A stretch of DNA of 42,630 nucleotides, from positions 1 through 42,630 of the forward strand of contig JAICHZ010000001.1 in NCBI GenBank assembly GCA_025924655.1, written 5' to 3'. Within the stretch, counting starts at the first letter, position 1. The number at the start of each line of letters is the position of its first letter. The notes beneath the pieces were generated by a model. It had not been told where the DNA came from and did no database searches. It saw nothing but the letters and a program-made list of their open reading frames with translations. Source of the DNA: Pseudonocardiaceae bacterium. Its GTDB lineage: Bacteria; Actinomycetota; Actinomycetes; Mycobacteriales; Pseudonocardiaceae. Positions 1 through 42,630 of this stretch are shown here, in pieces. Position numbers and translations under genes: made by a program.

Positions 1-288
1 ACTCGTGGCGCCGGTCACTGAATTAGACGCCGTGAACAGTCCGTTATCGATCGATTCGAGTGCGCGAACAATGCCGATCAAGAAGCCGATGACGACCACC
101 ACGACGATCAGCCCGAGCGTAGTGAAGATCCACAGAAACCGTGCGAAGGAATTCGCGAGCAGCGAGGGCGAATCGGTTACCGACGATGTAGAGACCCGGT
201 GCGCGCCAGCGCGCCACTGTCCGCCGGGTGTTGTCGCTGCTGAAGGTGGGTTGCCTGATCGTCGGCGTGCCAAGTATCGCTTTATCAT
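1..288 (-). CDS. hypothetical membrane protein, N-terminal part only (gene runs off the window start)
   Basis: It is absent from the ORF track because it has no stop in the window. A reverse-strand ATG at 288 is preceded by GGGAGGG (complement of 295-301) with a 6-nt spacer. The translation MIKRYLARRRSG...SLLANSFARFLWIFTTLGLIVVVVVIGFLIGIVRALESIDNG has one clear hydrophobic TM helix, and GC3 is high in that part. Confidence 0.4.
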   Translation of the reverse strand, partial: MIKRYLARRRSGNPPSAATTPGGQWRAGAHRVSTSSVTDSPSLLANSFARFLWIFTTLGLIVVVVVIGFLIGIVRALESIDNGLFTASNSVTGATS

Positions 289-474
289 TCTCGGCCCTCC
301 CAGCACGGCGTGTCGGCGGATTGATCAGATTCCAGGCGGACCCTAACATCGAGACAGCGAGGCGTCAGTTCAGCATTGATTAGCTGGTTGAGGCGGTTTG
401 CCCGGTTCGGTCTTAAAGTTTCTACTGGTGACAATGTTGCTATCAAGTCACCGTTGCGTTGGCTGCGTCTACCT

Positions 475-1092
475 TTATGCGGTCAGACTCCGGTCCGCAG
501 CCCCTTGCGACGATGGGCTTCGCTCCATGGGTGGCCAGCCAGGGTGCGCGACGGCGACACCGTGGCGTTTCGCCGCGTCCAGGATCCGCTCGTCGTAGCT
601 GACCATGGAGCCGAGCGCTGGCCCGAGGCGCAACGCCGAAGCCAGGTGCACCGCGTCCAGGCTGCGCAGCTCCGCCGGGTCTAGCCGGGCCGCCTCGTCA
701 GCAAGGGACACGTCGAGCTCGACTACCGACACTGCGGCGAGCAGGTCGAGCGCAAGGTGCGCCGCGTCCGGGTCGGTACGGGCGATCGCGCTCAGGACCT
801 CCGTGCGGGCGAGCACACTGGAAACCACTACCGGTTCGGGCTGCGCGCCGAGCCAGGCCTCAAGGTCCCCGCTCTCTGGCTCGTCGATCACGAGCCGCCA
901 CGTCCGTTCCGCGAAGCGGAGCTTGCCGGCAGCGATCAGTTCGGCGACCGTCACCCGTGACTCGGGCAACGGGACGAGCATCGCGATCGGCCGGCCGCGG
1001 TCGGTGATCTCTATCTGCTCGCCTGCACGTGCTCGCTCCAGGTAGCTGCTGAGCCGATCGCGCAGCTCTCGGACACCAACGTGCACTGTCAT
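475..1092 (-). CDS. Phd/YefM-type antitoxin domain fused in frame to a PIN (VapC-like) domain
   Basis: This is ORF 475..1149, with the likely start at Met20 (1092). The N-terminus MTVHVGVRELRDRLSSYLERARAGEQIEITDRGRPIAMLVPLPE is Phd/YefM-like. It runs without a stop into PIN-like sequence (IDEPESGDLEAWL, LRSLDAVHLASAL, MVSYDERILDAAKRHGVAV). Confidence 0.7.
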   Translation of the reverse strand: MTVHVGVRELRDRLSSYLERARAGEQIEITDRGRPIAMLVPLPESRVTVAELIAAGKLRFAERTWRLVIDEPESGDLEAWLGAQPEPVVVSSVLARTEVLSAIARTDPDAAHLALDLLAAVSVVELDVSLADEAARLDPAELRSLDAVHLASALRLGPALGSMVSYDERILDAAKRHGVAVAHPGWPPMERSPSSQGAADRSLTA

Positions 1093-1129
1093 GGACTGGT
1101 CCCGCGCTACGTGCCAGCGGTGGTACCAT

Positions 1130-1354
1130 ATGTGCGTGGAAAAGACCACCGTCTACTTTCCTGCGGAGCTCAAGCGCGCGGTGAGCCGGTATGCGAGCCG
1201 TCGCGGAATTTCCGAGGCCGAGGTCATCCGCCAAGCTGTGGCAGATGCGGTGGCTGACGACGACATCCCCCGCCCTCGCAGCGCGCTGTTCTCCAGTGAC
1301 GTGCTGATGGCCGACGATGTCGACGCGCATCTCGACGGTTTCGGCCTGCAGTGA
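1130..1354 (+). CDS. vapB: ribbon-helix-helix (CopG/VapB-type) antitoxin
   Basis: This is ORF 1091..1354, with the start taken at Met14 (1130). TTVYFPAELKRAVSRYASRRGISEAEVIRQAV is a typical RHH antitoxin N-terminus. The stop overlaps the GTG start of the downstream PIN gene. Confidence 0.75.
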   Translation: MCVEKTTVYFPAELKRAVSRYASRRGISEAEVIRQAVADAVADDDIPRPRSALFSSDVLMADDVDAHLDGFGLQ

Positions 1355-1761
1355 TCATCGCTGATACCAGTGGCCTACTCGCGTCATTCAACGATCGAGA
1401 GCCCCAGCACGAACGGGCTCGCCGCTGCCTGGACGAGACCACCGAGGCGCTGGTGGTCTCACCTTACGTCTTGGCCGAGTTGGATTACCTGATCAGCACC
1501 AGGATCGGAGTAGCGGCCGAACTCGCCGTGCTCCGTGAACTCGCATCTCCGGCATACGAGCTCGCGATGATGAGCGCCGCAGATCTCGGTACGGCAGCCG
1601 ATATCGTCGAGCGCTACCACGAATCGAACATCGGTCTCACCGATGCGTCACTGGTCGTGCTAGCCGGCCGCTATCGCACCCACCGGATCCTGACCCTCGA
1701 TCATCGACACTTCCACGCGCTTCGCGCGCTCGACGGGGAACGCTTCGAGCTGTGCCCCTGA
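1351..1761 (+). CDS. vapC: PIN-domain ribonuclease toxin VapC
   Basis: The protein has 136 aa. IIADTSGLL carries the first PIN Asp, followed by LAELDYL, GLTDASLVVLA and ILTLDHRHF. Its start overlaps the vapB stop by 4 nt. Confidence 0.9.
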   Translation: MIIADTSGLLASFNDREPQHERARRCLDETTEALVVSPYVLAELDYLISTRIGVAAELAVLRELASPAYELAMMSAADLGTAADIVERYHESNIGLTDASLVVLAGRYRTHRILTLDHRHFHALRALDGERFELCP

Positions 1762-1940
1762 CCGCACGGCTAACGGCGGCCCAACGACCTGCCATGATCG
1801 CCGCAATTGAGTGATGGCCGTGCAATTCTGCACGGTAACCCCTCACTGTTCGCGATCTTGAAAAATGCGGGCCCCGCGACACCTACTGACCGATCGGCTA
1901 GTCGGTGCGTCGTGGCGTTTAGGCAGTTAGCCTGCGAATC

Positions 1941-2390
1941 ATGAGCCGGCCTTGGGACCCAACCGCCACCGGTGTCCTGCACTTGCCGTCCGGTCGGCTT
2001 GTCCGAGGGCGCGGCCTCCGGCACCCGCTGCCGTCCGGGCCGAAGCCGGACTTCGGGGTGTACCTCCTCGGCAAAGCACCGGCCTTGCCGGAGTGGGAAG
2101 CGCGCTGGGTGCGCTGGCCGGACTTCCGGTTGCCGGTAGACCGCGAAGACGCCGCCGCCGCACTGTTCGAGGCCTGGCGCAGAGCGGAGACCGACCGGGT
2201 GGAAGTTGCCTGCGGTGCCGGTCTAGGGCGCACCGGGACGGCTCTGGCCTGCATCGCGGTGCTCGACGGGGTAGCTGCACCACAGGCAGTGGCGTACGTA
2301 CGAGAGCTCTACGACCCCCGCGCGGTAGAGACACCTTGGCAGCGGCAGTACGTCGAGCGCTTCCTCACCACGCACGGTAGTCGCCGTTAG
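1941..2390 (+). CDS. protein-tyrosine/dual-specificity phosphatase-like protein
   Basis: A CX5R P-loop, VACGAGLGRTG (Cys91-Arg97, nt 2211-2231), sits in a 149-aa protein. Confidence 0.7.
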   Translation: MSRPWDPTATGVLHLPSGRLVRGRGLRHPLPSGPKPDFGVYLLGKAPALPEWEARWVRWPDFRLPVDREDAAAALFEAWRRAETDRVEVACGAGLGRTGTALACIAVLDGVAAPQAVAYVRELYDPRAVETPWQRQYVERFLTTHGSRR

Positions 2391-2506
2391 AGCGCGTCGA
2401 CCTCCCCGCTCATGCGCAACACGTGCTAGGCCAGAGTCAGCCGAGCTAACACGATCGGGTAGTTGGATCGATCGGATACTCTCGCGGCCCCGACCTTGGA
2501 GCGTCC

Positions 2507-2998
2507 ATGACAACGAACGGCGAACTGGGCAGCTACCTCAACGACCACCTGGGCGGCGCTCACGCCGGCGTGGAGATGGCTCGCCAACTGCAAGATGAGA
2601 TCCAAGGAGAAGCCGAGGCGGAGGTCCTTGGCCGGTTGGCGGAGGAGATCGAAGAGGACCTCGACACGCTGCAGGCTCTGGTGGACACGATCGGAAGCAC
2701 GAGGCATCCGATCAAGCAGGCTGCGGGCTGGGTTGCGGAGAAGGCTCACCGATTGGGAGTGGCTGAGGCCCGCACCGGGAGTCCGCACCTGACCCGGTTG
2801 CTGCAGGCCGAGAGTCTCTCACTGGGCGTGGAAGGCAAAGTCAGCCTCTGGCGGGCGCTCATCGAGGTGGCACCCTCAGATCCGCAGCTCGCCGCCGTAG
2901 ACTTCCAAAGACTCGTCGACCGCGCCCTAGACCAGCGCCGCAGGCTTGAGGTGGTGCGCCTGGCCGCCGCCCGGCGGGCCTTCGCGACGGCCGACTAG
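2507..2998 (+). CDS. hypothetical helical protein
   Basis: This is a clean 163-aa ORF with high GC3. I recognise no motif. Antisense ORFs here are Arg/Ser-rich artefacts. Confidence 0.6.
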   Translation: MTTNGELGSYLNDHLGGAHAGVEMARQLQDEIQGEAEAEVLGRLAEEIEEDLDTLQALVDTIGSTRHPIKQAAGWVAEKAHRLGVAEARTGSPHLTRLLQAESLSLGVEGKVSLWRALIEVAPSDPQLAAVDFQRLVDRALDQRRRLEVVRLAAARRAFATAD

Positions 2999-3150
2999 AC
3001 ACCGGGACTCAACACCCGCAGAAGCACGCGCGGACCACGTTCTCTCGCTCGTAGCCTGATCAGCGTATCCGTCGTCACAGTGCTTGACGCGCGGCCGGTC
3101 CAGGGGCATCCTCAAGATATTCAACGAGTGATGAAAACAGGGTGATCTGG

Positions 3151-4422
3151 ATGACCGAGCGCACGGGCTGCGTGGTCGTCGGTGGCGGCCCGGCCGGCAT
3201 GGTGACAGGGCTGCTATTGGCCAGGGCCGGGGTCGAGGTGACGGTGCTGGAGAAGCACCCCGACTTCCTGCGAGACTTCCGCGGCGACACGGTGCACCCA
3301 TCAACGCTGACGCTGCTCGACGAGCTGGGGCTGGGCGAGAAGTTCGACGCCGTGCCGCACAGCGAGCTCACCGCCGCCGGGTTCCCCACCGACGACGGCG
3401 GCATGATGAAGCTGGCCGACATGACCCGGCTGAAGGTGGCGCACCCGTACATCGCAATGGTGCCGCAGTGGGACTTCCTCGACCTGCTCGCCGACAGCGC
3501 CGGCAAGGAAAAGACATTCACGTTGCGGATGGAGACCGAGTTGACCGGCCTGATCCGCGAAGGCGGCCGGGTCGCTGGGATCCGCTACAAGACGGCTGAG
3601 GGCACCGCGGGTGAGCTCCGCACAGACCTCGTCATAGCGGCAGACGGCCGCTGGTCGCTGGCCCGGCGCGAGGCGGGCCTGGAGCCCAAGGAGTACGACT
3701 GCCCCTTCGACGTCTGGTGGTTCCGGCTTTCCCGCCACGGCGACGAAGGCGGAGGCACGCTCACCCCGCGGCTGCGCAATCGCCGGTTCGCCGTGCCGCT
3801 GCCGCGCACCGGCTACTTCCAGATCGCCTACCTCGCACCGAAGGGCGCCGACCTCCGCAAGGACGGCATCGAGGCGTTCCGCGCCAACGTGACCGAGGTC
3901 TGCCCCGAGTTCGCCGATCGGGTGCACGAGCTGGAGACGATGGACGACGTCAAGTTCCTCGACGTGCGGCTGAATCTGCTAAGCGAGTGGCACATCGACG
4001 GTCTGCTCTGCATCGGCGACGCGGCGCACGCCATGTCGCCGGTCGGCGGGGTGGGAATCAACCTGGCGGTGCAGGACGCCGTCGCCGCTGCAACGCTGCT
4101 GGCGGAGCCGCTTCGCCGTGGCCGGCCGACGCCGGCCGATCTGGCGACGATCCGGTCGCGCCGCCTGCTGCCCACGATGCTGGTGCAGGGGCTACAGCGG
4201 GTCCTGCACCGGGCCGTGATGCGCCCGGTAATGGAGGGCAAGCGCAACGGACCACCCCCAGCGATGATCAAACTGTTCGCGCGGTTCCCGCAGCTGTCAT
4301 ACATCCCGGCCCGGCTGCTCGGCCTCGGCTTCCGGCCCGAACACGCCCCAGCCTTCGCGCGCCGCGCGATGGAGCGAGTCGACTCCTCCCACCAACGCCC
4401 TGGCACGGCAGCGCTCGGGTGA
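3151..4422 (+). CDS. FAD-dependent monooxygenase/oxidoreductase (UbiH/PHBH-like)
   Basis: GGGPAGMVTGLLLARAGVEVTVLEK is a Rossmann GxGxxG motif with its acidic residue. GDAAHAMSPVGGVGINLAVQDA is the FAD-contact motif. The start could be GTG 3142 or ATG 3151. Confidence 0.85.
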   Translation: MTERTGCVVVGGGPAGMVTGLLLARAGVEVTVLEKHPDFLRDFRGDTVHPSTLTLLDELGLGEKFDAVPHSELTAAGFPTDDGGMMKLADMTRLKVAHPYIAMVPQWDFLDLLADSAGKEKTFTLRMETELTGLIREGGRVAGIRYKTAEGTAGELRTDLVIAADGRWSLARREAGLEPKEYDCPFDVWWFRLSRHGDEGGGTLTPRLRNRRFAVPLPRTGYFQIAYLAPKGADLRKDGIEAFRANVTEVCPEFADRVHELETMDDVKFLDVRLNLLSEWHIDGLLCIGDAAHAMSPVGGVGINLAVQDAVAAATLLAEPLRRGRPTPADLATIRSRRLLPTMLVQGLQRVLHRAVMRPVMEGKRNGPPPAMIKLFARFPQLSYIPARLLGLGFRPEHAPAFARRAMERVDSSHQRPGTAALG

Positions 4423-4470
4423 TCATTCGGCGCTGCTGACGCGGTCGCGGAGCCAAGCTCCCACCGCGCC

Positions 4471-5112
4471 TTAGAGCGTCGTGGCCTTGCCAGGCTCCAG
4501 CACCCGCACCGACGTCTCTTGCGGACCGAGGTTGTCGAGTAGCCGGTAATGGAGCTGTTGGCCCGGCGTGGACAGAACCGCCTGGTGGATCGGCACCGCG
4601 GTGCGCGGCACCACCGCGCGCAGGTAGTCGATCACCTCGGCGATTCTGAGCCACGGCGCCGACGTCGGCACGAACAGCACATCCACCTGAGTCGACGGCG
4701 GCGTGAACGAGTCTCCGGGGTGCAGGTGCGTGCCGTCGACCAGGTAGGCGTTGTTCGGGATCACCGGGACATCCGGGTGAATCACCGCGTGGTCGCCGCC
4801 CAGCACCTCGACTTGCGCCCCAGCCACCTGGAGTGTCTCGCCGGGTGCGGCGACCTCGTGATCGTGGTCACTGAGCTCCGCGGCGCTGCCGGAATCGACG
4901 ATCAGCCGAGCGCCCGGATTTCCGTGCAGTAACGCGGGCAGGCGCGCACCGTCGAGGTGGTCAACGTGTTGGTGAGTGATCAAAACGGCGTCCAGGCCAG
5001 TCAGGTCTTCGAACCCTTCACACCAGGTGCCCGGGTCGATCAACAACCGCGCCGAGCCCGTGTCGAGCAGCACGCAGGAATGGCCAAAGTGGGTGATCTC
5101 CACGACACCCAC
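4471..5112 (-). CDS. MBL-fold metallo-hydrolase
   Basis: The protein has 213 aa and carries HxHxDH as ITHQHVDHLD. The N-terminus EITHFGHSCVLLD is typical of the family. Confidence 0.85.
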   Translation of the reverse strand: MGVVEITHFGHSCVLLDTGSARLLIDPGTWCEGFEDLTGLDAVLITHQHVDHLDGARLPALLHGNPGARLIVDSGSAAELSDHDHEVAAPGETLQVAGAQVEVLGGDHAVIHPDVPVIPNNAYLVDGTHLHPGDSFTPPSTQVDVLFVPTSAPWLRIAEVIDYLRAVVPRTAVPIHQAVLSTPGQQLHYRLLDNLGPQETSVRVLEPGKATTL

Positions 5113-5168
5113 TGTCCTCCCATCTTCCGCTACCCGCCATTCACTTGCGGTGAGCGCTGATCTGGGAG

Positions 5169-6803
5169 TCAGGCGGTCTTGAGTTCGGGTTGGACCGCTA
5201 CTTCGTGCTCGTCGGCCGCCACGGCGGCAGCGACTCGGTGGCTGGGCATGCTGAGCCAGACCGCCACATAACAGATCACCAGGCTAAACGCGGCCACCAA
5301 ACCCAGGTCGACCCACTCAGGAATGAGTTTCGTTCCGCCGTATTGCCCGAAATAGGAGATCACTGTCAGGCCGGCGAACCACGGAAGAATCCACACCAAT
5401 GATCGCGGGTCCAGAGGCGGTCGCTCGAACGGGCGGCCCAGCGCGTAGGAGATCCCGAATATCACGTAACCTGCGGCGATGGCCAGCATCAGCTTCTCCA
5501 CCGTGGACCAGGACGTCCAGTAGATGATCTCATTCGCGGCGATGAACGCCAGCGGCGCCACGACCGTGGCGGCCGGCACCCGGTACGGGCGGGTGCGGCC
5601 GGCATCAGCCCTACGCAGCGCCAGCAATGTGATCGGTGCGAACGCATACATGATCACTGTCGCCGAGGTGACCAAAGAGACCAGGCTGTGCCAGCTCGGG
5701 AACGGCAGAAAACAGATCAGACCCATGACGAAGGCGAGAATGATCGAGGTGTACGGAACACCACGACTGCTGATCTGGCTGACGCCCTTGGGAATGTAGC
5801 CGGCGTGGCCCAGCGCGTAGGACAGCCGCGCGGAGGTGCCTACATAAATAAGGCCGGTGCCCGCCGGTGAGACGAACGCATCGATATACAGGATGACCGC
5901 CAGCCAGCCCAGACCCAGACCGGTGGCCAGCGTCGCGTACGGCCCGAAGTCACCCTTGCCCACCGGGTTCGCCCACCCCTGCGCGAGATTGCCGGGGTTC
6001 AACGCGCCGATGAAGGCGACCTCCAGGGCCAGGTACAGTACGGTGCCCACGACCACCGCGCCGATCACGGCACGGGGAACGTTACGTTGCGGATCACGCG
6101 CCTCGCCAGCCAGCTGCGCCGCTTGCTCGAAGCCCTGCAGCGCGAACACGACACCCAGCGGTAGGGCCGCAAGCACGCCATGGGCGCCGTAGGGTGCAAA
6201 GCCGCCACCGGCGGTGAAGTTGGAAGCCTGGAACGACACCAGGATCAAGACCACGATCGTCAGTATCGGTACCGCGACCTTCCAGAGCACCGCGATCCTG
6301 TTGCTCTCCGCCAGCCACCGCACCCCGAGGATGTTGATGATGGTGAAGAGCAACATCAGCGCGGTGGCCGCACCCAAACCCATGGGTGTGAGCGCACCCA
6401 CATCGTTGATCAGTCCATGCCATTTGTGGTCCAGGTAGCTAAGCGCCGCCTCCACTTCGATCGGAGCGATCGTCACGGCCTGAAGCCAGGCCACCCAGCC
6501 GGCCGTGAACCCACCGAGCGAGCCGAACGCCAACCGTGGCCAGCGCCCCGTGCCCCCAGCGAGTGGGTACGCCGCACCGAGCTCCGAGTGCACCAGCGCC
6601 AGCAGCACGATGATCACACCGGCTAACAGCCAGGACACGATCGACGCCCCACCCGCCGACGTGGCTGCCGTCAACGCTCCCAGCAGCCAGCCCGAACCGA
6701 TGATCGAGCCCAGCGAAACGAACATCAGGGCCATCAAACCGACATCGCGCCGGAAGCCGGGCTGCCTACCAAGCGCCGCCTGCTGCGCGGACGTCTGCGC
6801 CAT
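5169..6803 (-). CDS. APC-superfamily amino acid/polyamine permease
   Basis: The product is long and very hydrophobic with multiple TM segments, and has APC-like stretches (FVSLGSIIGSGWLLG, FALQGFEQAAQLAGEARDPQRNVPRA). The start is taken at Met41 of ORF 5169..6923, because the upstream 40 aa look non-native. Confidence 0.85.
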   Translation of the reverse strand: MAQTSAQQAALGRQPGFRRDVGLMALMFVSLGSIIGSGWLLGALTAATSAGGASIVSWLLAGVIIVLLALVHSELGAAYPLAGGTGRWPRLAFGSLGGFTAGWVAWLQAVTIAPIEVEAALSYLDHKWHGLINDVGALTPMGLGAATALMLLFTIINILGVRWLAESNRIAVLWKVAVPILTIVVLILVSFQASNFTAGGGFAPYGAHGVLAALPLGVVFALQGFEQAAQLAGEARDPQRNVPRAVIGAVVVGTVLYLALEVAFIGALNPGNLAQGWANPVGKGDFGPYATLATGLGLGWLAVILYIDAFVSPAGTGLIYVGTSARLSYALGHAGYIPKGVSQISSRGVPYTSIILAFVMGLICFLPFPSWHSLVSLVTSATVIMYAFAPITLLALRRADAGRTRPYRVPAATVVAPLAFIAANEIIYWTSWSTVEKLMLAIAAGYVIFGISYALGRPFERPPLDPRSLVWILPWFAGLTVISYFGQYGGTKLIPEWVDLGLVAAFSLVICYVAVWLSMPSHRVAAAVAADEHEVAVQPELKTA

Positions 6804-7043
6804 GAACCGTCCTCCTCCGCACATCAGCCCGCTCCCGAACGGACATACCAACTTCACCCGTATCGTCTGCTCAAGATCGAGCTGGCCCAATCGACCACAT
6901 GGGTACATCCCACGCCATTGCACGATCAGATCTACACATCGGGTCGACAGCGAGCAGTCAGCGACCGGCTCGTCACACCTCGCCGTCTCACCAGATTTCG
7001 GTCGCCGACGGGGTGGTCGTCGTGCAGACTGGCGGGCGTATCG

Positions 7044-7896
7044 ATGAGGAGTTTTGTCGTGGATGTCTTGATCAGCGGCGCGGGCCTTGGCGGGCTGTCG
7101 GCGGCGTTGAGCTGCATGCGGCGGGCATCGAGGTGCGAGTCGTTGAGGTTGCTCGGGAGCTGTGGGCGCTCGGTGTCGGCATCAACATCCTTCCGCACGC
7201 CACCCGTGAGCTGGTCGAGCTGGGGCTGGCCGACGAACTGGCGGCCACCGGCATCCCGACCGAAGCGCTGATCTCTCACGACCGCTTCGGTAGCCGGCCT
7301 CCAGGGCCGCCGAGCAGCGGGGCCGATCTCTGGTGAACTGGGGGGTCGGGGTACGGCTAGATCAACCTACCCACGCCCCGCTGGGAAATTGGCACCACCT
7401 GGGCGGGTTAACCGACGTGTTGCCGCACGTGGCTGACCGAAGCTTGGACTGGCTCGACGTGCTAGCACTGGTGCGAGGCGCACCGAGGATTTGGGAATAT
7501 CCGATGGTGGACCGGGATCCCTTACCGAACTGAGGAACGGGTCGGGTCAATCTGCTTGGCGACGCCGCGCATCCGATGTACCCGTTCGGCTCCAACGGAG
7601 GCACCCAGGCGATCATCGACGGTCGGGTGCTGGCCTGGGAGCTGGCCCGCGCCGACGATCCGGTGGCCGGGCTCGCCGCCTACGAGCACGCCCACCGAGA
7701 GCGAATGAACGCATTGGTGCTGTCCAACCGGCAAGGAGGGCCCGAGCAGGTGCTGCAGCTGGTCGAGCAACGCGCACCGAACGGCTTCACCAGAATCGAA
7801 GACGTGATGACCGACGACGAACTCGACTCGATCGCAATGCAGTACCTAAAGACGGCCGGGTTCGAGACCGAAGCGCTCAACACTCAACCATCATGA
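7044..7896 (+). pseudogene. FAD-dependent (salicylate-hydroxylase-like) monooxygenase pseudogene
   Basis: The N-terminus VDVLISGAGLGGLSAAL lies in frame 3. It shifts near 7109 to frame 2 (LHAAGIEVRVVEVARELWALGVGINILPHATRELVELGL). The middle of the gene is missing. The C-terminal part lies in frame 1 ([42 protein letters not shown]), with an in-frame TGA at 7531-7533 where homologues have Trp. Confidence 0.75.
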
Positions 7897-7913
7897 GAAG
7901 TCACCAAACCGGC

Positions 7914-8114
7914 CTAACAGCGCACGGCGTCCTCCAGCACCGTCACCTTCACTCCGTGTTCGGCCAGCCAGTCATGGCCGCCGTGGAAGGTCGCCGACTC
8001 ACCGATCACCACCTGCCCGATGCCGAACTGCCGTACCAGCCCCGAGCAGTACCAGCACGGCGACAGCGTGGTGACCATGCTCAGCTCATTGCTGGCAGGC
8101 TGGATCGTGTTCAC
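7914..8114 (-). pseudogene. cytidine/cytosine-deaminase-family fragment (C-terminal third only)
   Basis: The 66-aa ORF has the PCxxC zinc motif (TTLSPCWYCSGLVRQFGIGQVVIGE). It lacks the upstream H(A/C)E motif and about 85 aa of a normal deaminase. Confidence 0.55.
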
Positions 8115-8600
8115 CTGCAGCCGGGTCGCCTGTTCACGGCGAACACCCGTCGGAGATGATCATGAGAACGGGATCTACGGTAGCCACCGCGCCTGGGCAT
8201 TGCCGTTACTCGGTCATATCCTGTCGCTGTTGCGAAGCCCGCTGCGGTTTTTAACCTCCTTGTCTGCCCACGGTCACCTGGTGCGTATCCGGATCGGCCC
8301 CATCGAAGGGATCGTGGTGTGCACGTCGGAGCTGGTCCGCCACGTCCTGTTCAATGACCGCATCTTCGACAGGGACGGACCTTTCTTTGACCGGAACCGA
8401 GAGGCGTTCGGTGATGGTCTGGCCACCTGCCCGCACCGCTTACATCGGCGGCAGCGTCGCCTGGCCCAGCCCGCCTTCCACACGGCCCGGCTACCTGGTT
8501 ACGCGCAGGTAATGCCCAAACATATCGACGAGGTGACCGGTTCCTGGCAGGATGGCCAGATCCTCGACGTGCTGTCCGAGATGATGACATTAACTGCCCG

Positions 8601-9431
8601 GAGGCTAATTCACAAGCTTCATTAGGTAGTGGGCTTCGGAGAAGCCTGACGGTTCCTTGGATGGATGTCAGCTTACAATTTCCGCACAATCTGCGGATGG
8701 CGCGTGTCATGTTTGAGGGGCAACGGCCCCCGTCGTTTTGTTTCGTTGTCGGCCAGACAGCGAAAGCAAAACGGAGGAGCCGTTGCGGTATGAGGCTATG
8801 ACAGGACTCAGCGCGGAGCAACTCACCGAGTTGGTGGCCCGAGTGCACACCGCCCGCGGTAGCGGATTCACCTCGGTTGGCCGCGCGTACGCGTGGGCCT
8901 GTTCGGCTCGGTGGCGCTGGCCGTGTGTTTGATGCGCAAGAACGTCACCCAGGCCTTCGCCGGTGCGATCGTCGATGTCAGCCAAGCCACCGTGAGCCGG
9001 CGATGGGACCTGCTGCGCCCGCTGATCGCCCAGGTACTCGCGGAGTTCGTGCCCCACCCCAGCGAGGTCGTCGGTGCGGGAACGGTACTGGTAGACGGCA
9101 CGATCTGCCCCACCTGGGACTGTCCCGACATCCCCGATCTGTACTCGGCAAAGGCCGGATATGCCGGGATGAACATCCAGATCGCGGCCACGCTGAGTGG
9201 GCGTCTGGCCGCGGTGGGCCCGATCCCGGTGCACGGCGCCCGCCACGACGCCCACGCTTTCGCCGCCTGTGGCAAAATCCGGGCCGCTGTCGAGCACGCC
9301 ATCCCACACCTTAAGACTTGGCGAATGCTCAGCGAGGAAGGCGGCCGGTACCGCGCACCCATACAAAAATATCAAAGCATGCTCAAAGCCGTCATCGGCC
9401 TATACTTCTTCGCGGCTTGTGAATAAACCTC
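8601..9431 (+). mobile_element. defective IS5-like insertion sequence (DDE_Tnp_4-type transposase)
   Basis: Its 17-bp terminal inverted repeats match at 15/17 positions: GAGGCTAATTCACAAGC (8601-8617) versus the reverse complement of 9415-9431 (GAGGTTTATTCACAAGC). They are flanked by a direct CCG repeat (8598-8600 and 9432-9434). Removing the element plus one CCG restores the P450 frame. Confidence 0.8.
8798..9426 (+). pseudogene. IS transposase, frameshifted and internally deleted
   Basis: MTGLSAEQLTELVARV... lies in one frame (ORF 8738..8932). It continues in another (ORF 8893..9426: LMRKNVTQAFAGAIVDVSQATVSRRW, VLVDGTICPTWD, HGARHDAHAF, RAAVEHAIPHLKTWRML). The stretch between the HD motif and the RAxVE motif is much shorter than I expect for this family. 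Confidence 0.7.
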
Positions 9432-10031
9432 CCGGACCCCGGTCGAGACAATGTTCTCTGACGCACTGCCCAGCATCGCTCTCGGCGCGGTGCTCAAACG
9501 ATTTCAACACCATCCTGACGAGTATCTACACAGGTGATGTTCCTGCACCCCAGCAAGACGCGGGTAGATGGCCCAACCGGTACCGGGTGGCTATGCCGCA
9601 ACGGCACCGCCTGCCCCCCACACGCGGCCTGAGCTCGCCCCCGAACCCGGCCGTCCGTGGAACAACAACCCCTACGTTTCCTAGAGGAACGTCGTTTCCT
9701 AGGCCAACGTCAAACATCACCTGGGACTAAAACGTCAAGCGTCAGGCGGACCAGGCAATGAAACCCCGACAAAAGTAGCCCAGGGGCCGAACAGGGCATC
9801 TCAGGCAGACCAAGACACGGAACGGCACACCTGTCCGACTCCGCTTGTTGCGGGACGTTCCCATCCCACGCCGCAAGTCGGCTACCGGCCTCCTGACAGC
9901 TACCCAGACCCGACTTACAACGCCAAGCGACGGTCAGCTTACGATCAGAAACCGCCTGTACCAGCTCACCCCCAATTTGCTGGTCGCTCGAGAGATCAAG
10001 GCTAATAGAAGGTTTCCAACTGAGTCATGCT

Positions 10032-10688
10032 GTGGGACACTCCTTTCCAGACGCGGAAGCGGAAGGGGCGAGCGTGGCGGGGTCTCAGAGCACGCAGCCA
10101 ACGAAGGACCGGGTGGCATGGCTGGCACTAGGGGTATCGGGGCTAAGTCTGGCACTAACCGGTTTCCAGGCTTGGAATACATCGGTGCAGACAAGTGACC
10201 TGCGTCAACAGTTCGCTCAATCAGGCCCGGTGCTAGATGTGAAATCAGCTCTTCAGTTCAAATTCAACGACAATCGACACGGACCGCCAAACGCCTCCGA
10301 CGACCTGCAGCCCGTGGTTAGTGCCCGAGACTTCGATACATACGATTCGATAAACGTAGTACTAACTGTGACGAACGTGGGGCGGCTTGAATCCAATATC
10401 ATCGATGCTAAGTTGCAAGTAGCTCCAGGTGTGACGGTCGACGCGACGGATGATAAAAATCCCGCTGTTGTTTCATGCGCAGTGTCTGGCGGTGCGCCGG
10501 TAGAATGCGCTAAAGCTTTTCCGTTCACGCTACAACCTGGTCGCCATTATTACATTATTTTCCCCTTGAAAGATGCGTGGAGCAGATTCCGTGATCGCTT
10601 TGCTCCAATGGGTGCGCTGCCCGGGGAATTACAGGCTTCTGGTACTCCCGCAGTCCGTTTTAAGTCAGGGATCCATATACAGCCTTAA
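10032..10688 (+). CDS. hypothetical membrane-anchored protein in a low-GC islet
   Basis: This 218-aa ORF has a GTG start and one TM helix (VAWLALGVSGLSLALTGF), followed by a soluble domain with no motif I recognise. The DNA is visibly much more AT-rich than its surroundings. Confidence 0.55.
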   Translation: MGHSFPDAEAEGASVAGSQSTQPTKDRVAWLALGVSGLSLALTGFQAWNTSVQTSDLRQQFAQSGPVLDVKSALQFKFNDNRHGPPNASDDLQPVVSARDFDTYDSINVVLTVTNVGRLESNIIDAKLQVAPGVTVDATDDKNPAVVSCAVSGGAPVECAKAFPFTLQPGRHYYIIFPLKDAWSRFRDRFAPMGALPGELQASGTPAVRFKSGIHIQP

Positions 10689-11805
10689 CTGAACAAATAG
10701 GTGTCCGGGGCAGCAGCTTGGGAATCGAGCTGCCGGTCACCGCACTGCTGACGTTTTGCCGGCCTGTACCGAACCGTGCGCTCAGCCAATCTCGGGTCGC
10801 CTCCCGGTAATCGCCAGCGTTTTTGTGCAACGCTATGGAATGCCCTGATCCCGGCAGGACATAGGTGGACAGCTCGGCGGCCGGACTGAAGTATGGCGCC
10901 TCCTGTTTGCGCAATGCGTCCGCACTTGAGCAGTCGCGGGCGAGAAAACCGCAGAAAATAGCATCCTTTTCACCGACTGCCAATAGGACGGGAACATTGA
11001 TACCGCGCGACGTAGGGCCTAGAAAGTCGAACAATATGATGGTCCCTACGCCGAGGGCTGACGTTTGGTCCTTGGTGGCCTCGTCCGTCGCGATCACCGA
11101 GGGGTCGGCGTCGCTGGTCGAATAGAACAACGGCTCGCGTCGCCCCGGGATGGTGGTGATATACCCGGGATCGCTGCCGCGGTGGCGGAGTTGCGGGTCC
11201 AACGTCACTGGCTGCACGCTCATGGTGAAGATCTTGGTCACTGTCAGCGCCGACACCAGGTGGGTCATCCCGGTCAGGATCACCCCGTCGACGTCGTGGT
11301 AAGTCGCTGCTTCCCTGATCGTGACACCAGAGCCCAGCGAGTGTCCGACCAGCACGACGCGGTCGAAGCGCATCCCCCCGACCCGGCCGGCGCGCAGGTG
11401 GCCGATGACCTGGTGGATCGATGCCGCCTCGACATTGTCCAGCAATGTCACGCTGGGCGGCTTGGTGCTCTCGCCGGTGCCGAGCCGGTCTATCGCAAAG
11501 GTGGCGTACCCGTGGCTGGCCATGTCGCGCTGGTAGGAGTAACGCTCGGGCTGGTAGGGGAAATCCCAGTACACGCGGTTGTACGGGCCGCCGTGAACCA
11601 GCAACTGCACAGTCGTGGGAGCGCTGCCCGCGGGTATGCAGAGTTGCCCGTGCACGATCTCCCGGGGCGTCGGAACCGACACTGGCAGGTTGGTCTCCAC
11701 GCAACTCACGGCGGAGGCGGCGGCAGCCGGCGGCGTGGCGACTCCACCGACCAGCAGGCTGAAGCAGGCGAGCAACGGGCCAGTCAGCGTTGGCAGCAGG
11801 CGCAC
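10660..11805 (-). CDS. secreted alpha/beta-fold hydrolase
   Basis: It has a signal-peptide-like N-terminus (MRLLPTLTGPLLACFSLLVGGVATPPAAAASA) and a nucleophile elbow GHSLGS in LVGHSLGSGV. The C-terminal ~30 aa extend into the low-GC islet and may not be native. Confidence 0.8.
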   Translation of the reverse strand: MRLLPTLTGPLLACFSLLVGGVATPPAAAASAVSCVETNLPVSVPTPREIVHGQLCIPAGSAPTTVQLLVHGGPYNRVYWDFPYQPERYSYQRDMASHGYATFAIDRLGTGESTKPPSVTLLDNVEAASIHQVIGHLRAGRVGGMRFDRVVLVGHSLGSGVTIREAATYHDVDGVILTGMTHLVSALTVTKIFTMSVQPVTLDPQLRHRGSDPGYITTIPGRREPLFYSTSDADPSVIATDEATKDQTSALGVGTIILFDFLGPTSRGINVPVLLAVGEKDAIFCGFLARDCSSADALRKQEAPYFSPAAELSTYVLPGSGHSIALHKNAGDYREATRDWLSARFGTGRQNVSSAVTGSSIPKLLPRTPICSVKAVYGSLT

Positions 11806-11902
11806 GAAGGACCTTCCAAGATCAGAAAAACGCAGGAAGGTCCAGACTATAAACGGTCAGCGACCAAAAAGACACGCTAGGTAACCAGGCCAGTGGAGGA
11901 CC

Positions 11903-13300
11903 TCAAGCGTGTCGCGGCATGGTGGTCATCGATAACCGGCTCGGGCGCATCGTCGCTGTCAGTCGCGGACGCACGGGCTTACCGGCGACCGGCACCAGCC
12001 GCCACCGCGCCGCCACGGTCGCCGCCACGATGGCTATTTCGGTCTCCGCAAAGGAGTATCCGGGGCAGTGATGCAGGCCCCCACCGAAGGGAACGAACGC
12101 CCCCTTCGGCAGCTTTGCGGCCCGGTCGGGCAGCCATCGGTCCGGGTCGAAGCGTGCCGGATCGGGGTACAGATGTGGATCGTGATGAAGCGCGTACTGA
12201 CTGAACGCTACTTCGGTGCCCGGCTCGATGTGCACACCACCGAGGTCAACGTGAGTACGCGCCCGGCGCATCAGGAGCAGCAGCGGATACTTACGCAGGA
12301 CCTCACGGATGATTCGCTGGGTGTACTCCAGCTTGGGAATGTCCTCGAAAGTAGCGAGACGACCGGCCAGCACGTGGTCGATCTCGGCGTGGAAGCGTCG
12401 CTGCACCTCGGGGTGCCGTCCGAGCTCATAAAAGAACCAGGCCAGGGCCACTGCGGTGGTTTCGGCTCCGGCGGTCAGGATCGTGACGACCTCGTCGTGG
12501 ACTTGCTGGTCGCTCATGCCCTCGCCGGTGTCCTCGTCCCGGGCCAACAGCAGCGTTGACAGCAGGTCACCGTGATCCTTGCCCTCGGCGCGCGCCGCCA
12601 CGATGACCTCGGCCACGACCCGCCGGAATCGGGCGGCGGCCTCGTCGTACCGCCGGTTGGCTGGTATGGGTAACCGGTCCGCGAACCTTGGCGTGAAGGC
12701 ACGGATCGCCAGGTACTTGCTCAGGATCGGCATCGACCGCTGCACCTCGGCGACCGCGTCCCGACCCAGCTCGGTCGAGAAGAGGGTCTGCCCGACGATG
12801 GAGAGCGCCAAACTATCCATTTGCTCATCCACCGCGACGACCTCACCTGGTCGCCATGACTCGACCAGCTCCGAAGCCGCCTTGGCCATAGTCTGGACGT
12901 AACCGGCGATTCGCTTGCGGTGAAACGCCGGCTGCATCAGGCGGCGCTGCCGCCGATTGAAATCGCCGTCCGAGTTGAGCAGACCATTGCCGAACAGCGG
13001 GCGTACCTTATCGAAGATCATCCCCTTGTCGAACCTGTCGGCGTCGGTGGCCAGCACCTGCCAGGCAAGCTCGGGGCTGGTGACCACGTACATCGGCAGA
13101 GTTCCGAGGTAGATCTGCACCACCTCGCCGTGCGACCGCAGCGTCGACAGGAACCGAAACGGCGTACTCAGCAGCGACATCGTGTGCCCGAGCAGCGGCA
13201 ACCGACCGGGAACAACCGGGGCCGCGCTCCGCGAGCCGTGACCCGCGACGTCAGGACCAACCACCATGCCGCCCACATTCGCACGGCGGCGCTGCGGCAC
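11903..13300 (-). CDS. cytochrome P450 monooxygenase
   Basis: The heme-thiolate loop is FGGGLHHCPGYSFA, the I-helix is TAGAETT, and ExxR appears as REVLRKYP. The start is ambiguous (Met1 or Met12). Confidence 0.9.
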   Translation of the reverse strand: MPQRRRANVGGMVVGPDVAGHGSRSAAPVVPGRLPLLGHTMSLLSTPFRFLSTLRSHGEVVQIYLGTLPMYVVTSPELAWQVLATDADRFDKGMIFDKVRPLFGNGLLNSDGDFNRRQRRLMQPAFHRKRIAGYVQTMAKAASELVESWRPGEVVAVDEQMDSLALSIVGQTLFSTELGRDAVAEVQRSMPILSKYLAIRAFTPRFADRLPIPANRRYDEAAARFRRVVAEVIVAARAEGKDHGDLLSTLLLARDEDTGEGMSDQQVHDEVVTILTAGAETTAVALAWFFYELGRHPEVQRRFHAEIDHVLAGRLATFEDIPKLEYTQRIIREVLRKYPLLLLMRRARTHVDLGGVHIEPGTEVAFSQYALHHDPHLYPDPARFDPDRWLPDRAAKLPKGAFVPFGGGLHHCPGYSFAETEIAIVAATVAARWRLVPVAGKPVRPRLTATMRPSRLSMTTMPRHA

Positions 13301-13419
13301 TCAAGCAACGCGCCACTCGAGGCCGGCGCAATACCCATGATCGCACTGCAGGCGGTGGCCAGCAATACCCGTGATCGCCTATGCTGCCCCCCGTGCCGAC
13401 CGAGGATGGTGGGGAACCG

Positions 13420-14232
13420 ATGGTCAGGAACGAAGCCTGGGTGCCGCAGGGCATCGACACGACCGTGCCTAATGCTGCTCGGGTATACGATTACTTTTTA
13501 GACGGCGCCCACAACTTCCCAGCCGACCGCGAAATGGCGAACAATATCCAACAGGTTTTGCCAGGGGTGCGGGACGCCATCCGAATTACCCGGGCTTTCC
13601 TTCGCCGAGCCGTTCTCTTCATGGTCGACTCCGGAATCCGCCAGTTCCTCGACATCGGTTCGGGCATCCCGACCGTCGGCAATGTGCACGAGATCGCCCA
13701 GCGAGCCAATCCGGAATGCCGGGTCGTGTACGTCGACAAGGAACCGGTCGCGGTCACGCACTGCGAGCTGCTGCTTGCAGGCAACGACCGGGCCGCAGCG
13801 ATCCAGGCGAACCTGCGCGATGTCGAGAAGATCCTCGACCATCCACAGACCCAGCGTCTGCTTGATCTCGATCAGCCGGTCGGCCTGCTGATGCTGGCGG
13901 TGCTGCACTTCGTCCCGGATTCCTGGGACCCAGTAGGCATCGTCGCTCAATACCGCGACAGGCTCGCGCCCGGCAGCTACCTCGCGCTCTCGCACATCAC
14001 AGCCGACGGGCACGCCGCTGGGCTGACCGAGGCAGTCCAGTTTTACCGGAACACCCGGGACCCGATGTACCTCCGCAGCCACGAGGAGGTGCTGCGCTTG
14101 TTCGCCGGATTTGAGGTGGCCGAACCGGGATTGATTCGCTGCCCGTTCTGGCGGCCCTCGGCACCGGGTGACATCTCCGACAGCGCCGAGATCAACACGA
14201 CCATCTATGGGGGCGTCGGCCGCAAGCCGTGA
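13420..14232 (+). CDS. SAM-dependent methyltransferase (DUF574/Methyltransf_19-like), copy 1
   Basis: PNAARVYDYFLDGAHNFPADRE and FLDIGSGIPTVGNVHEIAQ are typical of the actinobacterial S-adenosyl-methyltransferase family. The start is taken at Met14 of ORF 13381..14232. Confidence 0.85.
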   Translation: MVRNEAWVPQGIDTTVPNAARVYDYFLDGAHNFPADREMANNIQQVLPGVRDAIRITRAFLRRAVLFMVDSGIRQFLDIGSGIPTVGNVHEIAQRANPECRVVYVDKEPVAVTHCELLLAGNDRAAAIQANLRDVEKILDHPQTQRLLDLDQPVGLLMLAVLHFVPDSWDPVGIVAQYRDRLAPGSYLALSHITADGHAAGLTEAVQFYRNTRDPMYLRSHEEVLRLFAGFEVAEPGLIRCPFWRPSAPGDISDSAEINTTIYGGVGRKP

Positions 14233-14310
14233 CCGACCGAGGTTGAGCCGCCTAGTCACGAGCCGCGGTGCGGTGCCCCATGATCACCATTATCGCCTAA
14301 GCTGTTCCGT

Positions 14311-15138
14311 GTGGAGAAAAGCCCTCTGACTGAGCATCAGGATTGGGTGCCGTCCGGTGTCGACCAAGTCATGCCTAATGCGGCTCGGGTGTACGACTAC
14401 TGGCTAGATGGTGCCCACAACTTCGCGGCCGACCGCGCACTGGCGGACAAGATCCAACAGGTCCTACCTGGGATACGGGATGCCATCCGCGTCCACCGGG
14501 CGTTTCTGCGCAGAGCTGTTCAGTTCCTGGTCGATTCGGGAATCCGCCAGTTCCTCGACGTCGGTTCGGGCATCCCGACCGTCGGCAATGTGCACGAGAT
14601 CGCCCAGCGAGCCAATCCAGAGTGCCGGGTCGTGTACGTCGACAAGGAATCGGTCGCGGTTGCGCACAGTGAACTGCTGCTTGCAGGCAACGACCGGGCC
14701 GCAGTGATCCAGGCGGACCTGCGCGACGTCGAGAAAATCCTTGACCATCCGCAGACCAAGCGCCTGCTTGATCTCGATCAGCCGGTCGGCCTGCTGATGC
14801 TGGCGGTGCTGCACTTCGTCCCCGATTCCTGGGATCCGGCAGGCATTGTCGCTCGATACCGGGACAGGCTCGCATCCGGCAGCTACGTCACGCTCTCCCA
14901 TGCCACGACCGACGGCAGCCCTGCTGGGTTGGCCGAGGCGCTCCGATTTTATGAACAAACCCCGGAACCAATGTACCTGCGCGGCTACGACGAAGTGCTG
15001 CGCTTTTTCGCCGGGTTTGAGCTGGTTGAATCAGGACTCGTTGGTTGCGCTTTCTGGCGGCCCTCGGGGCCAGGCGACAGCTGCAACAGTACCGAGATGA
15101 ACGCGCTTGCCTACGCGGGTGTCGGCCGCAAGCCGTAA
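14311..15138 (+). CDS. SAM-dependent methyltransferase (DUF574/Methyltransf_19-like), copy 2
   Basis: This is a tandem paralog of the preceding gene. Long identical stretches include GIRQFLD.GSGIPTVGNVHEIAQRANPECRVVYVDKE and LLDLDQPVGLLMLAVLHFVPDSWDP. Confidence 0.85.
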   Translation: MEKSPLTEHQDWVPSGVDQVMPNAARVYDYWLDGAHNFAADRALADKIQQVLPGIRDAIRVHRAFLRRAVQFLVDSGIRQFLDVGSGIPTVGNVHEIAQRANPECRVVYVDKESVAVAHSELLLAGNDRAAVIQADLRDVEKILDHPQTKRLLDLDQPVGLLMLAVLHFVPDSWDPAGIVARYRDRLASGSYVTLSHATTDGSPAGLAEALRFYEQTPEPMYLRGYDEVLRFFAGFELVESGLVGCAFWRPSGPGDSCNSTEMNALAYAGVGRKP

Positions 15139-15188
15139 TCGGTCCGTGGTAGCCGACGGCGGCCGATGCTGGATACGATCTCCGCGCC

Positions 15189-17354
15189 GTGTGCATTGGA
15201 CAACCGATAGGGGAGCTGCCAGGCGGTGACGTCGTGAGTGCCGATCCTCCTGCCCAGTCCGGCCTAACGGTGGCCGGGCTGGCTCACGTCTGGGCTGCGG
15301 CTGCGAGCCAGACCACATATCTGCCGGTGTCCGGAGACGAGCTTGAGCAACTCCTGACGCGCTTGATCAACCGGCTGGTAACGGCGGTGGCTGCCGCACC
15401 GACGGACGAGCAGGCGGCAATCGAGGTGGCCGCCGAGCTGGTTGCGCGCGATCTCACTGGGTCGAGCAGCATCAGCCGCAGCCTTGAGGTCCTCGAAGAC
15501 GGCCTGCCGCGGTTGGCGGAGCTACAGCACGTCGGCCAGCGCGGCGCCGCCATCTCGCGCGTGCTGAGCACGCTGGCCGGTGGATACGCTGAGGTGCTTC
15601 GGCAGCGCACCCTCGACGAGCAAGCCGAGGTGACGCAGGCCCTGCTGCAGGCGAAACTGGGCACTGAGCGGGAACTGTGGATTAGCGAAGCACGGTTTCG
15701 GCAGGTCTTCTCTGAATCGGCGGTGGGTATCGCGATCAGTGACCTCGGGGGCACCGTAGTCACCGCCAACCGCGCGTTCGCCCGCATCGTCGGCCGTACC
15801 GTGGACGACGTGGTTGGCACGGCGCTGCCGAAACTGTTGTACTCGGCCGACCAACCGGCCGACGAGCCGACGCTGGGCGAGGCCTACCACAAACTTGCCA
15901 GTGGTGAGCTGACCCAGTTCCGCCGCCAGGGCCAACTGACCGCTGCCAGCGACGAGGTGGCCTGGATATTCCTTGCGGGTTTCCTGCTGCACGACCCCGA
16001 GGGGGTGCCGACCCACCACGTCATCACCACCGAGGACATTACCGAGCTGCATTTGCTGCAACAGGAACTGGGCAGGCAAGGGCTGCACGACAGGCTGACC
16101 GGACTGCCCAACGAGTACTACTTCATGTCCCGTCTGAAGGATGCGTTGGAGGCCGCTGATCCGTCGGCCATGATCACAGTGAGCCGAGTGAATTTGGACA
16201 GCTTCTCGGTGATCAACGATGGGATAGGCGTGACCGCAGGAGATTTCCTGCTGTGCTCGATTGCGGCGCGGCTACAGGAGCTCTTCGCGGGTGAACGTGC
16301 CATGGTGGCGCGGATAGCCAGCGACGATTTCGCGATCCTGATCGAGGATGATACCCAGCGTGACCTCAGCCAGTTAGCTGCGACGATCAACACCCGGCTA
16401 TCCGAGCCGGTCTACTTTGGCAATCAGGGGATCGCGGTCTCGGTCGGCATAGGGTTGGTGCGTCGGCGCGCCGGTGGGATCTCGGCGGGTGAGTTAATCC
16501 GTGCCGCGAATACGACTTTGCATCGAGCCAAGCGCGTCGGACCGGGGCAGTGGGATCTCTACGACATGGAGTACGACATCCGCCAACGGGAGCGCTGCCA
16601 GCTGGCCGCCGAGATACCCGGAGCGTGGGAGAATGGCGAGATCGACGTGCATTATCAGCCGCTGTGCCGGCTGGACGATGGGGGGATCGTCGCTTTGGCG
16701 GCGGTCTTGCGCTGGGAACGCGCCGACGGGTCGGTGGTAGGCCACTCCGATTTCCTTGAGTTGGCCGAGCAGACTGGGCTGGTAGTTTCCCTCGGGCAAT
16801 GGATCCTAGAGAAAACCTGCAGTGTGCACGTCCAGGCATTGAACCACCGGCGTGAGAAGCCACCACTGCTGCGCGTCGACCTCACGGCGCAGCTGAGCCA
16901 AGACCCTGATCTCGTCGGGGTGGTGCGGGCAGCGCTGGTTGCAACCGGCCTGGGGGCGCAGCAACTCTGGCTGGGGGTGCCGTTGACGGCCCTGACCCGC
17001 GGCCACGGCGACGTGGTGGACAACGTGCGCACATTGGCGGAACTGGGCATCAAGATAGTGCTGATCGGCGCCCAGGCCGATCATGGCTACCTGGCCTACC
17101 TGGAGGACCTTCCGGTGGGCGCAGTGGAGATCGCTCCCGACATCGTCGCCCGGATTGCCGGGCGGCCCGGCAACGACTTGTTGGTCGCCCGTGCGATCCG
17201 GCAGGTCATCTCACTGGTGCGCAGCACAGGTGTGACCGTGATCGTCCCCGGGGTGGACACTCCCGAGCAGGCGCAGTGGTGGCGTGATGCCGGGGCCGAC
17301 GCCGCCCTGGGAACTCACTTCGGCTTTCCCGCGCCGCCCTTCGACTCGCACTGA
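15189..17354 (+). CDS. PAS-GGDEF-EAL signalling protein with degenerate catalytic motifs
   Basis: A PAS-like region (ARFRQVFSESAVGIAISDLGGTVVTANRAFARIVG) is followed by a GGDEF domain whose motif reads ASDDF (16317-16331). An EAL domain follows whose EAL reads AAV (16698-16706). DDFGTG, K.D and EGVE are also replaced (IGAQAD, VEIA, VPGVDT). Confidence 0.85.
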   Translation: MCIGQPIGELPGGDVVSADPPAQSGLTVAGLAHVWAAAASQTTYLPVSGDELEQLLTRLINRLVTAVAAAPTDEQAAIEVAAELVARDLTGSSSISRSLEVLEDGLPRLAELQHVGQRGAAISRVLSTLAGGYAEVLRQRTLDEQAEVTQALLQAKLGTERELWISEARFRQVFSESAVGIAISDLGGTVVTANRAFARIVGRTVDDVVGTALPKLLYSADQPADEPTLGEAYHKLASGELTQFRRQGQLTAASDEVAWIFLAGFLLHDPEGVPTHHVITTEDITELHLLQQELGRQGLHDRLTGLPNEYYFMSRLKDALEAADPSAMITVSRVNLDSFSVINDGIGVTAGDFLLCSIAARLQELFAGERAMVARIASDDFAILIEDDTQRDLSQLAATINTRLSEPVYFGNQGIAVSVGIGLVRRRAGGISAGELIRAANTTLHRAKRVGPGQWDLYDMEYDIRQRERCQLAAEIPGAWENGEIDVHYQPLCRLDDGGIVALAAVLRWERADGSVVGHSDFLELAEQTGLVVSLGQWILEKTCSVHVQALNHRREKPPLLRVDLTAQLSQDPDLVGVVRAALVATGLGAQQLWLGVPLTALTRGHGDVVDNVRTLAELGIKIVLIGAQADHGYLAYLEDLPVGAVEIAPDIVARIAGRPGNDLLVARAIRQVISLVRSTGVTVIVPGVDTPEQAQWWRDAGADAALGTHFGFPAPPFDSH

Positions 17355-17364
17355 TCATGTGGCG

Positions 17365-17763
17365 TCAGGACCAGCCCACGTCCACCGTCACTTCGGGGGT
17401 GCGGCGCAGCGTGTTTGTGACGTAGCACAGCCGCTCCGCCACAGGCGCCAGCCGGCGCAGGCCGTCCGCGTCCGGCGCGTCGGCCCGCGCGGAGATCCGG
17501 ATCGCGGAGAAGCTCGGCCCGTCGTAATCGCCGGTCGCCCGTACCTGCAGCCCGGTCAGCTCGACGCCCCGCTTGCCGGCTGAGTAGGCCATTGCCAGCG
17601 TGAAGCAGGCTGCGATGGAGGCAAGCAGCAGCTCGGTGGGCTGCGGGCCCTGGTCGGTGCCACCGACCGACTCCGGCTCATCAACGATCAGCTCGAAGCG
17701 CCCGGCAGATACCCGGCAGCGCAGCCCCCCGTCCCATGTCGCATCCACCGAACGGGTGCTCAC
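17365..17763 (-). CDS. OsmC/Ohr-family protein
   Basis: The protein has 132 aa. GTDQGPQPTELLLASIAACFTLAM and ERLCYVTNTL are typical OsmC-family segments. Confidence 0.85.
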   Translation of the reverse strand: MSTRSVDATWDGGLRCRVSAGRFELIVDEPESVGGTDQGPQPTELLLASIAACFTLAMAYSAGKRGVELTGLQVRATGDYDGPSFSAIRISARADAPDADGLRRLAPVAERLCYVTNTLRRTPEVTVDVGWS

Positions 17764-17879
17764 CGGCGTCCTCCTCGATCAGGAATGGCTTGTGTTTCAC
17801 CAGCGTGCAACGTGTGTGCAACGCCGCGGAGCACTGTGGCCGGAAACATTCATCCCAGCATGCCCCAAGGAGGCCCCGG

Positions 17880-18230
17880 ATGACTGTTACCTGGTCCGGT
17901 ACCGGCGAGCGGGTCGCGGCACTGTCGTGCTGTGCCGGCTGCCGGGTGGATCCGGCGCTGCGCCGCCACCACGACCGGCTGCTGACCGTCGAGTCCGACG
18001 TCGACGAGCTGCTCGAGCTCATCGAGCTGGCAGTGACCTGGGGTGAGTTGAACTACTGCGGCGTCAGTGTCGTGCCGCCCGGGCAGTGGCTCGAGTTCGC
18101 CGCCTGCCACAAGTGGCGAGACCCGGACCGGGCGGCGCGAATCTTCAGTGTGGCCACCGACATCGCGCTGCGGACCGGCCGGCGCGAGACGGCCTACTCG
18201 CTGCCTGGTGAGGTCGCAACTGCCAGCTGA
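17880..18230 (+). CDS. hypothetical protein
   Basis: An internal ATG of ORF 17736..18230 is preceded by AAGGAGG about 8 nt upstream. The 116-aa product (MTVTWSGTGERVAALSCCAGCRVDP...) has no motif I recognise. Confidence 0.5.
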   Translation: MTVTWSGTGERVAALSCCAGCRVDPALRRHHDRLLTVESDVDELLELIELAVTWGELNYCGVSVVPPGQWLEFAACHKWRDPDRAARIFSVATDIALRTGRRETAYSLPGEVATAS

Positions 18231-18243
18231 GGGGGACAGCACG

Positions 18244-19233
18244 TCAGGAGCGCCCGAGTCGGGTGACGTCGTCGACGGCCAAGTCGAGGACGGTGGCGGA
18301 GGCACTCCCGACCCGCAGCGCAAGCTTCCCCGAGTCATCGATTCGACCCACTACGGCCGCGGACAACCCTCGGTCCAGGAACGGTTGCGCGCAGTCTGCC
18401 TCCCGACCGGCCGGGGCGCAGAGCAGGAACCCGAAGCTGGGGAAGCAAGTCAGCCAGGCCGCCAACCTGACCCCTGAGGGCACTGGCACGGCATCCACGT
18501 CGAGTACGACGCCGTGGCGACCCCACTCCAGCAGCATCGCCAGCGACCCGACCAACCCGGCCATGCTGATGTCCTTAGCCGCCACGCACGCGCCGGACTC
18601 GGCGAGCCTGGCGAAGAGCCGCACGTCCCCGGCGCACTGCGACCCACGCTTTTCGAAGGCACCGAAGAACGGGAAGTCCGGGCGCATCCGGCCATCCAGC
18701 GCGGCGGCCACAAGCAGGCTCTGCCCGGCCCGCACCCGAGTCACCGACAGTGCCTGCCCGCTCGTCGTGCCGACGCCGAACGCCGAGACCGCGGGTTGCC
18801 CGTGGTGCAGCGTGAGGTGCCCGCCGAGGATCGGCACGTCGTAGAGCTCGCCCGCCCGCCGCATTCCGAGCAGCACCGAGCGAGCCACCTGCTCGGAACT
18901 GACGATCGTGTCTACGATGCCCAGCGGCAGTGCGCCCATCGCGGCCAGATCGTTGACGTTGGTGAGCACCGCGGCGAAGCCGGCGCCGTACGGGTCCGCG
19001 GCCACGAACGGCGGCCACAGCGCCTCACCGCAGGCCACCACCTGGCCGCCCAGCGCGGCCACCGCTGCGCCGTCGTCACCCGGGCCGGAGATCCAGTCAC
19101 CCGGTCCCAGTACCTCGCTGACCAACCCAATCGCCGCCTTGCCACGCAGCCCGGGATGGGCCCGCAGGGTCTGCACCAGCTCGGCCAGCGCGGCCGGTGC
19201 ATCGGCCCGTACCGCCGCCGTCGTGTCGGCCAT
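18244..19233 (-). CDS. AIR-synthase-related (PurM/ThiL/HypE superfamily) protein, probably sll0787 family
   Basis: GPGDDGAAV and AVLTNVNDLAAMGALP are the PurM-superfamily N-domain motifs, and DISMAGLVGSLAMLLE lies in the C-domain. The protein has 329 aa. Confidence 0.85.
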   Translation of the reverse strand: MADTTAAVRADAPAALAELVQTLRAHPGLRGKAAIGLVSEVLGPGDWISGPGDDGAAVAALGGQVVACGEALWPPFVAADPYGAGFAAVLTNVNDLAAMGALPLGIVDTIVSSEQVARSVLLGMRRAGELYDVPILGGHLTLHHGQPAVSAFGVGTTSGQALSVTRVRAGQSLLVAAALDGRMRPDFPFFGAFEKRGSQCAGDVRLFARLAESGACVAAKDISMAGLVGSLAMLLEWGRHGVVLDVDAVPVPSGVRLAAWLTCFPSFGFLLCAPAGREADCAQPFLDRGLSAAVVGRIDDSGKLALRVGSASATVLDLAVDDVTRLGRS

Positions 19234-19259
19234 CGCCGCCTCCGTCCGTCGTCGTTTCC

Positions 19260-19283
19260 GATAGTAGGTGCTCGCCCACTATC
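19260..19283. promoter_or_regulatory. inverted repeat in the divergent AIR-synthase-like / comA intergenic region
   Basis: GATAGTAGG-N6-CCCACTATC has arms complementary at 8/9 positions. It lies in the 68-bp gap between two divergently transcribed cluster genes. It is unusually AT-rich for this DNA. Confidence 0.35.
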
Positions 19284-19301
19284 TGATCTAACATCGAGGC
19301 C

Positions 19302-20084
19302 GTGCGACCGCCGAGGTTCCTCGAGCTGCCCGCCCGCAGCGGCAAGCCCCGCGCCACCGGGCTGACGCACGTGCTGGACACCGGGGTGCCGCCTACCACC
19401 GCGGCCGCCGTGTTGGCCACCGGCGCTGGGTACGTCGACGTGTGGAAGACCGGGTGGGGGACCGCATACATCGACCCTGGCCTACCGGAGAAGGTGCGAT
19501 TGCTGGCCGAGACCGACGTCGCGGCGTGCCTCGGCGGCACCCTGCTCGAGATCGCCTGGGCGCAGGGGCGGGCCGAGGAGTGCCTGGCCTGGGCGGACGA
19601 GGTCGGCTTCCGCTACGTCGAGGTCTCCCGCGGGACCGTGCCGATGAGCCTGGCCGACAAGCACCACCTCGTCGGGCTGGCCGCCGGCCGGTTCGTCGTG
19701 CTCGCCGAGGTCGGGTCCAAGGACCCGGGCGAGCAGCCGACGCCGGCGCAGTGGCGGGCCGAAGCGCAGGCTGACCTCGCCGCCGGCGCGCACCTGGTGG
19801 TCACCGAGGGGCGGGCGAGCGGCACCGTCGGCACCTTCGATGCCACCGGGCGAGTCCGCGAGGATGTAGTGGCCGCGGTGGTGGACGGCGTCGGGTTGGA
19901 GCACGTGATCTTCGAGGCTCCCCGGCTGGAGCAGCAGGCCTGGTTTATCCGCCGGTTCGGACCCGAAGTCAACCTCGGCAACGTAGGGCTGGAGCAGCTG
20001 ATGACGGTGGAGACGCTGCGGCTGGGGCTGCGCTCTGACACTTTCCGCTGGGACAGCGCTGTGGTCGGGACGCTGGTGCCGTGA
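19302..20084 (+). CDS. comA: (2R)-phospho-3-sulfolactate synthase (ComA family)
   Basis: The match to ComA extends end to end: KPRATGLTHVLDTG, YVDVWKTGWGTAY, GGTLLEIAW, YVEVSRG, VLAEVGSKD, VVTEGRASG, VIFEAP, VNLGNV, VETLRLGLRSDTF. Confidence 0.9.
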   Translation: MRPPRFLELPARSGKPRATGLTHVLDTGVPPTTAAAVLATGAGYVDVWKTGWGTAYIDPGLPEKVRLLAETDVAACLGGTLLEIAWAQGRAEECLAWADEVGFRYVEVSRGTVPMSLADKHHLVGLAAGRFVVLAEVGSKDPGEQPTPAQWRAEAQADLAAGAHLVVTEGRASGTVGTFDATGRVREDVVAAVVDGVGLEHVIFEAPRLEQQAWFIRRFGPEVNLGNVGLEQLMTVETLRLGLRSDTFRWDSAVVGTLVP

Positions 20085-20959
20085 TGGCGGTGAACCTCGT
20101 ACCCGGTCGCTACCGGGGCGTCGCGGTGGCCACTGTGTCTGGGCCACTGGACGAGGGGGCGCTGCGCGCACATTTTCTCGGCCGGGAGGCCTACCGCCGC
20201 ACCCGGTTCGTCGTCGTGTGCGCCGGCGAGCGCACTGCGGTGCTGCGGGTCGCCAAGGCTTCACAGACCGAGCTGTTCAGCCCCATCGTCGAGCTGGAGG
20301 TGCTGGCCGGACCGAAGGAGTGCGTATTCCTGCACCGGCCCGACGTGGATACCGCGATCCCCTCCGCGCTGGCCGCGACCGCGGTCGCTGACGCACCCGG
20401 TGCCCGGGCCGTGGTCGTGCGCGGTCGGTACGAACACGTCAACTTCATCCTCAACCCGCGCCCACGCCGGGTGGTCGTGCGCGAGGTGGTCCCACCGGAG
20501 CCGGCCAAGCTGTTCGACCAAGCCAAGCGGGTGCTCGCGGTCACTGAGGATCTGCCCCCGCTGGAGCTGGTGCCTGAGGTGGTGGACCTCACGGAGGTGG
20601 CCAGCGCGCACCCCGCCGCGCACTACCTGCTGCCCTGCCGGGGTTCCGGCGTCACCGTCGCCGGGGCCAAGGTGTCCTATCTGGACGAACGTCCGCCGCT
20701 GGCGGGCTGGACGCTGCTCGGCTGCGAGCGATCCCGCCAGATCCACCGCTGGTGCTACGGCTGCGAGCCATCCACCGTGGACTTCTGCCCGAAGCGGGAT
20801 CCGGCGCCCGGCACGTTGACCAAATGCTGCCTGCAGGAGGAGCACGTCGAGGCCGGCGATGGCTGGGTGTCGGTGCCGTGGGGATCGTCGCTCGAGCAGG
20901 TCCGCGAGGCGCTGACCGGGCTCGCCCGCGCGCTGGAGCCGGCGTGGGCACCCGGCTGA
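20081..20959 (+). CDS. hypothetical protein with a Cys-rich C-terminal region
   Basis: This 292-aa ORF has a GTGA overlap with the comA stop and a 16-nt overlap with the next gene. The C-terminus reads LLGCERSRQIHRWCYGCEPSTVDFCPKRDPAPGTLTKCCLQEEH. I recognise no family. Confidence 0.7.
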   Translation: MMAVNLVPGRYRGVAVATVSGPLDEGALRAHFLGREAYRRTRFVVVCAGERTAVLRVAKASQTELFSPIVELEVLAGPKECVFLHRPDVDTAIPSALAATAVADAPGARAVVVRGRYEHVNFILNPRPRRVVVREVVPPEPAKLFDQAKRVLAVTEDLPPLELVPEVVDLTEVASAHPAAHYLLPCRGSGVTVAGAKVSYLDERPPLAGWTLLGCERSRQIHRWCYGCEPSTVDFCPKRDPAPGTLTKCCLQEEHVEAGDGWVSVPWGSSLEQVREALTGLARALEPAWAPG

Positions 20960-22299
20960 CCGACTCGGCCAGCTACGCCCACCTGTGGGGCACCGACGAG
21001 CTGGCCCGGGTGTTCGACGAGCCAGCGCGCCTGCAGTGCTGGCTGGACATTCTCGTCGGGCTAGCCAGGGTGCAGGCCCGCCTCGGGATCGTGCCGGCGG
21101 ACGCCGCCGAGGCGATCGCCACCGGCGCCCAGGTGGCGTCGCTCGATCTGGACTACGTCGCCGAGCAGACCCGGCTCACGTCGCACTCCACGCTGGGCCT
21201 GATCCGTGCCCTGCAGCGGGTGCTGCCGGAGCACGCTCGGGAGTACGTCTACCTCGGAGCCACCGTGCAGGATCTCACCGACACCTGGTTCGGGGTGGTG
21301 CTACGCGAGGTCGGCAGCCTGGTCTGGCGCGAGCTGCGCGCCCTGGAGGCCGACCTGCTTGACCTGGCCCGGACTCATCGGGAGACCGTTCAGGTAGGAC
21401 GGACTCATGGCCAGCCTGGCGCGCCGGTCACCTTCGGGTTCAAGGCGGCGTCCTGGGCCGACGAGGTGCGGCGGCACCTGCAGCGGCTGCGCGAGGGGCG
21501 CTCCAGGTGGTTGGTCGGGCAGCTGGGTGGCGCGGTGGGGGTGCTGGGGTTCTTCGAGGCGGACGCAACGGCGCTGCGGCGGCAGTTCTGCGCCGAGGTC
21601 GGGCTCGCTGATCCCGTCATCTCGTGGCTCACCTCGCGCGACCGGCTTGCCGAGTTCGGGCACCTGCTGGCCATGGTGTGCGGCACCCTGGCCCGGATCG
21701 GCGGCGAGGTCTACGAGCTGCAGCGCCCGGAGATCGGAGAGCTGGCAGAGCCCACCACGGCCACCGCGGTCGGCAGCATCACCATGCCGCACAAGCGGAA
21801 TCCGGAGAGCAGTGAGCACCTGGACACCCTGGCCCGGCTGGCCCGGTCCTCGGCCGCAGTGCTGACCGAGGGTATGACCCAGCTGCATGAGCGCGATGGT
21901 CGCGGATGGAAGGCCGAGTGGGTGGCGCTGCCCGAGGTATGCCTGCTGACCGGCGCCGCACTGCGGACCGCACGCACGATCGTCAGCGGCCTGGAGGTAC
22001 ATGCTGGCGTGATGGCGGCGAACCTGGTCCGGCACGGGGACACGCTGGCTTCCGAGCGCGTGCTGGCCGGGCTTTCGACGCGGCTGGGCAAGCACCAGGC
22101 GCAGGCGGCGCTGCAGGAGGTACTGGCCGGAAGGCCGGCGGACCTCGCGGCAGCGCTGGCGCAGCGCGGGCTGGCCTCGGTCGAGGACGTCCGCGGCTGG
22201 ATCAGCCGGTCGCCGGTGGCCACGGCGGGAGAGATGGTCGACGCGGTACTGGCTCGCGCCGCCGCGGCCCGGGCCGGCGAGCCGGAGACCTGGCCATGA
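20944..22299 (+). CDS. fumarate-lyase-superfamily enzyme, adenylosuccinate-lyase / CMLE-like
   Basis: The start is taken at GTG 20944 within ORF 20752..22299. The signature loop is GSITMPHKRNPESSE. TVQVGRTHGQPGAPVTFG and YLGATVQDLTD are typical of the ASL/PcaB branch. Confidence 0.85.
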   Translation: MGTRLTDSASYAHLWGTDELARVFDEPARLQCWLDILVGLARVQARLGIVPADAAEAIATGAQVASLDLDYVAEQTRLTSHSTLGLIRALQRVLPEHAREYVYLGATVQDLTDTWFGVVLREVGSLVWRELRALEADLLDLARTHRETVQVGRTHGQPGAPVTFGFKAASWADEVRRHLQRLREGRSRWLVGQLGGAVGVLGFFEADATALRRQFCAEVGLADPVISWLTSRDRLAEFGHLLAMVCGTLARIGGEVYELQRPEIGELAEPTTATAVGSITMPHKRNPESSEHLDTLARLARSSAAVLTEGMTQLHERDGRGWKAEWVALPEVCLLTGAALRTARTIVSGLEVHAGVMAANLVRHGDTLASERVLAGLSTRLGKHQAQAALQEVLAGRPADLAAALAQRGLASVEDVRGWISRSPVATAGEMVDAVLARAAAARAGEPETWP

Positions 22300-23279
22300 T
22301 CCCACCGCGGTTCCCACTCGCGGTGCTGCCTACGCCGCTGGTGCGGGCACACCGGCTGGAGGCGGTGCTGGGACGGGGCCGGGTGCAGCTCAAGCGCGAC
22401 GACCTGGCCGGGTTCGCAGTCGGCGGCAATAAGACCCGGCCGCTGGAGTACCTGCTGGGACAGGCCCTGGCCGACCGGTGCGACGTGCTGGTCACCGGCG
22501 GCGGCCCCGGCTCGAACTTCTGCCCGGCCGCCGCCGTGGCCGCCCGTGCCGCAGGCTTGGACTGCGAGCTGATCATCTGTGGCGACAACGACCGGGGCGA
22601 CGGGTACGGCTCAGCCAACCTGGCCATCGCGGCGGCTGCCGGCGCCTGCATCCGGCCAACCGGTGACCAGGCGCGCGAGGCCTTGGACGCCGCGATCGCC
22701 GAGCGCGCCGCCGACCTGACCGCGGCCGGCCGGCGGCCGTTCCCGGTGCCGCGCGGGGGGTCCACCCTGCTGGGCGCGGTGGGGTTCGCGGTCGCGGCGG
22801 CCGAGTTGGCGGGTCAGCTCGACCAGTCTGAGCTAGCGGGCGGCGCCGAACCCGCGCTGGTGGTACTGCCCGTCGGCTCCGGTAGCAGCTGCGCCGGGCT
22901 GCTGGCCGCCGGGCCGCCGTGGCCGGTGCTGGGGGTATCGGTCAGCCGGCCACTGCAGGAGATCACCAGCAAGGTGCACGCGCTGGCGCAGGCGTGCGCC
23001 CGGCTGCTGGGCTATCCGCCACCCCGCCCGAGGGGGCTGGAGATCGTTGACGCCCGCGGGCCCGGCTTCGGTATCGCGTCTCAGGCCGACCGGGCCGCCG
23101 CGTGCCTGGCGCTGCACACCGAAGGCCTACTGCTCGACGACACCTACGGCGCCAAGGCGTTCGCGGTGCTGACTCAGCGGGCCGGCGACGTCCGGGGACC
23201 CGTGGTGTTCTGGCACACCGGCGGTGTGGTGCCGGCCGTGGCCGCGCTGCGCCAGCGGATATCGGGAGGACGGATGTGA
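22296..23279 (+). CDS. PLP-dependent enzyme of the D-cysteine desulfhydrase / ACC deaminase family
   Basis: An ATGA overlap links it to the upstream stop. LPTPLVRAH, KRDDLAGFAVGGNKTRPLEYL (PLP lysine), PRGGSTLLGAVGF, LPVGSGSS, LLLDDTYGAKAF and FWHTGG align along E. coli DcyD as I remember it. Confidence 0.85.
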   Translation: MIPPRFPLAVLPTPLVRAHRLEAVLGRGRVQLKRDDLAGFAVGGNKTRPLEYLLGQALADRCDVLVTGGGPGSNFCPAAAVAARAAGLDCELIICGDNDRGDGYGSANLAIAAAAGACIRPTGDQAREALDAAIAERAADLTAAGRRPFPVPRGGSTLLGAVGFAVAAAELAGQLDQSELAGGAEPALVVLPVGSGSSCAGLLAAGPPWPVLGVSVSRPLQEITSKVHALAQACARLLGYPPPRPRGLEIVDARGPGFGIASQADRAAACLALHTEGLLLDDTYGAKAFAVLTQRAGDVRGPVVFWHTGGVVPAVAALRQRISGGRM

Positions 23280-24793
23280 CGCCAAGACGCGAGGAGGGGC
23301 CGCCGCAGACCGGGGCGGCGCGTGAGCTGGTGGAGTCCGGCTTCACACTGGAAAACGCGGACGCCTCATTCCTGCACCGCGGCCTGAACCTGGCCGACCT
23401 GGCGCACGTGTTGGACCTGGCCCGGCGCGGCATCGTGCCGGTGCCGGCTCAGCGCGAGCTGCTGGCGTTGCTGCTCGAGGTGTACGAGGTCCCCGCTGAC
23501 GAGTTCCCCTACGACCCCTCCTACGGCGAGCCGTACAACTCCCGCGAGCACTACTTCGTTTCCCGGATCGGCGACGTCGCAGGGTGGTTGCATGCCGGGC
23601 GGCCGCGGCGGGAGGCGGCTCGGATCGCGCTGCGGCTGCACCTGCGCCGCCAGCTCGTCGAGCTGGTCGCCGAGGCTGCCGCCTTCGCCCGGGTGGCCGT
23701 CGACCGGGCTGACGAGCACATCGAAACCGTGATGCCCGACCAGACTTACCTGCAGCAGGCCCAACCCTCGACGTTCGGGCACTACCTGCTGTCCTTTGTG
23801 TACTCGACGCTGCGGGATGCCCGCCGACTACTCGAGGAGCTCGACTGGGTGGACTGCAGCCCGGGCGGCGCTGGCTGCGTCAACGGCACCCGGCTGCTCT
23901 CTGACCGCAGCTTCATCGCCGACGCGCTGGGGTTCCGTGGAGTGATCGAGCACACCCGCGACGCGATGTGGCAGATCGACGGCCTGATCCACGTACTGGC
24001 CACCGCGGCCAGCCTGCTGTCCGGGTTCAGCAAATTGGCTGAAGACCTGGAGATCTGGTCGAGCAGCGAGTTCGACTTCGTTGATCTGGCAGACGCCTAC
24101 ACTCGGGCCAGCGTGCTCATGCCGCAGAAACGCAACCCGTACTCGCTGGCCATCGTCCGCGGTGCCTCCGGGATCGTCATCGGGCGGCTGGCCGGGTTCC
24201 TCGCGGTGGCCAAGAGCCCATCTGCTCGCAGCGACAACCTGATTTTCGCCTACGGTGAGGTGCCGCGGGCGCTCGACTTGTGCCTGCGGATCACCCGGTT
24301 GATCACTGGGGTGGTGCGCACGATGCGGGTCAACGCCGAGCGGATGGCCGAGCAGCTGCGCGCCGGCTACACCCAGTCCACCGACCTCGCCGAGCACCTG
24401 GTGCAGGTCTGCGCAGTGGACTACCGCACCGCTTACGTCGTCGTCGGACGCACTGTGCGGGCGGCCAGCCGGGCCGGGATCCCCGGCATGAAGATCACCG
24501 GCGAGATGCTCGACGACGCCGCCCGCGAGCACACCGGACGATCCTGGGGACTGGCCGGGATGGACCTGTCCGAGGTGCTCGACCCCTGGCAGATAGTGCT
24601 TTCCCGGCATGCCCAGGGCGGTGCCGCGCCAACGGCAGTGCACCGCATGACAGGGAACTTACGAAGGTCGCTGGACGAACTGGACGCCACGGTCAGCGAG
24701 CGGGCCGCGGCCCACGACCGCGCCGAGAGTTCGCTGCTGGCGGCGGCCAAGGCAGTGGTTGAGCAGGACGGTCAGCAGGAGGGTGCACCGTGA
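23276..24793 (+). CDS. fumarate-lyase-superfamily enzyme, argininosuccinate-lyase-like
   Basis: A GTGA overlap links it to the upstream stop. The signature loop is SVLMPQKRNPYSLA, and MPDQTYLQQAQPSTFGHYL is ArgH-like. Confidence 0.85.
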   Translation: MTPRREEGPPQTGAARELVESGFTLENADASFLHRGLNLADLAHVLDLARRGIVPVPAQRELLALLLEVYEVPADEFPYDPSYGEPYNSREHYFVSRIGDVAGWLHAGRPRREAARIALRLHLRRQLVELVAEAAAFARVAVDRADEHIETVMPDQTYLQQAQPSTFGHYLLSFVYSTLRDARRLLEELDWVDCSPGGAGCVNGTRLLSDRSFIADALGFRGVIEHTRDAMWQIDGLIHVLATAASLLSGFSKLAEDLEIWSSSEFDFVDLADAYTRASVLMPQKRNPYSLAIVRGASGIVIGRLAGFLAVAKSPSARSDNLIFAYGEVPRALDLCLRITRLITGVVRTMRVNAERMAEQLRAGYTQSTDLAEHLVQVCAVDYRTAYVVVGRTVRAASRAGIPGMKITGEMLDDAAREHTGRSWGLAGMDLSEVLDPWQIVLSRHAQGGAAPTAVHRMTGNLRRSLDELDATVSERAAAHDRAESSLLAAAKAVVEQDGQQEGAP

Positions 24794-26193
24794 GCGTGTT
24801 GCCGGAGCAGATCAGGGCGGTCAACATCGGGTTGCCGATGTTCGCCGATGCCCTTCGGGCGCAGGGCGTGGCGGTGGAGCATGTCGACTGGCGGATCCCT
24901 GCCGGTGGCGACCTGGCCGCGGTGGCCACGCTGAGCCGGCTCTACGGGGATCATGGGAGCGCTATCGACGGAGCCAACGCCGAGGTGGTGCGGCGGCTGG
25001 ACTCCGGCGTGCCGCAGCTTGTCGAGGTGTCCACGGTGGCGCAGGCCGTGCCCGCAATGGTGGGTCGCACCCTGCTGCACTGCGGCCCGGCGATCGACTT
25101 CGGGCAGGTGTGCGACCCGCTGCGCCGCTCGATGCGGGCCGCCGTGGTCGCCGAGGGCTGGGCGGCTGACGTCGAGGAGGCGCAGCGGTTGCTGGCCAGC
25201 GGCGATGTGGCGCTGGAGCCGGCCAACCACCACCAGGCGGTGGTACCGATGGCCAGCGCGATCGGCCCGACTGCACCGGTCTTCGTGGTGGCTGACCGCG
25301 AGGGCGGCACCCGGTCCTACGCGCCGGTCAACCAGGGCCCCGGCGAGGTGGCCTGGTTCGGCCGGGACACTGACGCGGCGGTCGAAAGGTTGAGGTTCCT
25401 GCGCGATGTCGCCGGTCCGGCGCTGACCCGGGTCCTGAGCTCGGCCGGCCCACTAGACATCCTCAGCTTGGCCGCACAGGGCGTCGCGATGGGCGACGAC
25501 CTGCACATGCGCACCCAAGCGGCGACCAACCTGCTTGTCCGAACGTGGCTGCCCCAACTCGCTGAGCTGCCGGACCAGCAGCGCGGCGGGATGGCCCGCT
25601 TCCTGTCCGGCAACCACCTCTTCTTCCTCACGCTGGCGATGGCCGCAGCCAAGGCGCTCACTCTCTGGGCCGAGGAGGTGAGCGGGTCAAGCGTCATCAC
25701 GACCATGTCCCGCAACGGGACCACGTTCGGGATCAAGCTTGCGGGCTCGCCGGAGTGGCACATCACCGCTGCCCCGCCCATCACTGACGCGTTGTACTAC
25801 TCCGGCTACGGGCCCGAGGACGCCGCCCCGGATATCGGCGACTCCGCCGTGCTGGAGCTGGTAGGACTGGGTGGACCGGCGGCCGCCGGCTCGCCAGCCG
25901 TGGCGGCGTTCCTCGGTGGCTCGATGGCCGACGGCAAGCGGGCCACCGAGGCGTTCCGGCAGATATGCGTCGGCACCAGCAGCCGCTTCACGTTGCCTCC
26001 GTTGGACTTCAGCGGCACGCCGGTCGGCGTGGACGTGCGGCGGGTGGTGGAGCTGGGGATCACCCCGCAGATCACCACCGGTATCCTGCACTGCTCCTTG
26101 GGCGTCGGACAGATTGGCGCCGGGGTGGCCACCGCGCCGCTGGAGTGTTTCACCGAGGCGCTGGCCGCCCTGGACGCTCGCCTGGTGCGGTGA
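24790..26193 (+). CDS. DUF1116 protein (YlbE/AllG-like, oxamate carbamoyltransferase subunit family)
   Basis: A GTGA overlap links it to the upstream stop. LLHCGPAIDF, LEPANHHQAVVPMASAIGPTAPVFVV and NQGPGEVAWFG resemble the YlbE/DUF1116 family. Confidence 0.8.
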   Translation: MSVLPEQIRAVNIGLPMFADALRAQGVAVEHVDWRIPAGGDLAAVATLSRLYGDHGSAIDGANAEVVRRLDSGVPQLVEVSTVAQAVPAMVGRTLLHCGPAIDFGQVCDPLRRSMRAAVVAEGWAADVEEAQRLLASGDVALEPANHHQAVVPMASAIGPTAPVFVVADREGGTRSYAPVNQGPGEVAWFGRDTDAAVERLRFLRDVAGPALTRVLSSAGPLDILSLAAQGVAMGDDLHMRTQAATNLLVRTWLPQLAELPDQQRGGMARFLSGNHLFFLTLAMAAAKALTLWAEEVSGSSVITTMSRNGTTFGIKLAGSPEWHITAAPPITDALYYSGYGPEDAAPDIGDSAVLELVGLGGPAAAGSPAVAAFLGGSMADGKRATEAFRQICVGTSSRFTLPPLDFSGTPVGVDVRRVVELGITPQITTGILHCSLGVGQIGAGVATAPLECFTEALAALDARLVR

Positions 26194-26927
26194 GGGCACT
26201 CGACGTCGGCCTCGGGGCCCGGAAGGTGCTCGGCGATCTCGCCGAGGGCCGGGTGGTCGCGGTCTACTCGCGGGCTGCCTACTTGCGGTTTCCGGCCGGA
26301 CTGTTAGCGGTGACGTCCGCGTGGGCGCCAGCCGGTCCGCTGAACCTGCGGTGCCCGGCGTTACCGGTACTGCGGCCGGGCGCTGCGGTGTGGACGGACG
26401 GTTCCCGGCTTTCGGGGCCAGGATGGGCGGTTGCACTAGAGGCACCGACCTGGGTGGGCGAGCTGCCCCCTCCCCCGACAGTTGCCCTGCCCTGCGCCGC
26501 CGCCGTGCCTGACCTGACTGGGCTGGCCGCACGTCTGGGCGGGCGCGGGCCGGGGCTTACCCCGGCCGGAGACGACGTGCTGGCCGGCGCGCTGCTTGCG
26601 GCACGGGCCCGCTGCGGGCCGGCGGCGGAACCCGAGTTATCCGCGGTTGCTGCCTCCGTACGCACCACCGACCCGGCCCTGGCGTTCCTGGCCTGGGCGG
26701 CCCGCGGTCAATGCATCGAACCAGCGCACACTGTGCTGCTGGCGATGACCCGCCGCGATGAGGCCCGGGCGCACGCTGCGGCGACCCGGCTGGTCACGAT
26801 CGGAGCCTCATCCGGTGCGGCGCTACTTGCCGGGTTGAGGCTCGGGCTGGGCGACCGGGATCAGCGGCCACGCAGGGAAAACCGGACCACCTGGGTCGGC
26901 CGACGCCCCGGGTTGGACCAGCGGTAG
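26190..26927 (+). CDS. DUF2877 protein (YlbF/AllH-like)
   Basis: A GTGA overlap links it to the DUF1116 stop. GRGPGLTPAGDDVLAGALLA matches the GxGxGLTPxGDD motif I associate with DUF2877, and IGASSGAALLAG lies near the C-terminus. The last ~25 aa overlap the convergent regulator and are probably read-through tail. Confidence 0.65.
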   Translation: MRALDVGLGARKVLGDLAEGRVVAVYSRAAYLRFPAGLLAVTSAWAPAGPLNLRCPALPVLRPGAAVWTDGSRLSGPGWAVALEAPTWVGELPPPPTVALPCAAAVPDLTGLAARLGGRGPGLTPAGDDVLAGALLAARARCGPAAEPELSAVAASVRTTDPALAFLAWAARGQCIEPAHTVLLAMTRRDEARAHAAATRLVTIGASSGAALLAGLRLGLGDRDQRPRRENRTTWVGRRPGLDQR

Positions 26928-27535
26928 CGGTGGTCGATCGGGTAGTGCAGAGCGTCGCCCCGGTGCAGTGTGTACTGCTCGCCGGCCACCTCAACGGCCA
27001 GCGTGCCGTCGAGCACGAGCAGCAGCTCCTCGCCCGGGTGCTGGGTGACCTCAGCGCCGGATTCGGCGCCCGGCGCCAGCGTTGCTATCTCCCCGGCGGT
27101 CCGGAAGCGCTCCCGGGGCCCGCCAATGCCGGCGAGCTCCACACCTGGAGCCGGTGCAGTCAGCGTCGGTCGCCCGGTGACTGGAGTGTGCGCGGCCACC
27201 TGCACGGGACCGGACGCAGCGTCGACGAAGTGTCCGATCGGACGGCCCAGCGCGGCAGCCAGCTTCAGCAGCGTGGTGATCGTCGGAACCATGTCGTTGC
27301 GCTCGACCTTGTGGATCGCGGCGGCTGACACGTCGGCGCGGCTCGCCAGCTGCTGCAGTGAAAGCCCAAGCTGCTGGCGCAGCTCATGAACCTTGGCGCC
27401 GATGGCGCCGACGATCGGCTCCCAATCCGGCACTGGGCCAACGCCCACTTGGCCGCCACGGTCACCCGCCAGCCCGTTGCGCTCCGGCCTGGCATCCGCG
27501 GAACCCGGGCCGCCTGTGGTCGCCGACCTGGCCAT
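26861..27535 (-). CDS. XRE-family HTH plus cupin-domain transcriptional regulator
   Basis: The HTH is LGLSLQQLASRADVSAAAIHKVERNDMVPTITTLLKLAAALG. The C-terminal cupin is HPGEELLLVLDGTLAVEVAGEQYTLHRGDALHY. The start is taken at Met9 (27535), which has AGGAGA 6 nt upstream. Met1 (27559) has no SD. Confidence 0.85.
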   Translation of the reverse strand: MARSATTGGPGSADARPERNGLAGDRGGQVGVGPVPDWEPIVGAIGAKVHELRQQLGLSLQQLASRADVSAAAIHKVERNDMVPTITTLLKLAAALGRPIGHFVDAASGPVQVAAHTPVTGRPTLTAPAPGVELAGIGGPRERFRTAGEIATLAPGAESGAEVTQHPGEELLLVLDGTLAVEVAGEQYTLHRGDALHYPIDHRYRWSNPGRRPTQVVRFSLRGR

Positions 27536-27546
27536 GAGTGATCTCC

Positions 27547-27574
27547 TTGACAGTGACATTGCGTTCAGTATGAT
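27547..27574 (+). promoter_or_regulatory. candidate sigma-70-like promoter for the flavoprotein/DsrE/nitrile-hydratase operon
   Basis: TTGACA (27547-27552), a 16-nt spacer, then TATGAT (27569-27574), about 75 nt upstream of GTG 27650. An imperfect palindrome overlaps it: GTGA.TGCGTT-N10-AACGCA.TCAC (27553-27587). Confidence 0.35.
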
Positions 27575-27649
27575 AAACGCACATCACTTATGGTGTATAC
27601 GTGGCTGCGTGGACGAGCCCCATCGTAAACGCCGGAAGAAGGGTTATCC

Positions 27650-28993
27650 GTGCCGCGCAAGACGGTGATCATTGGTGGGGGGGCCGCTGGTCTGGGCGCC
27701 GCCGGTGGTGTGAAGGCGGCCGATCCTGGAGCCGACGTCGTCGTCTACACCGAATACGAGGATGTTGCTTACAGCCCCTGCGGCATCCCCTATGTGCACG
27801 GCAAGGAGATCCCCGACTTCGAGCGGCTGTTCCTGGCCGGCAAGCAGACCTACATCGACGCAGGCATCGATGTGCACTACAGCACCGCGGTCACCGCGCT
27901 GGACACCGCGCACAAGATGGTCACGGTTGTTGGCGAGGGTCGGGTCTCCTACGACACCGTGGTCGTGGCCACCGGCTTCAACTATGCCGATCCCGGGGTG
28001 CCGGGCGGCGACCTCGGGGGCCTGTACTACGTCAAGAATATTCGCCGGGCCATGGAGTGGGACAAGGTTCTCGACTCGGTGAAAAAGGCCGTCGTAGTCG
28101 ACGCCTCGCCGCTCGGGGTGGAGATGGTCACCGCGCTCGCCCAGCGCGGCATCGAGACTCACCTGGTTGACCCATACCCGTGGCCGCTGGCTGAGATGGT
28201 CGACCCGGACATCATGGCGCCGGTCGAGGAGTCGTGGGGCGAGCTAGGCGTCGTCGCGCACTACAACAGCACGTTGGAGGCTTTCCTCGGCGACCACAGC
28301 GGCCACGTCCGTGCGGTGCGGACCTCCGAAGGTGAGCTGGAAGCCGAGATCGTCGTGGTGTGCACACACAAGGAGCCGAACAACACCCTCGCCGCGAAGG
28401 CCGGCCTGAAGCTCGGCTCGACCGGCGGCGTGATCGTCGACGCACGGATGTCCACCTCGGCGCCCCACGTCTTCGCCGCCGGCGACTGCGTCGAGATCCC
28501 GCACGGGCTGACCCGGGTTCCACTGCAGGGGCTGACCGGCAGCCACGCTTACGCTCAGGGCAAGGTCGCTGGCGCCAACGCCGGCGGCGGTAACCGGGCT
28601 TACCGCGCGGTGTACGTGCCGTGGGGTACCCCGGCTGGCAAGTGGGTGATCGGGGGTGCCTCCTTCGGCGAGACCACTGCCACCGCGTTGGGCATCCCGT
28701 ACGTGGTGGGGACCGCTCAGGGCATTTCGAGGGCCCGGTACTACCCGGGCGTCAAGCCGGTCAAGGTCAAGCTGCTCGCCGAGCCGGGCAGCCTGCGGCT
28801 GATCGGCGCCCAGATGGTCGGCCAAGAGGGAATCAAAGAGCGAGCCGACTTCCTCGCGATGGCGGTTAAGTTCGGCTTCACCCTGGGCGACCTTGCGACG
28901 ATGGAGAACGTCTACTCGCCGGCGATCGGGGCGCTCAACGAGCCCATCGTCCTGGCCGCACAGAAGGCCCTCGACTCACTCAAGAAGCGCTGA
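27650..28993 (+). CDS. pyridine-nucleotide-disulfide oxidoreductase of the CoA-disulfide reductase / NADH oxidase type
   Basis: It has an N-terminal GGGAAG Rossmann motif and a single redox Cys in YSPCGIPY. A second dinucleotide fold (KKAVVVDASPLGVEM) and FAAGDC follow. The C-terminal dimerisation region is LIGAQMVGQEGIKERADFLAMAV. Confidence 0.85.
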   Translation: MPRKTVIIGGGAAGLGAAGGVKAADPGADVVVYTEYEDVAYSPCGIPYVHGKEIPDFERLFLAGKQTYIDAGIDVHYSTAVTALDTAHKMVTVVGEGRVSYDTVVVATGFNYADPGVPGGDLGGLYYVKNIRRAMEWDKVLDSVKKAVVVDASPLGVEMVTALAQRGIETHLVDPYPWPLAEMVDPDIMAPVEESWGELGVVAHYNSTLEAFLGDHSGHVRAVRTSEGELEAEIVVVCTHKEPNNTLAAKAGLKLGSTGGVIVDARMSTSAPHVFAAGDCVEIPHGLTRVPLQGLTGSHAYAQGKVAGANAGGGNRAYRAVYVPWGTPAGKWVIGGASFGETTATALGIPYVVGTAQGISRARYYPGVKPVKVKLLAEPGSLRLIGAQMVGQEGIKERADFLAMAVKFGFTLGDLATMENVYSPAIGALNEPIVLAAQKALDSLKKR

Positions 28994-28994
28994 C

Positions 28995-29252
28995 ATGTCG
29001 TTTTTCCAGTGGCTACGCCGCAACTCCGAGCATTACCTGATGATCGCGGCGCACGAGCAACTGGCGCAGCAGTACTCCGGGCGGGCCCCGCGCCCGCCGC
29101 GCGGCCTCAAGGAGTTGTTCTGGCTGCGTCTGTTCGTCCCCATTTACCGGGCACTGCCCTGGCTGGTGCGGCAGCGGATCATGCAGTCCATGCCGGGCAG
29201 TCACCGCCAACAATGGGCGCCGCCTCCCCGGACGCAGAACCCGGCGGTGTGA
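28995..29252 (+). CDS. small hypothetical protein (85 aa)
   Basis: Its ATG lies 1 nt after the flavoprotein stop. [27 protein letters not shown]...[18 protein letters not shown] has one amphipathic or hydrophobic stretch. I recognise no family. Confidence 0.5.
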
Positions 29253-29286
29253 TCGCGAGATCCGCGCAAAGAAAACAACCCCGATA

Positions 29287-29790
29287 ATGAAAGGAAGTCT
29301 CCCGGTGGCACAGATCGTGGGTGAAAGGGTTAGCAAGGGCGACGCGATCGTCGACTACGAGGAAAAAGTATTCGAGGACATTCAGGCCGAGCCGGGCGAG
29401 AAGGCGTACATCCTCATGCACACAGTGCCATTCGAGGGCTCGGTAGGTCTGGTCAATATGCTGACGGCGACCCGGATCAACCGCAAGGGGTTCGACACGC
29501 ATCTGGTGCTTTACGGCCCGGGATCACTGATGGCGGCGGCTACCCGCGGCTATCCGAAGGTCGGCGATGAGCCGTTCCCCGGTGCGCTGAGCTATAACAA
29601 GCAGCTGCAGACGTTCATGAACGAGGGCGGGCACGTCTACGCCTGCCGGTTCTCGGCCGCCGCGCTCTACGGCATGCGCGAGATCGACATGATGGAGGGC
29701 GTGAAGCCGATCAACCCGCTCGATGTCCTGGATTCGGTGCTGACGGCCCGCCGGCAGAATGCGCTGATCATGCAGACTTGGACCGTCTGA
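29287..29790 (+). CDS. DsrE/DsrF-fold protein, plausibly MSMEG_0572/Sll0783 (NitB) family
   Basis: The protein has 167 aa. [40 protein letters not shown] and [16 protein letters not shown] give a DsrE-like pattern with a conserved Cys. An alternative start is GTG 29305, with AAGGAAG upstream. The family assignment is from memory only. Confidence 0.65.
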
Positions 29791-29793
29791 ACC

Positions 29794-29839
29794 CTCGTGA
29801 GTGCGTAACAGTGTCAGGACACTGTTACGCACTCACGAG
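29794..29839. repeat. perfect 46-bp palindrome (22-bp arms, 2-nt centre) between the DsrE-like gene and the nitrile hydratase genes
   Basis: CTCGTGAGTGCGTAACAGTGTC-AG-GACACTGTTACGCACTCACGAG. I verified that the arms are exact reverse complements. It starts 4 nt after the upstream stop and ends 18 nt before the nthB GTG, with no T-tract after it. Confidence 0.9.
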
Positions 29840-29857
29840 CACCGGAGGTGCATCATC

Positions 29858-30523
29858 GTGAACCGGATCGCGGACCTGGGCGGCACCGAAGGCTGGGGCC
29901 GGGTCAAGACGCCGACCGCGGACGAACCTGTCTTCGCGCAGGAGTGGGAAGGTCGGGCGTTCGCGTTGGCCTTGCTGTCAATGGGTCGGGTGTCCGGCCG
30001 CAACCTTGACGCGTTCCGGCACGCGCTGGAACGCCTGGGGCGCCCCGAATACTTCGACACCTACTACGGGCGGTGGCTGCATGCGGCCGAGCTGATGCTC
30101 GTCGAGAGCGCAATTCTCGCCCCCGGCGCGGTGGAGGCTCGGGCCCGCAAGCTGCGCGGTGAGGACGTCGATGAGCCACCGGTGCCCGAGCCGAACAAGC
30201 CTGATTACGCGCCGACCGCCGCGGGCTCGCTGCGCACCGTGGAGGACGCACCGCGTTTCGCCGTCGGTGAGCGGGTGCGCGCCAAAGACCTGGAGCCGAA
30301 AGGCCACACCCGGTTACCGCACTACCTGCGCGGGCATTGCGGCACCATAGAGATGATCCAGCCCGCGGCGCTGCTGCCGGACACCCACGCCCACTTCCTC
30401 GGCGAAAACGCGCAACATGTCTACACCGTGCGTTTCGACTCCCGCGAGCTGTGGGGAGCCGATGCCCAGCCCTTCGCGCTGAGCAGCGAGCTGTACGAGA
30501 GCTACCTGGAGCCCGTGTCATGA
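29858..30523 (+). CDS. nthB: nitrile hydratase beta subunit
   Basis: The start is taken at GTG 29858, with GGAGG 9 nt upstream. [14 protein letters not shown] matches the MDGIHDLGG-type N-terminus, along with [27 protein letters not shown] and VYTVRF. Confidence 0.9.
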
Positions 30524-31116
30524 GTGAGACGACCCCTGCCGACCGGCTGCCGATCGAGCTGCGTACCGAGGCGCTGGAGCAGCTGCTCACCGAGCGCGGG
30601 CTGGTCGACCCGTCGGTGATGGACAAGTTCATCCAGACTTACGAGACATCGGTCGGGCCGATGAACGGCGCCAAGGTGATCGCCAAGGCGTGGACCGACC
30701 CGGACTACCGCGAGCGACTACTCGCTGACGGCACTGCTGCGATTGCCGAGCTCGGCTTTAAGGGGCCGCAGGGCGAGCACATCGTGGTCGTAGAAAACAC
30801 CCCGCAGCGGCACAACGTGATCGTCTGCACGTTGTGCTCGTGCTACCCGTGGCCGGTGCTGGGGCTGCCGCCGAGCTGGTACAAGGACCCGGCTTACCGC
30901 GCCCGGGTGGTGCGCGAGCCGCGGGTGGTGCTGGCCGAGATGGGTCTCGAGCTGCCCGCCGACACCGAGATCGTGGTCCGGGACTCCAGCTCCGAGGTGC
31001 GCTGGCTGGTGCTGCCGGAGCAGCCAGCAGGCACCGAGGACCTGTCTGAGCAGGAGCTGGCCGGACTGGTCACCCGCGACGCCATGGTGGGCGTGGCGAA
31101 GGTCAAGGCGCCATGA
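30520..31116 (+). CDS. nthA: nitrile hydratase alpha subunit, cobalt type
   Basis: An ATGA overlap links it to the beta stop. The metal site [21 protein letters not shown] has Thr and Tyr in the Co-type positions. Confidence 0.95.
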
Positions 31117-31457
31117 CGGCGGCCGCGCCGCTGGAGATCGACGGTTCCGCCGCACCGCCGCGCAGCAATGGCGAGCTGGTCTTCGCCGAGCCGTGGGAGA
31201 GCCGGGCGTTCGGCCTGGCCGTCACCCTCTACGACGCCGGCGCCTTCGAATGGGCGCAGTTCCAGGCCGCGCTGGTCGCACAGATTGCTGCGTGGGAACG
31301 TGCGCACCCGTCGGGGGAGTGCTTCAGCTACTACCGCTGCTGGCTCGGCGCGCTGGAGTCGGTGCTCGTGGACGCCGGGATGGTCGGCCCGAACGACGTT
31401 GTCGAGCGCGCCACCGCCCTCGCTAGCCGTCCCCCCGACCACGACCACGACCGCTGA
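31113..31457 (+). CDS. nitrile hydratase accessory (activator / metallochaperone) protein
   Basis: An ATGA overlap links it to the alpha stop. The 114-aa protein has a beta-subunit-like N-terminus ([16 protein letters not shown]), as in NhlE/P14K-type activators. Confidence 0.8.
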
Positions 31458-31856
31458 AGCAGGCGGACCTTGGCCCAGCTGACTTTCTTCCCCCGGTCCG
31501 CTACAGCTACGTTCGGTTATGACAAGCTGCGGCACGTTCGCTCCGCCAAGGGACAGGATGAAGCCAACTTCAATGGCACCAAGTTCAGCCTGCCCAATGT
31601 GCATCCACGAAGTCGCCGTGCCCGTGGAGCTAGCCGACGGCACACCACCGCCGTGACCCGGGCCGCGAATGCTACCCGGCCGCCGACTACCGCACCGAGA
31701 CGCAGCCCGCGAGATGACCTCGATCATCGACTGACAGGGGTTGATCTCTGAGGGTCGGGCTGCGGTCCGATCGCGATGTCCTCAAACGTGCCTCACCCAA
31801 CCGCCACGTCACCTACCAACCCGGCTGCCGCCTCTGCGGTCCGAGGCGAAGCCTCG

Positions 31857-33080
31857 TTAGAAAACGGTCGTTCGCTGCCGAGCGCGCCTCCAAGCCCGCA
31901 CCTCTGCGTAGACCTTCAGGTGCCGCCGGGCGCTCGCTTCCCAGGTGAACCGCGGCAGGAGGGTTCGGCCGCCGGCCCGCAGCCGCTCCCGCAATCCCGG
32001 GTCGGTAACCAGTTCGCGCATCGCGCCAGCCAGGCTCGCGGCGTCGGCAACCCTGGGCAGAAGCGCGTCTACGTGGTCGGTGAGGTACTCCCGGAAGACC
32101 GGCAGGTCGGTGGCGATCACCGGCAGGTCTTGGCTCATCGCTTCCAGCACCGCGAGTCCCCAGCCCTCCTTGACCGACGGAAAGGCCAGCGCGTCGGCGC
32201 TCTGGTACCACCCGGCGAGCTCCGCGTCATCGACGGTGCCGAGCAGCACCACGTCGCGCCCGAGCGCGAGCCCGAGCCCGGGCAGCGAGTCCAGCGCAGC
32301 GTCCCGGTAGGCGGCGTAGTCCTGAAAGGAATGCCCGCCAACAATCGCCAGCACCGCGGGCGTGGTCAGCTCCCGCCGCAGCCGTCCCAGCGCCTCGAAG
32401 AGGTACACGCTGCCCTTACGCGGCTCCACGCCGCCGACAGCGAGGAACAGAAACGTGCGCTCGTCGGTGATCCCGATCCGGGCCCGCAGCTCGGCGCGCG
32501 AAGCCGGCGGTATTCGCGAGAAGCGCTCAAGGTCCACCCCGTTGGGCACGACCACCGGCTCGACGCCGTAGTCCGCGCGCAGGATCCGGCGCCACTGCTC
32601 GCTGACCACGAGCACCTGGTCGGGCTCCAGGATCGCCTCGCGCTGGCAGGTGATCAGCACCGGGGTGGTGAAGTCATCGACGTGATGCACCGTGCGCACC
32701 ACCGATACGGGTGCCCCCGCGTCACGCACCCGGGCCGCCGCCCGGGCCGCGATGCAGTCCTGCGCGTGCAGGATGTCGGCTCGAACGGTGGAACCGTCGA
32801 TCCGGCGCTCGACGGTGGAACCGTCGTCGACCAGCCTGGCGAGCCCGTCGGTCAGCACGTCGATCGATGCGAATACCCGCTCCTCGAGCGAGCCGCTCTT
32901 GGCTGGCGCTGGAAGCACAGTGTGCGGTACCGCTGTCGGTCGGAATAACCCCACTGCGGGATCTCCCAACGCGATCAGGTGTACGGGGTGGCCCTGCCGG
33001 TGCAGCTCCTCGGCCAAGCCCATCGTGTGCACCAGGCCACCGCGCGGCTTGGTCGAGTGGGTAACGAGCGCGACTGTCAT
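31857..33080 (-). CDS. GT4-family glycosyltransferase, plausibly MSMEG_0565 family
   Basis: The N-terminus is MTVALVTHSTKPRGGLVHTMGLAEEL. The C-terminal GT-B motif is PSVKEGWGLAVLEAMSQDLPVIATD. An ATGA overlap links it to the upstream fdrA-like stop. Confidence 0.85.
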   Translation of the reverse strand: MTVALVTHSTKPRGGLVHTMGLAEELHRQGHPVHLIALGDPAVGLFRPTAVPHTVLPAPAKSGSLEERVFASIDVLTDGLARLVDDGSTVERRIDGSTVRADILHAQDCIAARAAARVRDAGAPVSVVRTVHHVDDFTTPVLITCQREAILEPDQVLVVSEQWRRILRADYGVEPVVVPNGVDLERFSRIPPASRAELRARIGITDERTFLFLAVGGVEPRKGSVYLFEALGRLRRELTTPAVLAIVGGHSFQDYAAYRDAALDSLPGLGLALGRDVVLLGTVDDAELAGWYQSADALAFPSVKEGWGLAVLEAMSQDLPVIATDLPVFREYLTDHVDALLPRVADAASLAGAMRELVTDPGLRERLRAGGRTLLPRFTWEASARRHLKVYAEVRAWRRARQRTTVF

Positions 33081-34645
33081 AGCTGGGTCTGGGAAAGCTC
33101 GGGGTCACGGCTGACGATCGCAGCGGCGGCCAGCGAGGCTCGGGCTGCGGTCTCGGTGACCACACAGCCGGCGTCGATGAAGGCCTGGCGTTGCGCGTCG
33201 AAGCCCTGCGGGTCGGCTTCGGTGCCGAGCACGTAGACGACGATCACGGGACCGCCGTTCGCGGTGATCTCGGCGCATACCGGCGCCAGCTCACCAGCCG
33301 GGTCGTCGTGCGCGCCGTAGCCGAGCACGACATCCAGGATGACTACGGCGACGTCCGGGTCGGTGCCCTGTTCGCGAAGCAGCGCGATGCGCGCCTCGGG
33401 ATCGATCATCGGGTGCGGCCGTCCCTTGGTGTACTCCTCCTCGCCGAGGTCGAGGCAGGTGTGACTGCCTGCCGGCGCCGGCAGCCCGAAGGCGGAATCC
33501 AGCGGAGTGTTGGAGTACACCGGCCCGAGGTGCCCAGGGAGATACCGGGAGAGGATGACCAGCGACTCGTAGCACAGCGTGCCGCCGGAGAACAGCCCGC
33601 GGATCAGCCGCCGCTGCTCGGGTAGCTCCGCGATCGCGGCTGCCACCCGCTCGCGCAGCCCGACTGCCGGGTTGGGCGGTTGCCGGCCCAGTGCGGCCAG
33701 CGTCGCGATCACCCCGGACTCCAAGGTGTCGGCGACCGTGACCCCGTCCGGCACCTCCATCCCGCACGGCAGGCCGAGCAGCGCGGCGATGACCAGTTTG
33801 TCGCCGCCGGCGGCCGGCAGCACTGCGCGGACCACCTCGGGCGAGGGCGGCTTGGACACCAGCAGCACCACCTCGGTGCGCTCGTCATGGGCCAGCGCCC
33901 GCAGCGCCGAGCGCGCCATCAGGCCACCCACGTCCGACGAGAGGTCTCTGCCACCGAGGCCGATGACGTGCGAGACGCCGACGCCCCAGCGGTCCAGCAG
34001 ACTCATCGCCTCCTGCGCGCCGGTGCCGGCGGCAGCGACCACGGCCACTGGGCCCGGCGTGGTGACGTTGGCGAAACCCAGGCAGGTGCCGCCGAGCATC
34101 GCGGTGCCCGCTCCGGGGCCCATGACCAGCCGGCCCAGCCGCTCGGCGCGTTGTTTGAGCGCCACTTCGGCGGCCAGCGAGACATTGTCGCTGAACAACA
34201 GCACGTCCAGGCCGGCCGACAGGGCCTTGTGCGCCTCCAGCGCTGCGTAGTCGCCGGGAACCGAGACCACTGCGATGTTGCTGTCCGGCGCCCGGTCCAG
34301 CGCGTCGCGCAGGGTTCTCGGCGACTGCTCGGTCCCAGAGCTGTCGCCGGACTTGCCGCCAGCGCCGCGGCTGTCGAAGATGCTGGCCCGGCCGGCCTCC
34401 TCAGCCTCCCCGGCGACCTCTTCAGCGGAAGCGCGCACCGCAATGACCAGATCGTTGGAGCTGCCGCCGGACCAGTCCTGCGGGTTGAAACCCTGCTCGG
34501 TGAGAGTGTCGAGGTTCGCCGGCGTGGCCATCGCGGCGGTGGCCCACTCGACGCCGTCAACGGCGCGCATCGCCCGGGTGCCGGCGAGCTGCACCACCGA
34601 GTCGACGTAGGTATCGCGGAACAGTCGGACCCTGGTGATGCTCAT
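33077..34645 (-). CDS. fdrA: FdrA-family protein (succinyl-CoA-synthetase-alpha-like; AllF-type)
   Basis: MSITRVRLFRDTYVDSVVQLAGTRAM and AMATPANLDTL resemble the FdrA N-terminus. CoA-ligase-like Gly-rich segments follow (VMGPGAGTAMLGG, VVAAAGTGAQE). An ATGA overlap links it to the carbamate kinase stop. Confidence 0.85.
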   Translation of the reverse strand: MSITRVRLFRDTYVDSVVQLAGTRAMRAVDGVEWATAAMATPANLDTLTEQGFNPQDWSGGSSNDLVIAVRASAEEVAGEAEEAGRASIFDSRGAGGKSGDSSGTEQSPRTLRDALDRAPDSNIAVVSVPGDYAALEAHKALSAGLDVLLFSDNVSLAAEVALKQRAERLGRLVMGPGAGTAMLGGTCLGFANVTTPGPVAVVAAAGTGAQEAMSLLDRWGVGVSHVIGLGGRDLSSDVGGLMARSALRALAHDERTEVVLLVSKPPSPEVVRAVLPAAGGDKLVIAALLGLPCGMEVPDGVTVADTLESGVIATLAALGRQPPNPAVGLRERVAAAIAELPEQRRLIRGLFSGGTLCYESLVILSRYLPGHLGPVYSNTPLDSAFGLPAPAGSHTCLDLGEEEYTKGRPHPMIDPEARIALLREQGTDPDVAVVILDVVLGYGAHDDPAGELAPVCAEITANGGPVIVVYVLGTEADPQGFDAQRQAFIDAGCVVTETAARASLAAAAIVSRDPELSQTQL

Positions 34646-35616
34646 GACACGGCTCCAAGCGAAGTGGAGGCGGCGACGATGCGGGTGCCCACCGCGGCAC
34701 CGCCGGGGGCCGGGTCGAGCGAGCGGGCGGCACGTTCGGAGTTGGTGATCACAGCGGTGCGACCGCCCGCCCGGACGAACTCGATCGCGGCTCGAACCTT
34801 GGGTCCCATGCTGCCGTCCGGGAACTGGTCGTCCTCAAGGTGGAGCTGTGCCTCGTCGGCGGTCATGGCGGTAATCGGGCGGGCGTCCGGGGTGCCGTAG
34901 TCAAGCATCACCTGCTCCACGTCCGTGACCATGACCAGCGCGTCGACGCCCAGCGCAGTGGCCAGCCGCTGGGCGGCAAGATCTTTGTCCACGACGGCGT
35001 CCACGCCGCGGTAGGCGTGCCCGTCTTCGACCACCGGCACCCCTCCGCCACCAGCCGCCACTACCAGCGCACCACGCTCGACCAGTGCGGTGATCACCTC
35101 GAGCTCGAGGAATCGCAGCGGGCGCGGCGAGGCGACCATCCGGCGGTAGCCCCGTTCGGCGTCCGGGGCCACTGTCCAGTTCCGCTCAGCGGCCAGCCGC
35201 CGCGCCTCCTCCTCACCAAAAAACGGCCCGATCGGTTTCGTGGGGTGAACGAAGGCCGGGTCGTCGGCCGCAACCACGACATGGGTCACCACGCTCACCA
35301 CGGCGGGCAGCCGTCCGCCGCAGGCGTCGTGCAGCGCCAGGGTGAGCAGGCTGCCCAGTTGGCCCTCAGTCATCGCGCCCAGGCAGAACAGTGGTTGCAC
35401 CGGCACGGTCTCGCGTGCCGCGTCCTGCTGGATGGACAGGCAGCCGACCTGCGGCCCGTTGCCGTGCACCACGATGACCCTCCACCCGGCGTCACGCAGC
35501 GCGCATACGGTGTGCGCCATCGCTCGGGCATTGGCCGCCTGCTCGGCGTGCGTGCCGGCTTGGTCGACCCGGGTGATCGCGTTACCGCCCAGGGCGACGA
35601 CGGCGGTTCGGGGCAT
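34642..35616 (-). CDS. arcC: carbamate kinase
   Basis: VVALGGNAI, VVHGNGPQVG, VVAAGGGGVPV and a VVDKDLAAQ-type motif are present. The start is taken at Met10 (35616), with GGGAG 10 nt upstream. An alternative start is 35643. Confidence 0.9.
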   Translation of the reverse strand: MPRTAVVALGGNAITRVDQAGTHAEQAANARAMAHTVCALRDAGWRVIVVHGNGPQVGCLSIQQDAARETVPVQPLFCLGAMTEGQLGSLLTLALHDACGGRLPAVVSVVTHVVVAADDPAFVHPTKPIGPFFGEEEARRLAAERNWTVAPDAERGYRRMVASPRPLRFLELEVITALVERGALVVAAGGGGVPVVEDGHAYRGVDAVVDKDLAAQRLATALGVDALVMVTDVEQVMLDYGTPDARPITAMTADEAQLHLEDDQFPDGSMGPKVRAAIEFVRAGGRTAVITNSERAARSLDPAPGGAAVGTRIVAASTSLGAVS

Positions 35617-35660
35617 CTGGTTCGCGCTCCCGTCGATATGCATTATGAGAAGCGACGTAC

Positions 35661-35668
35661 ACTATAGT
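35661..35668. promoter_or_regulatory. AT-rich 8-bp palindrome ACTATAGT in the divergent carbamate-kinase / radical-SAM-operon intergenic region
   Basis: It is a perfect palindrome that also contains TATAGT, a good -10 hexamer, readable on both strands. It sits in an otherwise GC-rich ~95-bp divergent gap. Confidence 0.3.
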
Positions 35669-35710
35669 AGAAGAAACCGTGGTGACCATGCGACGACTTC
35701 GGGGTAGTGA

Positions 35711-36340
35711 TTGACCGGACTGGACGCGGAGCGGGACGACGCCCTGCGCCGGGCACGGGCCCGGTGGCGGGCCGCCGAGGACCGACTGTTCCCGGTGGTG
35801 CTCGTCGACCCGGACACCTACCGGCGGGCGTTGTATGTCGTGGGCCTGCTTCTCGAGCAGCTGCGGGCGAATACCACTTCTCTCGACCAGCTGCTCGGCT
35901 TGGACGTCGACCCTGCGCCGTTGCTCTCGACACTGCCGGCCGGCTCCGTGTGTGACGACGGGGACCGGCTGACGCTGGAGGCGGCGTTTGCGGTACGGGA
36001 CAGGGAGCTCGCAGCGGCCGCTAAGCGCGGCCAACGAGCTGCGGCCATCGCGTTGGCGCACGCCGCCGGCGCGACCTGGGTGGACCTCGAGGGATCTTGG
36101 GAAGCTGTCCTGAGCACCGGGGGGCGGCACACCGAGATGCATTTGCCCACCGCCCGGGCGTTGGTCGCCACGATCGATCCCTACTCCGGAGATGGCCCGC
36201 ACCGGCTGGAGCTGGTCGTGCTGGACGGCGACACCGGCACACCAGTCGAGACGACCGACCGCGACCGGGCCTTTGCTGACCGGGCGGAGTGGCTGGCGCA
36301 GCGGCAGCGGTGGCGCGCGGATATCGAGGAAGGTAGGTAG
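35711..36340 (+). CDS. hypothetical protein leading the radical SAM / GNAT operon
   Basis: This 209-aa ORF has a TTG start and ends 2 nt before the radical SAM ATG. I recognise no motif. Confidence 0.6.
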   Translation: MTGLDAERDDALRRARARWRAAEDRLFPVVLVDPDTYRRALYVVGLLLEQLRANTTSLDQLLGLDVDPAPLLSTLPAGSVCDDGDRLTLEAAFAVRDRELAAAAKRGQRAAAIALAHAAGATWVDLEGSWEAVLSTGGRHTEMHLPTARALVATIDPYSGDGPHRLELVVLDGDTGTPVETTDRDRAFADRAEWLAQRQRWRADIEEGR

Positions 36341-36342
36341 AT

Positions 36343-37446
36343 ATGACCGGTCCAGCCGCGGTCGCTTCGTTAATCATGGATTTGCAGAGCCTCGGGCTGC
36401 GGGTGGAGGCGCCCATCGAGATTCGCCGCGGCGGAGCGGGTCCCACGGACTCTGGAATGCTGTGGATCGAGGGCGTGCCGGTCACCGTCCCCAGCCAGCC
36501 CGAGTCCCCCTACGTGCTCAAGGCTGAGGACGACGGACACGGCATCTACCGTGATGGGCGCAAGATGGCTTCGGCCGCCGCCAGCCGCCGGCCCCGGTTC
36601 TACGACCTGACCACAGCCGATGGCATTCCCTACTGGAAGATCGCGCTGCTGCACCTGGACTCGCTGGCCAGCACTGTTGTGCAGACGTGCAACTACTGGG
36701 GTAACTCCGACCAGTGCGGGTTCTGCGGTATCGGGCTGTCGCTGGGCGCTGGGCGCACGATTGTGAAGAAAACCCCGGCCCAGCTCGCCGAGGTGGCAGT
36801 CGCCGCTCGGAACCTCGATGGGGCGGTGGACGTCACCCTGACCACCGGCAGCTCAGCCGCCCCGGACCGTGGTGCGCGCTACGTCGCGCAGTGCGGGCAC
36901 GCGGTCAAGCAGGCCTCTGGGCTGCCCGTCCAGGTGCAGTTCGAGCCGCCACGCGACCTTGCGGTGCTTCAGGAAGTCGCCGACCTGGGCATCGACGCGG
37001 TGGGCATCCACGTCGAGTCCTTCGATCCCGAAGTGCTGGCCACGGTGGCACCAGGCAAGGCGCGCACCGGCATCGAGACCTACTTCCGCACCTGGGAGCG
37101 GGCGGTGGCACTGTTCGGTGCGGGCCGGGTGTCCACCTACGTCATCCTCGGCATGGGCGAGGATCCCGAGGTCACCGTCGAGGGGTGCCGGCGCGCCATC
37201 GACATCGGCGTTTACCCGTTCGTTGTCCCACTGCGGCCGGTGGCGGGCAGTCTGATGGCCGACGTGCCAGCGCCGGTCCGCACCTACACCGAGCCGATCT
37301 ACCGCAAGGTCGCCGCACACCTGGCGCTGCGTGGGATGAGCGCCGACGACGCCGGCGCCGGTTGTGCCCGCTGCCAGGCCTGCTCGGCGATGAACACCGT
37401 GCAGCCGCTGCTGCAGATCGGCCGCCGGCCAGAGGAGACCGCATGA
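36343..37446 (+). CDS. radical SAM protein, plausibly MSMEG_0568 family
   Basis: The Cys triad CNYWGNSDQCGFCG (36688-36726) is followed by a TIM-barrel-like pattern (VDVTLTTG, IDAVGIHVESFD, YVILGMGE). It is translationally coupled to the downstream GNAT, as in Nit1C-type clusters. Confidence 0.8.
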   Translation: MTGPAAVASLIMDLQSLGLRVEAPIEIRRGGAGPTDSGMLWIEGVPVTVPSQPESPYVLKAEDDGHGIYRDGRKMASAAASRRPRFYDLTTADGIPYWKIALLHLDSLASTVVQTCNYWGNSDQCGFCGIGLSLGAGRTIVKKTPAQLAEVAVAARNLDGAVDVTLTTGSSAAPDRGARYVAQCGHAVKQASGLPVQVQFEPPRDLAVLQEVADLGIDAVGIHVESFDPEVLATVAPGKARTGIETYFRTWERAVALFGAGRVSTYVILGMGEDPEVTVEGCRRAIDIGVYPFVVPLRPVAGSLMADVPAPVRTYTEPIYRKVAAHLALRGMSADDAGAGCARCQACSAMNTVQPLLQIGRRPEETA

Positions 37447-37916
37447 CCCCACTGCGGCCGTCGGCCGACCTGCTGTCCTGCCGGCTGGTTGCCGGGCCGG
37501 ACGAGCTGGCGCGCCACCACTGGATCCGGCACGAGACATTCGTCCGCGAGCAGCAGGTGTTCGCCGGGTCCGATGTGGACGCCCACGATGCTCGCGAGGA
37601 CGTGATGCATGTGGTCGGCTACTGCGGGGGGGTGCCGGCTGGCACCGTACGGCTCTACCCGCTCGACGAATCCGGGCGCACCTGGCAGGGTGACCGGCTC
37701 GCCGTGCTGCCGGAGTTCCGGCACGTCGGGCTGGGCGCGCCGCTGGTGCGCTTCGCGGTGGCCACCGCCGGCCGGCTGGGCGGGGTCTCGATGCACGCGC
37801 ACGTGCAAGTCGCCAATGAGCGGTTCTTCACCCGGCTCGGCTGGATCCGGCAAGGCGACGTCGAACTCTACGTCGGTCGGCCGCACCTACTCATGACCAT
37901 CGCCCTGGCCTCTTGA
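37443..37916 (+). CDS. GNAT N-acetyltransferase, plausibly MSMEG_0567/Sll0786 family
   Basis: An ATGA overlap links it to the radical SAM stop. The GNAT core is GDRLAVLPEFRHVGLGAPLVRFAV...ANERFFTRLGW. Confidence 0.85.
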   Translation: MTPLRPSADLLSCRLVAGPDELARHHWIRHETFVREQQVFAGSDVDAHDAREDVMHVVGYCGGVPAGTVRLYPLDESGRTWQGDRLAVLPEFRHVGLGAPLVRFAVATAGRLGGVSMHAHVQVANERFFTRLGWIRQGDVELYVGRPHLLMTIALAS

Positions 37917-40900
37917 CGCGACCGTTCGCTTTATCGCGGCAGAGCCGGCCGCTGGCCAGGAACCTCGCGCGGACCTCGGGTGCCAGTGAGGTGGTGATCC
38001 GATCCAGCGCCGCCTTGCTGGCATCCGGGTGTCCGACCTGGGCGAGCAGCAGATCCGAGCCGGTCTGCGCCGCGATGGTCGCCGCCTCCGGGTAGCGGCC
38101 CAGATGCCATAGCGCCAACGACTCGTACTTCGTCGACGAGTAGCGCCGGGCGTGCGCCAGCAGCGCCTCGGCTTGGGCTGGCTCGAAGCGGGCCCGCATC
38201 TCCAGCAGCCGCATCGCCGCCCGCGGCCGGAACGGCAGCGACTGGTCGAGCATCGGGGCGGCCGCCTCCACCCGCGCCCCGGCGTCGTCGACGCGGCCGT
38301 CGAGCAGATCGCAGTCGGCCAGCGCGAGCAGCGCGTGTAGCTCCTGCTCCAGCTCCAGCGCGCCGCCGCCGCTGTGCGCCAGTTCCACCGCGCGCTGGGC
38401 GTGCTCACGCGCTTGCCCGACGTCGCCCAGCTCGAGCAACAGCCACGCCGTGGTCGTGTCGATCCCGGCCCGGTAGAAGCTCACCCCGTACTCGTCGATC
38501 ATGCGCCGGGCCCGGCCCAGCGAGCGCAGTGCGCCCTCGAAGTCGCCGACGTCGCCCCGGGCCAGTCCGATGAAAAACAGCGTCTGCAGCAGCGGGCGGA
38601 ACTGTCCGGTCGTCCGGCACAGCACCGCTGCGCGCTCCAGTACAGCGCGGGCCTCGGCGAAGCGGTCCATGTGCTGCAACAGCGCGCCGCGGTAGGCCAG
38701 GGCCACCGCTGCTGTGGTGTCGCCGGCGTCGGCGACCACCTGCGCGTAGGCCGACGCAGCGCCGGAGTAGTCGCCGTCCCAATGCCGCACCCGACCGACG
38801 AGTAACAGCGAGCTAGGCAGTGCGCCGGGCGCGGCGGCAGCCGACTCGGCGAGCGCCCTGGCCCTGGAGGCGAGGTCGACCGCGCCCAACGCGTCGCGGG
38901 CATACAGCGCGGTCCAGCCGAGCTGCTCCAGCACACGAGCCTCGAGCAGCTCGTCGCCGACGTCGCGCGCGATGCCCAGCGCCACCTCTAGGTCGTCGCG
39001 AGCATCGCCGTGCCGGCCAAGGTCGGTGCGGATCTCACCACGACGCATGAGCACCGTGGCCACCAGTATTCGCTCGCTGGAGCGCTGCGCGACGCTCAGC
39101 GCCTCGTCGAGCAGCCGTTCGGCCTCCAGGTTGGCGAAGACCAGGTGCGCGGCGTGCGCCGCGAGCAGCCAGGCTCTCGCCGCCGCGGCGTAGTCCTGCG
39201 CGGCGGCGAGCTGGCGGGCGGCCGCCTCCGGGCGGCCCTCGAACAGCCTGGCGGCCCGGCGATGCCGGCTGACCCGCACCGGCAGCGGCGTGGAGTTGTA
39301 GGCAACCTGCCGCACCACGTCGTTGGCGAAGCGAAAGGTATCCCCGCGCACCACGAGCAACCCGGCGCGTAGTGCCCGTCCGGCGCGGCGGGCGCACTCC
39401 TCGACGTTGATCCCGGACAGCGCGGCAACCTCATCCAGCAGGAACGCCGACCCGAGCACCGAGCCCTGTTGCAGCAGCACCTCAACGTCGTCACCAGCCC
39501 GAACAAACCGCTCGGTGACCGCCTCGTGCAGCGAGCCGGGAATTCCCAGCCCCATCGTCCCGCCGGGCCGGTGGCGCAGCAGCTCGGTGACGAACAGCGG
39601 TGAGCCACCGGTCCACTCATGCAGCTGCGACAGGTCGTAGGGCAGCCCGGAGCGTTCCAGCAGGATGCCGACGGCCTGCTCGGACAGCGGACCGAGCTCG
39701 ATGCAATCGGCCAGGTCGCGCAGCGAGGCGAGCGCGTCGTCGTGCTCGGAGGTGCGCTCGAGGACGAGCGTTAGCACTCGGCTGGTGGCCAGCCGGGCAG
39801 CCAGCACATGCAGTGCCTCCACTGTGGACTGTCCGGCATGCTGGCCATCCTCGATTACCAGGAGCAGAGGCCGACGCTCGGCGAGCCGGTCGAGGAATGC
39901 AGCCAGGGCCTCCAGGCTGCGGAGATGCTCCAGCTCCGGCGCGGCGCGCTGGTAGTGCACGCCGCCGGTGGACTGCGCCATCTCCGGAACCAGCTCGAGC
40001 AGGGTGCCCAGCCAGTCGCCGGCCAGCTCGCGCAGCACGGCGGGCCGGTGCAGTGCGACGACCGCCCGCACCGCGGCCACCAGGGGCTGTAGGTAGAGCG
40101 AGCGCTCGGCCTCGAAGCAGCCGCTGGTAAGCACCAGCCCGCCGGTCTGGCGCACCCGAGCGGCGAGCGCTGCGGCTAGGCTGCTCTTGCCGATGCCGGC
40201 TTCGCCGAGCACCAGCGCGGTGGCGCCCCCACCTCCGGCCGCCCGGGACCACAGCGCTAGCAGCTGCTCCAGCTCGGCGTCGCGCCCGACCAGGTCGGAG
40301 TGCGATGCAGGCGCCTCCGCGGCTAGCAGACTGGCGCCGTAGCCAGGCGGGTCGGCGCGCAGCACGGAGAGGAACACCGCGCGGGTCGCCTCAGATGGGT
40401 CGGCGCCAAGCGCCTCGGCCAGCGCGGATCGAAGGGCGTGGTAGGCGGCCAGCGCCGCCCCGGGCGCCCCAGCGCGTTGGTGCCCGACCATCACCGCGCG
40501 GCAAGCCTCCTCATCGAGCGGGTCTGCGGCCAATGCGGTGCCGGCGACCTCGACGGCAGTGCGGTACTCGCCCAGCTCCAGGGCTGCCCGCCAACGGCAG
40601 CCCCGGGCCCGGCGCAGCTGGGCGACTGCGAGCCGGCGCAGATCCCCGGCCCACGGCAAGTCGACCTCGTCGACCAGCGGTGGCGCCGCAGCGAGCAGCT
40701 TTTCGGCCTGCTCGGCCCCGACCGCGGCCAGCGCATATTGCGCGTGTGCCAGCTCGCGCTCAGCGTTGGCCACAAGCTCCTCGGCCTCGAACAAGTCGAC
40801 AACCGTGCTGCCGTCGAGCACCAGCCGGTAGGCGAATGGACCGCCCTCGATCCTGGCTCGGCCCAGTGACCGGCGTAGCCGGCTGACCAGCACCGCGACG

Positions 40901-41094
40901 TTGCGGTCGGCCCGGTCCGGCGGGTGATCGTGCCACAGCGCGTCTACCAGGGCCTGCACCGGGACCGGCTGGCCGTGCTTGGCGGCGAGCACCTTGAGCA
41001 CCTGCTCGGCCTTGCCAGTCGGCGCGGGGCCGTCGAGATCGCCCTCAACACCGAAGCGTCCCAGCAGCCTCAGCCGTACCCGGCCCGGTTCCAC
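37891..41094 (-). CDS. SARP/AfsR-like regulator: winged-helix plus BTAD, AAA/NB-ARC-like ATPase, TPR
   Basis: It has a GTG start. RLRLLGRFGVE...VLVSRLRRSLG is the OmpR-type DNA-binding domain. The BTAD is EEACRAVMVGHQRAGAPGAALAAYHALRSALAEALGADPS. The Walker A motif is GEAGIGKSSL, and a long Ala/Leu-rich TPR-like C-terminus follows. No LuxR HTH is present. Confidence 0.85.
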   Translation of the reverse strand: MEPGRVRLRLLGRFGVEGDLDGPAPTGKAEQVLKVLAAKHGQPVPVQALVDALWHDHPPDRADRNVAVLVSRLRRSLGRARIEGGPFAYRLVLDGSTVVDLFEAEELVANAERELAHAQYALAAVGAEQAEKLLAAAPPLVDEVDLPWAGDLRRLAVAQLRRARGCRWRAALELGEYRTAVEVAGTALAADPLDEEACRAVMVGHQRAGAPGAALAAYHALRSALAEALGADPSEATRAVFLSVLRADPPGYGASLLAAEAPASHSDLVGRDAELEQLLALWSRAAGGGGATALVLGEAGIGKSSLAAALAARVRQTGGLVLTSGCFEAERSLYLQPLVAAVRAVVALHRPAVLRELAGDWLGTLLELVPEMAQSTGGVHYQRAAPELEHLRSLEALAAFLDRLAERRPLLLVIEDGQHAGQSTVEALHVLAARLATSRVLTLVLERTSEHDDALASLRDLADCIELGPLSEQAVGILLERSGLPYDLSQLHEWTGGSPLFVTELLRHRPGGTMGLGIPGSLHEAVTERFVRAGDDVEVLLQQGSVLGSAFLLDEVAALSGINVEECARRAGRALRAGLLVVRGDTFRFANDVVRQVAYNSTPLPVRVSRHRRAARLFEGRPEAAARQLAAAQDYAAAARAWLLAAHAAHLVFANLEAERLLDEALSVAQRSSERILVATVLMRRGEIRTDLGRHGDARDDLEVALGIARDVGDELLEARVLEQLGWTALYARDALGAVDLASRARALAESAAAAPGALPSSLLLVGRVRHWDGDYSGAASAYAQVVADAGDTTAAVALAYRGALLQHMDRFAEARAVLERAAVLCRTTGQFRPLLQTLFFIGLARGDVGDFEGALRSLGRARRMIDEYGVSFYRAGIDTTTAWLLLELGDVGQAREHAQRAVELAHSGGGALELEQELHALLALADCDLLDGRVDDAGARVEAAAPMLDQSLPFRPRAAMRLLEMRARFEPAQAEALLAHARRYSSTKYESLALWHLGRYPEAATIAAQTGSDLLLAQVGHPDASKAALDRITTSLAPEVRARFLASGRLCRDKANGRVKRPGRWS

Positions 41095-41593
41095 CTACGG
41101 ACTGTACCGCCGCCGTCGACGTAGATCTTGTCCGTGACGTCCCCGGAGCCAGGCCAGCATGCGCATGCCGTCGCGCTCATCGCACGCAGCCTGACTCCTT
41201 TTGACCAGGATGTAGCCATGGTCCGCTGGCTTCCTGAGCCCGTGGGCACCGACCGCCAGCAGCTTGGCGTCCGCGTGGTGTAGCTCGGCGGCCCGACGGC
41301 TGGGGACCGCCCACTGAAGAACCATGAATGAGTAGCCCCGTGAAGCTGCCGGGTCGGGGGTCCGACAGCCCCACGGGGCTACTTGTCCTTATCGCAGCGA
41401 ATTATCGCGGTGTTGCAGATCTTCCGATGTTTCACTAATGAGTATGAACGCACCGCCCCGTAGATACGCAGAGCAACCGTTGCCGCAGCAGCGACCGCGA
41501 GATCTTCCAGGTGCCGTGGTTCATTCGGGACGAGCGAACGGGGCAGGCGCAGCGACCAGTAGCGGCCGAGCCCCGGGAGTACAATCGGCGCCC

Positions 41594-41830
41594 ATGACAG
41601 CGTCGAACGCAGAGGGTCAGCGGGTGGTCCTGGGCCGGCGTGACAAGTTCAACACGATGGTGCCGTTTCACTGGTCCGACGAGGCGCCGCCCGATCTCAA
41701 CGACGTGGAATGGGCCGAGGAGCTGGGCGCCAGGTGGGAGGGCGACGAGCTGGTCACCTACGACTACCCGTCGCTCATCGGCCTCCTAGAGTATTACGAG
41801 AAGGGCGCTTACCTGCCGGACAACGACTGA
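41594..41830 (+). CDS. small hypothetical protein (78 aa)
   Basis: This is the internal Met53 of ORF 41438..41830, chosen because TACAAT lies ~10 nt upstream (possible leaderless or short-leader start). The acidic product has no motif I recognise. Confidence 0.35.
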   Translation: MTASNAEGQRVVLGRRDKFNTMVPFHWSDEAPPDLNDVEWAEELGARWEGDELVTYDYPSLIGLLEYYEKGAYLPDND

Positions 41831-41982
41831 TACGCTCCGTCGCCGTCCTGCTCGTGGTCCCCGCCGGCCTGTGCGGACTCGTGGTAGTTGGCGCAGAAGG
41901 TTGAAGACAGTGTCGCACCGCGCTCGCTGGACGTACTATCAAATTTCGTTAAATCTCGGCCTGTCGATCGGAGGGCCGTCCG

Positions 41983-42411
41983 ATGCGGATAGCAAATGTA
42001 CTTCGCGCCAAGGGATCGGTGGTCGCAACTGTTCCCCCGGACGCGCCGGTCGCCGTTATGCTCGCCCAAATGGCTAAGCACCGTGTCGGGGCCGTGGTTG
42101 TCGTCGACGACGGTGCGGTGGTGGGTATGGTCTGGGAGCGAGACGTCATCCGCCTCTTGCACGAACGCGGAGCTTCGCTCGTTCAGACCCCGATCTTGGA
42201 GATCATGAACGTCGACGTGATCAGCTGCATGCCTACCGATGAGGTGGACGGCGTCCTACGGATCATGACCGACCGGCGGATCCGGCACCTGCCAGTGATG
42301 GTCGGCGATAAGCTCAGCGGTATTGTCAGCATGGGCGATCTGGTCAAGGCGCGAATCGACGAGCTGGAGACCAATCGGGCATACCTGCAGTCCTACATCG
42401 GCGCTGGCTGA
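41983..42411 (+). CDS. CBS-domain pair protein (Hrp1-like)
   Basis: The 142-aa protein has two CBS repeats (HRVGAVVVVDDGAVVGMVWERDVIR and RRIRHLPVMVGDKLSGIVSMGDLVK). Confidence 0.9.
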   Translation: MRIANVLRAKGSVVATVPPDAPVAVMLAQMAKHRVGAVVVVDDGAVVGMVWERDVIRLLHERGASLVQTPILEIMNVDVISCMPTDEVDGVLRIMTDRRIRHLPVMVGDKLSGIVSMGDLVKARIDELETNRAYLQSYIGAG

Positions 42412-42630
42412 TATACGCCTTGACCGAAGCGCTGCCATGAACTGGCGGTCGGCAATCCACCTGTCAATTCGGTGGTGGGCAGGGAGCTCCCCGCCGAAGT
42501 TATTGGTGTCGGGCTGACACCCACCTATGCTCAGCTAGCACCGGAGATCGCGGGTGACTGTTGAGCCAGACGGTCAGCCACTTGCGGCAGCGTGATCGCA
42601 GCCGTGGCGGTCGGGTGAGGCACGTTTGAG

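Follow-up and report, generated by a model that had tools for sequence, protein, structure and literature searches.

A bacterial coenzyme M pathway combined with Nit1C genes and a carbamoyl-phosphate module in a conserved actinomycete gene cluster

Introduction

Nitrogen starvation induces the canonical Nit1C gene clusters, which cells need in order to grow on cyanide and to resist peroxide (PMC6039565; PMC7815647). One of them, MSMEG_0565–0572, confers GlnR-dependent peroxide resistance and a higher NADPH/NADP ratio (PMC6039565). Bacterial coenzyme M (CoM) is made by the five enzymes of the Xcb pathway, published in 2022 (PMC9457059). DUF1116, DUF2877 and FdrA have been known since 2024 as AllG, AllH and AllF of oxamate carbamoyltransferase, whose reaction runs readily in both directions and was assayed in that of synthesis; in Escherichia coli, AllFGH and AllK form a catabolic system yielding carbamoyl phosphate and ATP (PMC11326118).

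Here we describe a block of some 24 genes, conserved among soil actinomycetes, in which the bacterial CoM pathway, Nit1C genes and a carbamoyl-phosphate module occur together. The block occupies approximately 17.4–41.1 kb of the 42,630-nt stretch of DNA analysed (the window), which belongs to a Pseudonocardiaceae bacterium (GCA_025924655.1, contig JAICHZ010000001.1). The genes named in a first-pass annotation were all found where it had placed them, with the families and start/stop overlaps that it had given. It had also noted no known description of the combined architecture, and our full-text literature searches found no paper on this combination.

Results

The CoM genes lie on the forward strand in the order xcbB-A-D-E-C, identical to that on the plasmid of the CoM-using Nocardioides strain JS614. 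XcbB/ComA phosphosulfolactate synthase (19302..20084) matched PF02679 (258 bits) and TIGR03849 (220 bits, under the 280 cut-off), and shared 51% identity with JS614 ComA and 38% with XcbB of Xanthobacter Py2. XcbA (DUF7714; 20081..20959), the final enzyme of bacterial CoM synthesis, scored 339 bits against NF052538 (cut-off, 150) and 318 bits against PF24830, with 51% identity to the JS614 protein and 43% to XcbA of Py2, an enzyme that has been characterised; the protein in the window contains nine Cys residues. The XcbD-like protein (20944..22299) belongs to the adenylosuccinate-lyase family (cysteine addition to sulfoacrylate), fell just under the NF052536 cut-off (576 vs 600 bits) and was 54% and 45% identical to its JS614 and Py2 counterparts. 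For the XcbE-like PLP enzyme (22296..23279; Pfam PALP), the NF052537 score was 222 bits, under 450, the CuyA model gave 178 bits, and the corresponding identities were 45% and 38%. The XcbC-like protein (23276..24793), of the argininosuccinate-lyase family (phosphate elimination to sulfoacrylate), scored 418 bits against NF052535 (cut-off, 575) and 285 bits against the argH model, and was 44% and 37% identical to the JS614 and Py2 proteins. Identities thus ranged over 44–54% to JS614 and 37–45% to the characterised Xanthobacter enzymes. The CoM-type cassette of the first-pass annotation was borne out in its genes, but the member listed as an orphan is XcbA, and the cassette is the full five-enzyme pathway. 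These comparisons give good support to synthesis of CoM, or of a very close analogue, by the cluster itself, with PEP, sulfite and cysteine as starting compounds and XcbB, XcbC, XcbD, XcbE and XcbA as the enzymes. Because XcbB, XcbC, XcbD and XcbE scored under the curated NCBIfam cut-offs, an analogue of CoM is a possible product.

Immediately 3′ of xcbC, in every gene order seen, is allG (24790..26193, forward; PF06545, 233 bits), encoding a subunit of an oxamate-carbamoyltransferase-like enzyme; it is followed by the gene for the AllH subunit (26190..26927, forward; PF11392, 74 bits). The remaining genes of the carbamoyl-phosphate module are on the reverse strand. FdrA/AllF (33077..34645), a SucD-like carbamoyltransferase subunit with Pfam Ligase_CoA and CoA_binding domains, scored 407 bits against NF004760, under the 433 cut-off. 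The ArcC/AllK-like carbamate kinase (34642..35616) exceeded the PRK12352 cut-off (275.5 vs 266 bits) and fell under that of TIGR00746 (344 vs 358 bits); a promoter-like site lies upstream of its gene (35688–35661). The carbamoyl module proposed earlier is therefore present, with its DUF1116, DUF2877 and FdrA proteins renamed AllG, AllH and AllF. Overlaps of 4 nt join xcbB/xcbA, xcbD/xcbE, xcbE/xcbC, xcbC/allG and allG/allH, as well as arcC/fdrA, fdrA/GT, nitrile hydratase beta/alpha, alpha/accessory and radical SAM/GNAT, and xcbA and xcbD overlap by 16 nt. By these start/stop overlaps, xcbC-allG-allH and arcC-fdrA-GT are translationally coupled.

Four Nit1C proteins exceeded curated cut-offs: MSMEG_0572/Sll0783/NitB (hereafter 0572; 29287..29790, forward, probable start 29305; TIGR04044, 227 vs 110 bits), an MSMEG_0565-family GT4 glycosyltransferase (31857..33080, reverse; TIGR04047, 355 vs 260), an MSMEG_0568-family radical SAM protein (36343..37446, forward; TIGR04043, 389 vs 304) and an MSMEG_0567/Sll0786-type GNAT (37443..37916, forward; TIGR04045, 92 vs 68). 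The assignment of the last three to Nit1C families had been made subject to an HMM test set beforehand, and it held. A PurM-superfamily (AIR-synthase-like) protein resembling Sll0787/NitF (18244..19233, reverse; Pfam AIRS and AIRS_C) had also been counted as a Nit1C member; TIGR04049 was indeed its best match, but at 252 bits, under 321. It scored 170 bits against methanogenesis marker 2 and was about equally distant from PurL, PurM, HypE and ThiL of known structure. The GT4 protein distantly resembles MshA and BshA. In the radical SAM protein, cysteines are spaced as CX8CX2C, and a CxxCxxC is found C-terminally. In 0572, one cysteine is invariant, within a 12-residue stretch; its AF2 model (pLDDT 75.8) had DsrE/DsrF/TusD proteins as its top seven Foldseek matches (TM about 0.55), indicating a predicted DsrE-like fold. 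The canonical Nit1C nitrilase, MSMEG_0569 and MSMEG_0570 were absent from the cluster, so that the Nit1C identity claimed for it applies in part. Directly 5′ of the radical SAM gene is a conserved 209-aa protein (35711..36340, forward) with 97 homologues, all named hypothetical, and it is also kept in other gene orders. Family profile searches gave no match for it, and no fold in the PDB matched its AF2 model (pLDDT 91.5) at E<=0.001, the lowest E being 0.2. Retention of a Nit1C core of radical SAM, GNAT, PurM-like and GT4 proteins, together with this new 209-aa protein, appears well supported from the sequences.

Canonical Nit1C clusters carry MSMEG_0570 and MSMEG_0569; here, a trio comprising a flavoprotein, an 85-aa ORF and the DsrE-like 0572 appears, with good support, to occupy that place. 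The flavoprotein is a single-Cys CoADR/Nox-type disulfide reductase (27650..28993, forward) that scored 233 and 213 bits, under cut-off, against CoA-disulfide reductase models. Its PDB matches were NoxA-3, CoADR and CoA-persulfide reductase, it contains the motif SPCGIPY, and it was kept in 42/42 full-length loci (defined below). It shares 32% identity with a CoADR-type gene product encoded next to comA in JS614. The 85-aa ORF (28995..29252, forward), which lies between the flavoprotein and 0572 genes, starts 1 nt past the flavoprotein stop codon, carries the motifs WLRxNSEHYL and MPGSHR, and, in a tblastn comparison, recurred in this position in practically every one of the 80 loci compared (36–95% identity); family profile searches gave no match. 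The flavoprotein shows no relationship to MSMEG_0569, and the 85-aa ORF no similarity to MSMEG_0570.

Divergent from the flavoprotein operon is a PuuR-like XRE-HTH and cupin regulator gene (26861..27535, reverse; Pfam HTH_3 and Cupin_2; 59 bits vs PuuR), present in 38/42 full-length loci; judging from aligned loci, 27535 is its probable start. A putative promoter, TTGACA-16-TATGAT (11/12 positions matching), with an overlapping palindrome, TGCGTT-N10-AACGCA, was located at 27547..27581 on the forward strand. The palindrome occurs only here in the window (chance expectation, 0), and the putative promoter is kept in 57 loci. Genes at the edges are less constant. An OsmC-like peroxiredoxin (17365..17763, reverse; Pfam OsmC, 72 bits) is loosely tied to the cluster: a homologue adjoins AllG in 20 other loci, and tblastn found one in 8/42 full-length loci. 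Membership of a 164-aa ORF (17736..18230, forward; no Pfam or NCBIfam match) is uncertain; tblastn placed it near the cluster in loci L008 (74%), L026 and L063 (47–52%) and L080 (41%). A 1067-aa SARP/AfsR-type regulator (37891..41094, reverse; Pfam BTAD, AAA_16 and TPR) was present in 14/42 full-length loci and is specific to the Pseudonocardiaceae-type gene order. The first-pass inventory had left out both regulators, the flavoprotein, the 85-aa and 209-aa ORFs and OsmC.

A Co-type nitrile hydratase had been listed as one of the four gene sets. The enzyme is present: its beta subunit (29858..30523; TIGR03888, 174 vs 152 bits; PF02211 and PF21006), alpha subunit (30520..31116; TIGR01323, 303 vs 250) and accessory (activator) protein (31113..31457; TIGR03889, 75 vs 46), all on the forward strand, exceeded cut-offs. 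The alpha subunit contains VCTLCSC, and its nearest solved structures are Co-type nitrile hydratases, that of Pseudonocardia thermophila included. It is no core module, as it was found in 29 of the 80 loci, while an Amidohydro_2 gene was found in 42 and the two never together; the nitrile hydratase is lineage-specific.

Conservation was assessed in 80 loci ranked by 0572 similarity and extending 10 kb to each side, a sample that is consequently biased and in which absences are uncertain; full-length here means a related locus of 19 kb or more, of which there were 42. The xcb genes, AllF/G/carbamate kinase and the Nit1C core all lay within 10 kb of 0572 in 37 of these 42, which were spread over many Actinomycetota families in at least four gene orders; cultured carriers include Actinomycetospora, Pseudonocardia (such as P. 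parietis), Nocardioides (such as N. guangzhouensis) and Streptomyces. Since 37/42 loci hold all three modules in several gene orders, chance does not account for their combination. Neither the window nor any of the actinobacterial loci contained a homologue of epoxyalkane:CoM transferase (EaCoMT).

The same set was found on a plasmid of the alphaproteobacterium Methylocystis iwaonis SD4, with a true Nit6803 nitrilase replacing nitrile hydratase. There, the set adjoins nitrilase, radical SAM, GNAT and AIR-synthase genes in canonical Nit1C order. Identities were 60% for the flavoprotein, 50% for the 85-aa ORF (annotated as a 92-aa gene), 65% for 0572, 55% for AllG and 31% for the 209-aa protein; GT, FdrA, XRE-cupin and xcbBADEC are also present, and an OsmC homologue (58% identity) lies just 5′ of xcbB. 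Neither carbamate kinase nor AllH was detected in this version of the cluster. Since it has a nitrilase, there is no obvious need in it for the carbamoyl route. A short EaCoMT-like gene remnant lies about 5 kb away on the plasmid.

Discussion

The genes very probably function as one unit, CoM synthesis included. The single pathway that the first-pass annotation had read from their interleaving is supported at the level of synteny, and its prediction that the modules are co-conserved agrees with the neighbourhood comparison, Methylocystis included. As to what the unit does, we tentatively favour, at somewhat short of even confidence, a CoM-dependent form of the Nit1C ("gpr") nitrogen-starvation cluster, in which the nitrogen of a cyano or carbamoyl compound would be recovered by way of carbamoyl phosphate. 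The core would make or capture a C–N triple bond, and a nitrile-hydrolysing enzyme (Co-type nitrile hydratase here, Nit6803 nitrilase in Methylocystis) would convert it to a carboxamide. FdrA/AllG/AllH, of which FdrA has the SucD thioester/acyl-phosphate fold, would phosphorolyse a carbamoyl compound to carbamoyl phosphate, from which carbamate kinase would release NH3, CO2 and ATP. The NAD(P)H-using flavoprotein would keep CoM, or a CoM–0572 mixed disulfide or persulfide, reduced. In net terms, nitrogen and energy would be recovered from a cyano/carbamoyl C1-N compound with CoM as the carrier, a role parallel to that of CoM in alkene metabolism. The carbamoyl compound might be the thiocarbamate S-carbamoyl-CoM, a specific route that we regard as improbable; to our knowledge, S-carbamoyl-CoM is not a known metabolite. 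Also against the nitrogen-recovery scheme, nitrile hydratase is missing from most loci and alternates with the Amidohydro_2 gene, and the GT, GNAT, radical SAM and SARP genes look biosynthetic. The scheme gives no role to the radical SAM, GNAT, PurM-like, GT4, 209-aa and 85-aa proteins. The joining of a CoM pathway to Nit1C and a carbamoyl-phosphate module points to a new, non-alkene role of CoM, and the cluster provides a fresh handle on Nit1C function.

That biosynthetic appearance could instead mean that the cluster makes a sulfonate-containing specialised metabolite or cofactor, with CoM or an Xcb intermediate as building block. Carbamate kinase would then be anabolic, supplying carbamoyl phosphate for a carbamoyl group installed by FdrA/AllG/AllH, a direction compatible with the reversibility of oxamate carbamoyltransferase (PMC11326118); the PurM-like enzyme may dehydrate carbamoyl to cyano as does HypE, a PurM-family enzyme among its relatives of solved structure; GT4, GNAT and radical SAM would tailor the product, and nitrile hydratase or nitrilase would recycle it or protect against it. 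Enzymes of the GT4, GNAT, radical SAM and PurM-like kinds are typically biosynthetic, NCBI labels the Nit1C core "biosynthetic process", and a SARP/AfsR-type regulator abuts the cluster. We nevertheless consider this fairly unlikely: the SARP gene is confined to a third of the full-length loci, classical secondary-metabolite clusters are not usually conserved across many families and in an alphaproteobacterium as well, a search of the genes present revealed none for a transporter, resistance or a carrier protein, and a cluster both making and hydrolysing a nitrile looks futile. Canonical Nit1C, moreover, acts as a nitrogen-starvation/stress operon (PMC6039565; PMC7815647).

The peroxide resistance and raised NADPH/NADP ratio conferred by MSMEG_0565–0572 (PMC6039565) would also fit an elaborated mycobacterial "gpr" system in which CoM serves as a protective low-molecular-weight thiol. 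The flavoprotein would be a CoM disulfide/persulfide reductase, 0572 a persulfide carrier and OsmC, which recurs beyond the window, a peroxidase, while the carbamoyl module would merely supply ATP and NH3 under nitrogen starvation; the CoADR-type reductase, the DsrE fold, the distantly MshA/BshA-like GT4 and a GNAT recalling MshD are in keeping with this. Such a thiol defence leaves the nitrile-hydrolysing enzymes and the coupling of xcbC to allG-allH and of fdrA-arcC to GT unexplained, and OsmC is not universal. Mycothiol is expected already in these actinomycetes, and we judge this explanation unlikely. Least probable by far is that independent modules merely adjoin, for instance with CoM made for an alkene/epoxide pathway whose genes lie elsewhere, with purine/ureide catabolism as the task of AllFGH and carbamate kinase, and with Nit1C a degenerate remnant. 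Every module has a known stand-alone context, and the EaCoMT-like remnant near the Methylocystis cluster could be read this way. Yet EaCoMT, alkene monooxygenase and allantoin genes were absent within 10 kb in every actinobacterial locus, the modules stay together in spite of rearrangement, start/stop overlaps span module borders, and xcbC is always followed by allG.

Nit1C core of the cluster

HMM scans of the cluster (~17.4–41.1 kb of the window), in which bit scores were compared with curated cut-offs, bore out all gene assignments and coordinates of the first-pass annotation. Four proteins scored above the cut-offs of their Nit1C families: MSMEG_0572 (also Sll0783 or NitB; 29287–29790, + strand; TIGR04044, 227 bits against 110), the MSMEG_0568 radical SAM protein (36343–37446, +; TIGR04043, 389 against 304), the MSMEG_0567-type GNAT (37443–37916, +; TIGR04045, 92 against 68) and the MSMEG_0565 glycosyltransferase, GT4 (31857–33080, − strand; TIGR04047, 355 against 260). 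The AIR-synthase-like (PurM-like) protein (18244–19233, −) had TIGR04049 as its top match at 252 bits, below the cut-off of 321, and was 36% identical to a Methylocystis protein that RefSeq names as Sll0787 family (TIGR04049). The proposed Nit1C membership was therefore retained for MSMEG_0572, the radical SAM protein, the GNAT and GT4, while three of the expected members were absent. No ORF of the cluster matched the Nit6803/Sll0784 nitrilase family (TIGR04048), no CN_hydrolase domain was present in the flanking ORFs, and neither MSMEG_0569 nor MSMEG_0570, the flavin oxidoreductase and small protein of canonical Nit1C, had an HMM match in the cluster. A Pnap_2097 homologue was likewise not found among the cluster proteins.

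The label "DsrE-like" for MSMEG_0572 agrees with its predicted structure, the matches of which were limited to DsrE/DsrF/TusD proteins; the protein contains one invariant cysteine. A sequence search against solved structures gave no match for MSMEG_0572, the radical SAM protein or the 209-aa protein of the cluster. The radical SAM and GNAT genes are adjacent and overlap by 4 nt. The cluster cysteines of the radical SAM protein are spaced CX8CX2C (C116, C125, C128) and not CX3CX2C, and an extra CxxCxxC (C341, C344, C347) is found at its C-terminus.

Canonical Nit1C (nitB–nitH; sll0783–0787; MSMEG_0565–0572) is one operon, whereas the window genes form several operons on both strands. In both, a nitrile-hydrolysing enzyme is encoded immediately after the MSMEG_0572 gene, as in nitB–nitC, but a Co-type nitrile hydratase stands in the window in place of the Nit6803-family nitrilase. 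Besides lacking MSMEG_0569, MSMEG_0570 and the Pnap_2097 protein, the window adds xcbBADEC, a CoADR-type flavoprotein with an 85-aa ORF, FdrA/AllG/AllH, carbamate kinase and the 209-aa protein. The canonical order on Klebsiella and Burkholderia plasmids is 0572–nitrilase–radical SAM–GNAT–AIR synthase(–GT)–0570–0569; the MSMEG_0565 glycosyltransferase is common to many Nit1C clusters but not to every one. Canonical Nit1C with MSMEG_0572 at 56–65% identity to the window protein occurred in 516 records of the plasmid collection. Klebsiella accounts for 374 of these, including the one that was inspected, a Klebsiella pneumoniae IncFIB/IncHI1B plasmid. What Nit1C does has been an open question since 2005, and it was still termed obscure in a 2021 paper (PMC7815647). 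Canonical clusters are induced by nitrogen starvation, are needed for growth on cyanide, and are associated with peroxide resistance and a higher NADPH/NADP ratio (PMC6039565, PMC7815647), phenotypes that fit a nitrogen-scavenging and redox role without defining the chemistry.

Coenzyme M pathway genes joined to carbamoyl genes

All five enzyme families of coenzyme M (CoM) synthesis are encoded side by side on the + strand, in the order ComA/XcbB (19302–20084; PF02679, 258 bits), XcbA family (20081–20959; NF052538, 339 against 150), XcbD-like (20944–22299; 576 against 600), XcbE-like (22296–23279; 222 against 450) and XcbC-like (23276–24793; 418 against 575). The XcbD, XcbE and XcbC models were the top matches of their proteins. 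XcbA alone passed its curated NCBIfam cut-off, ComA falling short (220 against 280) together with the other three, and these four proteins are divergent orthologues or paralogues. The "CoM-type cassette" with an "orphan" gene, as it had been described, kept its genes, but the orphan is XcbA and the set is a complete bacterial CoM pathway. In this pathway, XcbB forms phosphosulfolactate, XcbC converts it to sulfoacrylate, XcbD adds cysteine, XcbE yields the thioaldehyde and XcbA reduces the thioaldehyde to CoM (PMC9457059).

The same gene order, B–A–D–E–C, is found on pNOCA01, the ethene and vinyl-chloride plasmid of Nocardioides JS614 (44–54% identity), and the characterised Xcb enzymes of Xanthobacter autotrophicus Py2 are 37–45% identical to the window proteins. 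JS614 and the window each have a CoADR-type flavoprotein gene close by; the JS614 gene adjoins comA, and its product is 32% identical to the window flavoprotein. Unlike the CoM operons of JS614 and Py2, the window has no epoxyalkane:CoM transferase (EaCoMT), alkene monooxygenase or hydroxyalkyl-CoM dehydrogenases, and its xcb operon runs without a gap into allG–allH. EaCoMT was sought as an explanation of the window xcb genes, but no homologue of it (EtnE/XecA) was found in the window or in 80 actinobacterial loci (the best 80 of 143 relatives, ±10 kb). A 2024 paper described CoM biosynthesis genes as known solely from methanogens and alkene-utilising bacteria (PMC11507031). Here, a complete xcb operon lies in a conserved context other than alkene use, in more than 100 species-level soil Actinomycetota genomes and on a methanotroph plasmid, with epoxide enzymes not nearby; bacterial CoM biology would then reach beyond alkene metabolism.

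The DUF1116, DUF2877 and FdrA proteins were identified by HMM scan as AllG (24790–26193, +; PF06545, 233 against 27), AllH (26190–26927, +; PF11392, 74 against 25) and AllF (33077–34645, −; NF004760, 407 against 433, slightly below) of oxamate carbamoyltransferase, and are accompanied by a carbamate kinase (34642–35616, −; PRK12352, 275.5 against 266). The start/stop overlaps reported in the first-pass annotation are real, and those at xcbC/allG and fdrA/GT4 link one module to the next. In E. coli, AllF, AllG and AllH share an operon with a catabolic carbamate kinase (PMC11326118). Homologues of all four allFGHK products are present in the window, but their genes are split between two operons, with allG–allH behind xcbC and arcC (carbamate kinase)–fdrA ahead of GT4, and the allantoin/ureidoglycolate genes were not found there. 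The physiological substrate of the window enzymes is probably not oxalurate, and the gene context suggests that the recently identified AllFGH family has further substrates besides this compound.

Flavoprotein, small proteins and nitrile hydratase

The flavoprotein (27650–28993) is of the single-Cys CoADR/Nox type, with the motif SPCGIPY, and its relatives in the PDB include CoA-disulfide and CoA-persulfide reductases. One nucleotide past its stop codon begins an unannotated 85-aa ORF (28995–29252, +), which matches no known family, is arginine-rich and carries the motifs WLRxNSEHYL, FWLRxFxPxYRxLPW and MPGSHR; its position is unchanged in nearly every one of the 80 loci, and it recurs in Methylocystis. 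The ~300-nt gap between the flavoprotein and MSMEG_0572 genes was considered as a riboswitch; it is not one and contains this conserved ORF, and an Rfam scan of the whole window detected no RNA family within the cluster. A reading of the flavoprotein and the 85-aa ORF as divergent MSMEG_0569 and MSMEG_0570 was also rejected, as no meaningful similarity to the Klebsiella proteins was seen. The 209-aa protein (35711–36340) has 97 homologues, all named hypothetical; its predicted model is of high quality (pLDDT 91.5) and gave no Foldseek match at E ≤ 0.001.

The nitrile hydratase genes (29858–31457, +) encode beta, alpha and activator proteins scoring 174 against 152, 303 against 250 and 75 against 46, respectively. 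The alpha subunit has the metal-site motif VCTLCSC, and its closest solved structures are Co-type nitrile hydratases. The Co-type assignment made earlier was thereby upheld, but these genes are not a core module, being found in 29 loci. An Amidohydro_2 gene was present in 42 loci and both genes together in none (best 80 of 143 relatives, ±10 kb). In loci without nitrile hydratase (within L009–L063 of the numbered set), the Amidohydro_2 gene (PF04909) adjoins that of the XRE regulator, as at 6713–7576 (−) of L010.

Conservation across genomes

The sequence and its comparison with other genomes established what the cluster contains, how its genes are coupled and that it is conserved across lineages. 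A genome search with MSMEG_0572 as the query gave 143 relatives, of which the best 80 loci, ranked by similarity to the query and many of them from metagenome-assembled genomes, were taken with ±10 kb each. All 80 belong to Actinomycetota, among them Pseudonocardiaceae, Nocardioidaceae, Jiangellaceae, Propionibacteriaceae, Jatrophihabitantaceae, Dermatophilaceae, Streptosporangiaceae and Acidimicrobiales, and include the cultured genera Actinomycetospora, Pseudonocardia and Nocardioides. The nearest relatives come from metagenome-assembled genomes of Pseudonocardiaceae; in one such locus (L001), MSMEG_0572 is 100% identical and the neighbouring proteins are 86–98% identical. Cultured carriers are Actinomycetospora spp., Pseudonocardia parietis, P. 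ammonioxydans, P. endophytica, Nocardioides guangzhouensis, a Streptomyces sp. and Methylocystis iwaonis SD4. Across loci the median identity of MSMEG_0572 was 90%, against 50–78% for neighbouring genes, a high conservation that is in part artificial, the loci having been ranked by MSMEG_0572 similarity.

In the 42 loci that span 19 kb or more, tblastn detected xcb genes in 40, AllF/G/H or carbamate-kinase genes in 40, Nit1C-core genes in 40 and all three sets in 37; the flavoprotein and the 85-aa ORF were present in every one. At least four gene orders were distinguished between lineages, counting a Streptomyces version, and the adjacencies xcbB–A–D–E–C–allG, flavoprotein–85-aa ORF–0572, arcC–fdrA–GT and radical SAM–GNAT were kept throughout. 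The retention of gene content despite rearrangement speaks for functional linkage; the modules are co-conserved and, as the first-pass annotation had held, not chance neighbours. Rank correlations of divergence between module genes (rho 0.93 for AllG and XcbC, 0.74 for XcbA and FdrA) fit inheritance as a unit, yet were discarded as evidence of linkage because any two genes of the same genomes would correlate. In L083 and L084, two Streptomyces sp. loci from 12.5-Mb genomes, the cluster directly adjoins transposase/integrase genes (IS4 and rve families) and phage-like HTH genes, which suggests that this copy was recently mobile.

Nearly the whole gene set (31–65% identity) is also carried at ~180.6–200.4 kb of plasmid NZ_CP143315.1 of M. 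iwaonis SD4, an alphaproteobacterial methanotroph. This plasmid-borne set comprises the flavoprotein, 85-aa ORF, MSMEG_0572, AllG, GT4, FdrA, 209-aa protein, XRE-cupin, PurM-like, GNAT, radical SAM, OsmC and xcbBADEC. Unlike the window, it includes a Pnap_2097 protein and a true Nit6803 nitrilase, the latter followed by the radical SAM, GNAT and PurM-like genes in the canonical nitC–D–E–F order. No nitrile hydratase, carbamate kinase or AllH was detected in it. RefSeq annotates the SD4 genes singly, and we found no description of them as a system. About 5 kb upstream of this cluster, a ~100-aa XecA/EtnE-like fragment (L085:5031–5368) looks like a gene remnant.

By these comparisons, the clusters form a variant class in which the CoADR-type flavoprotein, the 85-aa protein, CoM synthesis and FdrA/AllG take the place of MSMEG_0570 and MSMEG_0569, and in which nitrilase and nitrile hydratase are interchangeable as the nitrile-hydrolysing enzyme. 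The cluster, in which XcbB, XcbC, XcbD, XcbE, FdrA and the PurM-like protein score below curated cut-offs, is read as a putative CoM-linked Nit1C variant of many actinobacterial lineages and one alphaproteobacterium. Each module was found described separately, and full-text literature searches yielded no description of the composite cluster.

Possible function of the cluster

Judged by the chemistry of their families, the xcb products would make CoM or a close analogue, and the flavoprotein would reduce a CoM disulfide, a persulfide or a mixed disulfide with the MSMEG_0572 cysteine. A C–N triple bond would be hydrated, and a carbamoyl compound would be phosphorolysed to carbamoyl phosphate, from which carbamate kinase would release NH3, CO2 and ATP. 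S-carbamoyl-CoM is a tentative and rather unlikely candidate for the substrate of FdrA/AllG/AllH; it was proposed because the FdrA fold is SucD-like (thioester/acyl-phosphate), because xcbC and allG are always adjacent, and because S-carbamoyl-CoM can be likened to oxalurate in charge and shape. On a broader reading, which we offer with low confidence, CoM would have a second and widespread role in bacteria apart from alkenes, in that aerobic soil Actinomycetota and some methanotrophs would use it as a thiol carrier of C1–N units. Cyanide, thiocyanate, cyanate or an endogenous nitrile would be the source of S-cyano-CoM or S-carbamoyl-CoM, the DsrE-like/CoADR-type relay and the Nit1C core would assist in forming this CoM adduct, and FdrA/AllG/AllH would act as a thiocarbamate phosphorylase giving carbamoyl phosphate and, from it, NH3 and ATP. 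If true, this would provide a biochemical function for Nit1C-type clusters and a new reaction class for DUF1116/DUF2877/FdrA enzymes.

The same genes might serve the biosynthesis of a sulfonated metabolite, an explanation that is rather unlikely, or a CoM-based thiol defence, which we consider unlikely. That the modules adjoin one another by chance is highly improbable in view of their co-conservation. The variant exchanges the uninformative MSMEG_0569 and MSMEG_0570 for known chemistry, that is, a thiol cofactor, a disulfide/persulfide reductase and carbamoyl-phosphate enzymes. This module swap and the interchange of nitrilase and nitrile hydratase point to concrete, testable substrates and open the Nit1C question to experiment.

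Regulators, promoter and flanking regions

The local regulators are an XRE-cupin protein (26861–27535, −), which belongs to the unit, as do the flavoprotein, the 85-aa ORF, the 209-aa protein and, more loosely, an OsmC-like gene (17365–17763, −), and a SARP/AfsR-type protein identified with Pfam (37891–41094, −); they are not NitA or MocR. In canonical Nit1C, induction by nitrogen starvation runs through NtcA, GlnR or the sigma-54 NitA. A sigma-70-like promoter, TTGACA-16-TATGAT, lies upstream of the flavoprotein gene and recurs, strongly conserved, at this position in 57 loci. It is overlapped by a palindrome, TGCGTT-N10-AACGCA (27560–27581), the two together spanning 27547–27581. The palindrome occurs once in the window and probably serves the divergent XRE-cupin regulator as its operator. 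A shared operator was sought, but the other divergent intergenic regions have -10-like TAGT elements only; as the palindrome is confined to the flavoprotein promoter, co-regulation of the cluster by the XRE protein is not established.

Between the OsmC-like and PurM-like genes, a 164-aa ORF (17736–18230, +) without a family match is conserved near the cluster in four other loci (L008, L026, L063 and L080; 41–74% identity) and may therefore be another member. Just beyond the SARP gene and outside the cluster, an intergenic match to the F6 sRNA (RF01791), the single Rfam match of the window, was found at 41329–41385 (−), scoring 67.9 bits where the gathering score is 46. The flanks appear unrelated to the cluster and contain toxin-antitoxin genes, a permease, a P450, methyltransferases and a PAS-GGDEF-EAL protein. 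The left-flank spans 475–1761 and 11903–15138 contain Phd/PIN-type toxin-antitoxin ORFs together with a cytochrome P450 gene that is followed by two paralogous Methyltransf_19 genes (13381–14232 and 14311–15138). G+C is ~70% in the cluster and 59–68% in the left flank, falling to 59–60% around 9–12 kb, and a P450 fragment lies at 8020–8625.

Follow-up and report, generated by a model that had tools for sequence, protein, structure and literature searches.

Coenzyme M (CoM) biosynthesis has been described in Xanthobacter, where the published pathway comprises five genes, xcbA-E, and XcbA performs the final reduction (PMC9457059); an earlier note on the DNA analyzed here had counted four genes, xcbB1-E1. 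All bacterial uses of CoM that are known by experiment lie in epoxide metabolism (PMC9457059, PMC11507031). In methanogens, CoM acts as a redox thiol that is paired with a CoM-disulfide reductase (PMC7278568). The xcb genes of Nocardioides JS614, an ethene degrader that uses CoM, occur in the order B-A-D-E-C, as do those of Mycolicibacterium NBB4 and Methylocystis, and one xcb copy in NBB4 lies on another plasmid than etnE.

The window, a 42.6-kb stretch of DNA (42,630 nucleotides) from a Pseudonocardiaceae bacterium, carries at 19302-24793 on its plus strand what orthology identifies as a complete five-gene CoM biosynthesis cassette, xcbB-A-D-E-C. A Pfam search of open reading frames found all five genes at these coordinates, adjacent genes show start/stop overlaps of 1-16 nt at every junction, as the earlier note had observed, and the public gene calls on a 99.95% identical contig, GCA_025936415.1, give an identical gene model. 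In reciprocal best-match comparisons, each of the five window proteins pairs with its counterpart among Xanthobacter XcbA-E (37-45% identity) and among the JS614 Xcb proteins (42-52% identity), with no cross-assignment among the five, which bears out the earlier proposal of an xcb-type cassette. B-A-D-E-C is the normal actinobacterial order, and the window cassette contains no insertion; the arrangement once taken for a reordering is the standard one in JS614, NBB4 and Methylocystis, and the supposed inserted orphan gene is xcbA. Our assignment of the CoM pathway rests on orthology with the Xanthobacter pathway, and the steps given below are predicted accordingly.

The first gene, xcbB (19302..20084), encodes a phosphosulfolactate synthase of the ComA family (PF02679, E = 1e-76) that is 51% identical to JS614 XcbB and 38% identical to Xanthobacter XcbB and that would, by orthology, catalyze step 1, the addition of sulfite to PEP (PMC9457059). 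The ArgH-like lyase XcbC (23276..24793; Lyase_1 and ASL_C2) would then remove phosphate from phosphosulfolactate to give sulfoacrylate in step 2. In step 3, cysteine would be added by XcbD (20944..22299; Lyase_1), a PurB/PcaB-like lyase of the aspartase/fumarase superfamily that is a putative 3-sulfopropionyl-cysteine synthase and is 45-52% identical to the Xanthobacter and JS614 XcbD proteins. The letters of these two lyases, swapped in the earlier reading, follow from NCBIfam scores and ortholog identity. XcbE (22296..23279; PALP), a PLP enzyme with a DcyD/ACC-deaminase fold that retains the GGNKxR lysine motif, would carry out C-S cleavage and decarboxylation of the adduct to yield sulfoethanethioaldehyde in step 4. 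Finally, reduction of this thioaldehyde to the thiol, giving 2-mercaptoethanesulfonate, would be step 5, catalyzed by XcbA (20084..20959, with an alternative GTG start at 20081), a 292-aa [2Fe-2S] reductase of the DUF7714/XcbA family (PF24830, E = 4.6e-95). XcbA scores 339 bits against the NCBIfam model NF052538, 'XcbA family', well above the cut-off of 150. Among its cysteines C186, C215, C236, C249 and C250, four are found in all 83 homologues and C215 in 99% of them. The AlphaFold2 model of XcbA has a pLDDT of 92.4, and its comparison with the PDB yielded no fold match.

We considered whether the lyases and the PLP enzyme might be ordinary PurB, ArgH and DcyD paralogues that lie beside a ComA gene by chance, in which case there would be no CoM pathway. 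The ArgH-like protein scores just above the ArgH equivalog cut-off (285 vs 279.5 bits), and public records label such genes argininosuccinate or adenylosuccinate lyase. However, for both lyases and the PLP enzyme the top NCBIfam model is the Xcb model, by a wide distance: 418 bits for XcbC against NF052535 vs 285 for argH, 577 bits for XcbD against NF052536 (cut-off 600) vs 248 for purB, and 223 bits for XcbE against NF052537 vs 179 for CuyA and 155 for DcyD. Since the XcbE and XcbC proteins of JS614 likewise score below the strict NCBIfam cut-offs, we do not count the sub-cut-off Xcb scores in the window against membership. The active-site loops are also unlike their ArgH and PurB equivalents: window XcbC has the loop TRASVLMPQKRNPY that is common to all XcbC proteins where ArgH has GTSSIMPQKKNP, and window XcbD shares the XcbD loop GSITMPHKRNPE. 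Besides both loops, the PLP lysine of XcbE and all five cysteines of XcbA are kept, and over 60 loci preserve the five genes together. Chance paralogy is therefore extremely improbable. Of the residues that are invariant in transferase-linked cassettes, 79-89% are kept in XcbB, XcbC and XcbD, and only 53% in XcbE and 60% in XcbA, the most diverged members, with XcbE the least conserved of all.

For comparison with other genomes, we sampled 80 GTDB loci, of which 69 are of the window type (class II), with full flanks in 38. The coupled operon does not end at 24793 and consists of seven genes: xcbB-A-D-E-C is followed by an allG-like gene (DUF1116; 24790..26193, plus strand; PF06545, E = 3.8e-69), translationally coupled to xcbC by a GTGA overlap and found in 22 of the 38 full-flank loci, and by an allH-like gene coupled to allG (DUF2877; 26190..26927, plus strand; PF11392, E = 1e-20), which is also gene-called in GCA_025936415.1. 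An FdrA/AllF-like subunit, the predicted partner of AllG and AllH, is encoded on the minus strand at 33077..34645 (Ligase_CoA and CoA_binding; 407 bits against NF004760, cut-off 433) and is 54-57% identical across phyla. It lies between the genes for an MSMEG_0565-family GT4 glycosyltransferase (31857..33080, minus strand; TIGR04047, 355 bits, cut-off 260), which overlaps fdrA by 4 nt, and a carbamate kinase (34642..35643, minus strand; TIGR00746, 344 bits, cut-off 358; NF009007, 275 bits, cut-off 266). The E. coli transcarbamylase requires all three of its AllF, AllG and AllH subunits (PMC11326118). The transcarbamylase of the window is split, and because allG and allH are coupled to xcb and their obligate partner allF sits in the glycosyltransferase-allF-carbamate kinase operon, the two operons are tied together.

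The conserved gene set, with the cassette inside it, spans approximately 20 kb from the OsmC gene (17365) to the GNAT gene (37916) and recurs in the 69 actinobacterial species-level loci. Its left edge is an OsmC-family peroxiredoxin gene (17365..17763, minus strand; PF02566, E = 4.6e-20), at which synteny with one of the sampled loci (L001) begins exactly; OsmC is present in 37 of the 38 full-flank loci and is 52-58% identical in Alphaproteobacteria. Between OsmC and xcbB lie a gene for a 116-aa conserved protein with no assigned function (17880..18230, plus strand; gene-called in GCA_025936415.1), recognized by alignment through its motif HHDRLL...LAVTW.EL.Y, present in 26/38 loci and without a match in Pfam or NCBIfam, and, divergent from xcbB, an AIR-synthase-like gene of the sll0787/MSMEG_0567 C-terminal type (18244..19233, minus strand; AIRS and AIRS_C; best model TIGR04049, 252 bits, under the cut-off of 321; 19/38 loci). 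Downstream of the operon, an HTH (XRE)-cupin regulator recognized by Pfam (26861..27559, minus strand; 27/38 loci, 41-49% identity in Alphaproteobacteria) is followed on the plus strand by a CoA-disulfide-reductase/Nox-family flavoprotein (27650..28993; Pyr_redox_2 and Pyr_redox_dim; TIGR03385, 233 bits, under the cut-off of 579), which is 56-62% identical across phyla. Its one active-site cysteine (YSPCGIPY) aligns to the cysteine of the NoxA-3 and CoADR structures, and it is a candidate reductase of a CoM disulfide or persulfide. Always after it comes a conserved 85-aa protein (28995..29252, plus strand; tblastn matches in 42 loci, including one of 50% identity in Methylocystis), and then an MSMEG_0572/Sll0783-family, DsrE-like protein (29287..29790, plus strand; TIGR04044, 227 bits, cut-off 110); the flavoprotein and the MSMEG_0572-family protein each occur in 32 of the 38 full-flank loci, as does the trio.

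Nitrile hydratase beta (29858-30523; TIGR03888, 178 bits), alpha (30520-31116; TIGR01323, 305 bits) and accessory (31113-31457; TIGR03889, 74 bits) genes follow on the plus strand, all scoring above cut-off. Beyond the carbamate kinase gene lie genes for a conserved protein of approximately 170-209 aa with no assigned function (35711..36340, plus strand), which had no match in family searches, resembles weakly an fdrA neighbor in Methylocystis and occurs in 18/69 class II loci (13/38 with full flanks), an MSMEG_0568-family radical SAM protein (36343..37446, plus strand; TIGR04043, 389 bits, cut-off 304) and an MSMEG_0567/Sll0786-family GNAT acetyltransferase (37443..37916, plus strand; TIGR04045, 95 bits, cut-off 68; 28 loci). 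Together with the glycosyltransferase and AIR-synthase-like genes, the radical SAM and GNAT genes are of the Nit1C/gpr type. A SARP-AAA-TPR protein (37891..41094, minus strand; BTAD, AAA_16 and TPR), found in 12/69 class II loci and in N. aquiterrae, and in actinobacterial loci only, is a possible regulator of the cluster.

The same gene set occurs in Methylocystis, Ensifer, Sphingobium, Ruegeria and Hoeflea at 45-65% identity, and this conservation between phyla leads us to reject chance adjacency. The cluster, with its xcb module, has probably been laterally transferred. In some lineages the nitrile hydratase is swapped for a nitrilase, one nitrile-hydrolyzing enzyme always being present. 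The clusters of Ruegeria and Hoeflea lack XcbE, so the end product could differ, and in two Microbacteriaceae MAGs XcbA accompanies the flavoprotein although the other four xcb genes are absent within 10 kb, so XcbA may have a wider role. Given the conservation across phyla, the product plausibly serves its neighbors, as the earlier note proposed for the surrounding cluster, but this applies only to the part of the window from 17.4 to approximately 38-41 kb; leftward of it, the P450, methyltransferase and GGDEF genes accompany xcb in 0-1 of 69 loci and are not linked to it.

Alternatively, the CoM made by the cassette might feed the classical metabolism of epoxides or alkenes; the genes for EtnE or XecA and the downstream enzymes would then lie at other places in the genome, and the neighbors would be unrelated. 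The uses of CoM demonstrated by experiment in bacteria are all of that kind (PMC9457059, PMC11507031), EtnE-linked xcb clusters occur in some Pseudonocardiaceae and Geodermatophilaceae MAGs (L070-L080), and the xcb copy and etnE of NBB4 reside on different plasmids. Nevertheless, as the earlier note had stated, genes for an epoxyalkane:CoM transferase, 2-KPCC or an alkene monooxygenase are absent from the 42.6-kb window: in tblastn searches, the Xanthobacter XecA/C/D/E and Nocardioides EtnE and EtnA-D queries matched only the CoA-disulfide-reductase-like flavoprotein gene (23-32%; 23% identity to 2-KPCC), and Pfam scans of the other ORFs in the window detected neither Meth_synt_2 nor a di-iron monooxygenase. 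EtnE lies within 10 kb in 0 of the 69 window-type loci and 0 of 7 further loci from other lineages, and in a concatenated XcbBADEC tree the window-type cassettes form their own clade, separate from the EtnE-linked cassettes. In our plasmid collection, EtnE orthologues are restricted to JS614, NBB4 and Xanthobacter and do not include the Methylocystis plasmids. Together with the neighborhood shared between phyla and the coupling of allG and allH to xcbC, these observations make a role in epoxide metabolism quite unlikely.

A possible, though still unlikely, alternative is that the locus works as a biosynthetic gene cluster and assembles a larger metabolite to which xcb supplies a sulfonate block (CoM, sulfoacrylate or 3-sulfopropionyl-cysteine). 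The glycosyltransferase, GNAT, AIR-synthase-like, radical SAM and AllFGH/carbamate kinase proteins would glycosylate, acylate or carbamoylate the sulfonate, for example into a mycothiol- or bacillithiol-like thiol. The glycosyltransferase is a GT4 enzyme with MshA and BshA among its weaker matches, the GNAT protein recalls the logic of MshD, an ATP-dependent AIR-synthase-like enzyme is present, the glycosyltransferase-AllF pair and the carbamoyl phosphate supply are conserved, a SARP regulator adjoins, and the reductase and OsmC are compatible with a new low-molecular-weight thiol. Yet counterparts of the ligases and deacetylases MshB/C or BshB/C were not found, Ruegeria and Hoeflea keep xcb, OsmC, the reductase, the glycosyltransferase and AllF even though radical SAM, GNAT and AIR-synthase-like genes are all absent within 10 kb, and the constant nitrile-hydrolyzing enzyme is left without an explanation.

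That enzyme has a place in a cyanide/nitrile nitrogen-scavenging cycle with CoM as carrier, which we regard as very unlikely. Cyanide would attack a CoM disulfide or an activated intermediate (e.g. sulfoacrylate) to form a nitrile or thiocyanate, nitrile hydratase (nitrilase in other lineages) would hydrate this to an S- or C-carbamoyl compound, the AllFGH-like enzyme would phosphorolyze the latter to carbamoyl phosphate, and carbamate kinase would yield ATP, NH3 and CO2, with OsmC and the flavoprotein setting the thiol/disulfide state. Cyanide assimilation in Pseudomonas needs Nit1C (PMC11049912, PMC7815647), Nit1C of M. smegmatis is induced under nitrogen starvation (PMC6039565), and AllFGH and a catabolic carbamate kinase are a known ATP- and NH3-yielding pair (PMC11326118). 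The exchange of nitrilase and nitrile hydratase also fits, as do the in-cluster alpha subunits of Ruegeria, Hoeflea and N. aquiterrae, which are 71-73% identical to that of the window. HypF and HypE, moreover, convert S-carbamoyl and S-cyano groups into one another with the help of carbamoyl phosphate and an enzyme of AIR-synthase fold. However, the scheme is wholly inferential, and we know of no precedent for its proposed intermediate. Nitrilase-type clusters still have AllF and AllG, which the scheme does not need, and the radical SAM, GNAT and glycosyltransferase genes are left over.

We think it probable that the cassette is a complete CoM pathway that forms a module of the conserved, transferred cluster, and that its thiol-sulfonate is dedicated to that system and not to epoxide metabolism. 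We infer that the product is CoM or a very close thiol-sulfonate serving the cluster rather than alkene catabolism; the roles of all neighboring genes are likewise put forward conditionally. In the simplest view, OsmC would reduce peroxides at the expense of the thiol-sulfonate, whose oxidized form the flavoprotein would return to the thiol with NAD(P)H. The gpr cluster of M. smegmatis (MSMEG_0565-0572) gives peroxide resistance (PMC6039565). This thiol-peroxidase view leaves the radical SAM, GNAT, AIR-synthase-like, glycosyltransferase, AllFGH/carbamate kinase and nitrile hydratase genes without a function, and canonical Nit1C clusters operate without xcb. The thiol-sulfonate may also shuttle cyano or carbamoyl groups between the nitrile hydratase and the transcarbamylase-kinase pair. 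The position of the cassette among stress, nitrile and nitrogen-scavenging genes, without genes for alkene degradation, points to an undescribed use of CoM.

The coenzyme M (CoM) cassette consists of five open reading frames on the + strand at 19302-24793, exactly where the earlier note had placed it, and each start overlaps the preceding stop by 1-16 nt. The first gene, xcbB (19302..20084), encodes a ComA-type phosphosulfolactate synthase (PF02679, E 1e-76) that is 51% identical to XcbB of Nocardioides JS614. The product of xcbA (20084..20959), a 292-aa protein matching DUF7714 (Pfam E 4.6e-95), had been taken for an orphan; NCBIfam assigns it to the XcbA family (NF052538, 339 bits; cut-off 150). 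The PurB-like Lyase_1 protein encoded by xcbD (20944..22299; 45-52% identity) scores 577 bits with the NCBIfam XcbD model and 248 bits with purB, and the PALP, DcyD-fold PLP enzyme encoded by xcbE (22296..23279; 38-45% identity) is matched best by XcbE at 223 bits, followed by CuyA at 179 and DcyD at 155. Finally, xcbC (23276..24793) encodes an ArgH-like protein with Lyase_1 and ASL_C2 domains whose best NCBIfam match is XcbC (418 bits versus 285 for argH). Each of the five proteins pairs with its proper counterpart in Xanthobacter (37-45% identity) and in JS614 (42-52%). An Rfam search found no RNA element near the cassette.

The only bacterial CoM pathway to have been reconstituted biochemically is that encoded by xcbABCDE of Xanthobacter autotrophicus Py2. 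This published pathway has five genes, xcbA-E (PMC9457059), and the four-gene route given in the earlier note corresponds to a previous description. As in strain Py2, all five families are present in the window as one operon, and the XcbC and XcbD loops, the XcbE lysine and the XcbA cysteines are shared. The window differs from Py2 in its apparently chromosomal location and actinomycete host, in the extension of its operon by allG and allH, in the lack of adjacent xecA-E genes (EaCoMT, 2-KPCC and dehydrogenases) or an alkene monooxygenase, and in its gene order, which is B-A-D-E-C rather than A-B-C-D-E. This order does not reflect a reordered cassette with an insertion, as had been proposed, but equals that of other actinobacteria: B-A-D-E-C is also found on the JS614 plasmid pNOCA01, where etnE and an alkene monooxygenase adjoin xcb, and in Mycolicibacterium chubuense NBB4, as well as in Methylocystis.

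The lyases and the PLP enzyme are of the xcb type rather than housekeeping paralogues, in agreement with the earlier assignment, since the Xcb models outscore purB, argH and DcyD and the XcbC and XcbD loops match those of Xanthobacter. The XcbC loop TRASVLMPQKRNPY is common to every XcbC, including that of Xanthobacter, and the XcbC-specific pattern TR[AS]S..MPQKRNPY is shared by the window and Xanthobacter proteins, whereas solved ArgH structures have GTSSIMPQKKNP at this position. The XcbD loop GSITMPHKRNPE (GSITMPHK) also occurs in XcbD of Xanthobacter and JS614, and the nearest solved relatives of XcbD are trans-aconitate decarboxylase and PcaB, not PurB. XcbE retains the PLP-lysine motif GGNKxR. 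Residues that are invariant in transferase-linked cassettes are retained at 79-89% in XcbB, XcbC and XcbD and at 53-60% in XcbE and XcbA; XcbE is the most diverged member of the cassette. Three window proteins miss the NCBIfam 'exception' cut-offs (XcbC 418 vs 575, XcbD 577 vs 600, XcbE 223 vs 450). Because JS614, a bona fide CoM user, also misses those for XcbC (332 vs 575) and XcbE (313 vs 450), these cut-offs delimit a Xanthobacter-like subgroup and not a function, so the low scores of the window proteins do not argue against a role in the CoM pathway.

XcbA of the published pathway was described as a [2Fe-2S] protein with no known homologues (PMC9457059). We found that its relatives fill more than 2,700 protein clusters, and that the named ones among those listed are annotated as hypothetical or DUF7714. 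Five cysteines are conserved over 83 homologues, four of them in all and C215 in 99%. The AlphaFold2 model of XcbA is confident, and a Foldseek search of the PDB with this model turned up nothing meaningful (best E 2e-3, TM 0.2 or less), so that the fold offers no mechanistic insight.

By orthology, and with good confidence, all five steps of CoM synthesis can be assigned to the window genes. XcbB would form phosphosulfolactate (step 1), XcbC would eliminate phosphate to give sulfoacrylate (step 2), XcbD would add cysteine to sulfoacrylate (step 3), XcbE would release sulfoethanethioaldehyde (step 4), and XcbA would reduce this thioaldehyde to CoM (step 5). Consistent with the earlier observation that no CoM-using enzyme lies nearby, tblastn of the window with XecA/EtnE, 2-KPCC, XecD/E and EtnA-D detected no transferase, 2-KPCC or alkene monooxygenase; the only match, at 23-32% identity, is at 27.6 kb. 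This match is a flavoprotein (27650..28993, + strand) that we considered as a 2-KPCC and rejected, as it is 23% identical to that enzyme, has a single cysteine instead of CxxxxC and is a CoADR/Nox-family protein. Its single active-site cysteine, in YSPCGIPY, fits the pattern SxxxCG[IL]PY when aligned. Its score with the CoA-disulfide reductase equivalog model TIGR03385 is 233 bits against a cut-off of 579; by sequence, its fold and mechanism class appear to match those of CoA-disulfide reductase.

To define the neighbourhood in which the cassette occurs, we scanned for XcbA in one genome per GTDB species, which yielded 143 relatives, and kept 80 loci. Eleven of these (L070-L080) are of the classical type; EtnE is within reach in six of the 11, at 77-86% identity to JS614 EtnE, and several also have SDRs or 2-KPCC. 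The remaining 69 share the window's neighbourhood and come from Pseudonocardia, Actinomycetospora, Jatrophihabitantaceae, Microbispora, Sphaerimonospora, a Streptomyces and Microbacteriaceae. Named carriers of window-type clusters include Pseudonocardia asaccharolytica, P. spinosispora, P. endophytica, P. oceani, Actinomycetospora succinea and Microbispora hainanensis. None of these 69 window-type loci has an xcb-linked epoxyalkane:CoM transferase (EtnE was sought within 10 kb), 2-KPCC, SDR or alkene monooxygenase. In a neighbour-joining tree of concatenated XcbBADEC, window-type cassettes, including those of Methylocystis and other lineages, form one clade apart from the EtnE-linked ones. The etn clusters of JS614 and NBB4, which fall outside this clade, carry etnE, etnABCD, SDRs and CoA-transferases that the window lacks, and lack its OsmC, MSMEG_0572, AllFGH and carbamate kinase (CK), nitrile hydratase and Nit1C-type genes. 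A CoADR-family flavoprotein adjoins xcbB in the etn clusters too, although it is only 32% identical to that of the window.

Neighbour frequencies were counted in the 38 window-type loci whose flanks are complete. OsmC, encoded at 17365..17763 (- strand) in the window, is present in 37 of the 38; the trio of flavoprotein, 85-aa ORF and MSMEG_0572/Sll0783 protein (29287..29790, + strand) in 32; an HTH-cupin regulator in 27; a 116-aa ORF in 26; AllG in 22; the MSMEG_0567 GNAT protein (37443..37916, + strand) in 20; and an AIR-synthase-like gene in 19. The 85-aa ORF (28995-29252, + strand) stands behind the CoADR-like flavoprotein in 42 loci, including Methylocystis (50% identity), and the 116-aa ORF (17880-18230, + strand) has the motif HHDRLL...LAVTW.EL.Y; neither has a Pfam or NCBIfam family. 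Genes to the left of 17365 never co-occur with xcb, and it is precisely from the stop codon of OsmC onward that DNA synteny with the nearest MAG begins. On these same grounds we rejected the P450, methyltransferase and GGDEF genes (1-17 kb) as consumers of the product. The nearest named relatives of the window, whose GC content is 65-73%, are Pseudonocardiales MAGs. Positions 12139-30959 are 99.95% identical to NCBI contig GCA_025936415.1, to which an exact look-up of XcbA with an ATG start (P0001) also led; exact look-ups of the window's XcbA (GTG start) and XcbE returned no match. In two Microbacteriaceae MAGs (L063 and L065), XcbA lies between the flavoprotein and MSMEG_0572, with glycosyltransferase (GT), FdrA, CK, radical SAM and OsmC genes around it and no xcbB, xcbD, xcbE or xcbC within 10 kb. 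This arrangement hints that XcbA has some further function outside CoM synthesis, or that the pathway is split.

Several genes of the window score above the NCBIfam cut-offs for components of the Nit1C/gpr clusters (Sll0783-0787, MSMEG_0565-0572 and Pseudomonas nitBCDEFGH): MSMEG_0568 radical SAM (389 bits vs 304), MSMEG_0567 GNAT (95 vs 68), MSMEG_0565 GT (355 vs 260) and MSMEG_0572/Sll0783 (227 vs 110). The sll0787-family AIR-synthase-like protein is matched best by TIGR04049 (252 bits, cut-off 321). As judged from these matches, the GT, radical SAM, GNAT and MSMEG_0572 genes are members of the Nit1C/gpr cluster family. The window departs from this family in lacking the MSMEG_0569 flavoprotein, in adding xcb, OsmC, the CoADR-like reductase and AllFGH/CK, and in having a nitrile hydratase (beta, alpha and accessory subunits) in place of the nitrilase. 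Neither a Nit6803-family nitrilase nor a Pnap_2097 protein was found in the window or in the actinobacterial window-type loci. The Nit1C/gpr family has been linked to cyanide assimilation in Pseudomonas (PMC11049912) and, more broadly, to cyanide assimilation, nitrogen starvation and peroxide resistance, and its biochemistry is still called unresolved in papers from 2018 to 2024 (PMC6039565, PMC7815647, PMC11049912). The GlnR-box pattern GTnAC-N6-GnAAC is absent from the promoter regions of the cluster; no regulatory tie to nitrogen starvation was found. An imperfect inverted repeat, GATAGTAGG-N6-CCCACTATC, lies at about 19259-19282, in the 68-bp promoter region that separates xcbB from the divergent AIR-synthase-like gene, and a hairpin with a perfect 11-bp stem, GCGTAACAGTG-TCAGGA-CACTGTTACGC, lies at about 29803-29830 between the genes for MSMEG_0572 and nitrile hydratase beta; each is a candidate operator or terminator.

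The window also contains homologues of all four proteins of the E. coli allFGHK system, which comprises oxamic transcarbamylase and a catabolic CK (PMC11326118). The AllG and AllH Pfam domains are both matched, CK passes NF009007, and FdrA/AllF scores 407 bits against a cut-off of 433. Unlike in E. coli, the genes are split, with allG-allH translationally coupled behind xcbC and allF in a CK-allF-GT operon on the other strand, and there are no allantoin genes. From this comparison, AllFGH and CK of the window would be family relatives that are unlikely to share a substrate with the E. coli enzymes; since allantoin genes are missing, the substrate is presumably not oxalurate. AllF, AllG and AllH are all needed for activity in E. 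coli (PMC11326118). Given that allG and allH join xcbC while their partner allF resides in the other operon, this requirement would tie the xcb-allGH and CK-allF-GT operons to one another functionally.

Related clusters occur in other lineages. On a plasmid of Methylocystis iwaonis, OsmC-xcbBADEC lies beside the canonical Nit1C set (nitrilase, radical SAM, GNAT, AIR-synthase-like and Pnap_2097 genes), and the same region contains the flavoprotein/small ORF/0572 trio, DUF1116, GT-FdrA and a cupin regulator; the proteins of this cluster are 36-65% identical to those of the window. The nitrilase version is also found in Ensifer canadensis and Sphingobium chungbukense; the full canonical set with the Nit6803 nitrilase stands beside xcb in all three genera. 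Ruegeria and Hoeflea have the nitrile hydratase version, with AllG/H, AllF and CK, and the pattern is repeated in Nocardioides aquiterrae and one metagenome contig. The nitrile hydratase alpha subunits encoded in the alphaproteobacterial clusters share 71-73% identity with that of the window; the enzyme therefore belongs to the cluster and does not lie there by chance. The clusters of Ruegeria sp. THAF57 and Hoeflea sp. TYP-13 lack XcbE, with no xcbE between xcbD and xcbC (L090 and L091, about 12.2-12.4 kb). In the former, a Cys/Met-metabolism PLP enzyme adjoins allH and may stand in as a non-orthologous C-S lyase. Both clusters contain DUF1097 and CbiM, and JS614 also has a DUF1097 gene, beside etnABCD. 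The xcb-Nit1C clusters of S. chungbukense (L089) and metagenome 3300002461 (L093) are flanked by integrase, resolvase, Mu-type or IS110 transposase and toxin-antitoxin genes; these flanks and the plasmid location in Methylocystis are consistent with lateral transfer of the whole unit.

Other features of the window were recorded along the way. At 475-1152 (- strand), a single stop-to-stop frame holds Phd/YefM antitoxin and PIN toxin domains and is probably an overlapping toxin-antitoxin gene pair. A stretch of lower GC (60-65%) at 7534-9426 holds fragments of an FAD monooxygenase C-terminus, a P450 N-terminus and a DDE transposase; it probably represents a decayed insertion with no relation to the cluster. 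Two tandem Methyltransf_19 (PF04672) paralogues with about 84% DNA identity (13375-15138, + strand) adjoin a P450 and a PAS-GGDEF-EAL protein and are not conserved with the xcb cluster. A full-length match to the mycobacterial sRNA F6 (RF01791; 67.9 bits, gathering score 46) lies at 41329-41385 (- strand), just outside a SARP regulator gene, in this Pseudonocardiales genome.

With regard to the use of the xcb product, the tightest partners of xcb are a peroxiredoxin, OsmC, and a homologue of single-Cys NAD(P)H disulfide/persulfide reductases, and this association suggests a CoM-based peroxide or redox couple. There is precedent for such a couple in the CoM-disulfide reductase of methanogens (PMC7278568), and for a peroxide role in the peroxide-resistance phenotype of gpr (PMC6039565). 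More speculatively, nitrogen scavenging might use the thiol, or an intermediate of the xcb pathway, as a carrier of cyano and carbamoyl groups, because the constant members of the cluster also include an enzyme that hydrolyses nitriles and an enzyme pair that forms carbamoyl phosphate; this would leave several of its genes unexplained. We tentatively propose, at somewhat less than an even chance, that a Nit1C-related system for stress and nitrogen scavenging, widespread among soil Actinobacteria and among Alphaproteobacteria not growing on alkenes, has CoM or a closely derived compound as its hitherto unrecognised small-molecule partner. In such a system the compound would act as a dedicated redox or carrier thiol and work alongside an OsmC peroxidase, an NAD(P)H reductase of its own, an enzyme that hydrolyses nitriles and a transcarbamylase that forms carbamoyl phosphate.

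The biochemistry of the cassette is known and already covered by NCBIfam models; what is new is the context. In the literature that we searched, no paper joins phosphosulfolactate synthase with nitrilase, nitrile hydratase or OsmC, and none on Nit1C makes a link to CoM genes. A 2024 paper names methanogens and alkene-using bacteria as the only known sources of CoM biosynthesis genes (PMC11507031). In the present analysis, the full xcb pathway occurs in at least 69 actinobacterial species-level loci and in several Alphaproteobacteria, with no CoM transferase nearby and invariably in the company of the same partner genes. Public records still list XcbA as 'hypothetical' or 'DUF7714' and the lyases as ArgH or PurB. 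These results widen the likely distribution and role of the smallest organic cofactor, and they offer a chemical lead, a thiol-sulfonate, for the Nit1C/gpr clusters. If the proposal is true, it would give CoM a third biological role, after methanogenesis and epoxide metabolism.

Follow-up and report, generated by a model that had tools for sequence, protein, structure and literature searches.

In Escherichia coli, oxamic transcarbamylase is formed by AllF, AllG and AllH, and is encoded together with the catabolic carbamate kinase AllK as allFGHK (Kim and Kim 2024, PMC11326118). Its subunits co-purify as active enzyme (PMC11326118). Two other described systems resemble parts of the locus reported here. 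One is the Nit1C cluster (Podar et al. 2005, PMC1199592), which corresponds to sll0783-0787 of Synechocystis and to the gpr cluster MSMEG_0565-0572 of M. smegmatis (PMC6039565), and also to nitBCDEFGH of cyanide-assimilating Pseudomonas. The nitrilase-type members are nitrogen-starvation or cyanide-assimilation systems (PMC6039565, PMC7815647). The other is the bacterial coenzyme M pathway, XcbABCDE of Xanthobacter autotrophicus Py2 (PMC9457059).

The window analysed is a stretch of 42,630 nt from a Pseudonocardiaceae metagenome-assembled genome (GCA_025924655.1, JAICHZ010000001.1:1-42630; 3.74 Mb, 90.7% complete), and its features are listed in Table 1. The original prediction that it encodes proteins of the FdrA, DUF1116, DUF2877 and carbamate kinase families was borne out by Pfam and NCBIfam matches and by 35–41% identity to the E. 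coli K-12 proteins AllF/G/H/K. The AllF/FdrA-like protein is 38% identical to FdrA over its full length, including the GRPHPMIDP loop, and the AllG-like protein and the carbamate kinase (CK), which also align along their full lengths, are 37% and 41% identical to YlbE/AllG and YbcF/AllK, respectively. The AllH-like protein matches YlbF (35%) over the C-terminal 106 aa only. The top NCBIfam match of FdrA, 'acyl-CoA synthetase FdrA' (NF004760, 407 bits), lies slightly below the cut-off of 433. FdrA is related to PDB entry 3dmy and the AllG-like protein to 3clq; AllG, AllH and FdrA each occur once in the genome. Judged by sequence, the four genes are real homologues of allF, allG, allH and allK.

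Table 1. Features of the window, in order of position. Scores are in bits, followed by the family cut-off where one applies.
Feature	Position	Strand	Basis and remarks
OsmC-like protein	17365..17763	-	PF02566; conserved cluster edge, position kept in relatives
sll0787-type AIR-synthase-like protein (AIRS)	18244..19233	-	AIRS + AIRS_C; top NCBIfam TIGR04049, 251.9, below cut-off 321.3
Related inverted half-sites (GATAGTAG ... CACTATC)	19260..19284		AIRS/ComA divergent promoter region, upstream of xcb-allG-allH operon
xcb-like sulfonate (coenzyme-M-type) cassette	19302..24793	+	Pfam + NCBIfam
ComA/XcbB	19302-20084	+	Pfam threshold met; NCBIfam 220 (280)
XcbA	20081-20959	+	338.6 (150)
XcbD-like	20956-22299	+	575 (600)
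XcbE-like	22296-23279	+	223 (450)
XcbC-like	23276-24793	+	418 (575)
AllG-like (DUF1116) subunit	24790..26193	+	PF06545, 232.9; GTG start overlaps stop of XcbC-like gene
AllH-like (DUF2877) subunit	26190..26927	+	PF11392, 74.1; final gene of plus-strand operon
HTH-cupin (PuuR-like) regulator	26861..27559	-	HTH_3 + Cupin_2; top NCBIfam PuuR, below cut-off
CoA-disulfide-reductase-like flavoprotein	27650..28993	+	Pyr_redox_2 + Pyr_redox_dim; top NCBIfam CoA-disulfide reductase, below cut-off
92-aa protein	29009..29287	+	No Pfam/NCBIfam match; position of small Nit1C hypothetical protein; conserved in relatives
MSMEG_0572/Sll0783-family DsrE-like protein	29287..29790	+	TIGR04044, 227.3 (109.85); Nit1C signature gene
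Cobalt-type nitrile hydratase operon	29801..31457	+	Pfam, TIGR03888
Nitrile hydratase beta	29801-30523	+
Nitrile hydratase alpha	30520-31116	+	Carries VCTLCSC
Nitrile hydratase accessory protein	31113-31457	+
MSMEG_0565-family GT4 glycosyltransferase	31857..33080	-	TIGR04047, 354.9 (259.85); translationally coupled to FdrA
AllF/FdrA-like subunit (succinyl-CoA-synthetase-alpha-like)	33077..34645	-	Ligase_CoA + CoA_binding domains
Carbamate kinase (CK, AllK-like)	34642..35643	-	NF009007, 275.5 (266); first gene of minus-strand operon
Palindromic octamer ACTATAGT	35661..35668		CK/orf209 divergent promoter region
Conserved 209-aa protein (orf209)	35711..36340	+	No family match; divergent from CK
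MSMEG_0568-family radical SAM protein	36343..37446	+	TIGR04043, 388.7 (303.7)
MSMEG_0567/Sll0786-family GNAT	37443..37916	+	TIGR04045, 95.3 (68.45); ATGA overlap with radical SAM gene
SARP/AfsR-type regulator	37891..41094	-	Pfam; BTAD, AAA, TPR domains

Organisation of the Locus

No contiguous allF-allG-allH-allK operon is present at the locus, the genes being divided between two opposing operons with about 6 kb between them. AllG and AllH are joined by GTGA overlaps (24790-24793 and 26190-26193) to the plus-strand xcb-like operon, and ATGA overlaps (33077-33080 and 34642-34645) couple GT4, FdrA and CK on the minus strand, as read from the sequence. Unlike in E. coli, allG-allH are preceded by a sulfonate cassette and a glycosyltransferase gene is coupled to allK-allF, but CK is co-encoded with AllF in both. 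The original prediction of a split between opposing, overlap-linked operons holds, with the distance corrected from about 7 kb to 6.1 kb (AllH stop to FdrA stop); its description of the genes as fused to unrelated partners was too strong, since what links them is translational coupling through overlapping stop and start codons, not fusion. The intervening DNA carries the HTH-cupin regulator, the flavoprotein, two small genes and the cobalt nitrile hydratase operon.

Metagenome contigs of two independent studies span the stretches from AllG to nitrile hydratase beta and from nitrile hydratase alpha to CK, with 0–4 differences, which rules out an assembly artefact as the cause of this layout. 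Parts of the FdrA, ComA, XcbC-like, DsrE-like, nitrile hydratase and radical SAM genes have identical counterparts among the contigs of a soil RNA library, a weak hint that genes of the cluster are expressed.

The subunit boundary also differs from that of E. coli. Residues 1-50 of the AllG-like protein correspond to the C-terminal tail of FdrA in E. coli, so that this 50-aa segment is carried on AllF in E. coli and on AllG at the locus. In one relative, FdrA and AllG are naturally fused in an open frame of 1094 aa. The fusion, the segment swap and the co-purification of the E. coli subunits all favour a partnership between FdrA and AllG.

Conservation of the Split Arrangement

As the original prediction had proposed, synteny was checked in related genomes, and the split proved to be conserved. 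None of the 49 related loci containing both genes (from Pseudonocardia, Actinomycetospora, Streptomyces, Acidimicrobiia and others) has AllG next to FdrA; the two genes are 1.2–12.5 kb apart, and share a strand in only two loci. This rules out a recent rearrangement without conservation as the origin of the split. FdrA is directly preceded by CK in 46 of 50 loci and directly followed by GT4 in 45 of 50, the CK-FdrA-GT4 block being kept in about 90%. The contiguous arrangement described as canonical is indeed found in E. coli and in eight actinobacterial relatives whose AllG is about 40% identical and has FdrA directly upstream. In the AllG tree, the branch between these eight adjacent-type sequences and 68 cluster-type sequences has 100% support. 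The cluster-type genes, never contiguous as in E. coli allFGHK, form an old clade of their own, whose members invariably carry allG (alone or with allH) in one transcription unit and allK-allF in another.

All three subunits are present in the window, but many related loci and genomes of the cluster-type clade lack AllH, and PF11392 was not found anywhere in five genomes carrying cluster-type AllG. As the E. coli enzyme requires AllH, the enzyme of this clade may differ in make-up or chemistry.

A Nitrilase-Less Relative of Nit1C

The DsrE-like, radical SAM, GNAT and glycosyltransferase proteins of the locus all score above the cut-offs of their Nit1C families, and the AIR-synthase-like protein, which scores below its TIGR04049 cut-off, and the small hypothetical protein occupy matching positions. 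The nitrilase (subfamily 1, sll0784 type) is absent; tblastn with a Nit1C nitrilase query revealed no CN_hydrolase homologue, either in the window or at any locus with AllG. The CoA-disulfide-reductase-like flavoprotein stands where Nit1C clusters have the FMO-like flavoprotein (MSMEG_0569 type), which is found only in nitrilase-bearing loci. Further differences from Nit1C are the addition of AllF/G/H and carbamate kinase, the xcb-like cassette, OsmC and the HTH-cupin regulator, and of an Amidohydro_2 gene or, at the locus, the cobalt nitrile hydratase. In relatives, the 209-aa protein is conserved, next to either the radical SAM gene or CK.

A TIGR04044 search of an unbiased sample of 400 Actinomycetota genomes gave 15 matches. 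Ten of these loci have AllG and/or FdrA and CK but no nitrilase, while four have the nitrilase and FMO-like flavoprotein without AllG, FdrA or CK; a fifth was cut off. The nitrilase and the AllG/FdrA/CK module were mutually exclusive in this sample (14 informative genomes, not mutually independent). The module is a constant part of a conserved Actinomycetota cluster of about 20 genes, which retains these Nit1C/gpr signature genes (DsrE-like, radical SAM, GNAT, GT4 and AIR-synthase-like), lacks the nitrilase and usually also carries the xcb-like cassette and the CoA-disulfide-reductase-like flavoprotein. On its gene families, this cluster is a nitrilase-less variant of the Nit1C/gpr nitrogen-starvation cluster. 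No published description of the supercluster was found, nor any enrichment of GlnR boxes.

All five enzyme types of XcbABCDE are encoded in one operon directly upstream of allG, with XcbA above its family cut-off and XcbD close to it. The gene order differs from that of XcbABCDE, the XcbC-, XcbE- and ComA-like proteins fall below their cut-offs, and there are no coenzyme-M-using alkene or epoxide enzymes near the locus. The putative product of the cassette is coenzyme M or a related sulfonate.

A SARP/AfsR-type regulator adjoins the cluster in several Pseudonocardia loci; a biosynthetic role would fit such regulators as well as a catabolic one.

A Shared Promoter-Region Element

A total of 1.44 Mb of related loci contains 34 copies of the palindromic octamer ACTATAGT, all of them in intergenic DNA; 28 are just upstream of CK and three upstream of a stand-alone AllG. 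ATAGTAG has just two occurrences in the window (19261 and 35664), and the half-site element is conserved in orthologous intergenic regions. The separated operons have a conserved promoter or operator element in common. With its good -10 hexamer, ACTATAGT may represent the core of a promoter and not an operator.

Predicted Function

By analogy with the one characterised enzyme, to which identity is 35–41%, the module is probably a carbamoyl-phosphate-linked transferase and kinase acting on a carbamoyl compound specific to the cluster. AllF and AllG, with AllH where present, would still act together, catalysing carbamoyl-X + phosphate <-> carbamoyl phosphate + X-H as in E. coli oxamic transcarbamylase, and carbamate kinase would then convert carbamoyl phosphate to ATP, ammonia and CO2. 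X is unlikely to be oxamate. The window has no genes of allantoin or ureidoglycolate catabolism, the source of oxalurate, and a search for the AllD family (PF02615) found none in the genome of the window and none in three of four other carrier genomes. Homologues of all four E. coli components do occur at the locus, as would be the case if an ordinary oxalurate/oxamate branch of purine catabolism had come by chance to lie inside another cluster; this is very improbable given, in addition, the separate cluster-type AllG clade, the constant linkage to Nit1C-type genes across classes and the frequent lack of AllH.

The original prediction made nitrile hydratase the metabolic partner: its amide would be carbamoylated by the AllFGH-like enzyme to an acyl-urea, or an acyl-urea would be split to amide and carbamoyl phosphate with gain of ATP. 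The substrate of the known enzyme is an N-carbamoyl amide (PMC11326118), no amidase was seen in the cluster, and the two halves are separated by the cobalt nitrile hydratase operon in the window and in most Pseudonocardiaceae loci. The link is not general, however. No nitrile hydratase alpha was detected anywhere in four of five module-carrying genomes, each 97–99% complete; Streptomyces loci have the module with no nitrile hydratase within 10 kb, and some Pseudonocardia loci have lost the hydratase subunits and kept the module. In the AllG tree, nitrile hydratase loci are nested late, and the basal members have an Amidohydro_2 gene instead. This model is accordingly doubtful; the nitrile hydratase appears to be a later, lineage-specific addition, and its link to the module may be specific to the Pseudonocardiaceae lineage. 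Somewhat less unlikely is a biosynthetic role, in which CK would make carbamoyl phosphate and AllF/AllG (with or without AllH) would carbamoylate an intermediate on the way to a glycosylated metabolite or cofactor that bears a sulfonate and is made by the cluster. The presence in one cluster of a dedicated sulfonate cassette together with a SARP-type regulator, GT4, radical SAM and GNAT would suit such a role, as would the LarB, LarC and LarE cofactor genes that adjoin the cluster in many relatives and the distant relationship (a weak match) of the AIR-synthase-like protein to HypE, a dehydrator of a carbamoyl group. Against it, characterised bacterial carbamate kinases of the AllK type are catabolic (AllK in E. 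coli, PMC11326118), and the related nitrilase-type clusters serve in nitrogen starvation or cyanide assimilation (PMC6039565, PMC7815647).

Returning to a transferase and kinase specific to the cluster, the split is an old, conserved layout in a cluster without the usual nitrilase, so the genes probably handle a different carbamoyl compound from that of E. coli. Through the transferase and carbamate kinase steps, the module would supply C-N cleavage and nitrogen release in this nitrilase-less version of the nitrogen-starvation cluster. The AllF/AllG enzyme descends from succinyl-CoA-synthetase-type thioester chemistry. There is a slim chance that AllF/AllG phosphorolyse an S-carbamoyl derivative of the cassette's coenzyme-M-like thiol to carbamoyl phosphate and free thiol, and with CK recover nitrogen, as well as ATP, from carbamoyl groups derived from cyanate, thiocyanate or cyanide. 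If so, this thiol-carrier route would replace the nitrilase of classical Nit1C clusters, and the nitrile hydratase of the present lineage would feed organic thiocyanates or nitriles into it.

Gene content of the cluster

The genes of the AllFGH/AllK-type module are divided between two operons, xcb-allGH on the plus strand and CK-fdrA-GT4 on the minus strand (CK, carbamate kinase; GT4, glycosyltransferase). The original prediction had proposed this split, and the gene identities, supported by both Pfam and NCBIfam, show it to be real. The GTGA and ATGA overlaps are also present as described. The layout therefore stands, but the genes are not 'fused' to their neighbours; they are translationally coupled by the overlaps instead. 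Identities to the E. coli K-12 proteins are 38% (AllF), 37% (AllG), 35% (AllH, C-terminal part only) and 41% (AllK). The window is one entire contig (42.6 kb) of a Pseudonocardiaceae MAG (3.74 Mb in 451 contigs; 90.7% complete), in which AllG, AllH and FdrA each occur once.

Module genes and Nit1C/gpr-family genes of the window
Feature	Position	Strand	Basis
AllG (DUF1116)	24790-26193	+	Pfam, NCBIfam
AllH (DUF2877)	26190-26927	+	Pfam, NCBIfam
GT4 glycosyltransferase, coupled to FdrA (MSMEG_0565 family)	31857-33080	-	Pfam, NCBIfam; above family cut-off
FdrA/AllF-type succinyl-CoA-synthetase-alpha-like protein	33077-34645	-	Pfam, NCBIfam
Carbamate kinase	34642-35643	-	Pfam, NCBIfam
MSMEG_0567 GNAT (not named in the original prediction)	37443-37916		Above family cut-off
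MSMEG_0568 radical SAM protein			Above family cut-off
MSMEG_0572/Sll0783 DsrE-like protein			Above family cut-off

A single cluster spans about 17.4 to 41.1 kb of the window, and four window genes exceed the curated NCBIfam cut-offs for defining families of the Nit1C/gpr nitrogen-starvation cluster. The AIR-synthase-like gene has the sll0787 type as its best family match, with a score below the cut-off. Nit1C was originally described by Podar et al. (PMC1199592); expression of the M. smegmatis cluster is induced by nitrogen starvation (PMC6039565), and cyanide assimilation by Pseudomonas requires Nit1C (PMC7815647). Unlike classical Nit1C, the window cluster lacks the signature nitrilase and has genes for a cobalt nitrile hydratase and the accessory protein beside the DsrE-like gene. 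It also differs in its flavoprotein, which is CoA-disulfide-reductase-like and not FMO-like, and in a five-gene xcb-like cassette upstream of allG, of which XcbA scores above its cut-off, XcbD near it and the remaining three below.

OsmC and the AIR-synthase-like gene flank a small conserved gene (orf128, 17880-18230, plus strand), which most related loci have in the same position; a search for a family match to it gave none. On its OsmC side, the cluster of Actinomycetospora, Streptomyces and several Pseudonocardia (stretches L023, L025, L026 and others) adjoins LarE-, LarB- and LarC-like genes of nickel-pincer cofactor synthesis, and no LarA-type enzyme was seen near them in these loci. The genome of the window carries LarC on a separate contig (G000:C140:7621-8784, stretch L104). 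Pseudonocardia ailaonensis has a variant cluster without xcb genes (L026, 11474-18256), in which AllG is followed by Oxidored_FMN, a luciferase-like monooxygenase, a 2OG-Fe(II) oxygenase and an NMT1/ABC transporter set, as judged by Pfam families only. The transporter set is of a type associated with sulfonate uptake, and the variant seems to take up a sulfonate instead of making one.

Elsewhere in the window, a 224-aa frame (475-1149, minus strand) with Phd/YefM antitoxin and PIN toxin domains is a toxin-antitoxin fusion, or else two genes taken for a single one. A tandem pair of Methyltransf_19 (PF04672) paralogues (13381-15138, plus strand) lies beside a P450 gene (11903-13300), and a short P450 N-terminal fragment (8020-8625) is found near the pair.

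Conservation of the split arrangement

A search for AllG, with one genome per species, gave 58 loci from Pseudonocardia, Actinomycetospora, Acidimicrobiia and a Nocardioides MAG; identity look-ups brought in Streptomyces and further Pseudonocardia loci, and all cluster proteins were placed on the related loci by tblastn. FdrA and AllG are indeed usual neighbours outside this cluster type, as had been supposed: FdrA is directly upstream in eight relatives whose AllG is about 40% identical. AllG and FdrA are both present in 49 of the related loci and are neighbours in none of these; the split is conserved. They share a strand in two of the 49 and are separated by 1.2-12.5 kb (median 6.5 kb). CK is immediately 5′ of FdrA in 46/50 loci, GT4 immediately 3′ of it in 45/50, and an XcbC-like gene immediately 5′ of AllG in 41/73; the counts are not independent, since the loci are akin, but two or more Actinomycetota classes are represented.

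In a quick maximum-likelihood tree of AllG, with the E. coli row on a long branch, the eight sequences with adjacent FdrA and the 68 of the cluster type are separated by a branch whose SH-aLRT support is 100%. Metagenome contigs from two other, independent studies span the region, which excludes mis-assembly. The unpublished genome G007 has the same gene order as far as its contig end, and was not used for any conclusion. A congener (G020:C44, about 49.5-51.6 kb; stretches L019/L020) carries a truncated AllG alone (residues 46-454, 79% identity) immediately beside an AIR-synthase-like gene with a frameshift; having lost the xcb genes, AllH and everything else, this remnant is a decayed copy of the cluster.

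Possible cooperation of the separated parts

Indirect evidence suggests that the two halves of the module may act jointly despite their separation. FdrA and AllG are naturally fused in one of the adjacent-type relatives, as an open frame of 1094 aa, and the E. coli AllF, AllG and AllH subunits form an active enzyme on co-purification (PMC11326118). Residues 1-50 of the window AllG (24790-24940) match the C-terminal 46 residues of E. coli FdrA (L100 8205-8345, the 3′ end of fdrA) with 37% identity. Some residues of this 50-aa segment do not vary among the 25 cluster-type AllG proteins in the alignment. In E. coli the segment's counterpart forms the C-terminal end of AllF, whereas in actinobacterial relatives it is found on AllG or within the FdrA-AllG fusion, so that the AllF/AllG gene boundary moves between lineages. 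The idea that a 'segment swap' typifies the split was rejected, because actinobacterial loci of the adjacent type also have the segment on AllG or in a fusion; it marks the AllF-AllG boundary and not the split. The weak point for separated parts working together is AllH, which is absent directly 3′ of AllG in many loci, some of them in relatives with AllG identities of 84-89%, and for which five carrier genomes gave no match at all.

The two halves bear the same conserved signal, whether promoter core or operator. The palindrome ACTATAGT occurs in 34 copies in 1.44 Mb of related loci, all intergenic, with 28 just 5′ of CK and three 5′ of a stand-alone AllG; the window copy is at 35661. A related heptamer, ATAGTAG, has only two copies in the 42.6 kb, at 19261 and 35664, and these lie in both divergent promoter regions, of the xcb-allGH and CK-fdrA-GT4 operons. 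As ACTATAGT includes a good -10 hexamer, it may be a promoter core and not an operator. The GlnR box GTNAC-N6-GNAAC is not enriched in the window (24 matches vs 22 expected). Tandem near-matches to it, TTCAC-N6-GCAAC-N6-GCAAC, are found between OsmC and orf128 (17796-17822). RNA-library contigs, from which strand and level are not readable and in which DNA carry-over is possible, cover pieces of both operons, and no piece of AllG is among those listed.

Module, nitrilase and nitrile hydratase

A sample not based on AllG was drawn by searching 400 Actinomycetota genomes for TIGR04044 (DsrE-like), which gave 15 hits, each taken with 20 kb around it. In four of the 15 loci, a CN_hydrolase nitrilase is accompanied by FMO-like flavoprotein, radical SAM, GNAT and AIR-synthase-like genes, and AllG, FdrA and CK are absent; a fifth ends at a contig edge. 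The other ten have AllG and/or FdrA and CK, a CoA-disulfide-reductase-like flavoprotein and an HTH-cupin gene, without a nitrilase. These ten belong to other classes; they have an Amidohydro_2 gene flanked by the 209-aa gene and the radical SAM gene, and none has a nitrile hydratase.

The original prediction had linked the module to the nitrile hydratase through the amide that the latter produces. As a general rule, an obligatory partnership of this kind fails: Amidohydro_2 loci are basal in the AllG tree with the nitrile hydratase loci nested inside, and the alpha subunit was found nowhere in four of five module-bearing genomes, which are 97-99% complete. Together with the mutual exclusion of module and nitrilase in the sample, this shows that the carbamoyl module is the constant feature of the nitrilase-less type, and nitrile hydratase a later addition, mainly in Pseudonocardiaceae and some Acidimicrobiia. 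The Pseudonocardia benzenivorans group (L043, L045-L047, L076) retains AllG, the hydratase accessory gene and GT4-FdrA-CK; tblastn detects no nitrile hydratase alpha or beta subunit in these loci, AllG being about 0.4 kb from the accessory gene. In other parts of the P. benzenivorans genome there are eight matches to hydratase alpha.

Possible function

A canonical role of the module in oxalurate breakdown was considered and is unlikely, given that the window has no allantoin genes, the AllD family was not found in its genome or in three of four other carrier genomes, and AllG belongs to a distinct clade. On what is established for AllFGH and AllK, the most economical reading is that an AllF/AllG(/AllH) enzyme would pass a carbamoyl group to or from phosphate, with an acceptor specific to the cluster as the other partner, after which carbamate kinase would free ammonia and CO2 with a gain of ATP; the module would thus be the C-N cleavage step of the nitrilase-less cluster. 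A serious rival is that the module runs in reverse, in a biosynthetic direction, with which the SARP regulator, the glycosyltransferase and the radical SAM gene fit, as do the LarB/C/E genes neighbouring the cluster in relatives. More speculative, and improbable, is the idea that the carbamoyl acceptor of the exchange reaction is a coenzyme-M-like thiol from the adjoining cassette.

To our knowledge, oxamic transcarbamylase has just one known substrate pair, and the function of Nit1C beyond its nitrilase has gone unexplained for twenty years. The transcarbamylase was assigned to genes as late as 2024 (PMC11326118), and nitrifiers have allFGHK adjoining biuret genes (PMC12625717). A literature search returned reports on the E. 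coli enzyme, classical Nit1C/gpr and the nitrifier allFGHK/biuret genes, and no description of this cluster. The split is conserved, and the cluster is a variation on both the AllFGH enzyme family and the Nit1C cluster, two kinds already known: a separate clade of the AllFGH set, with carbamate kinase, has become fixed in a widespread cluster unrelated to purine breakdown. The natural swap of a nitrilase for a carbamoyl-phosphate module is a concrete chemical clue, in that the pathway intermediate may have a cyano or carbamoyl group attached to a leaving group, and the clue is testable because cultured strains carry the module-type cluster. The finding also suggests that coenzyme-M-type sulfonates are used outside methane and alkene metabolism.

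Follow-up and report, generated by a model that had tools for sequence, protein, structure and literature searches.

The locus described here raises the question of whether a nitrile hydratase (NHase) located directly behind a Nit1C marker gene has taken the place of a nitrilase or belongs to a gene cluster of another kind. NHases of the cobalt type convert nitriles to amides (R-C≡N -> R-CONH2); the reaction takes place at a cobalt centre of sequence Cys-Thr-Leu-Cys-Ser-Cys, and a small accessory protein matures the enzyme. The physiological substrates of NHases are largely unknown, and the same holds for the function of the Nit1C/sll0783/gpr family. The stretch of DNA analysed (the window) comprises 42,630 nucleotides of contig JAICHZ010000001.1 from a Pseudonocardiaceae bacterium. 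Its gene for the MSMEG_0572/Sll0783 (NitB) family protein, referred to below as 0572, is followed by NHase genes, whereas canonical Nit1C clusters carry a nitrilase there; the canonical order was seen on three proteobacterial plasmids, with 6-70 nt between the two genes. The sequence-only reading of the window had taken this arrangement for a non-orthologous replacement.

Genes of the NHase Cassette

All genes of the nthB-nthA-accessory series directly after 0572 score above their NCBIfam cutoffs (Table 1), in agreement with the sequence-only reading, which had also pointed to the VCTLCSCY site of the alpha subunit. The motif occupies residues 102-109 of NthA (DNA positions 30823-30846), and the threonine in the V-C-T-L-C-S-C metal site marks a cobalt-type NHase. 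A PDB sequence search matched NthA to Co-NHases with E values of 1e-72 to 1e-90; the alternative identity, thiocyanate hydrolase, was rejected, the corresponding model giving only 189 bits vs a cutoff of 291. Conserved arginines of the NHase beta subunit contact the oxidised cysteines of the metal site, and those of the NLDAFRH and GHTRLP motifs are conserved in NthB, where FRH and GHTRLP can be aligned with the beta chain of Pseudomonas putida. The most likely start of nthB is GTG 29858, preceded by GGAGG 8 nt upstream, since PDB beta chains align from residue 21 of the longer ORF; the alignment to Co-NHase beta chains begins at residue 2 of the 221-aa form, and the earlier start, at 29801, falls within a hairpin. 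ATGA overlaps join nthB to nthA and nthA to the accessory gene. Judging by these features, the three genes are predicted to be a self-contained cobalt NHase cassette with a complete gene set. The GC3 of the cassette (0.84-0.89) is the same as that of the remaining cluster, so the composition gives no sign of a recent horizontal gain in this genome, and neither a transposase nor a repeat flanks the cassette in the window.

Table 1. Features of the gene cluster in the window, with the evidence for each assignment.
Feature	Coordinates	Strand	Evidence
AIR-synthase-like protein, closest family sll0787	18244..19233	-	TIGR04049 251.9 vs cutoff 321.3 (below)
comA(xcbB)-xcbA-xcbD-xcbE-xcbC homologues, CoM-type pathway	19302..24793	+	XcbA family 339 vs 150, DUF7714
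AllG (DUF1116) and AllH homologues, oxamate-carbamoyltransferase-like subunits	24790..26927	+	Pfam AllG 233 bits, AllH 75 bits
XRE-cupin transcriptional regulator, PuuR-like, divergent from PyrRdx	26861..27559	-	HTH_3 + Cupin_2 in orthologue
Pyridine-nucleotide-disulfide oxidoreductase (PyrRdx), CoADR-like	27650..28993	+	Pyr_redox_2 154 bits
Small conserved ORF, 85 aa, MSFFQWL...	28995..29252	+	tblastn conservation
MSMEG_0572/Sll0783 (NitB) family protein, DsrE-like fold	29287..29790	+	TIGR04044 227.3 bits vs cutoff 109.85
Perfect 22-bp inverted repeat, 20-bp stem as folded	29794..29839	+	0572 stop to nthB ribosome-binding site
nthB, NHase beta subunit, 221 aa	29858..30523	+	TIGR03888 174.4 bits vs cutoff 152.2
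nthA, Co-type NHase alpha subunit, 198 aa	30520..31116	+	TIGR01323 304.5 vs 249.85
NHase accessory (activator) protein, 114 aa	31113..31457	+	TIGR03889 74.9 vs cutoff 46
MSMEG_0565-family glycosyltransferase, convergent with NHase genes	31857..33080	-	TIGR04047 355 vs 260
AllF/FdrA homologue and carbamate kinase	33077..35643	-	NF004760 407 vs 433; Ligase_CoA
209-aa hypothetical protein, MSMEG_0568-family radical SAM, MSMEG_0567-family GNAT	35711..37916	+	TIGR04043, TIGR04045
BTAD/AAA/TPR (AfsR-type) regulator, cluster edge	37891..41094	-	Same position in type A and type E clusters

The 0572 Unit and Its Hairpin

The TIGR04044 HMM bore out the earlier suggestion that the DsrE-like protein is Sll0783/MSMEG_0572-like. 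The gene probably starts at GTG 29305, since its homologues are 161 aa long. A PDB sequence search with the protein returned no match, and when its AlphaFold model (pLDDT 74) was compared by Foldseek, DsrE/DsrF-like structures were the top PDB matches, which is consistent with the predicted fold. The gene belongs to a conserved PyrRdx-small-0572 unit, of which PyrRdx is the first gene; PyrRdx precedes 0572 in almost every locus, and its best NCBIfam match is the CoA disulfide reductase model, CoADR (233 bits, under the cutoff of that model). The small ORF of 85 aa lies between the two in nearly all loci, including one on a Methylocystis plasmid, as found by tblastn, and had no match in Pfam and NCBIfam searches.

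Between 0572 and nthB, the inverted repeat folds into a hairpin of -43.2 kcal/mol (z = -7.5). Almost every actinobacterial locus has a strong hairpin 3' of 0572, its sequence varying between loci, whether NHase is present or absent, and no comparable hairpin was found in the Klebsiella copy of the canonical cluster tested. The palindrome is unlike a repeated operator, being present in a single copy in the window; in relatives the sequence changes and only the structure is kept, as would suit an RNA hairpin or a terminator. Because so strong a hairpin intervenes, co-transcription of nthB with 0572 is uncertain. The cassette is bounded on one side by the hairpin with which the PyrRdx-small-0572 unit ends, and on the other by the convergent GT-AllF-CK unit (glycosyltransferase, AllF homologue and carbamate kinase), whose 3' end faces it.

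Remaining Genes of the Cluster

The AIR-synthase-like protein, encoded 10 kb from 0572 on the opposite strand, shows 35% identity to the AIRS protein of the Klebsiella Nit1C cluster. The five Xcb homologues form one operon, in which the XcbA family model alone passes its cutoff, and XcbD (576 vs 600), XcbC (418 vs 575), XcbE (223 vs 450) and ComA (220 vs 280) stay below; to judge from the genes, the pathway may make CoM or another sulfonate thiol akin to it. A promoter-like site was noted at 27547-27574, near the XRE-cupin regulator gene. The carbamate kinase scores 344 vs 358 with TIGR00746 (arcC) and 275.5 vs 266 with NF009007, and the radical SAM and GNAT proteins exceed the cutoffs of TIGR04043 (388.7 vs 303.7) and TIGR04045 (95.3 vs 68.45), respectively. 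In clusters of the window's type (type A), the BTAD regulator is one cluster edge; in one of them, L001, a methylmalonyl-CoA mutase gene comes next.

Search for a Nitrilase and Other Nit1C Proteins

The sequence-only reading had also stated that the window contains no nitrilase, and this held. Neither the window nor any of 84 related loci gave a match at E<=1e-3 in a tblastn search with the Nit6803-family nitrilase of pK2044, and CN_hydrolase (PF00795) was absent from Pfam and NCBIfam scans of the plausible larger ORFs of the window. This query did pick up a 55%-identical nitrilase in the Streptomyces locus L091. A nitrilase just outside the window was also rejected, as none was found in the 10-kb flanks of relatives; a scan of 80 further actinobacterial species likewise turned up none at a distance of ~10 kb or less from 0572. 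The nitrilase-free state is common to 84 of 84 actinobacterial loci and to the Methylocystis plasmid cluster. In Proteobacteria, linkage of 0572 to nthA was not seen; two plasmids carry both, more than 30 kb apart.

Two further Nit1C proteins, MSMEG_0570 and MSMEG_0569, had no tblastn match in the window. PyrRdx was considered as a divergent MSMEG_0569 and rejected: tblastn with the Klebsiella 0569 was negative, and TIGR04046 was not in the best 25 NCBIfam matches, which reach down to 37 bits. For the 209-aa protein as a divergent MSMEG_0570 there was likewise no support, since it had no NCBIfam match at E<=1 and no Pfam match. Because MSMEG_0569 and MSMEG_0570 are missing along with the nitrilase, the locus belongs to another type of cluster and is no Nit1C cluster with a single gene exchanged.

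Distribution of the NHase in Related Clusters

In all 32 NHase-bearing loci with 0572, the window included, nthB follows 0572 by 14-94 nt, and with this spacing in every one of them the adjacency is not due to chance. The NHase itself is less constant. Among 61 loci with enough flanking sequence, mostly GTDB species representatives, 25 have only the NHase, 33 have only an amidohydrolase of family PF04909, three have neither and none has both. The NHase is a facultative member of the nitrilase-free actinobacterial cluster.

The survey for mutually exclusive nitrilase and nthAB, proposed in the sequence-only reading, revealed an alternation of another kind, between NHase and the PF04909 amidohydrolase (Fisher p = 4e-14 over 61 loci, a value that overstates independence because the loci share phylogeny). 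Parsimony on the PyrRdx+0572 tree gave about seven changes of state, with 6-9 in bootstraps. The two enzymes are not strict alternatives, as one locus of type E (L089) carries both side by side; clusters without either are L001/L002 and L084. The amidohydrolase had no match in the PDB sequence and NCBIfam searches. The near-perfect either/or with several independent switches is a concrete, testable clue that both enzymes deliver to a common downstream step.

The cassette occurs in three cluster architectures. In type A it comes after 0572; in type C it also comes after 0572 but faces AllG/xcb. Type E clusters are without 0572, PyrRdx and xcb, and the cassette there follows AllG or AllH at a distance of 19-69 nt, with just 19 nt separating it from AllH in L089. 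In Pseudonocardia clusters without 0572, the same NHase lineage adjoins AllG/AllH.

Among the cluster NHases, identity to the alpha subunit of the window is 69-96%, except in L082 (50%, apparently disrupted). Identity of the alpha subunit to the Pseudonocardia thermophila NHase is ~59%, compared with the 69-96% inside the cluster lineage, and orthology to that enzyme was rejected. The NHase tree follows the clades of the clusters, with stand-alone copies nested inside. One of these adjoins an IS21 transposase on a Streptomyces plasmid, and another is located beside a TetR gene in Pseudonocardia sp. WMMC193.

Possible Role of the NHase

We give about even weight to the view that the NHase is a facultative cassette recruited to a large, conserved, nitrilase-free actinobacterial cluster, where it would serve the chemistry of that cluster. 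The genes of the host cluster fall into three groups: Nit1C-type markers (0572, rSAM-0568, GNAT-0567, GT-0565 and the sll0787-like AIR-synthase homologue), those of a putative CoM-type (Xcb) sulfonate-thiol pathway with the CoADR-like reductase, and those for an AllFGH-like carbamoyltransferase with carbamate kinase. AllFGH has been characterised as a carbamoyltransferase whose substrate is an N-carbamoyl amide, and it has a carbamate kinase as its partner (PMC11326118). The NHase might provide an amide (or carbamoyl-type) intermediate or salvage a nitrile, and in sister lineages the PF04909 metal-dependent hydrolase might fill its role. The occurrence of the cassette in three architectures, its distribution over the 61 loci with repeated switches, the NHase tree with its distinct lineage and the native GC3 speak for recruitment; the clusters with neither enzyme, for which the NHase is dispensable, L089 with both, the stand-alone copies and the hairpin before nthB speak against it. 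In addition, no PF04909 enzyme is known to hydrate nitriles, so the two enzymes may differ in chemistry. The best reading of the gene orders is that the tie of the NHase to the AllFGH/carbamate-kinase side is at least as close as that to 0572. The analysis establishes which enzyme is encoded, its gene order and its species distribution; its link to the pathway, and its substrate, we infer. It is possible that the pathway handles a nitrile or an amide.

It is rather unlikely that the NHase genes are a hitch-hiking, mobile and self-sufficient nitrile-catabolic module, functionally untied to the cluster, in a permissive gap between convergent units. Such a module would agree with the presence or absence of the cassette among close relatives, with the stand-alone copies (one by a transposase, one with its own TetR regulator), with its location in the window, where a terminator-like hairpin precedes it and a convergent gene has its 3' end beyond it, and with extra genes such as EamA landing in the same gap. 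However, the cassette is beside cluster genes in all three architectures, immediately past AllG/AllH in type E; the NHase phylogeny tracks the cluster clades, with the stand-alone copies within it; none of the 61 loci combines NHase with PF04909 despite some seven switches; and the cassette of the window has native codon composition, with no transposase or repeat at its flanks.

The replacement proposed by the sequence-only reading, in which the same nitrile intermediate would be converted to an amide instead of acid and ammonia, appears improbable. The NHase does stand immediately 3' of 0572, in the position of the Nit6803 nitrilase; the rSAM-0568, GNAT-0567, AIRS-like and GT-0565 markers are kept, the nitrilase is absent from the window and the 84 related loci, and both enzymes act on nitriles. 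Nevertheless, no relative alternates nitrilase and NHase in otherwise similar clusters, and more than half of the clusters are without the NHase too, so the cluster can function with no nitrile enzyme at all. Two more Nit1C proteins, MSMEG_0569 and MSMEG_0570, are absent, the NHase is present in clusters that lost or never had 0572, and a hairpin stands between 0572 and nthB. In L091, an NHase of this lineage and the Nit6803-like nitrilase lie 2.4 kb apart, which means that the two are not mutually exclusive. The same position should not be read as the same role, and the comparative data do not show a simple replacement of the nitrilase.

A far more speculative scheme is cyanide/nitrile nitrogen salvage via thiol-bound intermediates. 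The Xcb enzymes would make a CoM-like thiol, which would become cyanylated; hydration of the S-cyano (or N-cyano) compound by the NHase would yield an S- or N-carbamoyl compound; AllFGH would release carbamoyl phosphate from this by phosphorolysis; and carbamate kinase would convert carbamoyl phosphate to NH3, CO2 and ATP. Thiocyanate hydrolase belongs to the NHase superfamily, and in Pseudomonas the canonical Nit1C cluster has been linked to the assimilation of cyanide, both of which count for the scheme. It is also the only scheme in which xcb, the CoADR-like reductase, the DsrE-like 0572 protein, NHase, AllFGH and carbamate kinase would each have a role, and E. coli AllFGH and AllK perform such carbamoyl transfer (PMC11326118). 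It is made very improbable by the lack of NHase in most of these clusters, by type E clusters with NHase and AllFGH and neither xcb nor 0572, by the alpha subunit scoring as nitrile hydratase and not as thiocyanate hydrolase, and by Xcb homologues under CoM-specific cutoffs. We hardly expect that the cluster performs an undescribed nitrogen salvage in which a cyano group (for example from thiol-captured cyanide or an N-cyano/nitrile metabolite) passes through a carbamoyl compound and carbamoyl phosphate to NH3 and ATP, with PF04909 as the alternative entry step elsewhere. If this were true, it would offer concrete chemistry for the enigmatic Nit1C/sll0783/gpr family and a defined physiological substrate for an NHase.

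The locus embeds a lineage of NHases in a widespread, conserved actinobacterial cluster that combines Nit1C-type markers with CoM-type thiol and carbamoyl-transfer/carbamate-kinase genes. Full-text searches of open-access papers and preprints found no description of Nit1C-type genes linked with NHase, xcb or AllFGH. Culturable Actinomycetospora and Pseudonocardia strains carry the locus, among them Actinomycetospora cinnamomea DSM 45771, Pseudonocardia parietis DSM 45256 and P. ammonioxydans, and the question is therefore experimentally approachable.

Comparison with Known Systems

Canonical Nit1C clusters (Pseudomonas pseudoalcaligenes nitBCDEFGH, K. pneumoniae pK2044, Synechocystis sll0783-0787) share with the window the TIGR04044 protein, rSAM-0568 and GNAT-0567, to which the window adds an sll0787-like AIR-synthase homologue that scores under the family cutoff, and both have a nitrile-acting enzyme directly 3' of 0572. 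In the nit nomenclature, 0572 corresponds to NitB, the Nit6803/sll0784-family nitrilase to NitC, the radical SAM protein to NitD, the MSMEG_0567/Sll0786 GNAT to NitE, the sll0787-family protein to NitF, MSMEG_0570 to NitG and the flavin-dependent oxidoreductase MSMEG_0569 to NitH. The window differs by lacking the Nit6803 nitrilase, MSMEG_0570 and MSMEG_0569, by the spread of the markers over 23 kb and both strands instead of one operon, by the hairpin parting 0572 from the next gene, and by additional genes, namely xcb, AllFGH/CK, the CoADR-like gene, the small ORF and the XRE and BTAD regulators. The gpr cluster of M. smegmatis, MSMEG_0565-0572, is a GlnR-dependent peroxide-resistance cluster (PMC6039565). 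It is likewise actinobacterial and shares families 0565 (glycosyltransferase), 0567, 0568 and 0572; by family names alone it has 0569 and 0570, neither of which is detectable in the window.

The Co-NHases of Pseudonocardia thermophila JCM 3095 (PDB 1IRE) and Pseudomonas putida 5B (PDB 3QXE) have the same beta-alpha-accessory order, VCTLCSC site and beta arginines, and align with the NHase of the window over the whole length (E 1e-72 to 1e-80). The NHase of the window belongs to a separate, mostly cluster-embedded lineage with no amidase gene adjacent; the beta subunits of that lineage share YYGRW where that of P. putida has YYEHW.

Homologues of all four genes of E. coli allFGHK, encoding oxamic transcarbamylase and catabolic carbamate kinase (PMC11326118), are present in the window, split into AllG-AllH and AllF-CK on opposite strands, with no allantoin genes nearby and with the AllF and arcC models slightly under their cutoffs. 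The xcbABCDE genes for CoM biosynthesis in Xanthobacter autotrophicus (PMC9457059) have a full set of homologues, in one operon, in the window; they are accompanied there by no alkene or epoxide genes and are linked to Nit1C-type and AllFGH genes.

Gene content of the cluster and identity of the nitrile hydratase genes

The nitrile hydratase (NHase) genes occupy a central position in a ~23-kb cluster. The preceding gene (29287-29790), taken in the sequence-only reading to encode a DsrE-like Sll0783/MSMEG_0572 protein (hereafter 0572), scored 227.3 bits with TIGR04044 (cutoff 109.85), which bears out this assignment. The label "DsrE-like" is reasonable because the best PDB matches of its AlphaFold model (pLDDT 74), the top five, are DsrE/DsrF-like structures (E 6e-6 to 7e-4). 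The start codon is probably GTG 29305, which would make the protein 161 aa long, like its homologues.

The three genes that follow, read earlier as nthB, nthA and an accessory gene, all exceed curated thresholds: TIGR03888 for the beta subunit (174.4, cutoff 152.2), TIGR01323 for the alpha subunit (304.5, cutoff 249.85) and TIGR03889 for the accessory protein (74.9, cutoff 46). Thiocyanate hydrolase was rejected as an identity for nthA, the gamma model scoring only 189 against a cutoff of 291. The Co-type VCTLCSCY site noted previously occupies residues 102-109 of the alpha subunit, both subunits can be aligned from end to end with Co-type NHase structures in the PDB, and ATGA overlaps join nthB to nthA and nthA to the accessory gene. 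We are highly confident that the cassette encodes a genuine Co-type NHase; in itself, the NHase is an ordinary family member. The nthB start was moved from 29801 to GTG 29858, preceded by GGAGG 8 nt upstream and most likely the true one, because alignments with PDB beta chains begin at residue 21 of the originally proposed ORF and the former start falls inside a hairpin.

Nearly all beta subunits of the cluster lineage contain NLDAFRHAL (NLHAFRH in type C loci, one of the types with NHase after 0572; residues ~49-76 of the window nthB) and YYGRW, in contrast to YYEHW in the P. putida beta subunit. This places an additional arginine close to the tryptophan of the substrate pocket, which could be relevant to an anionic substrate.

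Features of the window and of related loci
Feature	Position (nt)	Strand	Remarks
Cytochrome P450, two tandem Methyltransf_19 (PF04672) paralogues	11903-15138		outside the cluster
PAS-GGDEF-EAL protein	15189-17354		after the Methyltransf_19 pair
Whole cluster	18244-41094		
sll0787-like AIR-synthase homologue (AIRS)	first in cluster	-	below family cutoff
comA(xcbB)-xcbA-xcbD-xcbE-xcbC homologues	19302-24793	+	bacterial coenzyme M (CoM)-type pathway; XcbA alone passes family cutoff
AllG, AllH homologues	24790-26927	+	
XRE-cupin regulator	between AllH and PyrRdx	-	
PyrRdx, CoA-disulfide-reductase-like flavoprotein	27650-28993		then conserved 85-aa ORF, then 0572
Inverted repeat	29794-29839		perfect, 22 bp
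nthB-nthA-accessory	directly after 0572		nthB 29858-30523 (most likely start)
VCTLCSCY site	30823-30846		in nthA
NHase accessory gene	31113-31457		
Apparently non-coding stretch	31458-31856		~400 nt, GC 0.65
GT-0565 (glycosyltransferase)	before AllF/FdrA	-	
AllF/FdrA and carbamate kinase (CK)	33077-35643	-	
209-aa hypothetical, rSAM-0568, GNAT-0567	after CK		
BTAD/AAA/TPR regulator	cluster edge	-	
PF04909 gene, L047	10510-11370		
PF04909 gene, L049	6651-7451		
PF04909 gene, L089	8984-9871		beside NHase
nthA, L082	11294-11755		two overlapping pieces
AllG-nthB spacer, L087	7273-7335		AT-rich
AllG-nthB spacer, L088	7268-7335		AT-rich
AllG-nthB spacer, L093	9277-9335		AT-rich
NHase cassette and nitrilase region, L091	11338-16269		linear plasmid
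ANTAR regulator, Peripla_BP_6, ABC transporter, L093	466-6131		adjoin the cluster

The junction between 0572 and nthB

The inverted repeat, found once in the window, separates the 0572 stop codon from the nthB ribosome-binding site and folds as a 20-bp stem (-43.2 kcal/mol, z = -7.5). Nearly all of the 80 related actinobacterial loci have a hairpin of similar strength but unrelated sequence downstream of 0572, irrespective of whether nthB, an amidohydrolase or a convergent glycosyltransferase comes next. The Klebsiella cluster has no such hairpin between 0572 and the nitrilase. The structure is probably a terminator without a U-tract or a 3'-end stabiliser of the unit comprising PyrRdx, the small ORF and 0572. 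In that case, NHase expression would need read-through or its own signals, and the coupling of 0572 to NHase would be looser than that of 0572 to nitrilase in canonical Nit1C clusters.

Downstream of the cassette, the lower-GC stretch extends to the convergent glycosyltransferase gene; a search of it for terminal repeats or similarity was negative. The corresponding gap is only 42-92 nt in the closest relatives (L005, L009, L011), and in L004 and L076 it is occupied by an EamA transporter gene.

Nitrilase and the alternating partner of NHase

The plasmid pK2044 of K. pneumoniae has the gene order 0572, nitrilase, rSAM-0568, GNAT-0567, sll0787-AIRS, 0570, 0569, and plasmids of Caballeronia and Agrobacterium have the same order, in agreement with the canonical succession of 0572 and nitrilase assumed in the sequence-only reading. 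As that reading had also stated, the window has no nitrilase: the canonical Nit6803-family nitrilase of pK2044 had no tblastn match at E<=1e-3 there, nor in 84 related actinobacterial loci. The search has reasonable reach, since in L091, an unrelated locus from Streptomyces, it recovered a nitrilase of 55% identity. Among the plausible larger ORFs of the whole window, Pfam and NCBIfam revealed no CN_hydrolase, and MSMEG_0570 and MSMEG_0569 homologues were likewise undetectable by tblastn. A Methylocystis plasmid (L086) carries the triad of PyrRdx, the 85-aa ORF and 0572, followed by AllG and GT; this arrangement contains neither nitrilase nor NHase. On two proteobacterial plasmids possessing both 0572 and nthA, the two genes are more than 30 kb apart.

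A scan with the 0572 protein, one genome per GTDB species, yielded 80 loci, all from Actinomycetota (83-100% identical); the survey covered these closest 0572 homologues and seven NHase homologues, gene presence being scored by tblastn with thresholds. Mapping of all window cluster proteins by tblastn showed that the gene set recurs in several architectures. Many NHase-free loci contain a conserved gene that Pfam assigns to Amidohydro_2 (PF04909), located directly after 0572 or ~3.2 kb upstream beside the XRE regulator. Among the 61 loci, including the window, with at least 4 kb upstream and at least 2.5 kb downstream of 0572, NHase alone occurs in 25 and PF04909 alone in 33; three have neither (two from one Pseudonocardia species, plus L084) and none has both (naive Fisher p = 4e-14, the loci being related). 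Because of this relatedness, state changes were counted on a neighbour-joining tree of PyrRdx and 0572 (all trees were neighbour-joining, of two proteins each), which gave seven changes (6-9 in 30 bootstraps); loci with NHase and loci with PF04909 are intermingled within the type C clade. The alternation of nitrilase with nthAB expected earlier was not seen among the surveyed loci; NHase does alternate, with the PF04909 hydrolase instead. Strict exclusion is ruled out by L089, where both genes lie side by side.

The PF04909 gene is present in most NHase-free species in two divergent forms, ~50% identical to each other, with no NCBIfam name and no PDB relative by sequence. In L082, a metagenome-assembled genome, nthA matches in two pieces (50% identical overall) and may be disrupted or misassembled.

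NHase outside 0572 clusters

The closest NHase alpha homologues outside the 0572 set belong to other Pseudonocardia species (80-86% identical). Four of the seven inspected homologues lie in a sister cluster with AIRS, rSAM, AllG(-AllH), GT, AllF, CK, BTAD and GNAT, from which 0572, PyrRdx and the xcb genes are absent; nthB directly follows AllG or AllH (19 nt in L089). The AllG-nthB spacers of three such loci share, by eye, an apparent motif ACTAT..GT.AAA...CATCGT, a putative promoter or operator of the NHase genes. In L093 (Pseudonocardia alaniniphila), the genes adjoining the NHase-bearing cluster, including a branched-chain-type ABC transporter, resemble in arrangement the AmiC/AmiR amide-sensing system.

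The remaining three are stand-alone copies. A Streptomyces plasmid carries one beside an IS21 transposase, and Pseudonocardia sp. WMMC193 has another beside a TetR gene. The third, in L091 (Streptomyces sp. NBC_01483, alpha subunit 77.5% identical), is separated by 2.4 kb from a CN_hydrolase that shares 55% identity with the Nit1C nitrilase of Klebsiella. L091 contains none of the other cluster genes, and its nthB, matched in two tblastn pieces, may be frameshifted.

Possible role of NHase

The reading that we prefer, with evenly balanced confidence, is that the cluster has functionally recruited NHase as a facultative accessory enzyme, which would probably supply or salvage an amide or a compound of the carbamoyl type for use on the side of the carbamoyltransferase and carbamate kinase. 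The main rival, a pure hitch-hiker cassette, seems rather unlikely; stand-alone copies are nested among cluster-borne ones in the NHase alpha and beta tree, which follows the cluster clades, and the GC3 of the cassette is indistinguishable from that of the remaining cluster. That NHase displaced the Nit1C nitrilase, as proposed from the sequence alone, is improbable: its position 3' of 0572 and the marker genes common to both clusters speak for it, but a replacement is not demonstrated by the comparative data, since the nitrilase-free state is ancestral to the entire actinobacterial cluster family, most members lack NHase, its alternating partner is the PF04909 hydrolase, and it keeps with the AllG/AllH/AllF/CK/GT/rSAM/AIRS/GNAT core even without 0572. 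A speculative scheme, in which a cyano group would be hydrated to a carbamoyl compound and passed through carbamoyl phosphate to NH3 and ATP with the Xcb thiol as carrier, is highly improbable.

Comparison with known systems

A full-text search of open-access papers and preprints found no link of Nit1C-type genes with NHase, xcb or AllFGH, and neither the cluster variant nor the alternation of NHase with PF04909 appears to have been described. The single-cysteine YSPCGIPY motif of the window flavoprotein is of the CoA-disulfide-reductase/NADH-oxidase type. The complete set of xcb homologues, known from bacterial coenzyme M synthesis (PMC9457059), is co-conserved with Nit1C-type markers across many Actinomycetota and has no alkene or epoxide genes near it in the window; since the XcbA model alone passes its cutoff, either CoM or another, related sulfonate thiol may be made. 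In E. coli, AllFGH and carbamate kinase make up an oxamic transcarbamylase system that was characterised recently (PMC11326118). In the window, the homologous genes are divided between the two strands and no allantoin genes accompany them; they belong to the conserved cluster core and adjoin nthB in the 0572-less Pseudonocardia variant. Compared with Nit1C, the window locus has four marker families that pass their thresholds and one more that falls short, lacks three families, including the nitrilase, and has two extra modules added.
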